Positions 1 through 64,000 of a DNA stretch of 64,000 nucleotides are shown piece after piece. The translations under genes were made by a program, and so were the position numbers. The stretch is taken from assembly GCA_030704615.1 (NCBI GenBank), contig CM060732.1, forward strand, positions 58,094,001-58,158,000, written 5' to 3'. The notes under the pieces were generated by a model, which searched no databases, was not told the DNA's origin, and worked only from the letters and a program-made list of their open reading frames with translations. How positions within the stretch are numbered: the stretch's first letter is position 1; each line of letters begins with the position of its first letter. The stretch comes from Takakia lepidozioides (lineage: Eukaryota > Plantae > Bryophyta).

Positions 1-965
1 GAGGGTCACATGGTGGCGAGGGTGACACTCTGCGGTGTTACAGAGAGTTACATGGTGGTAAGGGTTACACCTGGTGAGGGATATAGAGGGTCACAGAGGG
101 TTACATGGGTTACAGAGGGTTACATGGTGGTGAGGGTTACAGAGGGTCAGAGAGGGTTACATGGAATGAGGGTTACATAGGGATAAGGGTGACACTCTGC
201 GGTGTTACAGAGGGTTACATGGGTTACAGAGGGTTACATGGAGTGAGGGTTACATAAGGGGTGAGGGCGACATTCTGCGGTGTTACAGAGGGTTACATGG
301 GTTACAAAGCCACAAAGGGTTTGTGAGGGTTACATGGAGTGAGGGTTACATGGTGACGAGGGTGACACTCTGCGGTGTTATAGAGGGTTACATGGTGGTG
401 AGGGTTACAAAGGGTCACAGAGGGTTACATGGGTTACAGAGCCACAGAGGGTTTGTGAGGGTTACATGGAGTGAGGGTTACATGGGATGAGGGTGACACT
501 CTGCGGTGCTACAGAGGGTTAGAGAGGGTTACATGGTGGTGAGGGTTACAGAGGGTTACAGAGGGTTACATACGGGTGAGGGTGACACTCTGCGGTGTTA
601 CAGAGGGTTACATGGTGGTGAGGGTTACAAAGGGTCACAGAGGGTTACATGGGTTACAGAGGGTCACAGAGGATTACATGGGTTACAAAGGGTTACAGAG
701 GGTTACATGGAGTGAGGGTTACACTCTGCGGTGTTACATAGGGTTATATGGGTTACAGAGGATTACATAGGGTTACATGGGTTGCAAAGTGTTACAGAGG
801 GTTACATAGGGGGTGGGGGTGACACTCTGCGGTGTTATAGAGGGTTACATGGGTTACAGAGGGTTACATGGTGGTGAGGGTTACAGAGGGTCATGGGGTT
901 ATATGGGTTACAGAGGGTTACATGGTGGTGTGGGTTACACTCGGCGGAGTTACAGAGGGTTACAT
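1..965. repeat. Minisatellite array of ~10-bp GAGGGTTACA units with a recurring higher-order motif GAGGGTGACACTCTGCGGTGTTACA; runs off the left edge
   Basis: Dozens of GAGGGT(T/C)ACA units. The ACACTCTGCGGTG block (or a close variant) recurs near 25, 190, 270, 365, 497, 585, 721 and 822. Confidence 0.95.
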
Positions 966-1200
966 GGGGGTGATGGTTGAACCCGGGGCGGGGATTACAG
1001 GAAACTAGCGGACTGCTGGAAGCGGCGGACTGGTGTCGCAGAACGACAACGCAGGGGCGACGACGCCGATGGGATGAGGGCGGGGGTGGGGAGGGATTGA
1101 CCGAGCCCAGCCGGCTGCCTTTCAATGTCTGCCGGAGGCGAAGAACCGGCGGTATGGGTGTCAGGGCTGGACCGTCCTGACGCGCTTGCATTAAGTTCTT
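966..1200. mobile_element. Probable GC-rich terminus of a DNA transposon whose subterminal region is the 1-965 array
   Basis: An abrupt GC-rich block ends in ...GCTTGCATTAAGTTC and is followed by AT-rich sequence. It loosely resembles ...GTCGCATTAAACTC near the right end of the large MULE. The partner end and TSD would lie outside the window. Confidence 0.3.
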
Positions 1201-1875
1201 ACATTATTCCTATTATCTTCCCTTGTCATGCAAGGTTTGAAACCACAACTAGCAGGACTGCACTACGATACCTATCACTTTCTTCTCAGCCTTCAAACTT
1301 TTTTGATTTATTCTATATTTCGACATGGAATTGAGTATGCACCTAAGGAGAGGCCCTCCCCTAGGTCTGCGGGTCTGCCAGTGGGGCATGAGGAGACCCT
1401 TCAAGCTGCAGACCATCCGTGCAGACCCATGGGCCGTGGGGTGGGGGTCACCCTCTCCTTTTTGCGGGCCCCACCATGTGTGGGCCCGCAGAGCATTCAA
1501 GACGGTATTAATCTAAAATGAGATTTGTCTGTACACACAGCTTGAGACTATGTACTTCTAAGACACATGTGATTAGTTATCCATCGACATTCTTTTGGAA
1601 AACCATGGCTGAGGGATCATCGCGTTTGACGTCATCAGCTTCTTTCCCGAATTGTGTCCATTTTGCAGCACTCATATTTTGCTTCATGCACGGGCATACC
1701 CTGTCGTCGAGCAGTAATTTCAACAGTGAGAGCCTGCTATGTCAATTTTGGTCTCTTCTCCTTAGTTACTGGATTACCACCATGTCACACCATGTCGCAG
1801 TTGCGAGGTCGAGTGTCATGATTTAGATAAGAAGTGGACTGCTAACGTCGTGACTATGGTGTCCGTGGCGTTCAG

Positions 1876-4800
1876 GTAGTGCGTTCAGCTATCTTATATC
1901 TTACGCCGCAGAGGAGGGAATCAGAATTTTGTCACAAGGGAAATTCATAGTTCCTGACTGCTTTCCAGGAAATGAGAGAAATAAGTATTGTTTTGCATCC
2001 AAGGTACAGCTTGACTTGATCTGTTGTGTTGTACAAGCTACAATAGATTATGAAATTTGTTCTTTCTCAACTGTGGTGCGCTGACACTTTGAGTAGAGAT
2101 TCTGATTATAATTCATCTAGGCTCCAATCCAGTACCTCTCCTTCTTGACTGCATTTGTGACTGAGACTAGGTACAGAAATTATCCAGAAATATTAAACCT
2201 GTTTCGAATTGGTCTCTAAGAAATGTACAGAGTCTTCAGTACTACTGAATATGGTTGTGTCGCCGCCAGATTCCACTGGGAGTGATTCTCGCAATTCCTC
2301 CATTCAACTACCCCGTCAATCTGGCTGTGTCCAAGATTGGTCCAGCCCTCATTGCAGGAAATGCTGTTGTTCTCAAGCCTCCGACCCAGGTAATTCACAC
2401 ACTTCCATATGTGCCTATCCGTTCTTTTGGCTTAAGATTGCAAACAGGTCTGTTTTGAAGCACTAAGCCAGGTTGAAGATAAAAGAAGAGAACTAGTTGC
2501 GCATGACGGACAGTTGTGAATGATTTGTTTGTCACCGGTGCAGCTGGATGTGGAAGCTGCAGGGAAGCTAATAGAATTCGATGGCAACTGTTTCACAGTG
2601 ACTTCTGATGAGCTATTATGGCTAAATTACAGTCCTGCATGGCCAATATGCATGTAGGGGGCGGTGTCTTGCTTGCACACGGTACAGTGCTTCCATTTAG
2701 CAGGATTTCCGAAGGGGCTACTCTCAGCAGTGACCGGCAAGGGCTCTGAGATTGGCGACCTTCTCACCATGCATCCTGGTATCAATTGTATCAGGTACAT
2801 TATATTGCCACCTATCCAAGTCTCCGATCTGGAGCATCAATTTTACATAGACCAGTGGCCATGCACTGAGATATATCTAAAGCGGTGATTTTCTGTACAA
2901 GGGACACAAGCTCATGTGACTGGTGGATAGTCTTCTTTTCTCTAACAATGTCACGAAATTATATATTGGCAAATGTGAAACACCTTCACAGGGGGGGACA
3001 CAGGGATAGCAATATCCAAGAAGGCAGGCATGATTCCCCTGCAAATGGAGTTGGGAGGCAAGGATGCCTGTATTGTGCTGGATGATGCTAATCTTGAGCT
3101 TGCGGCTATCAATGTCATGAAGGGTGGATTCTCCTTCAGGTGCCCTGTTGGCTGCCCTCTTTCTTAGTTTCTTGAGCAACACTATGTGCTTGTATAGCAT
3201 GCCAAGTCTTCCTGGAGTCAAAACTCCAGACTTGTACGTCGTTACATGAGCATTTTTAATTATTTCTAACGTGCGATAAGATTTGAGCTCTGTCTCTAGA
3301 TATCGTGCTGTCCTATGGTTCTATGAATTGCACATTGACCAAATAAGGGGAATGTTCAATCTTATGGTGTGAAAATAAGCTTCTCTGTCCACATGGAAAT
3401 TGTTATGCAGTGGTCAACGGTGCACAGCTATTAAGGTGATATGTGTGATGGAGAAAGTTGCGGATGAGCTAGTGGCCAAGATTAACGCAAAGGTTGCTAA
3501 GCTCACGGTTGGTATGCCCGAGAAGGACTGCGATATCACCCCTGTCATCAGCGAAACTTCAGCTAATTTTATTAAGGGCCTTGTGGAGGATGCAAAGGCC
3601 AAGGGTGCCAAGTTCCACCAGGTATGCACTTATCAGAGTGTAAAACATGCTAGTGTAAATGTTTAGAAGAGAGAACAAAAAGTTACTGATGAATACTTAC
3701 TGTATTTTTTAAGTGGTCCAGATCTATTCGGATGTGGCAGAAAAATGGGGTGGGATGGGCCGACTCGTTTCACCGATCTGTCGATAAGATAAAATTAACC
3801 TCGCTTTACCTCCTCATGGATAGTAGTTTCGTAAAAAATCATTTCATGCTGAGGGTATCGACAAGTTGAATGACAAGTTAATTAAATCATGTCCTGCTGT
3901 GTGTCTGTGACTGTACACAGCAATGGAAGAGAGAGGGCAACCTAATCTGGCCACTTCTGATTGACAATGTGCGACCTGATATGCGCATAGCCTGGGAGGA
4001 GCCATTCGGCCCAGTGCTGCCTGTCCTCCGCATCAAGACGGTGGAGGAAGGCATCCACCACTGCAATGCTAACAACTTCGCACTCCAGGTTTGCATTTTA
4101 CTCCATTGCACTTTCAATGCACAGCTTGAAATGGTTGACTCAAGGTACGTGTAGGGTTGATCTCAGCTAGAGTCAAGTTGACATACTAGGACGACGTTAT
4201 TATGAGTAAGTGCAGATCTGGGAGCTGACATCGTGCTGGATGACCTATATCAGCTTTTCTCTGCATACTTATGCAGATAATCAAGCATCTCATCCCTTGA
4301 TAATTTATTAAAGAACTAATTGACCTGTTGCCTCATGTTCATCTCATATAGGTACTTTAGAGTGGTCCCGGTCACGGAAGTTTTAGTGCATGTAACCCAA
4401 ATTAGTGGAGAATGTAGCTTACATTCATCGGTTGGAGGTTCGCCAGAGTTAGTGACTGACCTCTTTCCATCTTCCGTTTCTCTGCAACCACTTGGCCACA
4501 AAACAAGACACATTGGAGACAAACTACCAGTTGAATTATGTAGCGGGGCCCCAAAGCTTTGAACCTCCAGATAGACACCCAACCTCAAGGAGGATGGTGT
4601 ACATGTATATTTTTCATCACTTTCTTCTTTTCATATATAGATTTGTATATAGATTTTTAGGTTTACTTTGTTGACATCCAGAACTTTATGATAGATCGTG
4701 TATTGGAGCCTAGTCATACCATGTGCTGCTTATCCCAGCAAGGATTGGACCGTATGTTTAATGCAGGGTTGTGTGTTTACGAATGACCTTGACAAGGCCA

Positions 4801-5512
4801 TCATGGTAAGTGATATGATGGAGTCTGGAACTATCCAGATTAATTCTGCATCAGCCCATGGACCTGACCACTTCCCATTCCAGGTAACTTAACAAATGGT
4901 GGTCATGTGAAACTTCACTTACCAAAACCCAAGGGAACCTTCGCAGTATTCTTATACTTCTGCAGGTTTAGATGTCTGTGGCTTGCCAGAATGACCAGGG
5001 TGTTACTAAATTAAATTTTTCAAGATGTTCTTTCAGCTGTCCTTGTGCAATAGGCTCTCTAGCAATCAGTCACTCATGCTTGCCCCCCTCGGCTCTCTAA
5101 AACCATTTAACAATCCTTGTATCTTTTATTTGTCTCATGGAAAAGTGACCCATTTTTAAGCCTCGCATACTAGTTCTACTATACTTGTGGGAGGTCTACT
5201 ACACTTGTGGAGGCTAGACCGCCTTCTGTAGGAGCCTCCTCAGTTTTTTTCTATCTAAAAGTGGCCCAACGTTTGTCTAATAGTGCATGTCTCATGTATG
5301 TCCCTCATGTAATCAGCACACACAGTCTGATCATTGGGATGCCATCTCAATACCGCTCCTACTCAGACACAGACCTGTGCTAAGTCATATAGGTACTGTG
5401 GCATGCGAGACAGTGGTATTGGATCCCAAGGCATTATCAACAGCATCAACATGATGTGCAAAATCAAAAGCACTGTAGTCAATTTTCCTGGACCAACCTA
5501 CTCATGGGCTAA
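1876..5512 (+). pseudogene. GAPN: NADP-dependent non-phosphorylating glyceraldehyde-3-phosphate dehydrogenase (ALDH11); 3' exons, apparently disabled
   Basis: Exons ~1876-2003, 2270-2389, 2658-2794, 2984-3139, 3411-3621, 3921-4088, 4767-4883 and ~5400-5512. Motifs: [58 protein letters not shown]. Lesions: 1-bp deletion at ~1891, acceptor AC instead of AG at 2982-2983, no in-phase AG before the last exon, and a 1-bp deletion at ~5503 that takes the YSMG* stop out of frame. Confidence 0.85.
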
Positions 5513-6645
5513 AACTTCTCCCAAAGTGGGGAGCAAGGCCAAGGGCATGCAATTTTCCTCACCCAAATTTTGAAGTCAGACATTCTCTTTAAGCAGTACT
5601 TTTGAGAACTGGGCACCCACAAAAGGCCTGTGTGTGCATTGGATCATCAAATGCTTGGTATGGCCTTGATAGAAGACTTGGCTCTGGTTGATGCTTGAGG
5701 CTGAGTGCTCCAGCCAATGCACTCCGCCATTCCCTTCTCAGGACAAGTTGATGACTTCCTAGCTACAAGTTGGTAAAATGAGTAGCCTTAAAATTGGGAC
5801 ATCAGTTTCAAGGTGTTGGGTGGGAGGAAAGGTGCTGGAGGTGTCAAGATAGGTGTTCTGCTAAGGGGGGTTAGTGGTGGCACTCAGATGGCACTCAGAA
5901 AGTGCGATTTGACATGGAGCTGCTAGCTGGTACTGGATCAAGCTGGGACACCTTCTATAAGTAGTCGAGTCAATCTATCTCTATGCACTGTAACGTGATG
6001 CTAGTCTCTTGAATACTGTGACTTTGTAATCTGGCATCTCAGAAGAGAATGATCTGACAAGAACCTCATTGGAACCGTCAAAATTTATATGTATCATACT
6101 ATCTGAGGCTGTCCACAGCTATGATCGGTAAATTCTGACAACTTGTCTTGAGGTTTGTGTGTAGCAGGCTCTTCTAAGGTCAGGGGAAGGAAAACTTCTT
6201 GTATCTTACAATCTGTCTTTCCACAGGCTGCGCAAAATTGAGCTCCAAAAGTCTCTCTCTTTTATGTTGATTATAAACACTGGAGGGTCACACATTGTGT
6301 CATTCGACAGGGGTATTTTCTGCAACAGATGTATAGCTCAAGAGAGGCCTCTTACCTTGTTATGGCCATGTATGCTGCAGAAGAGAAGATGCAAGCTTCC
6401 CAATCGCTACCTCCGCCAGACAGTCCACGACATGAGCATGAATGCCTGCACATGACAACTGTCATGCAACGCATCATTGTAATCTGTCGAGAACTCCTGT
6501 ACAATGAGGTTGCCTCAGATTGTACTGCTGCTGTAAGAAAAAAGGAGTGGTACCGCCCATCACAATGTCATATTCAATGCCAGAGCTGTCAGCTTCACCT
6601 TTGTGCTAAAACACACTGAACTTTTTCCCCTTGTTTTTATTTTAT

Positions 6646-7135
6646 TCACCAGTAATCCCCACCAGAACAGACCCCATATCTTCAAAGTGGTGAAAGCGGT
6701 TGGCATCTTGTACAACAACCCTTCGGCAAACAATCTTTGAGATGAACTTGGTGGCGGAGTGGCAGTCACCACACACCCAAAGGTTCTTTATGACGCAAAT
6801 AGGCATCCCAGGGTGTGCAAAAGCAACAGCCAGCCTTTCACTGTGGTGACAAAGGGAAAGCTCCTTTTGCTCATGCAGGACAAAGCGAGTGTCAGGCCCA
6901 TACCCAGATTCCCTCATCTGTCCAGACAAGCTCTTCAGCTCAGCAATGGATTTCCTCAATTTGCGGATGCAGTTTGTCCACAACGAATGTATGCACCTGC
7001 TTGATGACCTCAATGCAGCTGTGCCCTGCCTCCTTTCCACACCCCTGGCCTCCATCTTTTTTCTCACCTTCACTTTATCGGCACCTGCCAGCCGCAGCAT
7101 AGATATTCAGCAGCAGCACATAAGCAGCAAGGTCC
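6646..7135 (-). pseudogene. Truncated, frameshifted PPR E/E+/DYW domain fragment
   Basis: Reads DLAAYVLLLNIYAAAG (E motif), GYGPDT, HHSERLAVAF, KNLWVCGDCHSATKFISK and DANRFHHF, then frameshifts to GVCSGGDYW* (TGA at 6646-6648). No PPR array upstream; it abuts a LINE 3' fragment. Confidence 0.9.
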
Positions 7136-7240
7136 ATAAAGGTAGTGTCTGTTCCCTTTGTTCCGGCCAAACTGGGAGCAAGAGCTATGGCCACGAGGCT
7201 ACTGCAGACAACGTCTCATGAGTACATTCTCTCTCTCCTT
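7136..7240 (+). mobile_element. LINE family B 3'-end fragment
   Basis: AAAGGTAGTGTCTGTTCC...CTATGGCCACGAGGCTAC...AACGTCTCATGAGTACATT, shared with 11135-11490, 14800-14870, 29300-31530 and 47350-47745. Confidence 0.65.
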
Positions 7241-8402
7241 GGTTTCAGTAGAATTACGGTGTTTTCTTCTGTGTCATGAAAGTTACAAATTTGTTCTCTC
7301 TGTGACGCAGATGTTCAGACCCCTTACCATTCTTGAGGTACTCTGCCTTTTGAGAGAAAATTAGCTGGTTGAGCTAAAAGCTTGCCACTCTCTTTAATGC
7401 TTTGTGCTCTTGTCGAATCAGCTCTGAGGGGGGAACGTCATTAAGACTCTTCATTCCTTACTTTCCTTCATTCCCCATCTTCAGTGGCAACAGTGGTTCT
7501 GAATTGCTCCAGCGGCCAGCTGCATTAACGATGACCTCAAATTGCTTGCACATCGCTGGAACATGTAAAGAGATTTTCATTGGTTTTTCGCGAGAACTAT
7601 CATTCACTCTGACTCTGACAACAAATCTGGCGGGTAGTTCCTCAAATGGTATCCCGCAGAGGCAGTTGCCCCGAACTAGCCATGTAAACGATTATGGAAA
7701 ACTGAAAACATGCCGATACCTCAGAAGATACTGAGGAAGCTGATCGAGAAGGATAAGCGTGTCGATATAATTATACTCCTCTTCTTCTACAGCCCTTTGT
7801 CTGCTCATACTTGGATGTCAAAGTGGGTGTAGAATTTGCTGGTAAGGACCAAGCAAAATTCAAAAAAATCAGAGAAGGATTTCCTGTCAGTACCTATCTT
7901 CGGTTCCTTTGGAGGCGTGATAGCCACCAATTGCATGATTGTCGGGCCCAGTATTCCCGAGGTGGATGCCCATTTGAGCTCGACTGGCTGGCCAGATAAA
8001 ATGCTGCCTGATAAGGAGGATAATGCCTCTCCCTTCGTGCTCAGCAGTGCGGTGGTGCACGCTGCCATCCCTCGTCTGCCTGCGAGAGGAGGAGAAGAAC
8101 GAAAGCGTGGCCAAATAATTAGCTTCACACACTTATCCTAATCTGCGTCATAAGTGTATGAGCAGTTCTCTGTTCAGCGGATAATGTTTAGAACCGTCGG
8201 ATGCGGGACCCAGTCACGCTGGCTGCCTCGCTGGCTATGGCGGTCGTACAGTTCAGACTGCTGAGAACACTCGGACAGCGAAATTGATCGGCATAATTCA
8301 CCAATCGCTGATGTGAGAAACACCAACTGTGTGACCTCTTCTGGAGAATCAGTTGCATTCTGATGAGAGTTCACGCTTTCAGTGAAGAAAGCTTACATAC
8401 CC

Positions 8403-11400
8403 ATGGCGAATCTACGCATCTCAAGCTCTCATCTGTCTCGAATTGCAAGGAGGGCGCTGTCTGTGCCGCTGGGTCCTTCTCAGATTGAGCATCCGAAATC
8501 ATACAGCAACGCTTCAGATAGAAACCACGTTGATGGCAAGGATTACCTGCTGGGTAATTTGCCAGAAACAATGCGTGCAGCAGTTTTATGGGAGCCGAAA
8601 AAGCCTATGACCATTGAGGAGCTCCGCATGCCTCGCCCCCAATTCGGTGAAGTTTTGTTGAAAACAAGAGGTAGAGATCCCGAATCTCAATTAGTCTCAG
8701 CGGATGATTGTGCAAATATTGAACGTACTCAAAATTGCTAGATGGCGATTTTTGAGTAGTTCAAGTATTTCCTTGGGGTATCGTGCTGTCGAGATCCCGA
8801 GTTGATTCTCTCTTCTGGATTATATCAACTGGTCGAATGGTGCATCACTTGGTAAAGCAGCTTATGTCGTTGTCTGGAATAACATTTGAATCGCAGAAGA
8901 CTTTCATTTTTTTCTCCTGATTTTGCTCTAAACTCGACACGGAAGTGTCTTCATAGACTTTGTACGGTATGGAATTTTGACCGAGTATGCCCCAAGGTTG
9001 AAAGAGAGGGACGAAGACAGTGACCTGACTGTGAGTCAGCTCAACAACCTATCTGCAAGTAATGCAGTGAAATGAGGGTCTAATCGAGGGTTTTACCACG
9101 CAAAATGCAGCATGTGGAGTGTGTCATTCGGATCTGCATGTGATTAATAAGGATCAGCCTTATCCGATTCCATGCGTTTTAGGCCACGAAATCACTGGGG
9201 AGGTTCTAGAGCATGGTCCCCACACAGATCTGGCCACTATACAAAGGTCTGTACAACTGGTTTAAGATGTCACACCTTGATTGCTTGTGTTACTTCTGTC
9301 AACCATACAGTTGGAGATGTGAGTAGGCTTGAAACTACAAACCAGAGGATAGTGTACATGCTAGCACTTGCAAGAAGGTCAACCAAAGGGGTTACTGAAG
9401 GCTACATTTGTTATTATCTCCAGTTTGGAGCTAAGGTGTAATCCGATGGTGACATGAATGACGTACAGCCTAATTGCACTCTGGGAGATGGATGCAGAGT
9501 GCCTGTAGGCGCACGAGCAGTGGGGTCATTTATCATGCCTTGTGGCGGCTGCTTCTTCTGTGTGAAGGTAGAGGGCTCCTGTCTTCCCCTAATTGCCACC
9601 CAGTATCACACAGTGTTCAGGACATTTTAGATGAGGCCAATATTGCAAGGCTAATGTTGGGGACATGGAGGGCTGTGATAGTTCCATACTGAGATTCTCA
9701 CTGTGCTTGACGAGGTTCATGACCACAAGACACAGAGATTTGGTTGTAACATGTTGCAGTGTTACAGCTTTTGAGGACTCTCTCCCCTCTCCTTTCCTTC
9801 CACTTGTCAAGCAGAATTTTGTCATGTACAGCTTATGAACCATGATTTGGGCTCATTGTGTGCCAGGGTCAAGAGGACCTCTGTGAAACTTTTTTCAAAT
9901 ACAATCGGGGTATGGGCACCCTCTACGATGGCAAGACTCGGCTCTACCTGTCCAGCAGTGGTATGCATCTCCATTTGGGTCCTCAATGGATCATGCTCCT
10001 CTTAACATATCCTTGATTCATTCCTTGTCTCGATATGTTCTGACAACTGAAGGGTGGAGTTGAAGGTTCCCTTGAGCCTTGGTGAGACACATTCATTGTG
10101 GAGTATCAATGTATAGTCGGGCCTCCCACGGGAATATGGAGCCTAATCTCAAAAATTGCTGCTGCACAATAGAAGAATATACTGTAGTGAGTAAGGGCCA
10201 GAGAGAGAAGGTAAGACATTCGTTACATCTCCTGGAGGCCCAAAAGGCCCAAGGGACAAAGTAGAATAACACAGAACCCACAGGAAAGACTGAGATTGAG
10301 GGTGTCTGTCTGCAGGGGATCCCATATACATGTACAGTATGGGTGGCCTTGCAGAGTACTGTGTGGTTCCTGCCAATGCTCTTACTGTGCTTCCATCGAG
10401 TTTGCCATATTCGGAGTCAGCCATCATAGGTTGTGCCATCTTCACAGCCTATGGGGCCATGAAGAATGCTGCTGATATGCGTGCTGGCGAAACTGTGGCT
10501 GTCATTGGAACTGGTGGTGTTGGATCCAGGTGTTATATTCCCTAGCTTTTGCTGGTATTTGGACTCTATCTACTTAGTTTGCTGTTGGTATATGAATATT
10601 CCCTTATTCTTCTGTAGTGGATATTTTACCATGCATCTCTGAATAGAATATGCGTAGGCTGTTAATGAATCAAGTAACAAGTATTCTGCAAAAGAGAATC
10701 TATGTAGTGGTTGAACACAATATCCTTTAGTAGGGTACACCCTGGTTTCTTGCCCTGATGTCTAGTTAGGATCTAATTGTAGCAGATTAGGTGCCACAAA
10801 GCCTAGTATCATGTGGTTTGATTTACAAAGGAGATCTAGATATGGGTAATCAAGTAGGCTATCCACTTAAATTGGAAGAATTATTCTATTGTCTGCCTAC
10901 TTACAAAACAAGGGACAAGTAAAATGGAAGGCTTCCAATGTAGACTGGAAGTATACACCCAGTGCAGGAGAGTACAAAACATATTTTTTCTTGGTTGGGG
11001 CTGAAGGGGGTGATACTGAAGACAAACTCATGATTGCTTGTATTGATGTCATGAGAACCATGATGTCTTTGACTACCTCCATCTCTGTCTTCAGTTCTAT
11101 CACCATCACGGAATGTACTCCTAATGTCGAATGAATGTCGTAGCCTTGTGGCCATAGACCCCATGCCCAGTTTGGGCGGAACAAGAGGGAACAGACACTA
11201 CCTTTGTGAAGTGCTCTCTCCAGTAGTGGGACTTCACCTTGGTATAAACAAATTGTCGGGGCTTTCAGATTTCCTCTAGAAAGCGCTTCACACAAGCATC
11301 AATCTGCTGTGTGCGCTGCCCAGCTATTAGACCCCCAACAGGGCCAGCACTTTAGGCTCAAGATTTGAAAGTTGGTGAACAGAGGTGCAGGAGTACGTTC

Positions 11401-12349
11401 TTGATGATCCCAAAGAGGGTTGCTTCTGATGGGAATACCCCAGACATTGTATCAGAAAATGGATATTGGCTTCAGGCATCAACATAGAGAGGGAATGAAG
11501 ACTTTTGTGGTGCTCAGCTGCTTGCAGATAGCGCGTGCCTTTGGGGGACGGCAAATTATTGCTGTTGATGTCAGTGAAAGCAAACTGGAAAATGCCAAGA
11601 AGATGGGAGCAACACATACCGTTAATGGTTCCAGTGAGAATGTCGTGGACAGAATCAGAGTATGTTACTGCAGATGAAGCGGCAAACAAGATTGTTTGCT
11701 TTTCTTACCTGTCAGGGTCTTTGTCTCTTGTGTTTAAGCTATCCTTAATTTTCACTTCTTCACATTGTGACCTCCTTTTCTCTCTCAACTGTCTTAGAGC
11801 CTTCGGGCTTCAGGTTGTGACACAAGCAGCAATTATTTTTGGAATGGTGTGATCAGGAAATTACAGGGGGCAGGGGTGTGGATATAGCTGTGGAAGCCTT
11901 GGGGAAGCCTGGAACCTTCACGCAGGCAGCCTTGTCCGTTAGAGATGGTGGTCGGGCAGTCATGGTTGGTCTTGCTCCCTTTGGCGCCACCGCCGAAGTT
12001 GATATCACCCGCTTGGTCCGGCGACAGGTGTCTCTCTTCCCCTGCTCTCTCTTAATGGCAATGCCCCTATGAAATGATCAAGTAACTGCAATGACCGAAA
12101 TAGATATTTCATAAGCACCCCCAAGCATGCTAAGTTGGTAGCGTGGATATTTACCAGATACGTATTATTGGATCATATGGAGGGAGAGCAAGGCAAGACT
12201 TGCCAACAATCGTGGGGCTGGCAGAGATGGGGTGCCTTCAAATCGAGTCTGCAGTAACACAGAAAGGCAAACTGGAGGATGCTAACCAAGTTTTTGCCCA
12301 GCTTGACCAGGGAAAGATTACAGGCCGTGCTATCGTTGAATTTAGCTGA
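8403..12349 (+). CDS. Zinc-dependent medium-chain alcohol dehydrogenase-like protein (At5g63620/HER2-like) with a putative organellar presequence
   Basis: Eight exons joined by in-phase GT-AG introns: 8403-8670, 9111-9246, 9498-9567, 9867-9960, 10316-10529, 11518-11659, 11857-12027, 12158-12349. Motifs: ACGVCHSDLH, GHEITG, CGGCFFC..GQEDLC, GCAIFTAYGA, GTGGVG. The N-terminus is R/S-rich. Confidence 0.92.
11135..11490 (-). mobile_element. LINE family B 3'-end fragment in an ADH intron
   Basis: Reverse complement matches the family-B end (TGTGGCCATAGACCCC, TTCCTCTAGAAAG, GTTGGTGAACAGAGGTGCAGG). Confidence 0.7.
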
Positions 12350-13459
12350 TTTAGCGTATATTTCCCACGTACAGTTCATTTGTTAGGCTCAGTGAAGGCT
12401 ATACATTCACTCCAGTTGAGGACAGCACCTGGGACCATTCTGTTGTCTTTCCAGCTTTCAGGTTGACTATGGAGATGTGGATTGCAACCTGTACAGTCGC
12501 CACCAAAGGAAACGCATTACTTGAGCACGAGGCATTGTCGTTTTACAGTCCATGTGTTCAGGGACCTGCATACTTGGGCACCTCTTTGGGTGTTAGTAGA
12601 CTGTAGTGCTTATCTTTGGGGAAAGTAACAAACCTGTTATGAGTCAATCTTTGTGTGTGGCATGTGTAGAAGACAAGCTATTGTTGCCACCCATTTCTAA
12701 CGACTTTCATGGCTATATTAGAACCCAGATGATGCCCTGGAGGTTGCATTCACACAGTGGAGCACATCGCTCCTTAGTTTTGGGGACAACCATCTGCAGA
12801 TTGCACTCCACGTATGTATAATAAACACGTGAAGTCAGTTGTGGATGGCAATGACAAGGAAGCTTGCACATTATTACAACACAGCTCAGTAATGACCGCT
12901 TGTGGTTGCGAAGTACTACAATGTATGCAATATGCAACACACTGGTAAGTTTCATTCACAGTGGACTAGTGGTTTCTACACAGTACAATATTCAAAGGAT
13001 ACTTTGCACTTCATATTGTCAAACCTCCTCTTAGGCTTATCCCATTCACAGCTCCAACTTGTTTATTTTCATAATTACAGTTGAAGCCAGTATAGGATAT
13101 CTACATGGGGAAACTCCCCTTGCTGATAGTCTGGGGTCCTAGGTGTCTGCCAACATCCTTGCTGACTTTTATTCAGTGTTTAGTATTTTCTTCTACCTAT
13201 TTCTCAGCCCATAATGACTGGGAGGTCCAAGAAAACCTGCTGATTCCTCCTTAGGATTCTGACAAGGACGCCAGTCCAATCAATCCAGGAATACTCTTTC
13301 AGAGGCCTTACAACTATCAAAAGCAGGTCATCATGCTGGCTAGTCTAACTCCTAAAATCCTGTGAAAGAATGCCCTCTAAACCTGATTGTTACAATCAAT
13401 TACCCCGATGCTACGATGAAAAGTGCAAGAAGAATTGAGTGATGCCTTCAGCAGCTACC

Positions 13460-16400
13460 TCATGTTTCAACAGCTTCCGTAGAGGCAACTAATGGCAAGG
13501 GTGGGATGCCCTTGTGTTTTACCACAGCTAGAAGTACATGCTCAAGAGCAGCATTTACATCATCCCTATGCTGAATGAGGACCTCACTTATTTCAGCAGG
13601 TGTAATATGGGCCTCTTGCAAACCAAGTTCCACTTTCTCAAGCAGAGGATGGTACTGTATTGACAAATAGTTAGAAGCCAATACTTTGAAGGCTGGGAAG
13701 GTGCAGTAGGACATTTCAATATGCATGTCCATGCGTCCTGGTCGTAACAATGCAGCATCCAGTTTCTCGATGTGATTAGTTGTGAACACAATTATGCGCT
13801 CATCGCCACAGCATGACCATAGCCCATCGGTGAAGTTTAGGAGCCCCGAGAGCGTGATCTTACTGCTGTCGTCCTCTTCCATTCCCACTTTCTCTGTATG
13901 ATGCAACATCTTTTTCAGGTCAATGCTTTCATTCTCTTCCAATGTCAATATGTAATATCTCCGAATTTAATTTCAAATAGCTTAGTTATATTGAAAACCA
14001 CAGATTAAGAATGTGCAACTTGTGTGTGTAACTGGTCTGAGTATGCAACTATCCAGGAAACAATTCCTGATGGCAGCTAGGATCAATATTTTACCTCCAT
14101 CCACCACGATGCCCCGTCTAGCATGGCGTCTGCCAGTAAGGTTGAGGGAGCAGTCAATGTCCTCAATCACAATTATCGACTTATTGGTGGTCTGTATCAG
14201 CAACTGCCGTAGATCGGTGTTGGTCTGTACCTGTGATTTCAGTTCCACCAGATTTGCCAACTGTTAAATACAGCTAGAGAGTTTGTTGTTGTGTTGTGGG
14301 AGTAAGTAATATCACTCGAAAGTTGGACAATGCTAATCCTCTCCATCATTCTTATCAGTTTGCGCAACCAAATAATCATTCCCGAAACTTCATCCATCCG
14401 AAGCCATCCTTGGACAGCTCTCTCTTTCAGCTCTTACTCATTTGCATCACACAAAGTCATATAGCCCCAAAATTGAGAGAGGCAATGCCTCCCACATATG
14501 CACTTCGGTCACCCAGCATTGTCAGCCAGAAAACAGGGGAGGGGTAACACAGAAGGGAAAAGAGTAACACTGGCAGGGGCTTTGCGTGCAAAGCAGGCAT
14601 GCATCCCTGCCTCCGCTCTCTTCAGAGACTCCCAGTCTGGGGCAAAGGTTTCAGCTTTGAGGTCTCGCTTGAATGCATGTCTTCACACAGTGTTTATGTT
14701 TCTTGGAGTGGTTTTTTGTTGCTCTAGTTTGATCCATGGGCTCTCCTGCTCCCTTGTCAACAATATAAAGTTATTCTCTCTCTGTTTCTTTCTTTATTCT
14801 TTCCCGCTCAAACTGGGCGCGGGGTCAATGGCCACAAGGCTACGGCAAACAACGTCTTATGAGTACAATTTATTCTTTCTAAGCTCTTTGAGCTTTCTGC
14901 GGACAGTATAAAGTATCATTCATTTCTGTCTGTCTACTTCCACTGGGTTGTTCTACTGTGTCGCCTGGGTGCTCTAGCTGCAAACATTAAATTTCTCCTC
15001 TTTCTGTGTCTCTCTCTGTTCTAGTTCTTAGGTTCTGTTTTTCCTTGAGGCCCTCACTCCGTGGAGGCTGTAAAGCTTTTTTCATTCCCGGAAAACCTCT
15101 GTTTGGCCATTTTGGTCATCTATGAGTCGTTCATTGGCAAGGCCGAGGTGGCAGGGGAGTTCTCTGAAGAGGTGCCTAGCAACATCGGAAATAAGTAAGG
15201 CTGTCCAATCAGCTACTCCTATTGGGATTTACATATGGTGACACGTATTTCCTACAAAATCACCTTCGACATTTTGGAGGATTTCACAGGGACTATGTGC
15301 TGCAGGTGAACCTCAGCAAAACCAAAATCATGGTATTGAATGGCCCTGCTGATCAGACATTGATCTATACAGTCATGAGATTGAAGTGGTCACACCTTAC
15401 ACAGATACATATCTGGGAGAGGCAGATGGGATAAGCTGCAGTGTGTCAAACGCCTTTGCCCTGCTTGTAGACATGATAGGCGGGAGATTGAGGCTGAAGA
15501 ACATTTCTTCTCTCGACTGCCCTCTCTACTACAAAATCTACGCTGCTACTATTACCTAGAGGGATAGTGAATTCCAGTATTAGAGATGCCTTGCAGCATA
15601 TCTACATGAGGCTCTCCACCCCAGATCTCTTGAAGTTCAATTTCAGTTTCTGGTTGTGGTCATTCATCATCAGGGACCCAACGATTCTTGTTTCTCTGCT
15701 TTCCTTAGTCCCATAAGCTCTTAGAGGTTCCTGTAGTTATTTAATGTTTCTTTCTCTCTTTCCTTCTCTTGGGTAATGGTTTTCTTCCTTCGACAAATGC
15801 ATTCTAGTACGATATGGGACACAGTACCTGAGTGAGCTCCAGGTCGTAGATGTCATACTTAAGGTAATTTGCCATTGCAGCAATCATGCTTGATTTCCCT
15901 GTCCCTGGCGGACCGAAAAGCAAATACCCTCTCTTCCAAGCTCTGCCCACTCTCTGATAGAACATCTGGTCATCCTTAAAGGCCCTCAGATCTGCCATCA
16001 CCTTCTCCTTCAAGAAGGGATCCAACGCAAGAGTCTCAAAGGTGGAGGGATGTTTGTATGGTACAGACTCCCACAAACGCCTAGTGCCATTAGAGGAGTA
16101 GAAGTGGTGACCATTCGAATTTGTGTAGATGTTCATGTCGCGATTTCTGCCCAAGTACTCTGCAGCACTCGCCGCAATGTGGTCAAGGTATTCAGGCATC
16201 AGCTTGACCTTGTCACGCTTCCTTATTTTCAAAATATACTGCCGCCTTTCGTCGCCAAGACCACTGTGGCGGTTATGACGGTCTCGTGACACTGTGTGAG
16301 TCCACCATACCGCCATTCCCTGCAGTATTATACTCCTCACCTTAGTGTTGTGTTTTCATGTTATAGATAGGCAGTGAATTTACTGAACTCCACAGGCTTA

Positions 16401-17390
16401 TAACTCCTGTTGTTGATAAGGATGACAAAAACTAGTATAGTCTGTGCCAGAACCTGAATTGCCCTGGCACTTATGGATAGTGGGACACTGTCTGGCAGCA
16501 AACCACATGGTACAAGGTTGTCACAAACTGCAACTGTGAACAGCAACCTGATAAAATGGTAAGTGGAACCTCAGTTTCTCGGCTGTAAGTGTGACTAAAT
16601 CAATTTCATCCACACAGATTTCTCTGAACTTGCACATGTACAGAAACCTCATTGGTGGTCCTGGTTTATCTGGTGCAAATATGACTCAAAACCTAAGGTC
16701 GGGTCCCCAGTAGATTATAACCCAGTACAACTACAAGACTATAATTAGAGATGACAATTTTTCCTTGATCCAAGCTTGATCCATGCATGGCCAAAAGAGA
16801 AGAACAAGGACGCAAGCCTGAACGACAGTGCCTCATTCTTTGTTCTGCATGTGTGAAGAAGAAACCAAAATAACTGTGACCGAATACTTGTTCCAAGGTT
16901 TGTTGTGCTACTACGAGTGTGAAGAAAAAATCCAGAAGCAGGTCCCTGACACCAATGACCAGAGACTACGCACAAATGACATCATGTCCCAAGATTTTCT
17001 CTGCTGCAAGTGTAAGTGTCCAGGAAAAAGCCAAAAGCACAGCCCTGAGAGCATTCATACCTTGTAGTGATCGACTATGGAGTCATCACTGGCAAGACGA
17101 ACGGCGAGGGTCTTAGAATTCAGGGGGCGGCAGAGAGTGACGCGGGATGCTTTGCCGAACGCTTTGCAGGAGTTCAAGTGGAGCTGCGTTGCGCGGTACA
17201 GCTCGTTTACGGACGCACCATCGAATTCTGGGATGTCGTAGAAGCAAAAGGGCGTCAGCATTGCCCCGACAATTCTCTGGACCTGCCTCAGGAGTTGCTT
17301 CCCTTCTGGAGGCACCATCTGCTTAGCCAATGCAAGCATCCCCAGTAAGGGCCATGCTTGTCCCATAGCTTTCCCCATATCCGCATTCAT
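13460..17390 (-). CDS. BCS1-like plant AAA-ATPase (ASD/OM66/AATP1 family)
   Basis: Exons 17390-17061, 16319-15828, 14230-14095 and 13893-13460 splice in phase. Motifs: IPEFDG..NELY, HPSTFETLA, WKRGYLLFGPPGTGKSS (Walker A), IIVIEDIDC (Walker B), TLSGLLNFTDGLWS, ALLRPGRMDMHI. Confidence 0.93.
14800..14926 (+). mobile_element. Adjacent 3' tails of LINE family B (14800-14870) and family A (14881-14926) in an AAA-ATPase intron
   Basis: GGGGTCAATGGCCACAAGGCTACGGCAAACAACGTCTTATGAGTACA is followed by AAGCTCTTTGAG...GCGGACAGTATAAAGTATCATTCATTTC, which matches 60588-60640. Confidence 0.6.
15225..15720 (+). mobile_element. Degraded LINE family A fragment (RT C-terminus plus 3' end)
   Basis: LQVNLSKTKIMV-like RT end, a GAAGAACATTTCTTC...TGCCCTCTCTAC zinc-knuckle remnant and the GTCCCATAAGCTCT 3' motif. 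Confidence 0.6.
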
Positions 17391-18367
17391 TGTAGTGTTT
17401 CTCCGTGTTTTCTCTAGACCTGTGACTGCTTCTTCTCCCTCACTCCCTGGGCCAAACCTGAGGTGAACACGCCAGATTACGATTGCGAGGTTGCTCCTCT
17501 CTTTTTATACCCTGCCTCAACCCGCAGAACCCAATTTGAGTTCGCCCCTAGCGGTTGCCTCTTCTGCCTGTGGCCTCTTCATGCTCGGCCTCCACCCATT
17601 TGGCGAAATTGGAGAATGCGAACGATTAACCCTGCGTCCTCTTTAAATAAGGCCTCCACCCACATGGACACGTTTGAGACGATCGACCCCGCTGCAAGTG
17701 AAAGCCTTTGTGTACTTTCTACGACACTCTCGTCAGTACAAGAATTGGATACCGTTCATCTCACCTCCGATCTAAAGGCTTGCCACGTAACTGGCAATTA
17801 CTAGATCATTGTCCATCCAAAAATTTCCTCCCCCACGATCGTGCTCCAAATATCCCACCCCAGTTAGGCAAGTCTATCTCTCTACAAATACCCCGTTGAA
17901 TCAATGTAAATTCTACACATCTGAGCAGAACTAAATAAACTCCCCACATTCACTCACTCTTTGCCAACCGGAAAGAGCATCGAGGGCATTCCACCTACCG
18001 ATCACAGCACTCGATCACAGTCCAGAAGCTCTTTCAGAACTCCTCAAGAGCTGCTAATTTCAGCACTGCCTGTGCGGAAATATATAGCAGCAAAGGGCGG
18101 GGCCCCACACAGCGGTGCACGGCAGCCATGGGACCCTCCAGCGGTAGCTAAGTAGCTCAAGTCGTCTCTCTCCTCCTGACATTCAGCCGGTTCCCCCTTC
18201 ACTCTTACCGGGCAGTGCCGGTAACAAACCGACTGCCAGTATCCTCGCTATGGATGAACGTTATTCACCTGATCTTTATATTTCTAACATCTACGAATGG
18301 CATCCAAAAAGTGGCCCGGCGAGGCTGTCGGTATGTGCGGCTCTAACCCACTGCTACCGGTCGCAAA

Positions 18368-18667
18368 GGCGCACATTAGAAAAGGCCCGGGAGTTTAATG
18401 CGACCCCTTCGATCCTGCCTGCGTGGCACACCCCGCCACCAGCCGCACCCCCTTCGCCGGCTCCTGCGCGGCTCGCGGTCGCTGCGCCCCGGCGCCCCCT
18501 CGCCCCCGCGCCACCCCGCCCCTCAGCCCCCCCCATCCCCCCCCCGCCCGCCCTCCCCGCCCCCGCCACCCCGCCCCGCCCCGCCCCCCGCCATCCGGCC
18601 GTCACCACACCACATGAACTCTGTGGCACATGACACCTGTCACCACAACCCAACATCGCGCGCGGGA
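18368..18667 (+). repeat. Left terminal inverted repeat of the MULE
   Basis: Reverse complement of 40197-40490. The ends are highly similar; the C-rich core differs in length. Confidence 0.95.
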
Positions 18668-19277
18668 TTAGCACATGACTCGGGTGGATCGGATGTAACA
18701 TGATCCATGTGTTGTAATCACCCATGATGATGGACAGCTTGACATGACAGGATGTGACACATACTCATATATGGCCGTAGGGAGATCGCGATGATCATGC
18801 TTTCGTGCTTTTTGCGTCCCGTTCGCACGCACATGGTGGACCTGTCGATTCGAATGCGGCCCCTCAGCTGTCACTCCCCACGTCGATGCTTGATTGATTT
18901 AATTCATGACAGCCACAGGACAGGTTTTCCAAGCTTCCTGGCGTTTGCATGGCCCGAAATGTATGATCCCGGCAGAAGCGGTGTTACAAGCACTTCCTTG
19001 AGGAGTATGCATCGCGGCTATTATAAACTGTTGACTGAGCTGTGGCGGTGAAGCGATTACTCATTCGACTTGAGTATAGGGTTTCTTTTTGGAGAATTTG
19101 GAAGTCATTCGTGTGATTTGCAGCTATTTTCTTCCTCTTGCTTGCCATTTCTGTCTGTTGCAGTCCATTTGCGTGCTTCATGTTTTAGTTTGAGTTCTTG
19201 CTTTCACATTCCAGCAACCTTTGCTCTGCTGGAGGATTCTTCAGGAGGAGGGTAGTGGATTTGGAGTGGGCGCCGAT

Positions 19278-22200
19278 ATGGTGAAACAATCCTCCATGTG
19301 CGAAGCGCGTCGGACGTACAATGAAACGTATGACTCTGATGAGTGGGAAAATCTCATATGCGAGGCTCACTCAGAGGCAAGGGTTGAGGAGCCCGGTGAT
19401 GATAATAGGAAGCCATTCAAGTGTATCCACTGTCTTAAGCAATATAAAGATAAGAAGAAACTTAACATTCACAGGATAAATGGCTGTGATGCTGCTGTAG
19501 GAAAGGGTGGGCCTAAACTGAAAATGTACCCTATTTTTTAAAAGAGGCAGAGGCACATCATGGAGGCTGTTCTTAGTAAGCACGGGATGAAGCCTCCTTC
19601 TTGCAAGTTGATGAAGACGAGGGTAGAATGCGAGGAGACGACGGCAGAAGAGACTACACGAAACCTAAGCGCAGGAAGCACACGAGTCTTCGGAAGGAGC
19701 CGGGAGTGGACCTTGATGATGATGATGACGATGACGATTTCTAGTTACAGGACGCACCACCTGCGCTGCCATAGCAGACTGTTAGACCTCAGCGCATTCG
19801 AAAGGACTCATTGGACGCACCTCTGCCATCACAGGAAAGTCTTCCATCAGAGCGCATTGTAAAGTCTACGTTTGTAGGACCTCATGCCGTGCCGCAGCAA
19901 AGTCTTCGACCCGAAGTGCACGTTGGAGTTGCATCTTCAGGTAGACAAGATGGCAGACCTCCAGTGCACATTCTGAAGTCCACACCCCATGCACCGCTAA
20001 GTAGAGAAGAGGCCAGGGAAGGCTTTGTCAAGGCGTCGTTGCTACTGACCTCGGATATTGTTGTGCCTCCCATACCCGCACCTGTTTCATGCCCAGGACT
20101 GACCTATCTGATGAAGTTCGACTTGTTGCCTGACGGATTTCCATCTCTGGACGAGCCTTCTTTTCTCAATCATCTTGTGGCTCTTATTGGGAAATTTGAG
20201 TTCGGGGACCAAATGATGGGCAACGCTTTTGGTCAATGGTGGCTTAAACGACGGGTAACACACCTTCTTCTTGGCCTGCACCTTCATGGTCACAACTCCT
20301 TCTTTGATTATGCATGTCTTTGCATTTTGTCTGCAGTTGCCTTTCAAGTTTAGGGTTTTTGGTTAGTCTTCCTCTATTACTGACCAGCTCCATGACTCTG
20401 CAATGGCGGGGGAGCAGTTTGATGCACCTCCAGAGGAGAAGACAGCTGTGGAAAATGTGGTGGACTTATTTGCCATACGTCCTGGAGTAACTCGTGACCA
20501 TCCCGCTCAGTTGGCGGAATGCTAACTGGTGATGGCACATCACAAGTATGCCATGGCATTGCTGGATTTCGAAATGAAAGGATTTGCAGCCCAGTCTGAG
20601 TTGGAGGCTCGTAGAAGGCAGTTTGTTGACGACAACACCCTCTGTACCAAATTGTTGCAGCAGGTGAGATCCCTGAGTTACCCCCCCCATATGTTCACAC
20701 ATTCTGAGGATGAATCTGATAGGTTGATGGTCATTCTTGAGGCTGCTCGCCACCACGCTCCACCTCCAAACATTCCGCTTTTCAGCAGGGTGTTCCGTCA
20801 GGTTTGGATGTCTCACGTTCACAACATGAAACCTATGTCAATTCCCCAATACTCCATCTTGTTAACTCTGCGAAATCATCTTCTCAACACAGAAGATGGC
20901 CAGTGTGCCATTACAAATGTGGGTGAGAATTTCCTGGAGATTGGATACTTCCTATACAGAGGCATGCCCCCATACGAGGAAGCCCAAACCCAGGTGTGTG
21001 AAGGACTTGCAGCCCTTCGGGGAGTGCAGAAAGAGGACTGCAAACACCTTTTTGAAGATCTGCATGGTTTCATGCGCGAGGTCCGATGCAGGGCTGTGCG
21101 TGACCTCGCCGTTCTGAATCCTATTGCCTTCAGAATATTGTGGTGTGGGAGTATACCAACTGATGGTGCAGGGGGCAAGAAAAAAGCCTTGAAGGACTTC
21201 AATGACATTTTGAGGCATTGGGAGGATGTCGAGATGGGCTGGCTTCCTTGTCCACCAGGTGTGTATTGCCCTTACCATGGTTCGTGCTACTGCATTTCAG
21301 TTCCTGGTGGTTCTTAACAATGTCCCTGGTGTTGTTCTCATTTCATTTCTTGTCACGGCCACATTTTCACAATGTCGATGTTGGTGTGCAGGCTGTCTTG
21401 ACTACAGGGAATCCAGCCTACATGACAAACTTGAGGCTGCTCAACAAATCCTCCATGAGGTCCACATTGAGAGGCTCCCAAGGGATGAGGCACGTTTCTG
21501 CATTGCCAAGTGTGGACATAAGGAGACGGTTGTCCCTGAACCGCAGTCAAGCACACTCGTTCACCTGAGTACAAAATACAAACATGGGGGCACTCATTTT
21601 GGCCGCTAACATGGCATGCAATTCCACACCTTCTGATGAGGCCAACAATGTCGTGGTAGAACATGTGTTGTCGGATCCTGTCTTCCCTCAGGCCCAAACG
21701 ATCCTGCCTGCTGAAGAAACTTGTGGCGACATACAGTGCCCACAACCAGGTCCCATGACTCAACTTGAAATGGAACTAAGCGCCACTCAAGTATTTCTTG
21801 GATTGTGTCAACCGCCTCCCCCTATGGCCTCTTTCACTTCAGAACAAACCCTCTGTGACATAACTGAGTTCCAAAGTCCACCACCCCTTAATATGCGATG
21901 TCCCACTGATGAGGGTGCTATTGTACATGCAGTAAGCACTGTCGGATCTTCCGTGACCCCAGCTAACTCAATGCTTAAACATGGGACAGAGCCTCCCACC
22001 CCCAATGCGATGGTTCTCGCACTGCCTTCGCCCATGCGACCTTACCACATCTTGTTTGATGGTGCTGATACACCTCACAGTACAGAGGCTACTACACGAT
22101 TTCCTGGTGATGTACATGGCAGCGTCCGGGCAATGAATAAAAATGCAACCACTGCCACCTTTGCCAAACCCAAGCCCATCCATACCATGGTTGCTGCCAA

Positions 22201-23686
22201 GGCAAAGGATGCGTTGCCCCAACCAGCACTTGCATTAAACCATGTCTAGGTATCCAGTGCCATTGTGGTTTTTTAAATGTTAACGGTCTCTCCTCTCTAG
22301 ATTGGAAATGGTGTATGTACGACGTTGCACATGCATTGACATATTGGGCTCCTGGATGTGCAGGATACATGAAGGCCTCGAAAACGTATTGTGAGTTGCG
22401 ACGCATGTGCACCCTTTTTCATGCATGATATGGTATACCTTCCATCCACAGTTTGCAAGTGGCCCGCATGTGCATAATTATGTGGGCGGATTTTCATAGC
22501 AATGAGATATGTGCCTTTTTTGCAGGCGGGCCAATGGTGCAGTGGTGGCAAAAACACATGACATATGGTTTTTGAAGGGCTCTCGGGTTTCGCAAGTTCC
22601 TCTTAGACTAGAAGATGCAGATGACTTGCTCTCTGCAAGGGGGTGGATTAGTGACCGTCTAATGGACTTCTGGGTGTCAGTTAAATTACTGTCTCTTCCT
22701 GAACATGTGTGCAATAAAATCCGTGTTGTAGATAGCTTCACATGGATATGCCTTCCTGATCATTGTGCAAAGCAGGCAAATCAAGTTGACTTTGTGCGGA
22801 TTTGGATGCAAAGACAGTTCCCCTTCTTCAGGATGAAGGTGTTGAAGCCCTTATTGTGCCAATTTTATGCAAGTGAGTACAATGTGTATGCATTTCTACC
22901 TTCTTGATGCCGTACCTTTGAAGAAGGCCGTGCTCCATTGCTACATGTGGACTAACCTGTTGTTTGTTGCCCCCCTGTGCAGTGACCATTGGAATCTAGT
23001 TATCTTGGAACCGTCTCGCTACCTTCACTTGAATAGCATAAGAAGTTTGCACAAGTACCATGCTTTCAAGCCATTGTTTGCTACTTTCTGGGCCATGGTC
23101 AGAGGAATCAGCCCTGAAAGCCCCCAGTGGAAGGATGCAACTGACCTCAAGTGGTGGTTCTGCCCACCTGTTCCACAACAGGCCAACACATGGCAGTGTG
23201 GTTTGTTTGTAGCTCATTACATTGAGCTGTACTTAGTGCAAACGTACTTGAATCCACAACCTGGTGGTGCAGGCCCGGTAAGAGGCAGCTGCTCGTGGTT
23301 TACATGATCATTTGCCGCCTATTTTAGTTGTGGACGTTCATGTGCTCGCGCAATGTGCTGAATCCATGTATCAGGTAGAATGAACATGAATATCCTTATG
23401 AAAATTGTATGAATTTCTAACAATGATCATTGTTTGTTCATTGTTTGCTTTTGCATTCTTTGTTCTTCTTTCTTTGCAGCTCACATCAGACTAGTTCCCT
23501 ACTGAGGCCGTGCACGATAAAAGGTATGAACTTCAAGACATTATTTTGCACGAGCTTGACGGTCACCCGAGCCTCCATATGCAGTGTCCAAACCCCCACA
23601 CAAAGTTGGAGATTGCAGCAGCCCTCTCCTCCCTGTGGCCACCACTCCAGCTCCCCTCACACGCAGACGGTGTAAACGAGCCTTGA
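19278..23686 (+). pseudogene. MULE cargo gene: N-terminal C2HC/C2H2-like zinc finger, unknown middle region and C-terminal Ulp1-like (peptidase C48) SUMO-protease domain; multi-exon, decayed
   Basis: KPFKCIHCLKQYKDKKKLNIHRINGC near 19410-19490. Ulp1 hallmarks: GWISDRLMDFW, VVDSFTW, SDHWNLVIL (His 22987), LNS (Asp>Asn), VPQQANTWQCGLFV (Cys 23197), and a last exon LTSD*FPTEAVHDKRYELQDII. Several in-frame stops and frameshifts. Confidence 0.8.
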
Positions 23687-24179
23687 AGAAAGTCGGCAAA
23701 GCGTTGTGACATTGGATACAATTGGCTACAGAAAGTATTATTTATTAATTGTCTACCTTTCTGCGTTGATTTTTGTGGTCTTTTGCTTCCCACAACTGTG
23801 TCTTATTCTTTTTACAGGCAGCACATTTTCGACCGTCAGTGCACGTTCTCTGCTTTGTTTTGCAAGTTCACTTCAGTCCCTCTTTCCTACCCCCAGTCAG
23901 CCCTTCTCTACATTGGGGTATGCTATTTCGGGGTGTCTCTTCCTTCTCTCTAATGTTTTCGATTCAAGGGCATGTTGTTCAACATGATGGCAGCCAATGG
24001 GATCCCCCACAATATTAACACGTTCACTTCACAGTGTCACATTACTGTTCCGTTTCCTTGCTTACATGTATTGTGCAGTGACATAATGCCCAATACTGAA
24101 GACTATGACTGTTTCAACAAGTATATGTTGAGAAGCACTGGTAACTGGGGTATTTCAAAGTAGCTCCCTACATGCAACA

Positions 24180-25490
24180 CATGCCTACATTGCATATACA
24201 AGCAAGCCAGGAACTGCATGTAAAGGAAATTGGTAACACATGCACATACCATTCCATGCAACAATCGTAAATGGGCACAATGCACACCCCAGTGCAATCA
24301 GTCTTCAAGTCAATCACATGAATGTTATCGTGCTGGTACCAGTGTGGCAATTGGTCTCTCAGCAATGATATTTAATATAACTCGTGCCAAGCACCTGTGC
24401 TCTACACGCCACGAGGTCCAGTGTGTTGCACAATGGTGAATCAACGAAGTGTACAGGGTTCTCTATGCGTGCCATTCGGATTTCCATAGTGATATATACA
24501 CAGAGGGCACCTGATATCAGGCTCGGAAATAAACTCCACAACAGCATGATGGTTGTCTATAATGCGCACCAACCGTGATTGCACCAACATACGAAATTCG
24601 GGACGTTGTGGTCCATACATTTCCATGTCTATGGCACAATGTTTGAACACATGGGCCTCTCCATCCCCCATCTCTCTTTGCCGTTGTCTTTCATTCAAAC
24701 ACATGAAAGGATTGAAAATGGTGATGTTTCCTCTCCTCGTATACCTGCTCTCCTCCATCTTCACCGAAGCCTGTGCACTTCTCTAGAACAATGGTGCCCG
24801 TCAACCAAAAAAAAAAAAACTGTTCAAATGTCCTTTCATACTTTGGCCCCAATTTGTACCCATCCCTATCTCCCAATGAATATACACTTCTTCTACTTCA
24901 TCCACTTATGTGTTCTGATTTCAGGGTGCACAAATGCAAGCCTGCCTTGCTAGCATCATGGGAGCTGCAAAATCATTCCTTCTGAATTTATAACTTCCCA
25001 TGTGACCTGTATGTAGAAGGGTAAGTGACACATAAGAAACGTCCCTTCCCTTCTGCTAATTGCTTTAGGCCAATTGAATGTAATCTTGAAGGTATCACCC
25101 CAGGTAAGGAAGATTACGAAAGCAAACAATATTATGCATAAATGCCTATTGGTTTCATATGCATTTAATTAAATCTCAGCAAGTTCTGTGTGAACATATG
25201 GATGACTGTGGGTTGAAGGGTGCCTTTACCAACTGTCAGGTACCCTTCATAATTGAATTTCACTTCACCCACAGCCCTCTTGAAGCTGGGGGACAAACAC
25301 ATGCAATCAGACCACACCATGCTTGCTTCAGCAGCATTTGTTCAAATCTTCAGCATGGAACATGCACATTTGCATGCATGCCCCTTATGCAATTTTGGTG
25401 CAAACGAGGCAGTACTGAACGACCAAGCAGTTCCTCTAGTTCAGCAATACTTATGAACTGCCCCACAAAATCCAGCCTCAGTTTTTGAAA
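24180..25490 (-). pseudogene. Frameshifted coding remnants of unknown function inside the MULE
   Basis: Overlapping minus-strand ORFs (24441-24764, 24359-24547, 24168-24365) join into a protein-like sequence. No recognisable domain. Confidence 0.3.
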
Positions 25491-25606
25491 GAGCAAACAC
25501 ATGCACTCAATTGGATCCCCACCTTAAGCCGCCGACCGTGTCTTCTATGAAGCATTGTCAATTACTTCTCAGATTTTGGCATGGACGATCCTGCCCCACC
25601 TACAAG

Positions 25607-26600
25607 CTAAGCTAAGAGGGCTGGACTGACTCTAAGAGCACCCAAGTCTGGCACCAGCTCATCCATGGCAAAAGTCTCATCGATGTCGGTTTTGTCGATC
25701 AAAAAAGCAGTAGTGGGAATGAGCCCCAACGACCAACTAACACTATGCTCTCCTCTCTCAACCCTATACTGCTTCTTTAGTCGCACTGTAAAGCTACCCT
25801 TCACCATCACGTTAGTTTTTATACCAGCGAGGGCTTCTTCAGGTCCACAATGGGGACCTTGGATAGGAACCCGGTCTCGTCTGCCTCCACAATGTTGAAG
25901 ATCTTCTGAGGACTCCGCATGTTCACCTCCAACCACAAGTACTCCCTAGAAATCCGAGCCTTCGTGGTTGTGTCCACATGAAATCCTTTTACCTGTGCAG
26001 CACATGCAATCACATTCCAAATACACAAAGGAACCCCCATAGTAACATATTGCATAGCATATAACTTTGGGGCATTCGGCTTGTACAAAAACACTATTCC
26101 TTCCAGACACACTGATTTCTCCATGCTGGAACCAAACAAAATGTTTGCAACGATAGTGCGTATCCCTGCCAATCGTGGCTGCAGCACATCCGAGATATCG
26201 CGGGGATCTTCAATGGCAACTTCAATAAGACTGCCATTCGTACCTGAATAGTATGCCATGACCTGAGTTCGTAATGAAAAGCAGCCCAAAGGAAGTTGGA
26301 AACCCCGGTACCAAAAACAAACGCCCTGAAATGTGTCTGCCTTTGCCCAAACTTAAGCACGAGTGTGCTTTTTCAGTTGTGACTTAAGCTGCGATTGAAC
26401 ATATGCTAGTTTAAATGCGGTCTGCCAGGACACCAACGACTAGAGCTACGAAACCGCCAACCCTGCTACACTGCCACCCTCGGCCCAGACCGATTGGGAA
26501 AGCATTCATCAACATTCCGAAAGCAAAATCTTCATGAGGACGCTTAACCAGCAAACGTCTCGAACGAGTGAGGTTCACCTCCACTGTATACTGCCTCCTT
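25607..26600 (-). pseudogene. Decayed MULE cargo gene; beta-rich, possibly OB-fold/ssDNA-binding-like
   Basis: ORFs 26094-26360, 25819-26289 and 25607-25936 join across frameshifts. The C-terminus ...VMVKGSFTVRLKK...SWSLGLIPTTAFLID is followed by the acidic segment KTDIDETFAMDE. Confidence 0.4.
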
Positions 26601-28636
26601 AAAAAACAATGAAGATATACATTACTGATTTTGGGAACTGAAGAAACTAAATATATGTCGCTTCCCATGTTTCACTGTTTTTTGGGGCTTTCAGGCAGAT
26701 GGTCACATAAGCAGCTGTTCCGAGTGCAAGAGTCGGAATATTATCGGATGGCGCGAAGGCTATAACCTATGCAGCCTTAAGAAAAGAAGAGGAGGAAAAT
26801 GCAACCTCACTTTCTCAAACATCACAGACATTCAATTCATGAAATGCACTCAATTCCGATTCTCACCGGCGGCAGCAACTGGATTCCGTTTCGCAACAAA
26901 GATCAACCTCATCGATTGCCGCTCCACATGAAGGCCAAGCAACCAAGCTCCATATGACACGTTTTCTCCACAATACTCGTGTAAACAGACATTGCATCAT
27001 CACAACAGGGACCGTAAGAAGATGAACTTGCAACTGAGCAGAGTACACAATGATCTGCAACGGTTCTGTGGACATACCAACGCCATTAGCCATAATACTG
27101 TCCAACTGAAACAGCCTCCACAGGTACAGTCAAGCACACCTTCCTCTTATGTGCCAAAACAACATGAGGTTTGAGGAAGAGACAGACGGATGATGATCTG
27201 CGGATGAAAGGCAACTGAGAAAAGAATGGATGGACAATCATGTGTAACCGTGCATGCACACATATTTCATCCGTCGATGGGATGAACAGCGGCAGAACAT
27301 GAGGGTTGAGGATGATAGTGTCGGATGATGGTTGGGGGATGAAAAGACAACTAACAGAAGAATGGATGAAACTTCATGTGTCCATGCGGACGTTACAGAC
27401 TTCATCGTTCCATGGGATGCACATTGGCGATCCAAATGGGGCATTTGAGGAAACAGTTGTTCCCGTATCTACCTTCATTGGAGTCTTTCTTTTACAGAAT
27501 TCAGGACTTATGCCTCCAGACCTGAGGTCACAGTGTCACACGATTATATCCACGGTCTGTACCATTTTCTGAACCATGGTTCTCACAGTTATGTTCTCAA
27601 TGGTGATTTGTTATGCTTCGATTTCGCAGCAGGTCCTGTTGCTGGTAAAATATGTAAATTGTAACCTGGCATGGACATTCTATTCCGTGACACACAAGCC
27701 AACCCAACCCCATGCAAACTAAGATTGTCGAAGTCTTCGCCACTCCCTCTCACATGCAAAATAAGAGACTACAGATGTGAATTGAGTAACACTACAACAT
27801 GTTATGGACACAAAACCTCAATGCATCTGGTATTTTAGGGTTCCTGTTCATACTGCCACTTGCATTCATATTGGGCCATGTACAATGTTGCAAATTCATT
27901 CCGTATGGGTTACTGATATCGTGTTGGAATGGTAGCGTTATACTGTAAATCTGACACGTTGTTACACATGAATTGCACAAGAGCAGGACAAGCTGAAATC
28001 TGAAAAACCTATGTGCATCTTCAAGTTGGTTGTTTTCTTCGAACTGTGACGAGCATTCACATTAGCGCTTCTAGAATGTTGAGCACAAGAAGAACAATGT
28101 ATTCATTGTGTATGTGTACATAACAACATTTTACAAAGCTAGGTTCATTCTCCAGCGACAAAGACTTTACTTAACCTCAATTGAATAAGAGGAGAAGAAG
28201 TGAAGCTGATAAATCCGACAAGGGGATGACTACACAGAACGGATGGATGACAAACGGATGCAAATGCCATGTGTAACGGTGCAGCCGTTACACAGTGCAA
28301 CCCTCGATGGGATATACATAGGTGCTTTTTCTGCTGGTGGGGAGTTCACGTTCGTCCCACCGAGAGCTTGTGGAAGAGCAGGTTGAAAAATTGAATATAA
28401 GCACAGGGTCATTCTGTGTTTCATGTGATTCATCGTTGTTTTTCTTCACATCATCTCTTTCAAGAGGGAGTATCAGGAAGTTATGTTGTTATCTTAGGGT
28501 TACCCAAGTCGTCTCCTGTATACATTGTTTTCCTGGTGTTCTTCTAAGAAAGTCATAGCTCTTTGGAGTCATCTTCTCCACACACTATAGTTTTTACATA
28601 TTCCGAGGAGACTACTCTATCAAGTTGAGGGTTGCA

Positions 28637-29115
28637 ATGGGATTTGGGGCGGGTGTAGCTTTCAGGCTCCGCAAGATTTATGCAAGATTTGAAGAATTGC
28701 CAGCCCACATACCCATGAGGTCATCTTGCGCCTTCTTGAAAAGGTGCAAATGGAAGAGGGGTAGGACAAAGTGTGGGTTTACAAAATCCAGGGAGGAGTC
28801 AGGACAATGACAATCCACATGGGCGACCTGAAGTGTTCCTACACAATGGATGAAGAGGAGCAAGGAGCTGTGGTTTTGTGCCATGTGCTGTTAGGTTTCA
28901 TGGACAGGCTTGTGTTGAAGACCTGGCACCACAAAAGCAGCCGCTATGAAGGGGAGGGTGTTGTGGATTGGGGGTACCATGTAGATATGGGAGAGGGATG
29001 GGTACAAGAGTTTCTGGAACTCATCCCAGAAAGTAAGAGGGGCATAATAGTCGTAGACCCCTCTAAGGGGTTTTTGGAGGATGAGGTCCGCAGCTATGCA
29101 AGACTGAATGGTTAG
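28637..29115 (+). pseudogene. Orphan cargo ORF with one apparent frameshift
   Basis: MGFGAGVAFRLRKIYARF... continues into VYKIQGGVRTMTIHMGDLKC...FLEDEVRSYARLNG*. Protein-like composition, family unknown. Confidence 0.35.
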
Positions 29116-29299
29116 AGATTGTAAGACTCTCCTGTTTTCATTGAAGACCTGGTACTGGCTGAATTCATTGCACCAGACTCTCGCTTTGTGCCTCCCTATT
29201 TTGGGGTTTGTACATGAAAGTCGGCTTCAGACATATAGTACATGCATGTTGTAACAATTACTTCTCTCAGAGTTGGTATGAGTTGAAGACTCTTGGTTC

Positions 29300-31530
29300 A
29301 GGCTTTCCTTCATTCCTCTAGAAAGTCCTTCACACATGCATGAATTTGCTGAGTGTGACCCGCCCAGCAATCATACCCCAACATGATCAGGGCTTTAGGC
29401 TCGGCCTCCAGAAAGTTTGTGAAAGTGGGTGAAAGTTGGTGAACAGAGGTGCAGGGAGAGACTATGTTTGATATGGTACTGAATACTCTCAGACGTTGCT
29501 TGCCATAGCGTTGTGGCCATAGACCCCGCATCCATTCTTGGGCAGAAGAAGAGGCGATAGACCTACCTTCATGAGGGGTTCAGTCCAGTTGTGGGACTTA
29601 TGTTGGTATACAAAATTGGTTCAGGAGATTGTTGCAGCTTTCTCATTCCTCTAGAAAGTCCTTCATACATGTATGAACCTGCTGGGGGTGACCTGCAGCT
29701 AACCAAGTTTTGCCCAGCCCCCTTCCAACGGACCGGCCAGACTACACTAGATGATGTGAGACTATATGTTGTCCCACCAGTACTGTTAACACCACCAGAT
29801 CTGCCCTACACTAGCACCTGCATTAACACACGTACCAAATTCATGGTAATTTCCCCCCTCCACACTCCCTATCTCTTGCCTTACACCAGCTTAACACACC
29901 CTACTATCTGTACTACATACATGCCTCAGAGCTGCTATGTTACCCAGTACATTAAGGTCTTCTTTGACACCCATAAACCCATACTACCCTCTCATATAGA
30001 GGACCCTCTTGCTCATCTTCAATCTGCAATCTGCCCTCCCTGTTCCCTAGCTTCTACGCCACTAACTACTGGTACTACAGCCCCCTCTCCCTGCAGCTTA
30101 CAACATCCTTGAACGCTGCTGCCCACACATTTAACCACCCACCCAGGTTCCACAACACCTCTAGCTCATGTATCTCTACTCTCCTTCTCACTCTCTCTCT
30201 CTCTACTAACAACCTGTTTCAACCAATGGTCATGTGGTAGCTAAATTGGTTGCATGGCCCTCTTACCTGGGGCAAGCCCATGATCCCCTCCCAATGCTGT
30301 ATCGCTGCCCCCACAGCTCCCACTGCTTCACACCCACACAGACACCATATCATTTGCCACCCCCCCCCTCTTGGAAATTTGGGCTGCTCCATCCATTCTC
30401 GCATCCATTCATGGGCAGAAGAAGAGGCGATAGACCTACCTTCGTGCGGGGTTCAGTCCAATAGTGGGACTTATGTTGGTATACAAAATTGGTTCAGGAG
30501 ATTGTTGAACCTTTGCTTCGTTCCTCTAGAAAGTCCTTCACACATGCATCAACTTGTTGAGGGTGACCTGCCCAGCAATGATACCCCCACATGGCCAGGG
30601 TTTTAGACTCAGGAAGGATCGCAGTTTCTTAAACCTCTTGAAAGTTGGTGAACAGAGGTGTAGGGAGCAGCTATGTTCGACATGGTCCTGAGTACTCATG
30701 ACACGTTCTTTGCCATAGCGTTGTGGCCATAGACCCCGCATCCATTCCTGGGCAGAAGAAGAGGCGATAGACCTACCTTCGTGAGGGGTTCAGTCCAGTA
30801 GTGAGACTTATGTTGGTATACAAAAATTGGTTGAGGAGATTGTTGAAACTTTGCTTCATTCCTGTAGAAAGTCCTTCACACATGCATCAACCTGCTAAGG
30901 GTGACCTGCCCAGCAATCAGACCCCCACATGGCCAGGGTTTTAGACTCACCCTGGATCGCAGTTTCTTAAACCTCTTGAAAGTTGATGAACAGAGCTGCA
31001 GGGAGAGACTATGTTCGACATTGTTCAGGCTTTCCTTCATTCCTCTAGAAAGTCCTTCACACATGCATGAATCTGCTGAGTATGACCTGCCCAGCAATCA
31101 AACCCCAACATGGCCAGGGCTTTAGGCTCAGCCTCGACAAAGTTTGTGAAAGTGGTTGAAAGTTGGTGAACAGAGGCGCAGATAGAGACTATGTTCTTGC
31201 TAGTCCTGAGTACTCACGAGACGTTGTTTGCCATAGCGTCGTGGCCATAGACCCCGTATCCATGGTTGGGCAGCAGAAGAGGCGATAGACCTACATTTGT
31301 GAGGGGTTAATCCAGTACTGAGACTTATGTTGGTATATAAAATTGGTTTAGGAAATTGTTCAGGCTTTCCAGATTTCCTGCAGAAATCCCTCCGCACAAG
31401 CATCCATCTGCTGTATACCCCAAGAGGAGCAGGGCTTTAGGCCGAGCCTCCTGATTTTCAATGTTGGTGAACAGAGGTGTCAGGAGTATGGTCCTGAAGA
31501 TGGTTGCTCACTGATGAGAAAACCCCAACA
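29300..31530 (-). repeat. Head-to-tail array of ~335-bp LINE family B 3' ends, interrupted by a C-rich insert at ~29700-30400
   Basis: TTCCT(C/G)TAGAAAGTCCTTCA recurs at ~29313, 29646, 30521, 30859 and 31040, with a variant at ~31374. CCATAGCGT(T/C)GTGGCCATAGACCCC recurs at 29503, 30713 and 31231. Confidence 0.85.
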
Positions 31531-31593
31531 CTGAGTGATTCCAACAACTCCCAGCATGTGTCATTCACTATTGTCAAGTTATTTTACCACTAG

Positions 31594-32730
31594 TGTGAAA
31601 CTAGCTAGGAAATAGCTAGCTTTTACATATTGACATTTGGGATTGGCCCAAGTGTCAATCCAGGGGTCAAGGCAGATTTAGGCCCTGGAGTGGTTATCTT
31701 CACGGCAAGCGCGGGAGGCTCATCTTTCTCGAGTTGAGCCTCACCGCGCCTAGCTATGGCGCCGTAGTGTGGATTCCCCATGGCGTGGGGTGCATTTGGC
31801 TTGACTTGTATTTGAGTGATGAGGTTATATATGCATGAGTTTAGGCTTCAGCTTTGTGAGCTTGCATGGGCTTGTGCTTGTATTCTTCTTCTTTATCACT
31901 CGAGAAAGATGAGCTCATATCTGTGAGTGCTAGATACGAGTTAGTTGTAGCACTTGTGGTTTTTGCTTGAGAATGAGAGAAACCAGGTTGTTATGCAAGG
32001 AGCACCATGGAGCTCTTGGTTGTTAGAAGCGAAGGCAATGTGGGTTATGAGGTGGTAGACCTTGGCATTCGATCTTCAGCTTCAGAGATGAAAGCACCAT
32101 GCTGCAGGATTGCAAGACCAAGCGAAAGGGCTGATTTGGCTTGGGGCAAATCAGTGCACTTTGTGGAGTATGTTGAGATTGGTTTTCAATCTCGAGCTTC
32201 AGCATTGAGAGGGCTCTTGTCATGGCAAGAGCAGGGCTAGAACATGAACTAAGAGGTGTGGCAAGGCCATGGAATGTGCACCTAGGGTTTCAGAGCTTGG
32301 AAGAAGAGCTCTTGCACCACAAGAGGAGTGTCTTGTGGCTAGAAATGTAAGCATTAGGGTTTCAGGAGCTTGGTAAGGGCTGTGGAGTGCTTAGTCTTGT
32401 CTTAGAGAGCATCAAGGAGCTAAGGAGCCAAGATAGGGGGCTGATACCTCTTGTGTGAAGAGGTTGCATGTGTGGAGCATGTATTCAGCTCATTGAAGCT
32501 TCCATCTTCAAGCTTGGAGGGCAAGCAAGGAAGAGGGAAGGGCTGACTTCCTTTATGTGAGAGCAATGCATGTGTGGAGCATGCTTTCAGCCTGTTGAAG
32601 GCTTGTACTTTCAGGTTTGGGAGTGCAAGAAAGGAAGGAAGGGGCTGGTTTCCCTGTAGGACATGTGTAGAGCATGCTTCCAGCCCGCTGAAGCGTGTAT
32701 TTTCAGGTTGGTGGGTGCAAGAAAGAAAGC
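31594..32730. mobile_element. Possible LTR-retrotransposon-like non-coding fragment nested in the MULE
   Basis: Begins TGTGAAAC, contains TATATA at ~31826 and internal short repeats. No TSD or partner end could be confirmed. Confidence 0.25.
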
Positions 32731-32734
32731 AAAG

Positions 32735-33605
32735 GGGCTGTGACAGGCTGTGCCCAGTGGCCTGTGGGGCTGTGACGGGCTATGAGGGGCTGTGACAGGC
32801 TGTGCCATGTGGCTTGTGGGGCTGTGATGGGCTGTGATAGGCTGTGGCGAGCTGTGAGGGGCTGTGAGGGGTTGTGATGGGCTATGAGGGGCTGTGACAT
32901 ACTGTGGCCTGTGGCCTGTGGGGCTGTGACGGGCTGTGACAGGCTATGCCCTGTGGCCTGTGGGGCTGTGACAGGGTGTGAGGGGCTGTGACAGGCTGTG
33001 TCGTGTGGCCTGTGGGGCTGTGACGGGCTGTGGCGGGCTGTGGCGAGCTGTGATGGGCTGTGACAGGCTATGCCCAGTGGCCTGTGATGGGCTGTGACAG
33101 GCTGTGGCGAGCTGTGACGGGATGTGAGGGGCTGTGACAGGCTGTGCCTAGTGGCATGTGGGGCTGTGACGGGCTGTGAGGGGCTGTGACAGGCTGTGCC
33201 CTGTGGCCTGTGGGGCTGTGATGGGCTGTGAGGGGCTGTGGCCTTTGGGGCTGTGACCCCTGTGACATGTGTAGGGCTGTGACAGGCTGTGCCATGTGGC
33301 CTGTGGGGCTGTGACGGGCTGTGAGGGGCTGTGGCCTTTGGGGCTGTGCCCCTATGACTTGTGTAGGGCTGTGACAAGCTGTGCCATGTGGCCTGTGGGG
33401 CTGTGACGGGTTGTGAGGGGCAGTGACAGGCTGTGCCCTGTGGCCTGTGGGGCTGTGACGGGCTATGAGGGGCTGTGACAGGCTATGGCGGGATGTGACA
33501 GGCTGTGCCCTGTGGCCTATAGGGCTGTGAGGGGCTGTGACAGGCTGTGACATGTGGCCTTTGGGGTTGTGATGGTTGTGGCCTGTGTGGGGCTGTGACG
33601 GCTTT
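32735..33605. repeat. Minisatellite of ~10-bp GGGCTGTGAC(A/G)/GGCCTGTG units
   Basis: Dozens of GGCTGTGA units. Explains the HSPSQP/QPVTAP repetitive ORFs. Confidence 0.95.
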
Positions 33606-34511
33606 GACCAGTGATGTATATGGGCCTGTGCTGGTCTATGGTGGCCCGTGGACGGCCTGTGCTGACTCGTGGAGGCACTGGTGGACTACCTAAGGACTGA
33701 CATGTGGTCTTGAAGGCCGAATTTTGAAGCTCGTGGAGGACGGTTTGAGGAGTATCTTCATGATATCCTTGGGTCATCACGGGCCTACACAGGCCTTAAG
33801 GTGTGGCAGTCACAGGCCCACACAGGCCTTAAAGCACGGCAGTCGCAGGCCCTCACATAGGCCTCAAGGCACGACAGACATAGGCTTGCACGGGTTACAG
33901 TAGCACAGGCTACCATAGGTACATGGTACGATGTTGTAACCCTCATAACTTTTACGGTCACAGCTCCACACAGGTCCACAGAGGTTACATGATACTATTA
34001 CCACATGAGGGGAACGAGAACGTCACCAACTTAGGGAACGGCATTACAGTTCGTATTGTCATAACTGACGGTTAGAGTAGTAACTATTAGTTAGACGGTT
34101 AGGAGCTTGCGGGTAGAAAAGGTAGAATAGCTACGAAGGGAGCACCACTTCTTAGGGACATGGACTTGGAGCACATGCAAGAGATTACGTGGAGGAGGAG
34201 AGAAACGATGGAGTATAGCTTGATACGTGCAAGCTATAGCTATGAGGGGGTTGCTATTCCATGAGCTCATGAGCTCATGAGCGGGCATGGCTCACCCATG
34301 AGCCGCAAAGTAACACACTTCGAATTTCGGCAGATTTTTTTCGGGCCCAAAACTATAAAATAATCGAAAGTAGTATAATAAGAGAAGGTTTTCGAAGATT
34401 TCCGCGCTCATGCTGGAAACACTCCGCTCATAAGTACCAGTGTCCGCTCATGACTTGGAGCCCAGGCTCATGGACTGCCAGGCCAGGTCATAGAAAAACT
34501 GAATTCTGGGC

Positions 34512-34990
34512 AATAACGGCACCGAAATTATCCTAGAGGCAGAGACGCAAGCGGAATTAGGATCCGGGTTTGCAGACTCCGGAAACGCAATGGCGACCTA
34601 TAACCGTGGATAGTACAGTTGCAGAAGTGCAGGAAGGTTGGGTATAACGGCGCCGTAATTGGGCACAGGAAAGAAATAGCCGGCTGAAGGCTCGGGAGTG
34701 AAGCCAATAACGGTGCCGAAATTGGGCTCCGCCAACCAAATACCTGGCTGAAGCCTCCGGAGTGCAGCCAATAACGGTGCCGAAATTGGCCCCGGAAACC
34801 AAATACTCGGCTGAAGCCACCGGAGTGCAGCTGATAACGGCGCCGAAATAGGGGTCCGGAAACCAAATACCCGGCTGAAGGCTGGGCAGTGCAACCAATA
34901 ACGGCACCGAAATTGGGCTCCGGAAACAAAATTCTCGGCTGAAGCTTCCGCAGTCCATCCAATAACGGCGCCGAAATTGGGCTCCGGAGA
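34512..34990. repeat. Tandem ~64-bp repeat with conserved core AATAACGGYRCCGAAAT and CGGCTGAAG
   Basis: Core at 34512, 34643, 34706, 34770, 34833, 34897 and 34961 (period 63-64 bp from 34643 onward). A solitary variant copy lies at 36191. Confidence 0.92.
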
Positions 34991-35221
34991 GCAATTACCC
35001 GCCTTACGGTGAGGGAGTTTTGCAAACTCTCCTGAAACTGGTGCGGATTTGTCTAATAAAAGCACACATGTCAGAGGAAATAGAAGTTTTGCCGCATACA
35101 ATATTGGCAGTGCAGCAATGATATATCCCTCTTCCGCCGGCCTCGCTCTCATTTTGCTCTTCACTCTTCTCTGTTGTGCCCATCTCCTCTCTGCTCTGAG
35201 TTCTTGCTGTGTCGTGAGGCC

Positions 35222-35773
35222 ATGTCGTGCCCGAATCACATCTATCGATGCGAGATGGGAGTCATTGTCCCGAAAGCAGACGACATCATTATCTTCCTAG
35301 ATGTTTACAAGGACAATCCTCGTCTTGTCCAGCTGAGAGCAATGGAGTTTCTTCCAGGATTGCACGATTCTCCTGGACCCCGGCTGGGGAGCAGGTGGTT
35401 CCTACGCATCATGGACCTGGACTTTCCGCTTGAGCGGGAGCCGAACAGATCACGCACAGCGTTGCTGTATCGCTGGAATTGTTGCGAGTGGACGTATGAT
35501 GAGTGCATAGGTGAAAACTTCACGCGTGGACGGACTGGCTCGGAAAGTGGGGACATTCTCTTCAGTTATGAGGATGAGGAGGAGGGGAACACAGGGCCCA
35601 CTGTGAAAATGTCCTTCTACCAAGGGGGCGCTATCGATAAACACGACATCCTCGTTAGTTTCAACCGGGCGACAGAAACCGCTTACATTTTGTTCAGATA
35701 TCGGCACCTAGTCATTCAGGAGGTCCTTGAGAGGCCAGTTCGAGTTCCTTCTTCTTGGGCGAGGGGACCATAG
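35222..35773 (+). CDS. Intronless 183-aa orphan protein inside the MULE (MSCPNHIYRCEMG...SSWARGP)
   Basis: Uninterrupted ATG-to-TAG ORF with globular, beta-rich-looking composition. TATA-like GATATAT at ~35120 and a pyrimidine-rich leader upstream. Confidence 0.55.
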   Translation: MSCPNHIYRCEMGVIVPKADDIIIFLDVYKDNPRLVQLRAMEFLPGLHDSPGPRLGSRWFLRIMDLDFPLEREPNRSRTALLYRWNCCEWTYDECIGENFTRGRTGSESGDILFSYEDEEEGNTGPTVKMSFYQGGAIDKHDILVSFNRATETAYILFRYRHLVIQEVLERPVRVPSSWARGP

Positions 35774-36457
35774 GTCTTGCATGCTAGAGTAGACATGTTT
35801 CGACTCGCCGACACTCATGGCACATACATTTTGATTCAGAAATCAAGTAGCTTCCCTGTGCCATATGGGGAATATACATGCTTGGATAATCTTCTGTTAA
35901 GGTTTTTTGCAATTCACTGCTAGTATGCTGGGACGTGTCATTTGTCATATGGATTGCTGTTTGCATAAGGTGCAGTATGCAAATGCTGGAATGTGCAGTA
36001 GGACCCTTCCCATTGGGACACAGAACTAGTAATCTTGTAAAGGCATCACATTTGCATAACACTGTCAACGTATTGGTAGCAAATTGGAGTCTTCTCATAA
36101 AGGTGGACGAAAACGCCAGGATGAGCTGCGAAATCACCACAAAATTGAATGAAGAGCAGTAACAAGGAAGCACTATGCAGTATACAGACCAATAACGGCA
36201 CTGAAATAGGCCTCAATGCCCGTGTATCTCCACACAATGTATGCTTTACTCGGATCCATTTATAGACAACCAAAATAAAAAAAGTATGCGCATGCCATTT
36301 ACGGCCAAAAACCACATTCTCATGTATTGCGGCACTGAAATGCACCTGGAGCCATGGCGGTGCGGCACCACCAAGTGTATAATTCCTCACAAAAAAATAG
36401 GGTGCAAGAAGATGAATGTAATATAATTGCCACTTTCTCCTTCCCGAATGTGGAATG

Positions 36458-37362
36458 TCAAGCAGTCCGATCTGTATCCTGCCGTAGGGCCTTGTGTAGC
36501 TCGTTGAAACTCAGTGTTAGAGCATGGATGAAGACGTCCACTGCGGATATGCAACTCATGCGCTTCAGAAAAATGTAATAAAGGTGTTTCCAGGGGACGT
36601 ATGCTGCATTCTTCGATTCCATAACAAGGAAGTCCTCACAGTTGCAAGCTGGGTACTGAGAAACCGTGATTGCATACACGACACTGCGCGCAGCAGACCC
36701 GGCTGTTGATAACTGAAATATGCGCCCCATCCCGGGGTGAGGAACATCCCTCCAAGCTTGCACTATGCAGGGCAAGGCAAGAGCGTTGGCCATCCTGGTG
36801 TTGTTCGCCTTTGTTGGTAGCCGCCGTCTTTTCAGTTTCCCCCACCGATGGGTGGGTCAAGCTGCGGGGTCACCCACCGGTATGCGGGGTGAAGAGCTTC
36901 TTGTGGGAGGAGGATGACGACTGGGAATTGGATTACGTGGAACGTCTGTCCTCTCCACCAGTCGAAACCCTGCACTTCCTAGAGTGTCTATGTCGCGGCC
37001 CTTTGCCTTGAGGGCAGGGGGTCGGGACACATGAGGGGCTGCCCCTGTGGTGGGGGCAGCAGCAGCGATAGGTATGGGGGGCTGAAGCACCTTTGAGTGC
37101 CCAAGGCACTCAGGGAAGCGGAGGCGCTCACTAGGTGGAGCCCCGCACACCGGGTTGCGGTGGGGGTGGCTCCACAAGGGGTGGTGGTAGCTTAGCGGGA
37201 CTTAGTGGGGGTGGCATAGGACTCACCATGGGGGCGGAGACCTCGTGGTGGGAGTCGTGGGGAGTCTTGGGACTCATCACGGTCCATAGGGGCCGTGGTG
37301 AGTGGGCCAAGACTCATGCGACTCATCACCGGGAGTCGAGGGTTTTTGTGGTGGTTCGCCAT
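36458..37362 (-). pseudogene. Second SWIM-zinc-finger gene in the MULE (low-complexity N-terminus plus SWIM), decayed
   Basis: TATATATA at 37409-37416 and ATG at 37362 (MANHHKNPRLP). YAITVSQYPACNCEDF...VPWKHLYYIF is a SWIM CxC...CxH motif with the third Cys changed to Trp. Internal stops. Confidence 0.65.
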
Positions 37363-37526
37363 AAAATGGCATGGCTGGTTGTGAAACCCCCGCGGACAGC
37401 TACAGAAGTATATATAGGGAGTAGTAACCTCGAGAACGGTGCAAGCCCGTCGGTGACCAAAAACTAGTGAGTAAGTGAGCGAGCCGGAAAGCGACCAAAG
37501 AGTGGGGAGCTGTTCCGGACTGCCAA

Positions 37527-39811
37527 CTACCAAAGGGAATCTGGTGTGCGCACATATTTCCTTTCTGGACCCAATTCACAACATGCCCATTTAGAATCCG
37601 GATTGTGGATAGTATATGTCATACCCAAATGGCGGTGGCATTGAACTGTTGCAATGCCTCCGGGTGTATGAGGCAGATGCACATTGGTATTTGGAATGTC
37701 CTTGGCAAGCAAGATTGAAGTGCAAACAAATCCCTCCTGCCGTTTGTTTCGGATGAACCCATATGCTTTTGCATGTGACATGTACTAGTAATATCAGTTC
37801 AGAGATGAGCCAATCCACCCGCCTACTACCGAGGACGTTTTTGGTGCTCTTCAATTGCGCTTTCAGGTTCCTGTGGTATGTTTCTATGGCAGCATTAGTG
37901 TCTTGAGAGGCATGAGGTATATTGCGGGATCCCTTCATCCACATTTTGGCTTTTGGAAGCCACTATGTCTCCATGTAGGTGCAGAATTCTGTCTCAGAAG
38001 GGTACTTCTCCCGCAGGTCCAGAATTTTGAATACGACCCATGCTTCACCTGCATCCCCAGAGGTCTCCTTTCTATCGTACATGATCTGTGCCAGATCTTG
38101 TAAGATAGCCGCTCGCAATACTGGGTCTTTCACCTTTGCAACTGCATTCTTCTGCCAGGCTCGGCGAACATGCCACAAGCACAAGAAAACAACACAATCC
38201 CCCCAAACAGAATCTGTTCTCTTATCAGGTAGGTAAACTGAAATTCATGTATAACCAAGAGATCATGGTAGGCATATTTCCTGAGTTCATGGACGTACCT
38301 AATGGCAACAATTTCAGCATCAGCGTCATCCACAATAAATGCATTGGGACGCCAGTCTACTTGCCGACTTGTCATTTGTTTGTTTAGTGCCTCCATCCAA
38401 GGCGTCAGATCGATGGTTTTGCACCTTGCAGTGATAATGTACTGGAATACCATTCAGCTAGTCGTCAAATACCATCATGGTATATAACGGGTACTGCAAC
38501 AACAATCATGTGTAACTAAAGTGACTTGAAAGGAAATGGTTGCAAAACAGAGTACTTCACATGAAGAACGTAATTTGCCATGCTTTCAAGAAATTCGGGT
38601 TAACAATCTGGCGAACCTTCTTTTCATTCATTCCAAAGGTTGCATCACAAGCAACTATGCGACGATGGCCGTGTTTGAGCATCTGTTTTCTCTGCCAATC
38701 AGTTTGTATGCCAAGCACAAATGGAAGGTCAAGTTTTCTGTCATTCAACGTCCAAGCAGGGTGATTAGACTCTTCCTGGTAGTAGAAAACGCTTCCTGGG
38801 TTTTCATGCACCCACATTCGGACACTTTGTGCATCATTGGAGTGCTTTTTGAATGTTTCTTCATCGCACTTGTTGGCAATATTTCGGATGTCATTTGAAA
38901 GAAGGAAGATGTCATGAGTAACCTCGAACCCCCCATCCATGATTTCCCTCACCCTCTGCGTGTGCTTGGCCATTATATTGTTGATGCTTAGTCCGAGACG
39001 GAGGTTGTGTAACACCCATGATTTCATCTCATCGCTCAGGTGGGGAGCTAATGAAACGCGACCTACTTGATGCCCAGGTCCATGGCAGACCTGTCCAGCC
39101 CCATTCACATGTCTCTTTTCATAATAGACCGGCTCTGCAATATCAGGGTCCACTTAGCCTTGCTTCACTACAAACCTGCACATGCATCCCCTCTTGATGT
39201 CTTCCCCCGATTTTGTTTGTGTGGTCCTCATTTGTTTTGGCTTTTGCTTCAGTGGAAGCGGCTGTGGCTCTTGGCTTCCTCCCCTTCTTCTTTGCAGGCT
39301 TCACTCGGCGTTTCTTGTGTGCCATTGCAGGGGTAACCTCCAAGAGGGAACTAGTTCTGTCTTGTGGACCATATGAGCAGTGATACCTACAATAACAAAA
39401 AAACAATCCGTTACTATGACACCAAGGGGATTCAGGCACTCGGACATTCATGGAAACCATTCGATAGCCCTTGCAACACATGACCTGCAGCCCAATGTAT
39501 CTTGTTGTAGTCCTGACACTGTTGCTGCAAGGAGCTAAAAGAGACCCCTCCGGATGGCATCTTTGCTGATGCCTGCTGAAAGTGCATGGGCCATCTGAAC
39601 GGGAAGACTCCCCTGTAATGAAATCAGCAACTCGATTCCAGGGAATGTAGGCGACTTCAGCAGAGTTTTGGCCAGGAGGCTTGCCATGCCATTGGAAATG
39701 CCACTGCAGTACATGATGGTTGAAAGGACCTACACTGGGCATTTGAACTTGGTTTCGAAGCAGCAAAACAAGATGGGATGCAATGTTTTCTTCATTCTCG
39801 GCAACAGACAT
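37527..39811 (-). pseudogene. MULE-type DDE transposase, similar to the angiosperm SWIM-domain family At4g13970/At1g60560; decayed and 3'-truncated within the SWIM finger
   Basis: AYIPWNRVADFITGES, YHCSYGPQD, KRGCMCRF, HVNGAGQVCHG, FVLGIQTDWQ, ACDATFG (D1), FIVDD (D2), CLWHVRRAW (CxxH), TNAAIETYH (E), RRVDWLI, HNPDSKWACC. Stops at ~39155, ~38459 and ~37964, plus frameshifts. Confidence 0.88.
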
Positions 39812-40196
39812 ATCGTGGCACAATTCAGGGACCTAAGGCACGGTTGGTACTGGCTGCACATTGTGCTTTCGTGGTCAGAACAGTTTGAGAGGACCATAAA
39901 AGGAAGGTGACGATTGGAGGTTGCCTCTCATTACACATACTTCCTGGTCTCATCCATCCGTACCTACATACCTCCATCCTAAATCCTAGAAGTAGACCCA
40001 ATCCATAAAATAATACTAAATTTGAAATTTGAAATTTGAAATTTAAACATGTACAACCTTGTGTATACATGCATATGTGAGGGCTTCACGCCTATGGTCA
40101 TCATGTGACTTTCGTGATGGTCATCATGTTACTTTCGTGACCATCATGTATGTGTCATCTGCCATGTATGGATCCATGTTTTCGTCTCACGACGTG

Positions 40197-40490
40197 TCCC
40201 GCGCGCGATGTTGGGTTGTGGTGACAGGTGTCATGTGCCACAGAGTTCATGTGGTGTGGTGACGGCCGGCGGACGGGGGGCGGGGCGGGGAGGGCGGGCG
40301 GGCAGGGGGATGGGGGGCGCCGGGAGGGGGGGGAGGGGTGGGGTGGCGCGGGGGCGAGGGGGTGCCGGGGCACAGCGATCGCGAGCCGCGCAGGAACCGG
40401 TGAAGGGGGTGTGGCTGGGGTGGCGGGGGTGCCATGCAGGAAGGACCGAAGGGGTCGCATTAAACTCCCGGGCCTTTTCTAATGTGCGCT
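40197..40490 (-). repeat. Right terminal inverted repeat of the MULE
   Basis: Reverse complement of 18368-18667, immediately followed by the TSD copy GGTCGTAAA. Confidence 0.95.
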
Positions 40491-41048
40491 GGTCGTAAAA
40501 AGCCAGTCACCTGCAATGCCAGGTTACAGTCAGCCCACGCGGTATTTCCAGTCAACTCATTAGCTGGTAGTCGCACTGGAGACTGCCGGTGGATCTGACA
40601 ATGATACGGAGCAGCGGGACTCTCAGCCAATATTGCTGGCCCGGCCCGGTATTCACCTGGGGCCGGCCACTAGAACACCCGTTACCGCACCCGACCCTTG
40701 AGTGCGCCCCTCATTATTTTACGTATTATGTCCACGCGGAATCATCCTGTAAGTCAGAATAAAATATCAACGGCCGGGACATAGAATCGGTAAAATATTA
40801 CAATCCTCGATCTAGACAATTTCGAGGACAGTGCGGTAGCTTGCCGACACGTGGGGTCCAAGAAAGACTCGGATGACATCCACCTTTTGGACGAATGAGG
40901 GAATTAAGGATCAGTACACGTACTAAGTACAAGTATAAATACGTAAGTATATATAAAATTAGTGTACTCGTAAATACATACTCATACTTGTCCTGTATGG
41001 GTTCTACCGGCGCCCCACCAGAGAGGGTGCAAGAAAAATAAAAATAAA

Positions 41049-41099
41049 GGTGGGGGGAGTGACTGAGCAGCAGCAACTGCTCAGTCACTCCCCCCCACC
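41049..41099. repeat. Near-perfect GC-rich palindrome/hairpin
   Basis: GGTGGGGGGAGTGACTGAGCAG-CAGCAA-CTGCTCAGTCACTCCCCCCCACC: 19-bp perfect inner stem, with A-rich and T-rich flanks. Confidence 0.85.
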
Positions 41100-41218
41100 A
41101 TTTTTGTTTTTGTTTGCTCGTCTCGGGTTTCTGTGGAACAATATTTTTGTCATTAATTGTCGTATACATGTCGTCCCCTTGTTATTGTGGGAGGTTTGCG
41201 ATATTCAACTACCACATA

Positions 41219-41321
41219 CCGTCCCTTATCAACCGTTTAGGAGATAATTAATTCAAAATGAAAGTGCCTAACGCGTTTTGGGAATTTTTTCAAAATTTGG
41301 CCTAATTGCAGGGAAACCAAT

Positions 41322-41353
<32 letters not shown>

Positions 41354-41684
41354 CTGGATTTTGAAAAAAAGCGCGAGTGGCCATAGAGTTTGGCAAAAAA
41401 TAGCCATACATTCTGTTCATCCATTGAAATTAGGACAAAATCATCCATGTCCGTACATAAATCCATTTATATCATCCATATTTGGCGAATTCATCCATAA
41501 TTTATTTTTCATTTGGAGAAATTTGACTATTTCATGCATGAAAAAACAAGGAATTTGCAACAGAATATTTCATAGCATGAAGATGCCTAATGTGAGAAAT
41601 GGTCTGAGAAACGTGCCTAACCGACTCGTTTGGTTTTTAATAATTATTAGGCGCAAAAATGCCTAAACGGTTGATAAGGGACGG
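41219..41684. mobile_element. Tc1/mariner-type MITE (TA TSD) containing part of a second repeat family
   Basis: TA|CCGTCCCTTATCAACCGTTTAGG ... CCTAAACGGTTGATAAGGGACGG|TA, a 23-bp perfect TIR. Internal 41320-41570 matches 43270-43560. Confidence 0.8.
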
Positions 41685-41756
41685 TATGGGAGTTTTGTCT
41701 CACCCCTTCAAAAAGTGAGAGGAAAGAGCAAAACTAAACCTCTTTCAAAGTAATAG

Positions 41757-43200
41757 GTGGGAAGGCAAATGAAGGGTATTATATTAGCATTAAACATCAA
41801 CATTTCATTGGTTGAAAAACTCAATGGATTAGAAGAACGATTATTAACTCCCCGCATATTAGCAAGTCTTGCGCAAATATATCAGTTGCAAGGTTACGGA
41901 GAGTACGGTATCAAGGGTAGCATTATAAATGTTCAATCCAACGTAAATGAAACACAATCCGTATTACCTCACTTTACCACATGAAGAAGCAACAATTGGA
42001 TTATTACTTAAGCGACGTTTGGAATATAAATCCCCATATTCGTCAGGAAACGTGCGCCCAAATTCTATTATGCCAGCATTTCGTGATCTTGTTGATACTC
42101 CCTTATACAAAGAGCTAAGATTACGATCCGTCCACAATGGATTGGTTTATTTACAATATCGCAACAAACACAAACAAATTCATCTATAGAATGTTTTGAA
42201 AATCAACAACAAAATAACAATGAAAATGATATGCGCAGCAATCCATGGAGCCTGAAGAATCAAATGTGAATTGGCGCCGCAAACGGACTACTAGGAACAA
42301 CAAATCCAAGGCCCTTCTCTCCTTCGAGTCCACTAGACGCAAGAATGACTCCCCTATGTACATTTCTTTCTTCATAATGCGGACCTTCTTTTCCATAGCT
42401 TCCAGCAGTTCCCTTGGATTTAGTGACGGGGCAGTGTCTCTTTTTTCATCCTCCATGGTTCTTCGAGGTTATTTTTTCCTCACCTTTATTAATAAAATTC
42501 TCCAAGGCATCTGTCCTCTGTTCTCTATTTTTTTTTAAACAAATAAAAAAAATAAAAGAAAAGATAATCTTGAAGAAGTTCAAGAAGTTTTTGCAACGGT
42601 TGCTCCTAGCCAACCGTTGAACAATTTCAAAATTTTCATAATGATATTTTAACGGTGGCTCTTAGCCAACATTTCAAACTTAAGTCTTTTTCAAAACATT
42701 CATAGTGAAGAATTAAATTTTCCAACGCTATATTTTGGATGTTCCCGTCCAAGAGAATTATTTTTAAAATACTTATACCAAGATATAGCAAAATAGAAAA
42801 TATTGCATAGAAATCATAAATTTGCTAAGCATATTCCAAATCTTTTAAAAAAACTATTAAAGTGCTTATTCATGGTATTACATCATCATCATGGATTGGA
42901 GTTCGTAAAGATAAACCTATGGGACGAATATTGAAGGCACACGATCTCACACATAAACCAAATTTAGACAAGATATTGCACTCTCTGATTTAGGGTGTAA
43001 AGATTTGGAACGATTGCAAACATCACCCGATTATTTTAGGCATTTGCGAAAAGAAGCATTTGCTATGATTAGAGAATTAGGACCTCAAACATTTTTTGTA
43101 ACATTTACAAGCGCAGAGAGCAAATAGACACCATCGTTACAAATATTACACGAACTTAATCATAAATGTTAGATATCCCTAGGCTAGTTTCATAACAATC
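41757..43200 (+). mobile_element. Helitron Rep/helicase N-terminal remnants
   Basis: LNGLEERLLTPRI...GYGEYGIKGSIINV..NV..TQSVLP and LKRRLEYKSPY.SGNVRP (DUF6570-like). SPDYFRHLRKEAFAMIRELGPQTFFVTFTSAE at ~43023-43120 resembles the Helitron_like_N domain. Frameshifted. Confidence 0.8.
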
Positions 43201-43269
43201 TAGGATCTAAACATCTTGCAGAACTACTATTAAACTATTATATCAGACAATTTAAATTTTGGCAGAGAC

Positions 43270-43563
43270 TTTACCAGTTTTTTTTGGTTGAAATTCAGAA
43301 AATAGCACGAGTGGGCTATAGAGTTTTGCAAAAAATCGGCATACATTCTGTTCATCCATTCAAATTAGGATAGAATCATCCACATCCATACTTTAATCCA
43401 ATTATATCATCCATATTTGGTAAATTCATCCATAACTTATATTTTGTGGAGAAATTTGGCAATTTCATCCAGGAAAAAAAAGGGAATCTGTGACAGAATA
43501 TTCATTTTTATTTTTTGAGGTTGCCATTTGGCGAGAATTTGCCCAAAAAAAAAAAAACCGTTG
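43270..43563. mobile_element. AT-rich MITE-like repeat with CAG-T(n) / A(n)-CCG ends
   Basis: Second copy of the ATACATTCTGTTCATCCATT...TCATCCATATTTGG element at 41320-41570, with inverted T-run/A-run ends. Confidence 0.55.
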
Positions 43564-43974
43564 GACTTGACTATTACTCTTACCCTTGAAAAGTGTAATT
43601 GAAAGCAATCTCAACAATATGTAAGATTGTAGTTCATAACGCTGCAGACCACCGAAACTTATAGGGCCCACCTCCGAAAGGGCGCAGTAGCCGCAAGGCG
43701 AAGTGGCTCTTAGTTACGCCGGCCTCGGCCGGAGTCTTCTCTCTCTCTCATGCATAGTGTTCTCGCCAGCCCCACTTTGCTTGGGTGGGGGCGTGAGCAC
43801 AACCCACGGTCATGGGAGTTTCATGTTTTATTAACCTCGGTCGCAGGAGTTATATGTTTCCAAAACAGAAAAAAACCATAAGCGGGTATAGAGGACCGAT
43901 GCATGATATATACAGTATGTCTGCACCAATTCAGCGAGGCGAAAACTTCAGTAGTGTAGCCAGAAACCCTAAAC

Positions 43975-45045
43975 TTATAGCGGCAGTTGAGTTTCGCATT
44001 GAGAAATATTTGGTGATATGGTCACAAACCTATGCAGCGGGGTTTCGCATTGAGAAACCCTTATTGGTGTTTGAGAAAGACTTGGTGATATGGACACAAA
44101 CCTATTAAGTGGTGCGTTTCGCATTGAGAAACCTTAACCCTTAAGTTCCCAAGCGACCTGAGTCGGGTCACTTTGAATTTGCAGTTCGACCTAATTTTTG
44201 CAGATCTAATCTGATGGGGCCCACTCCTGAAGCTTTAATGACAAGGGATTTGTCTGGAGTATGCTGCAAAAAACAAAATTAAGAAAAAACAAAAGCTACG
44301 ACCTACAAAAAATATCTTAGATCTCTCATTTACGTTTTAGGGCCTGAAAAAGGCTTGTTGACCGCTGGCGTGGCAGGCAAACAAGCCCAAAACAGATTGC
44401 ACTCCAAAGGCCAGTTTTAGCAGAAAATTAGCAATTTTGGAAAAAGTGCTTCACTTTGTGGTGTGTGAGCATTACATACACACATCCACCATTGGCTTTT
44501 TTAAATTTTGTAGAAAAAAAAATACTTCATTTGGAGGCACATTTTCTCTTGTCAATTTTGAGATTTCAACCCCCATGTAATTGCATGCATAGCAACCATA
44601 GGTGAAAAACTCAGTTGGACCTGCAATTTAGTGGGGTCATAGCCACTCCACTATTGATTTGGAAATGGTGGGTCTTGGGGCAAGCAAAATTGGATAAAGC
44701 TAGGTTTTGATTTGGTCAAACCAATTTCTTTCTCACTTTTTCTTTGGGACCTGATATTTGAGGTCCGGGCCAACGCTATAATCTCACAATTTCCACGGTG
44801 GACTTGGCTCATTTTTTGGTATGTCATGCATAAATGAGCTGGGCCCATTGCTATAAGGCTGGAATCTCCGGATGATTCTTGGTAGGTTTCTAGGGGCAAT
44901 TTACTGCAGCTGGGTACCCAAAATTGGTAAAAAGTCAAAAAAGGGCTTGGGAACTTGAGGGTTAATGGTATTAGAGAAAGACTTGGTGATATGGGCACAA
45001 ACCTATGGAGCGGCGGGTTTCGCATTGAGAAACCCTTACTGGTAT
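43975..45045. repeat. Degenerate ~55-75-bp tandem repeat (GTTTCGCATTGAGAAA...TTGGTGATATGG.CACAAACCTAT), split by the piggyBac-like insertion
   Basis: GTTTCGCATTGAGAAA occurs at ~43991, 44042, 44116 and 45017. Confidence 0.8.
44138..44961. mobile_element. Non-autonomous TIR element with a piggyBac-like signature (TTAA TSD, CCC...GGG termini), 824 bp
   Basis: TTAA|CCCTTAAGTTCCCAAGC ... GCTTGGGAACTTGAGGG|TTAA (16/17 TIR match). Removing it restores one unit of the host tandem repeat. Confidence 0.75.
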
Positions 45046-45850
45046 AGCTTGAGTCGAAACCTTCTATACGAAATCCCATCACCCAACAATCCCACATCCA
45101 ATTCATGCTAGTTGGTACATAGTTTCGCCGTGCTAAATTATCCTTCAGTGTGATTTCTTCTCAGCTATTTGGTATAGAGTTTCCTTGTGAGAAATTAGCT
45201 ATGGGCGAGGACCTGCAATTTGAGGTGAAGTCTCATCCTACTCTCGCCTGTTATGGAGAAAAAGCCACGCCTATAGGGTAAGATGTTCATCAGGTATAGG
45301 GGCTACTTGTTCTTTATGTGTTAGTTTTGCATAATGTTTAGTTTCGCCAAAGTTCGTTTCACGGTGGAAATTTCGTGGAAATTTTGTGGAAATTTATGAA
45401 ATGTGCCTTTGTGCTCACGTGAGCATGCTCACGCCGGCATGAACATTACCCAACCTCGCTTGGGTGATTGCTGCCCTCTCTCTCTTAGCCTTCAGACCGT
45501 CCATTGGGCCCTCAATGGCATGTGTGTTGAGCAGTAGGCTCTGTAAATTCACTGGACGTTAAAGAAAATTTATCTTTTTCTCCCGTACCTTACCTGGTGG
45601 TATCCCCCTTAATATGCTTCACGTCTGGTTTTTGTAACGAGTTATTTTTTCCCGTCCTTTATTTTATTTTTATTTTATTTTTTGTTTTTGAAAATATGAT
45701 TTGAGTAGTGTCACTGGCGCCTCGCCGACCCTTTTTATAATTTAATAAAAATAAAAATAAAAAAACTAATAGAGAGGGTTAACATAGACTTACTATAGAG
45801 GTAACTAAGATAAGTGTTCATTGTATCTAGTGACCATTTTGGTCTTGCAC

Positions 45851-45919
45851 GGCCCAACAACTGCTAAACTCTGAACCTTAAACCCTGAACCCGTCTCTCT
45901 CTCTCTCTCTCTCTCTCTC
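45851..45919 (+). promoter_or_regulatory. Putative URB1 promoter: site II (GGCCCA), degenerate telo-box (AAACCCTG) and (CT)n tract
   Basis: GGCCCA 45851-45856, AAACCCTG 45880-45887, (CT)n 45894-45919. Site II plus telo-box is typical of plant ribosome-biogenesis genes. Confidence 0.4.
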
Positions 45920-46848
45920 CTAGGAGTAGAGTAGCATGAGGCAAATTGCAGCTGGCTGCGGATTTCTGGTATAGGGTGGTGATTCTTGGGGAGCATACTC
46001 CATAGTGGGATCTGATGGCTGCAGATCAGTACGATGAGGGTGGCAGGGACGAGGGCGAAATTGCCTTTGGAACTGATGAGGAGGTGGAGCTTCAAGATGA
46101 TTGTATCCTTGATGCAGAAGACGGCGAGGTGGAGATGAAGAATTGGAGGGAGTCTTTACAAGATGAAGCTGAAGGTATTTATGAATTGCATTTAAGTTGG
46201 ATAGTAATTGGAAGGAATGACTCTGAATACTGAAAGCGATTCTTCTGTTGCGGCAGAGCAAGAGGACGTTGCGGTGGAGGAAGGAATGGACGGATTCATA
46301 GCCAGTGAGCAGGTGGACGATGAGACACGCAGACTGGCAGCAGGGTTAGCTTCGAAAGACAGCGTTCAATTGATGCAAGCACTTCGAGAGATGACCAAGG
46401 TTTTGACAGGTTCCGGGGGGGGGGAAGGTTCTGCCCCAGTATGTGCTGGCGTCACCATGGTGTGCAGAACTAGTATCGGTGTGGGAGGCAGGGGCAGTGG
46501 CTTCCACAGCAGTCCCTTTGATGCTTTTGCTCTCTGAAATTTTCCGGCATCAGGTGGGAAGAGGACGTGGGACGGCACTAGGAGAAAAAGGGAAACCTCT
46601 GTTGGATGCGTCAGCATACAAGAAGCGCAAGGCCATGGTAGTTGTCCAGGTGAGATCGGATGAACTGCGCATGGATGCTCTTCTTTCAAGCGCCATCGCA
46701 GCCACCGATTTCTCATTAAGAGTGTAGGTGGCTAGAAGTAAATATTGATACTTTATAAATGCAAATCTCAAAGAGCTTATGGCACGAGAAAGCATGAAAC
46801 AAAATAGAGAGAGGGCCGCCCCACAGGCAGCTCAACAACAACTATTGC

Positions 46849-47200
46849 TCAATTGTTTGTCCTAAGGGTCAACCTCTCGGGCACATATGCAGCTAAGCAT
46901 TTCTGATCCTCGTAATGGAAGACGTCTGTGAGAGATTGGGTATCTTGGAATAGACAATAGAATCTCCAACGGATCTCATAGTAGAGAGGACAGTGAAAGA
47001 AGAAATGTTCTTCACTTTTCATTTCCCTGTTGTTTCCAGCGCAAGTGAGGCACATGCACTTGCACATGCGGTCCCCACGTTGCAGGCTGTCCCGCCTACT
47101 AGTCTCTATCCGCAGAGTAATGAAGTTAGGCAGAAAGCTTTCCTGAACCTGTTTCCAGTCTGTAGGCCATCATGGATGACCTCAAGGGTTTACCCATCTC
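46849..47200 (-). mobile_element. LINE family A 3' fragment in URB1 intron 2
   Basis: CLTC...EEHFFFHCPLYYEIR (CCHC), matching 60290-60530. Confidence 0.75.
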
Positions 47201-47349
47201 GGCACTAGACTGAATTTAAACTCAGGGCGGGGTTTCTCATTAGTCGATAGAATTAATTGAATTTTTGATTATTTTTCCTTTTCTTTCTCTTTTCGCAACG
47301 AATTCACCAGGGAATTTATTTGAATAATATCGAGATACCAAAATTTTGA

Positions 47350-47745
47350 ACAGCAAACAGATGCAGAGAGGAAAGGGGGATTGCAAATGCCCGTTGTGTG
47401 GGCAACCTGAAGACAATATTCACTTTCTGATTCATTGTCCTAGGTACTTTCACCAGAGAGATGCCCTCTTCAATTCCATCAAGGGATTTGATCCTGTACC
47501 TGGTTACCAACTTTGAAAATCTCGAGGCTGAGCCAAAAGCCCAGGCCCTTTGGGGCCTAGTTATTGGGCAAATCACACACAGCAGATTGATGCTTGTGTA
47601 AGGGAATTTCTAGAGGATCAATTGTCTGCCATACTACTGGCGTCAGCCCCTGACAAAGGTAGTTTCTGTTCCTTCCGCTCAAATTGGGCGCGGGGTCAAT
47701 GGCCACAAGGCAACGGCAAACAACGTCTAATGAGTACATTCTATC
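47350..47745 (+). mobile_element. LINE family B ORF2 C-terminus and 3' UTR
   Basis: CPLCGQPEDNIHFLIHCPRY (CCHC knuckle), then HTQQIDACVREFLE, then the shared ...GGCAAACAACGTCTAATGAGTACATT end. Confidence 0.75.
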
Positions 47746-47759
47746 TGCAGAGTGTGGTT

Positions 47760-48170
47760 AGCCATTGGGCCTCAAGATTCTATCATCACGGATGAGCAAT
47801 AATGTCTCCCAATAGAACTGCAGTTTTGTCTTAACTGGCTGGTTTCCATTTTCGCCTGATGTGAGGTTCCATAAGTTCATGTCTGATGAACTCTGTTGGA
47901 AAGCCACACTGCACTGGTTCATTGAAGAGATGTGCAATAAATGGAGCCAAAGCTGCTGTTGCATGCTTGATAAATTCACGCCGTAGCCCCCACAGGTCCA
48001 CTGCACTGCCATTTTGCAATTTCTTGACTGCCTTACTGGCATTGGACGAGGTGAAGAAGCATATTCATGCCAAATGTGGATGTCTGCGATGGAGATCAGG
48101 GTTTTGTGAGGTTTTGTAAGAAGGGACCAAGAGGCACAGGGAGAGGGCTTGATCTTTGCAATGAAGGTTT
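47760..48170 (-). mobile_element. LINE family A RT-region fragment
   Basis: AVDLWGLRREFIKHATAALAPFIAHLFN (pre-RT region). GATGATAGAATCTTG is shared with 60181. Confidence 0.6.
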
Positions 48171-51100
48171 GACTGAAGTTTGATTGTATGCTGGTTTCTT
48201 ACATCTGATGAGAGACTTGTAGTACTTAAGGGCTAGGTGGGTAGATGCCGGAGAAGATTGGGTGTCAAGGAGTAATGTCGTCTGGAAAGGAGCTTTATAA
48301 AGTCCACATCAGGCAACCACTTCATTGGAATTTCTAGTAGTAAAAGGTAGTATCGTTTATATGAATAAGTTACGAGGGTGTGTTTCACAGCAGTTTCTAA
48401 AAGTATGTTCCTAAATTGGTGTTGAGGGTTTTAGGGGAGACTGGACAAGCTTGCGCGGGCTATCACACGGACGAAGATGAAGGAAATTTACTCTCATCTG
48501 TCTTCATCCCAGAGAAGTAGGCAAAAGGCTGCACTACTACTCATGTCATGCATAGTGTTGCGGGGGAGACTTATAGCTATTGAGGTTGCTACGTCCCTTG
48601 ATTTCACTCTTAAAGCTTTGAAAAAGCTTGCTGAGCACCCTTGGCGAGCCCCAGTTCAGAGAGATGGAGCTGAAGGTCGACAAGGGCTCCTAGCTCGGCC
48701 GTCTAGGTATGGTCTCTTAAATCTGTCTTCATGTGTTCGGGGTGGAAGGCACAACAATTTGCATGTGGATCTGCAGCAGCAAGCACTTTTTTGGGATCCA
48801 CGGAAGTAGGCGTGGGGCATGATCATTCCTACTGTTCTGGTAATGGATATTAAGAAGGCAACTTTCAGCTGGTGTTACTTTGCTATGTGGCCTTGGGTCC
48901 CTCCACTGTTCCTTATAAGCAATATTTGTTAGTGTTGTCAGTAAAGGCATTCCCTTTTCTTGTAGCTAGATCCAGCCACATGAGAGGAGTGTCTAGGAAT
49001 GTGACAGTTCTGTCTCTATGGATGGGACTATTCCAGCTGGACTTCGACTTATAGCTGTTGAGCCTCCCCTGAAGCTTCAGAAATGTCTTAAAGGTTTGTT
49101 AACATTTTACTTCTATTAGGTTTTTCTTCATCGAGTTTGCACTGTCATTTCTGGTTGTTGGTGATCCGGGGTTGCTACGGTGGATACTTTAGAAGCGTCC
49201 CCTCTATGCGGGCGTATTGCATGGTTTGGCCAAAGATGACGAAACCACAATCATCCATGTGCTTCAAATCATACGGGAGAAGGTGATGGGGAAGGCGGCC
49301 CTTGTGCCAGCAGGGCTCCAGAGTGCTGTCTTTGGCGATGTGGCTCTGGAACAGCTGGTGCGAATTGCTGGCAATGATCTGTTTGGTGATTCAGCTGACC
49401 TAGCTTACCAAATGCTGTTGTCCCTTTGTACAGATCCCTCCCATGGCTTGTGTCCTGAAAGCACTGTGGCTTGGGGGCTACCTGGGGCAAAATCTGGGGC
49501 CTTTGGTGGAGGGCAGGGTCGGTTGCTCCGGTTAATGCTGCGACTGCGGGCAACTGAAGTGGGCCGACATAGAGAGCTTTTGTTGGCCATTGCGAAAGCA
49601 AGACCAAAGCTGGCTGCTGCGTACTTGGATTCTGTCCCATTTTCGTTGGAGCCTCGATCTTCTCCTTCGTGGTGAGGACGTTGTTTTGAAGTCAGAGCCA
49701 AGTTTTTCTTTTCCCTAGATTGTTACTCTGGCTTACAGATAGAGGAGCCAATGCTGATGCTATAGATGCTAAGATAATGATGTATGTTGGTTGAACATAC
49801 ACCACATTGTGCGTGTTTGTCTCAGCAGGGCCATGTAGACATTTTTCTGCATATGACAGGAAGCAAAAACTCTGCCTGTCATTTGCACCACAGAAGCATC
49901 CAACCATAACTTTGCACCGTTGCAGACTGGCTTGCGCAATTATTGATGGCGCCAACATTTCTGCGCAGGTTTTCCGCCATGTCTCTCATTGCTGACTTGA
50001 TATGTATTGCAAGCACGCCACCTTCATTCTCTTCCATGGCCTTACAGGGTCTCCCTACCCCCACGCTTGACGGACCTCTGGTTCGAAGCAGTTTGCGGTG
50101 TCTACTGCCCCGTGCTCTCCCCAGGGTGGCCCTCAACAGGGGCCTACAGCATGCAAATTTGCTGGTCAAGCATGCTTCCTTGCGAGTGTTACTTGAGGCA
50201 CTGTTGTCGGTAGAGCGGTTTCTTAATGCTGCTATTTATGCAGCAGAGGCTCTTTCTATGCAGAACCCTGTGGGTGGCTTAGAAGTGGAAGGGATCCGCA
50301 TGCATGGCTGTGATTTGGACTTGCACAGGGTAAAACAGTGAGAAGTTCTAAATCTGTGCAGAGTGGGCAGGACTCTTGGAGAGGGAATCTGACAGGCGAG
50401 CAAGGGGGAAACAGCTGCATGGATAAAGTTCATAGTAAAGAAGCGACGGAGTTGTATAGGCAGGACTGGTTGCAACTGGCTGAGAATATCCAGGATGTAA
50501 TGCGAGCGTCTTTACCCGACCGAAATACCTTATTGATCATTCACTCGTCTTTAAGGACAACTCAAGGGGAAGCCAAGACTCTTGTCGATAGTCAGAAAAG
50601 AACTGGCAGTGCCAAGGGGTACAGGGCTGGCAAAAGGAGAAGGAAAGTGAAAGGCAATAGTGGTAGGTATGGGGGTGAATCTGAAGAGGAGGATGATCTG
50701 GATAATAGGGAAGAAGGACAGATACTTGCACAAGTGTGGGGAGCAGAAATAGTTTTAAGTCAGAACAATCAGTGGGGAGGAGACACTGGGTGTTTGCTGC
50801 ATGCAAAACTTCTTGAAGTGCTTGCTGCATATCAGGTCTGTAACACTCCAAGCACAGATGGTTACACACATCATGCAGATTTTCTCAGAGGCCTGAAGAT
50901 CACATCAGACCCTGAAATAGCCAGACATAGATACAGAAGTGTAGAAGCTCTTCCTAGACATAGAATGAGAGGGAGATGAAATGGACTATGCAGCTTTATA
51001 CGCTTGATGGTAGTCAGCAGATGATAACCCGCACCTCCCAAGCTTTTCACTATAGTTTTTCCTGTGCCTGCTGCCCGACAATTACCCCACAGCACCATAC

Positions 51101-54100
51101 AGCACAAAATGCCACCTTTAGCCACACTGTCTGCTGCCTTCCTGCCATAGCGAGTCCCAGTTTCTTGGATGTCTGTTGGTTGGCAATTTTCTGATGCTGA
51201 ATCTTTATGCTGTTTTTGTGTTTGTTGTAGAGGGTGCTGCCGTTGGCTTTTACTGACAAAGGCTTCGACCCTTTCAAAATGCTACCACCCAATCCAACTC
51301 AACTGTCTTTTGCACAGCAAAAGGCATTCTTGTCTCTGCTGTTAGCGTCCACAGGGGCTCCTGACTGTGGCCCCACTTCAGCACTGTCTGCGTTTGGCTA
51401 TGCAGACATAGCAGGGTCCGGCCCAATATACAAGCATGTGACTCCCCTTCTAAAGATGATGGTCGGTTCCGAATTTGGGGAAGTGAGAGACCAGGCCTAC
51501 TTGCTTACATCTCGAATAATGGTCAGCACAGGGGCCTTTGAAAGTAACTTTCGTGAAGTCATGGTCTGGCTGGATCTCATCCGCTGGTGGGTGGGTGTAA
51601 CTGATAACAATGACAGCCTTGTGAATGGCACCCTTACGGGTCCCCTAAAATGGATTGTGGAATTTATTTCTGAGGCAGTAGTGGCTGTGGGGAGGAATCT
51701 GTACAAGTACTTGGACCAATTGCACTCCCTTCTTGCTGCGGACACTCTGGAGGAGGGCTCCTCTGGGCAGGGTGAGTTCATCAGTAGGTGTGATAAGCTC
51801 ATGGCGCATGTTTATCTTTGCCAATGCAAAATGGAAGGGGTAGAATCATTAGTCAAGTAGGGGCATCATTCTTTCAGGGGTGGTGAGCATCCCCACGCAT
51901 GCATGCATCAGGAAATCGTGGTTATGGAATCATACTCCATCAGCCAAATTGCTCCTTCTAAGGCACTTGCCATTCAAACTTCAAGGGAGAGGAAAGCTTT
52001 CAGCTTTTTTTGTTCTTTCAGTCAATTTTATCCGGGGTTCTTTTTTATTTCCATCTGTCGTGGGACAGGCCTGCAGGCTTCTTCTTTGAGATGCAACGTA
52101 GTCCGTAAGTTAGCTATTCACATGTGAAATGAAGGCCAATTGCCAATTGCCCAAACTGTAGGCCATAACGCTGGAATTGAGGTCTGCCACCTCAAGTTGG
52201 TCATAGAGATGTGGCTGCTTCCCTTTGTGTTGTGCACATAGATGATATTTTCAACCTGTGGAGCATTCTCTCCAGAGTTTGGGCCTTTTGTAGTCTGTGT
52301 TTTGGAGCACACCCTCCAAGCGCTACACACAGATGCGAAGGGCCTGAAGCTGTCTCAAAGAGCAGAGATTTCAGTTTATGTTGCGGGTGTACTCAACCTT
52401 TTACTGCAGACACTGGTATTTCTACAACTTTGACTGCAAGTACTTGTCCGATCTAGCAGTAGATATTAGGCCCACAGGGAGATCATTACAGTGCTTTCCC
52501 AATGTACAAAGTAAGGTGTCCGTTCAAAGGTAGCTAGGAATTTGAGGTACCAGTGCTGTGCCAAAAGGTTGAGGTGGTCGCCTGCTATAGTAAAGTTAGA
52601 GAGGATTAAAGTGTTACGGTGGTAAAGACATGTTGATAGATGCATATGGTTCATATTTTCTATGTGGGTGGGCGATGACGTGGGTATTTTGCACATGCAG
52701 AACTTTGTTTGTTTTCAGGAATTTCGTGCAGTATGTAGAGTTGCTATCCAGTGTCAAAGACCTTGTTAGAGAGATTTGTTGATCCCACTTTTACCACAGG
52801 GTGTTCTATGTAAGGTTCAGTCCTTTCCCACACCTTGCAATTGGTAAGAGCCCAAGCTGATGCTAACTGGGGAGTGTCAATATGCATGCCGATGCACGAG
52901 CTCTGGCAGTCGTCATTGATGCCCTGTTGTCAGCTGATTCAGGTTTGCCCACCAGTTTGGCAGACTCTCAGTCATTTCATTGTGAGTGGGGTCCACTTCA
53001 GGTTCTCTTATTGCACGCCCACAGCATACTGAAACCCGTCAAAGATTTGTCATATTGGGAGATCTGTAAGTCAGATGCCCAAAATTGGGCCTATGCTGGG
53101 CACATAGCTGCAGTGCTTGAAGCTTGTGAGAATAGTGAAGGTGGTGCTCTGGCAGGAGAAAGGTTGGCCTTTACGTCTGCCCTCGTATGTTGCACGCCCC
53201 ATGAAATTGCGCAGAACTTTTCTAGGGTTACACGGTTGTGCTTAAAGGTTTTCAAGGGAAACTTTTCATTACTGCACGTTCTTTGTGCAGTTCACTGTGG
53301 CCTGCTGTCCATGGTGGCGGATGCAGTGCCAGAGGAGTTTGCTAGGGCAGTAGAGTTGGCTGCATTGGGCCCCCGAAATGAGCATTTAGCAGGAAAAGGG
53401 CTGACAGTAGAGTGTTTACCCGATTCCGTTTTGCTGAAGCAAAGGGAGTCGTCTCAAAACTCTTTTCCACCATCCCCAGGGGGAGATTCTTTTCCGTTGG
53501 CCGCATTTCTGAGAGGTCTTCCATTTTCAGTGGTGTTTCCAGCAGCTGCGCACAGCAATGAATGGAAGCTGTTAGCTTCCAAGCCTATGATTGCTGTTCT
53601 TGAGGCTGCATGCACTCAAGTGCCGATTTCGCATTGGTCATTCACTGGGCGTATCATTCTTACTTGGATTTATAGACTAGCTCCTTTATCTCGTAGGGGT
53701 TTGGATGTGAATGGACAGCTGGAAACATGTTTCGCACTTTTGCAGCGGATTGCATTTCCTCCTGAAGGGTGGCAAGTGGGCAGTGGAGAAGATGTAAGAC
53801 AAGGCATGGCACTTGAGAAACTTAAGGTGTACAAAGTGATGATAAGCGAGTTGCTGGCCCATCCCGTCTTCGTTGACTTTTTTATGTGTCAAAGAACACA
53901 GGCCGGCTCCTCCTTTGGTCTTGGTGTAGAAGAGAGACATTTGGAAGATAGTGGAAGAAAGAGGGAAATGAATGCATTTGATGAAGGCACTGATATTGGA
54001 ACAATGCTGGAGGTGGCTCAAGCAACAGTGCAGCCATTGGATTACCACTTAGTTACCACTCTAAGAAGAGTCCTACACATCTCTTCGTCTTTGGATGGAG

Positions 54101-57100
54101 ATGTCAAATCCATTGCAGTGGCACAGCAGTTGAACAATCTCAAAGAAACAACTGCTACTGCTTGTCAACCTTATATTGCGCGAGCAATCACTGCATTACG
54201 AATGGAGCTTCTTGGAAGTACAAATGGACAGGATCCGAGGGGTGACAGTTTATTATCTGCCCTCTTCGCTGTCTCAGAGCTAGTCCCTTATGCAGACTCT
54301 GAAGTCCTCATTGAGCTTTTGCAGTCTTTGTTTTCAAAAATGGCTGTTCCTCTCAAGCATGTTTCGCGACAAATCTCTACACCAGTATTTGCTCACCCAT
54401 CGTTTGGGCTTTATTTTGCAAAACTCTTCTATGAAGGACAGAAGGCAAAAACAGGACATTGGACATGGTCAAAGTGGAGTGGCAGTGATCTTGGTGCAGT
54501 GGAACAGCAATCATTGGTTGACATCTTCAAAACTGTCATTGAATTAGCATTGCAACAGCCTTCGGAAGCAGGAGACCTGTGCTTGCTCTCTGCCCTGCTA
54601 GCTCCCAACATGGTAGGCAAGTATTCACAGCTTGTCGGTATCACTCCTGTTGAAGTTCTCAGATATTGTGTGGTGAAACCTAGCCAAGTAACAGTAGAAA
54701 TAGCAATGCTTCTAGTGCAGGCAAGTTCAGTTCACATGGCTGAGTTTGGCAATTTGATCGTGGCTGGAACTAAAGATAGGGTGGCTGATGGTGTGAGTGG
54801 CTCGCATGTGGAATTGGCTGTTAAGTTATCAAGTGATAATCACCTGAGACACAAGATGAATGAGGCTCCTTTTTCAGATGAGGTTCTATTGCTTCTAATA
54901 CCTGCTGCCGAAGTTTACTTGTCCAAAACTCCGTTAAGACTCACCAATCATGTGGCAAGACATGTGACACTTGTTTACTTGGGTCTACTGTCAAAGCACT
55001 TCAAGCATTGGAACACGTTCATAGACACTTATAGTGGAATTGGATCGACTGACTCAACCAAACTGGAGTTCTTGAGACTGTCAGATTGCGGCATCAGCAA
55101 TGACCTTTGGGGTGATTTCTTGCGTTCAGCAAGTGGGAGAATCGTGAAACTATTGCACCATTGTCTCTCGTGGCATGCTATCAGTCTAAAGAAGCAGCAC
55201 AAGCTTATTCACCATCTGCTGCCCAAAGACGGCACGGCCCTTGCCTCGCTAGATGCACATTTCCATCATGTTTCTGAAGATGACCTGCGCTTGCAAATTT
55301 TTAAGCTGTTTAGTAAGGTTGCCATAATTAAGCAACTCTTGGTGAGCTGCCATTCTCCTCAGTTGGATGATAAGCTAGTAGAGGTGCAAACAGAAGGATC
55401 CAAGGGGACAAGTGAGTTTCCTGGAATGGAGATGAAAGCGGGGAAGAAACAGTCAGGGGCCAACATGAATTTTGCTGCTAGTCTGGTTGCTACTTTGGGA
55501 GTGCTCTTCAAACAAACCCAAGGGACCCAATTGCATAGCAAGCATCCGACTCCTGGTTATATCTCAACGATTCACAGTAATTACTGGAGTCCAAATGCTA
55601 TAAAGTTTCTGGAAGAGTATCTGCTGGCTTGTTTGACTGACATAGCGAAAGTGCTTGAAGTTCATGACCTTGATTCCCAAGCTATTCCTCTACTCCGAAT
55701 GTTTGCAATGACAGCCCTAAAATACAGGTTTGGGGATGCATCAACAATGCTGGCACTGCAAGCCCTCTCTGTGGGTCTTTCTCATGGTGCCCATGGGCTG
55801 GCATCCATTGCTGCTGTGAGTGAGGTTGCTACAAGTGTGCTAGACCTAGTGATGGCTCACTCACAGTTCGTGCCTTCTATACTTTCTTCTGGATCAGTTC
55901 AAAGACTTCACAATCTTGGGGGCCATGCTGGGAAGGATACCATATTGACGTCACTTTCCTCTCTTCTCTTGTTGGTTGGGTCTCCTCTTGTCACTCATCT
56001 GGATGGAGCCAATGGACAATTATCTCCAAAAAAGGATATGGAAGATGAGGTTGTTACCAAGTCAGTGGAAGAGGCTGAAGATGATGAACAGGATCGAATT
56101 GAGCAGAGGTGGTTTGAGCTTGTAAAGCTCGTGCGGTTGCTCTTTTGGCTAAAGATGCGCCCGGGTAGCATAGCAATGACAGCAGAAGAGAGAGCAACAT
56201 TGGAAGAGCTTATCTCCTTGCTATTGGCAGCATATGGTGCCACAATGAACAAGGTGGATCTTGAAATTTTTGAGCTGATGCATGAACTGGAGGCATACAG
56301 TGGGGCAGGTAGTGTTCTTTGTACTCAACCAACATGGGATGAAGATAGGATGTTGTTGCTGTGAGTTGGTGTAACAATAATTAGCATTCAGCAGTGCTTT
56401 CGTGATTCTAACATGCTTCTGCAGATGGAAGGGGCATCTTCTCACCAGCTAGTCATTTGTAGCTTTAAGCCTTGAGCAATGACATAGTTCAGGTCATGGG
56501 AGCAAGTGAAGCTGTCAATTTCTCAAGGATATTAAGTTGCAAGAATCTGGCAGTAATAGCTCTTTTGGTCTGTGGCGTTGACTGAACTTCTTGCTCTAAT
56601 GAAGAATACCTGTGCAGGATGTGTTGGTTTGGCGGGCAGGGATTATCTGTGGGGGGAGGCTGCACTTAAGAGGAGGAGAGCAAGAGCCGAAGAAATCAAG
56701 CTGACAAGTGATGAGGATATGGTGGCAGATGAGATGAAGGCAGAGGCTCGAAGGCGAACATTTAGGGAGGACATAGCAATAGACCCACAGAGGTTTGGGT
56801 TGTCTGTGTTGTACTTTCCGGCAAATAGACAGCCATGGGAAAGACTTGAAGAGGTTGACAGGCCATTAATGAAGGTAAGCTTGGTTTGTAGTCAAAATGA
56901 TTGTTTTCAGAGTGAACTTACATGGGATGCGAGAGACCAGAAGCATTTCAGGGGTGAGCCTTTTGGCTGCAGCAGCAGTGTAGTACAGGGCTATTTTTTA
57001 GAGTCTTGCAGCGCAGTAATGGAGCTTCATACTGGTGGCTGTAGGGTGGGAAGTTTTGGGTTATGCCACAGCTCATGAATGCTCAACTGTTAGGAGTCGA

Positions 57101-58689
57101 CAATGGAGCTCTGGTCCTTGAGCACCAAACTTATATACTCGCATACTTCATACTTTCTCTTTACACAATGTTGAATATCTCAATTCCTCATCAAGGAACT
57201 CATCTTCATTCATACTTCAACTAGAGGGAAAGACCCTTGGACCCGTGACATAAAGTCTAGACTGTAATAGGACCTTCATGAAAGGGTTTCCAGCACCAAG
57301 GTGCATTGCAGGTTTGTGACTATTTGGTCATCCGTTCTCCTTCCCTTATCTTCTGTCCTTGCCTCTATGGAATCCGTGGTTTCTATTTTTGCTCTTCTAG
57401 GGACAGCTACCCTTGACTGAATTTTTCCATTACAAAGATGTTGTGTGGCATGTTTACATGGGGCTCTCCACATGATTGTCGTGGCTAGGTTGTTGGGAAC
57501 CCCATTTTTCTGTTCTGTTTTTTCTATTCCTTGGCAGCACTCCCTTGAATGTTGAAAAGTTTCGTTCTTCGTTCTTTTTTTTCGAGTAGATCTCTTTGGT
57601 TTCTGTGGTTCTATAGTCTTTTTGGGCACTTTGGCCCTGTCCCGGTTGTGATAAATCTGTTGCTCTCCCTCCTCCAGTATAACACTTTGTCATCTCTCTA
57701 CAGGGTTTTCATCAAAAAACTGGTGATGCTGATGAGCAAGGTTTGATGGCAGCTGCCTATGACCCAGCCTACATCCTGCCATTTGCACTGCATGGACTCT
57801 CAATAGGGTGCATTGATGCTGATGCATTTGTGCACCAAGGGTTGCTTGCTGTAGCCCTGGCTTCCATCAGCTCTGCCAACGAAGTCATGCGGAAGTTGGG
57901 CTACGAAATTTTGGCCAAGTTCCTGACTGTCTTGGAGGTAAGCATATCGATAGCTTTGTTGATTTGGCTTAGGGTGCCTCATGATCTATTCAGTTAGTGG
58001 GGCTCTACCATATGGAGGGCTGTGGGGCCATGCTATTGTTCCCTTTGCTTGCAGGACCTCTGAGTGGCAAAACACCCCAGGTTGCTTTAATATTGGCCAA
58101 GCTCCGAATACCATTTCAAGTAGTTTCCATCGGAGAGTTTTCCTGACTGTTGCTCATGTGCTGACATTTTGATTAGCTTCCTAATAGATGTACTCTTGCA
58201 GGATGGCCCAAGTTTCAAAGGAAGGCCGCAGATTCGACTGCTGTTGACGTATGTTAAAAATGCAATTACAGAGGCCTGGCAGCGGCTTCCGTTTGTTCTG
58301 ACACTGTTTGCTGCAGAGGCATCATGCATTTTAATGCATCCTGAAAATGCACTCTATCTGACCATTACTCGGTACCTTCTTCGTGGGCCTGGCATGGACC
58401 TTGAGGTGTCTTTCTCTCGTTGCCTCCCTCTCTGTCTCCCACCCTCCTCTATGCTCTCTTTCCCCCCAACTTTTCTCTCCTTGATGTATGTTTTAGTTTG
58501 TGGTATATTTATCTTGTCCATGGGCCCTTGTGGCCCTCTATGGATGTTATGAAGCTTCTTTCTTTCTCTCAATACTCTATCAACAAAACTGCAATTCGAT
58601 CAGGAGCCATTCGTGGTTCTCTGTGACAATAGGATTGTGCAGCCTAATTACATATCTGCAGCTCTATCTCCTCTCTTCTAAGGGCATTC

Positions 58690-59035
58690 AGAAATGTTGA
58701 GGGTGGGCTCCCACATTCTGTGGACAGAGAATGGTAGGTGGGAAAATCTGCAATGTGAGGATTGATGACTGCTTGCGGTGGGAAATTGGAAGTGAAGAAC
58801 ATTTCTTCTCTCACTGCCCTCTATACTAAACGATCCGTGGGTTACAACTGTCTTTTCGGGGATACCGAATCTCTCATGGAGGTCTTCCAGTACAAGGATC
58901 AGAAATGCTTGGCAGCTTAAGTGCATGAAGCATTGACTCTTAGACAATCCCTTGAGCTTTAGTTGCTTGAGAGCTGTTTCTTGTTTCTTTCTTCCTCTTG
59001 TCCCATAAGCTCTTTGAGACGGTACCATTCATTTC
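58690..59035 (+). mobile_element. LINE family A 3' fragment in a URB1 intron
   Basis: GGTGGGCTCCCACA...GAAGAACATTTCTTC...TGCCCTCTATACT...GTCCCATAAGCTCT. Confidence 0.7.
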
Positions 59036-60169
59036 TTGCTTGCTTCTACTTCACATGAGCTTGAGTGTACTGAAGCTCCTGTGTGAATTCGCTGTATACT
59101 ACTGTTCACAAGTGTCCTTGAGTTGTCTTTATATACGTCTGGTTTCTTCCCTTCTTTACAGTACCTATGCAACCATCTGGGTAAGCTCAATGACTTTTTG
59201 ACGGTGTTGGGTTGCCAGTATGTTCCTCTTTTCCACTCAATGTTTGGGAGTGGGTCACCTGGCTACCGAAGTGAGCGGTTGTGGATGCTCCGCCTGCTTG
59301 CCTTTGGTTTGGCATCATCTCAGGATTTTCAGGTCTACCGACGTCAGTTCTTGCTGGAGATCCTAATGAGCTTCTATGGCTCACCTCTAGCTGATACCAT
59401 CACACGCAAATGGGTGCTGCAGGTGCGTCATTTCACAGATATTGATCCGAAAACTGGTGGACTACCAAGTTAGATGGTCAGCTAAGCTAGAGACTGGATA
59501 ATGCTGAAAGAGCAAATAGAAAGTGCCATAGGTGCCAGCTGTCTGTACATGGAGGTAGAGGTGCAAGCGAAAACTACGAACAGCTTGTCCTGAATTGCCA
59601 ATGAACATAATGGAGAACTCTACTGCTTGAGTACAATGCAGTGGCTTGCATGGGTTCATGGATGTCTGTTCTTCAGAATGTAAAATTACTGTGGCTTCCA
59701 AAAAGTGCTGTTTCTAAATCTCTTACGTTTTTTTGACAGGTCCTGAGGAAAGCGGCAAGGATAGGGTGGTGTGCTCAGGCTCTGGTTGAGCGTGCAGGCT
59801 TCCTGCCATGGCTTTCTTTTGCAGCTGTTAATGCTGGAGAAGCTGATACTGGGGTGAAAGATGGAAGCAAAGCTTGTGACATGGCGGCTATGGTGCTAGA
59901 GGTAATTAGCTGTTTTTGAGAATAGCAAACTTCCCCCATGGCCGTTGGTTATGAATTCATCACAAGACTTTACCACAGTTAAGCTGTCCTAACCCATCGA
60001 AATTAAGGTCCATGCAATTCTTGGAGTAATTATTATGAGTACTGCAGCAATTTAATGCAGGAATTTATAAATGTCTCTGTGTGATAACGAGAGTTGCTGT
60101 TACCCAGGTGGTGGGAGGCCCTGTACTAGTCTCATTACTGCTGCACTCATTTCTATCAAGAAACATTCT

Positions 60170-60643
60170 TGGTTCTCCAAGATGATAGAATCTTGCGGCC
60201 CAATTACCTTTCAGCATCTTTATCTCCTTTTCTCCTGAGGGCATTGGAGCGGTTCAGGGTGGGCTCCCACAACCTACGGATAGAGACTGGCAGATGGGAA
60301 AACCTGCAGCGGGAGGACCGCCTACTTCTTGCACAGGGCGCAACCAGGAAATTGAAATTGAAGAACACTTCTTCTATTGCCCTCTATACTATGAGATCCG
60401 TGGGAGATTCCACTGTCTATTCCATGGAACCCAATCGCTCACTGAAGTCTTCCACTATGAAGATCAGACATGCTTGGCAGCTTACCTGCAGGAGGCACTC
60501 ACCCTTAGACAATCACTTGAGCAATAGTTTTTATCTTTGGCTCTGGTTTTGTTTCCTCTCTCATCTTTTCTTCCATTTTGTCCCATAAGCTCTATGAGTT
60601 TTCCGCGGACGTTATAAAGCACCATTTCATTTCATTTCATTTC
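60170..60643 (+). mobile_element. 5'-truncated LINE family A (L2/RTE-X-like) with an (ATTTC)n tail
   Basis: FRVGSHNLRIETGRWENL..EDR, EEHFFYCPLYYEIR, and a 3' UTR ending ACCATTTCATTTCATTTCATTTC. Confidence 0.8.
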
Positions 60644-63164
60644 TTTGGCATGCAAGGAAGAATTGACTTTTTGCCAAGAACTTACCATAAATAACAGGTG
60701 ATTGGGTTGAATCACTTCCTGACCGATGGTTGTGCAAACTGCAAACAGCGTGCGGTCTTTCGAAGGCCCACCCTTCGCATCATGACAACTGTCCTCCACC
60801 TCTCAGAGGAGGAAAAAGCATCAGACACATTTTAGTCTCTCTTTAAATGGCATATGGGAGGTGATCCAATGGGTGGAGACTGAAGGCCCAGACATCGGCT
60901 TTGGCGTGTCAACCACCCAAGAGACCCAAGCACTCGCCCTGCAGTTGCTTCTTCAGAGTTCACCTCCTGCAGCTGCAATGCATGAGGTTTGTCCACCTGT
61001 ATGTGGTTGTGAAACAGTTGATAAATTTATTGCCTATGTCAGTCTGTGAACACTTGTTTTACCTTGCTGCTGTCGTGTTGTGTTTGATCCTGGAGATGTA
61101 AGGCTGTCTTTCCTTCGTTGGATATATATGTTGAGTGGTCTTCTCTCATCTGCTGGTCATGCTTATGTCCAATAATTCTAAGATTTGGCATCCCCATCAA
61201 CAAAAATGGGGTTTGTGTCACTAATGTGTGGCCCCCTCAAACCCTCTTACTCTTTCTGCATTCACTTATAAACAATGCTATTTTGTACCATTTCAGGACA
61301 AGATGTTGCTGTTCCGGGTGGCTACCTGGGCAGTAGCAGTTGCAATGCATATGCCGACTAAGATCAATTGTAGTCCCTAGCAGAAGGTAGGGCATGCTGC
61401 AGGAGGTCAGATCTTCCCTGAGAGCATTCCTGAGAAACTTTTGCGCTGGCTAGGAGCTTCTCTCATCCTTGGAAAGTCAGTGAAGGGCAAAGTGGTAGCA
61501 AAAGTTGGTGCAGGAAGTCCTGCCACGTGTTGGTCTCTCCTCATAGGCAGCACAACTGTTACACTGCCAGCAAGTTCTGTTAATGATAAGCTGGCAGGCC
61601 TTCTAGTGCAGCTGCACAGGCATGTGGGAATCCAGTCTTCTGGTGGCTCATTGGTTTCAATCGTAACTTCATTGGCGGCACTGTGGCCCTTTTTTGGAAG
61701 CTTGTCCTCGATAAACTGCGAAAAAGAAGGTTAGTCTTGTAGCAATTTGGCCCCAGCCCATGTACTACTTCTAGCACGCTTTTGATCTACACTATTGTAA
61801 GCATGAAGTATAATGACTAGTAGTAGAGGTTCACAATGTGCTCGCAAGGGTAAACTGTGTTAGTTCATTGCCTCCAAAAAGGCTCAAAGGCTGAAACCAT
61901 ACAGCTGCTCCTGTATTTAGATGGAAGAGCTTTGTTGAGTTGGTTAGCTGAGATTGTGCTACTCATTTGTGACTATTTGACCGATGGATCAAATCTCAAA
62001 ATGTCAATGGAAGTTAAGGGCACGTCCGCCAGTCGGATCTACGCTGGCTTTTTCTCTGGTTTCGAGTGTGGTGTTTGGAGAAGGGACAGACGCGTTTGAA
62101 ATATTGAGAGAGGAATAGTTAACCACGGAGAACCATGGCCTCACACCTGCTCCAAAACATAATGGATTGTGCTTGCCAGCTTCTGAGTGGCTGTAGACCA
62201 TAAATAGCCTAAAGAAAATGCTACCAGCCCATTATGCCATGGCACCACTGGAAGGAGAGGGAAGCAGGGCAAAAGTTTCTGTTTCTTAATGAGCAAGCAA
62301 AATCCATTATGTGAGATATATGTTGCTTTTGACTTATTCCCATGGCTGCATGTGCGTGACCTGTGTAGGAGACAAGGCCTTAATTCAGCTTGTCGAAGAC
62401 CTGGTGCAATTTCTTCTCTCAGATGTCCCTACTCCTGAGGAAACTGACCCAGACTGGCGCTGGTGAGGATTTTCTTTACATCTTGTGGAAAAGGGAGTCC
62501 ATGTTTGCCTGTAATTACTGCCTAGTATTGTTGTTACTCCAGCTTGATTTGAAGACAATTTCTATTGGCAATCAATCAAAGTTCACTCACATTCCTGTAT
62601 GCCCATGAATTGTGCGTTGTCAACTGTCTCGTGTGCCTGGCCCTAACACAAGTAGTATGTCATGTAGCTGTAGCATGTATAATCGGACCTGAATAATTAA
62701 GCTCTCTCTTCAGGTCAGTGAGCATCATCCATTTTCTCAAATGTTGTGTCATCAACTTGATGTGTGTGACAGGTCATACAACAGTCCGTGGAAATGCCAA
62801 CAAAATCTAGCTGGTGAACCACCAGTGCAATCCTTGTACCAAGTTGAGGTAAACCAGGCGATACTTGCTGTGTTTGAGCAGCTTTTGGTGGGGTTCTCCC
62901 AATCCCATTTGTTTCACCTCATCTCCAAGTGGAAGGCAGCGCTGGTTGATACTTCTAAGGAAGTTCAAGTCAATAACAATGGAAGGAAGGTTCCAGGGGC
63001 CATGAATCACCTTCAATGGAAAGCTCATGATATGCTACAAAGATCCTCTGCTGGCGAAAATTTCCAAGCTTGATCAAGCACAAAAGTGCAACTGTTTTTC
63101 AAGAACCAATATGGCCCTCTGCCATTCTCTAGTGCAAGGAATTGAGATTTACCATATTCTCTAA

Positions 63165-63421
63165 AAGGTTCTGTTTCAGTATCCAGGTCCACCAATGTTT
63201 TCTTCATGTCTGTAATAAAGCAAATGAGAGTTTGGTGCACCACGTTCTATAGTGAAGAGGCTGTGATTGTAAAACATTGTCTGGATTATTCTTTAAAACG
63301 GTTTTTGTTTCAGTATCCATGTTCACCAATGTTTACTTCATGTCTGTAATAAAGCAAATGAGAGTTTGGCACACCACTTTTTATACTGAAAAAGCTGTGA
63401 TTATCAAACATTGTCTGGATT
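63165..63421. repeat. Two-copy ~133-bp tandem duplication between the 3' ends of two convergent genes
   Basis: TGTTTCAGTATCCA...CTTCATGTCTGTAATAAAGCAAATGAGAGTTTGG...AAACATTGTCTGGATT occurs twice. Confidence 0.85.
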
Positions 63422-63601
63422 GTACATATAAATTGTCAGCTATACAATGCCCAAAGGTACATACCCAAGCCACATTTCATACCAAAGTCTGCAGCCTTTC
63501 TCAACTAACTTACCTCTCCCCTTGGGTCAAAAATTCCTACAGAGATCCAATGCATGACAGACATGGACACACTACCAACAGGTCAAAATTGATAAAGGAG
63601 A

Positions 63602-64000
63602 TCATTGGGTTGCCCACACCTCCTTAAGCAGCTGGTAGCGCCTGGCAACCCCGGACTCTTCCCTCTTCTTTTTCTTCCCATTAATGGGCAACTCACTGCT
63701 GTAATAGGGTTTACCCAGACTATATTGCAACAACCCAAGGGGATTTTGATGTTCCTCCAATTCGTCATCACTGGTGTACCCCTTCCGCAAAAGTGAGGAG
63801 GTACTCAAGCCTGAATGAGAAGCTCCAGGGGAATCCCCAATCCACAGCCTGACTAAATGTGAGGAAGGTGGGGTGTAGGTCACTGGAGGCACACGTGCTA
63901 TGACATGGTGTGTGTCTGCCTCACCTTGTTTTTTGGTTTCCATTGACAACTCAGTATCAATGGCGGCCAAAAGGGCAGGTGACACAGGATCTGGAGAGAA
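63602..64000 (-). CDS. Terminal exon of an unidentified plant protein (…GYTSDDELEE…RRYQLLKEVWATQ*), continuing off the right edge
   Basis: Open frame to TGA at 63602-63604, with a protein-like C-terminal motif. Family not recognised. Confidence 0.55.
   Translation of the reverse strand, partial: FSPDPVSPALLAAIDTELSMETKKQGEADTHHVIARVPPVTYTPPSSHLVRLWIGDSPGASHSGLSTSSLLRKGYTSDDELEEHQNPLGLLQYSLGKPYYSSELPINGKKKKREESGVARRYQLLKEVWATQ

Follow-up and report, generated by a model that had tools for sequence, protein, structure and literature searches.

The question raised by this locus was whether a 22-kb Mutator-like element on a Takakia lepidozioides contig carries a fixed set of accessory genes, as the initial annotation had supposed, or a smaller core. 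The element was analysed as a single copy within the window, the whole 64-kb stretch of DNA. Alignment of its ends confirmed the TIRs of about 300 bp and the 9-bp TSD with one C>T change that had been annotated. The left TIR (18369–18667, plus strand, about 300 bp and CpG-rich) and the right TIR (40197–40489, minus strand) were identical at 268 of 291 aligned bases (92%), with a mismatch at the outermost base. The TSD copies abut the TIRs on their outer side, as GGTCGCAAA on the left (18359–18367) and GGTCGTAAA on the right (40491–40499, one C>T relative to the left), each 9 bp long. They agree at 8/9 positions; at a fixed site, agreement this good or better is expected by chance with a probability of 1e-4. 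TSDs in the Mutator superfamily range from 8 to 11 bp (PMC6446971), and the hallmarks of that superfamily, long TIRs (300 bp, 92%) and a 9-bp TSD, are both present here. The neighbouring AAA-ATPase lies where it had been placed, about 1 kb away, as a minus-strand ORF whose start, at 17390, is separated from the left TSD by 969 bp. The copy is real but decayed: both main genes, the transposase and the left helper (gene A), are broken by several stops and frameshifts each, a point absent from the earlier description. A search within the element revealed no further TIR, TSD or LTR pair, and the presence of an intact nested element of the TIR or LTR kind was rejected.

A DDE transposase had been described as reading inward from the right TIR, and motif reading agreed with this. 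The broken minus-strand gene runs from 36458 to about 39800 (start tentative), with D residues at about 38646 and about 38330, CxxH at 38181, E at about 37885 and a first, frame-broken SWIM at 37583. This D-D-E, CxxH, SWIM order was read by eye; at least four stops and several frameshifts interrupt the gene, and Pfam gave no MULE or SWIM match on the separate broken pieces. Family assignment of the putative transposase was made from motif reading and end structure, not from a profile match. The separate second SWIM gene of the initial annotation was not upheld. The sole clear extra SWIM (36646, third Cys replaced by Trp) lies on the transposase strand, after a Pro-rich linker and where a long Pro-rich frame ends, and looks like the transposase's own tail. 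In a Cys/His-rich remnant region (23700–25600), a SWIM-like CxC..CxH pattern at 24246 (minus strand) had no Pfam support. As a lead only, the transposase may carry, around D-D-E, CxxH and SWIM, the motif set of the angiosperm SWIM genes At1g60560 and At4g13970. At1g60560 and At4g13970 are host genes without TIRs.

The opposite end carries the ZnF-Ulp1 gene that had been proposed to read inward from the left TIR. Gene A extends on the plus strand from an ATG at 19278 to 23686 (3′ end tentative), with introns beginning at 20255 and 21259. It encodes, in order, a C2HC zinc finger (19278–19538), a middle domain, a helical domain (20388–21258), a low-complexity linker and a Ulp1/C48 protease (about 22526–23280). 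Spliced gene models were searched exon by exon. Pfam matched PF02902 Ulp1/C48 at 22867–23304 on the plus strand (E 1.9e-9), and a C2H2 match was weak. The Ulp1 domain retains His, Gln and Cys, with Asn where Asp is usual. Gene A has at least four in-frame stops and one frameshift. Its codon bias was z 2.8, in a weak test on which known transposase pieces scored z −0.8 to 1.8 only. A word-index search with the helical piece and a metagenome search with the Ulp1 piece gave no match, nor did an Rfam search or an exact look-up of ten window proteins.

What is new here is the homology of the predicted finger and helical parts of gene A to a moss host gene without Ulp1, found in Ceratodon (M758_5G026400 / KC19_5G024800), Physcomitrium (e.g. 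LOC112293720) and others. The comparison of gene A with Ceratodon P0001 gave E 1.5e-21. Identity was 52–53% in the finger and 25–31% in the helical domain, the finger, middle and helical domains follow the same order, and both intron positions are common to the two genes, at the same codon and in the same phase. Unlike gene A, the host gene lacks Ulp1 and its protein has a long disordered tail; the protein is 58–88% conserved among mosses. Its setting, cullin–gene–PEPC, is conserved across mosses, and the host loci examined contained no Ulp1, transposase or transposon features. Full-length host homologues matched no Pfam family, and PDB and Atlas comparisons gave no known fold: a full-protein model (pLDDT 45) had no PDB match, and a domain model (pLDDT 73) reached a best TM of 0.24 by query (Atlas) and a best Z of 5.6 (PDB), values that are not meaningful for helices. 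Atlas feature searches with the host protein and with ORF B (below) produced zinc-finger leads under 0.82 only.

From these comparisons, the predicted product of gene A is a moss-specific finger/helical protein fused to a Ulp1 domain. The initial annotation had set cargo matching host genes against a specialised lineage, and on this the outcome was divided: the finger and helical parts do match a host gene, at 25–53% identity and with the Ulp1 fusion, and because of both the relationship is ancient, not a recent Pack-MULE capture. A recent Pack-MULE was further rejected on the presence of the transposase and on blastn, which gave no nucleotide match between the element and the moss loci compared; the likeness is at the protein level only. 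In trees, the branch of the element copy was more than 10 times longer than those of host copies, and the copy received no placement. The two genes may be linked through capture by the element or through taming by the host.

The 12 kb that separate the two core genes hold orphan ORFs, a dispersed-repeat cluster and arrays. Where 4–5 further ORFs had been claimed, three candidates could be retained, the remainder could not, and no homologue was found for any. ORF B (25610–26668, minus strand) is spread over three frames, with about 350 codons, two stops, a CpG-rich 5′ end and a codon bias of z 1.8 in one piece and 2.0 in another; word-index, NCBIfam, PHROGs, PDB and viral contig searches gave no homologue. 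ORF C (28640–29115, plus strand, about 155 codons, one frameshift) is a weak candidate without homologues in NCBIfam, PHROGs or PDB. ORF D (35222–35773, plus strand) is intact from ATG to stop over 183 codons, with a CpG-rich 5′ end and no codon-bias signal, and had no match in Pfam or in the moss loci compared. Paralogy among ORFs B, C, D and the transposase was rejected on comparison, as was a Harbinger-type Myb remnant at 26932–27171, which lacked Pfam support.

The two tandem motif arrays of the initial annotation are real, but local. One belongs to a CpG-depleted tract (32461–33580) in which a 102-bp tandem of about three copies is followed by a 10-bp-based array (32733–33580) of about 80 units, with higher-order periods of 42/52/92. 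The other (34644–35001), just upstream of ORF D, consists of 5.6 copies of 64 bp, each with an 18-bp near-palindromic core, and its CpG is preserved (o/e 1.0). A third array, previously unreported, is a CpG-depleted cluster of about six 330–520-bp units (29296–31527), the repeat of which also occurs singly outside the element at 7135, 11111, 14804 and 47406. The block at 28.5–33.9 kb differs in CpG profile from the rest and includes a repeat dispersed in host DNA.

The word CACATG occurred 66 times in the element versus 25 ± 5 in shuffles, and 49 versus 21 ± 5 with the arrays removed. This enrichment is modest (2.4–2.6-fold); the flanks had no excess, and densities next to the TIRs were 11–12 per kb. 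ACATG occurred about once per kb in helper exons 1–2 and 6–23 times per kb in most non-coding parts, with high densities (8–13 per kb) in the Ulp1 exons and in helper exon 3 as well. No CACGTG is left in the element, and CpG decay of a CACGTG-like word could yield the CACATG excess. The word of the 10-bp array was rejected as an element-wide word, having no excess outside the array.

The locus is probably a defunct copy of a cut-and-paste Mutator-like element that was once autonomous and whose core consisted of two genes, a transposase and a convergent helper; the ends, the two genes and their decay were observed directly. The description as a Mutator-like element that carries cargo, including a convergent Ulp1 gene, is supported, and a literature search found no paper describing this lineage; the idea of an accessory gene set is supported for gene A only. 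In the active ancestor, the transposase would have bound the TIRs and inserted the element with a 9-bp duplication. The helper would have used its C2HC finger to bind DNA of the element itself, probably at a CACATG/ACATGA-type word near both TIRs, with Ulp1 stripping SUMO there from chromatin or silencing proteins and keeping the element expressed, a scheme to which we give slightly less than an even chance. The helper may plausibly have had an anti-silencing role; no VANC homology was seen in it, the arrays are local and the element-wide word is weak. For VANC, binding and demethylation have been demonstrated. The intervening 12 kb would represent variable load rather than a demonstrated fixed toolkit.

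It is rather unlikely that ORFs B, C and D and the arrays were a conserved accessory set, forming with gene A a sequence-specific anti-silencing system. Neither B nor C has a homologue in the libraries tried, nor D in Pfam or the compared loci, and the 28.5–33.9 kb block has its own CpG profile and a repeat dispersed in host DNA; such a set would nevertheless fit the TIR-promoter-like CpG-rich 5′ ends of B and D, the codon bias in B, the intact ORF D behind a palindromic 64-bp array with CpG preserved, and the lack of nested TIR, TSD or LTR pairs. Gene A itself could be passive freight with no role for the element, a host finger/helical gene and a Ulp1 fragment having been taken up in an ancient capture of the Pack-MULE type. 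Introns shared with a host homologue are what DNA-level capture gives, and the element copy is broken and long-branched. Yet all three host-protein domains are kept in order, fused with Ulp1 and reading inward from the TIR, the codon bias persists, and conservation is far stronger in the finger (52%) than in the helical domain (about 29%), suggesting past selection; passive freight is decidedly unlikely. Lastly, the helper may have served transposition, by a mudrB-like role or by SUMO removal from the transposase, rather than shielding the element from silencing, with the words and arrays as by-products. MuDR has the same arrangement of two convergent genes (PMC6446971 for the mudrB role), the motifs are weakly enriched in this copy, and transposase binding could also account for the word beside the TIRs. 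A DNA-binding-type finger and a word beside both TIRs nonetheless suggest targeting of element DNA, and a purely transpositional helper is very improbable.

A broader evolutionary proposal is unlikely: that a sequence-specific self-protection protein (C2HC finger, new helical fold and Ulp1), not related to VANC, arose within a Mutator lineage of bryophytes, and that the finger/helical part was domesticated early in mosses as a conserved host regulator. If true, the domesticated gene would be a transposon's helper and not its transposase, and the Physcomitrium copies would offer a direct handle on the mechanism. Most known anti-silencing proteins of transposons come from flowering plants. What the Ulp1 domain does for the transposons that repeatedly acquire it has been stated to be unknown (PMC13317346), and a moss lineage in which Ulp1 is paired with another DNA-binding protein would provide an independent test case. 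The present copy is dead and the orphan load unproven; the system would be workable in a laboratory moss because the helper is linked to a conserved, unstudied moss gene with Physcomitrium homologues, open to knock-out and DNA-binding assays.

It is established that MULEs, among them elements of Arabidopsis, grape, melon and rice, can carry Ulp1, often in the orientation opposed to that of the transposase (PMC2528002), and the moss element is likewise Mutator-type with a Ulp1/C48 gene so placed. KAONASHI (KIU) elements belong to the non-TIR type, with Ulp1 fused to a VANC protein, and VANC proteins that carry Ulp1 have a part in anti-silencing (PMC13317346); here, in contrast, the TIRs are 300 bp long and Ulp1 joins a moss-specific finger/helical protein without VANC. 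VANDALs resemble the moss element as large multi-gene MULEs with an accessory gene and with tandem repeats and short words, the latter a candidate feature here, outside the coding DNA, but have degenerate TIRs (PMC10398659) and a DUF1985/DUF287 protein, VANC (PMC5735166), neither of which holds here. Pfam found no DUF1985/DUF287 in gene A pieces or full-length host homologues, and VANDAL/KAONASHI membership was rejected on this and on the long, well-matched TIRs, although the Ulp1 gene on the plus strand and transposase on the minus strand are a shared trait. MuDR likewise has long TIRs, a 9-bp TSD and two genes convergent from its ends, whereas the moss element is about four times longer, with a second gene unrelated to mudrB and a transposase in which two SWIM motifs were read.

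Alignment of the element ends bore out the ~300-bp TIRs and 9-bp TSD of the initial annotation: 268 of 291 aligned bases were identical between 18369-18667 and 40197-40489, and the duplication, with one C>T difference, lay directly outside the TIRs (chance at a fixed site, 1e-4). TIR divergence was ~8%, and the insertion is therefore not fresh. To the left is a minus-strand AAA-ATPase gene, its start 969 bp away, in line with the ~1 kb first estimated; to the right is the URB1/Npa1 gene. Since both flanks are CpG-rich (17500-18358 and 40500-41000, o/e 0.87-1.0), insertion apparently took place in a CpG-rich promoter region lying between these genes. Host genes in the window include DYW-PPR, aldehyde dehydrogenase and URB1 (land-plant type).

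The DDE transposase expected to read inward from the right TIR was recovered on the minus strand, from about 39800 to 36458, with motifs read as D, D, E, CxxH, SWIM 1, a Pro-rich linker and SWIM 2. Four or more stops and several frameshifts break it, and Trp replaces the third Cys of SWIM 2. Pfam did not recognize the separate pieces, so family assignment relied on motifs and end structure. A second SWIM gene had also been claimed. Because SWIM 2 closes a ~240-codon frame on the transposase strand with a single stop, however, it is most simply the transposase tail; the only other SWIM-like pattern considered, at 24246 (minus), was without support.

The gene annotated as ZnF-Ulp1, reading inward from the left TIR (gene A), was likewise found, in a broken state. 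Read from an ATG at 19278 on the plus strand, its product begins with a C-x2-C-x12-H-x4-C finger, followed by middle and helical domains, a linker and finally Ulp1 (PF02902, E = 1.9e-9). Three stops and one frameshift interrupt exon 1, and one stop, at 20523, interrupts exon 2. Spliced gene models were searched exon by exon. With Ulp1 positions named from the catalytic residue roles in C48 proteases, His, Gln and Cys are kept, and Asn stands where Asp is usual.

Matches to the helical piece of gene A were uncharacterized proteins (best E = 1.5e-21), and those with a name belonged to Ceratodon purpureus and Physcomitrium patens. These two mosses also account for every named protein among the 27 relatives that a profile search recovered. 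Gene A is 52-53% identical to these host copies in the finger and 25-31% in the helical domain, while host copies share 58-88% identity with the Ceratodon protein. In Ceratodon, as in one metagenome contig, the host gene has cullin on one side and PEPC on the other; it adjoins PEPC in another contig, and a weak cullin match in Physcomitrium. No similarity to Ulp1, the transposase or the orphan ORFs B, C and D of the element interior was found at any of the 13 loci compared. Both introns of the finger/helical region fall at identical codon and phase in element and host genes. Gene A thus has a genomic ancestor in common with a conserved host gene of mosses.

The host protein matched no Pfam family, and its predicted model no recognizable fold in structure collections. 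In trees the gene A copy formed a very long branch, and a placement was not obtained. With Takakia sister to all the remaining mosses, capture and domestication alike would be expected to leave the gene A copy equally distant from every host copy. One sample held a second, equally distant host-like paralogue (P0004, L003:8888-11798), ~28% identical to the main host group with both introns in common and no transposon features within 10 kb. The C2HC finger module also occurs in tandem, in two to four copies, in another gene with a different C-terminus and neither helical domain nor Ulp1 (L011:10001-11938, L012:67-891, L013:1528-2400; metagenome contigs presumably from peat-moss samples). Upstream of this gene, at L011:200-6330, 26 copies of a 17-bp word, its core TGTAACATG, are dispersed over both strands; the copies stop 3.6 kb short of the gene.

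Three orphan frames account for part of the 4-5 further ORFs proposed: B, on the minus strand (26668-25610), is broken, whereas of the two on the plus strand C (28640-29115) has one frameshift and D (35222-35773) is intact. B and C had no homologues in any library searched, and codon bias supported B weakly, with no signal for C or D. Peaks of CpG o/e (0.7-1.0), which we infer to be promoter-like, coincide with the TIRs, with the 5′ end of B (26.0-27.0 kb) and with a 64-bp array plus the 5′ end of D (34.0-35.5 kb); across 28.5-33.9 kb the ratio fell to 0.14-0.43. This CpG-poor block, which may be an old insertion, contains a 10-bp array and some six units of a dispersed 330-365-bp repeat with a common 5′ boundary, tandem in the element (29296-31527) and single in host DNA, apparently in introns (7135-7234, 11111-11476, 14804-14873, 47406-47741). 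The repeat had no Rfam match and was absent from the moss loci compared; inside the element, no TIR, TSD or LTR pair of a nested insertion turned up. Between B and C lies a short GGATG-rich duplicated unit (27161-27423 and 28230-28320, 74% alike).

The two tandem motif arrays initially described are present, but their words are confined to them. The single element-wide word was CACATG, with 66 occurrences against 25±5 in dinucleotide shuffles (49 against 21±5 with arrays removed) and no excess in the flanks. It peaks beside both TIRs, at 11-12 per kb. ACATG is rare in gene A exons 1-2 and ORF D, and not in gene A exon 3 or the Ulp1 exons. CpG decay could contribute to the enrichment, which falls far short of the word saturation seen at a neighbouring element end (1-965). 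That end (1-1221 as a whole) is saturated with a GGGTTACA-type word (GGTTACA, n = 44 in the first 2 kb), whose core is similar to that of the 10-bp array (TGTGAC).

The element is best read, with fair probability, as a now dead copy of an autonomous MULE with two core genes, one of them a helper, and variable cargo besides. For the helper, gene A, a role in anti-silencing is a tentative proposal, at slightly under even odds, drawn by analogy with Ulp1-carrying VANC proteins (PMC13317346; PMC5735166): the finger would target the element's own DNA, and Ulp1 would remove SUMO locally. That the genes instead form a fixed multi-gene toolkit appears unlikely. Slightly less probable than the toolkit is that gene A is passive freight, and a helper acting as a transposition cofactor is least probable by some way.

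Ulp1 in MULEs is already known (PMC2528002), and the layout resembles that of KAONASHI/VANDAL elements. Membership of that group was rejected on two defining features, as the element keeps long TIRs where they have lost theirs, and lacks their VANC domains. A literature search, with most subscription journals and Repbase outside its scope, returned no description of the moss lineage or of the host counterpart.

Other repeats and remnants were noted in the window. The right flank has a 35-bp hairpin with a 6-nt loop (41036-41111). A 474-bp MITE-like element with perfect 27-bp inverted ends occupies 41215-41688, and a copy of its interior, 83% alike, lies at 43278-43502. A second dispersed repeat family, 71-77% alike, lies in or near the URB1 gene (46763-47115, 58592-59018, 60148-60602), and a DYW deaminase domain remnant (6642-7100, minus; Pfam E = 1.8e-23) lies between host genes.
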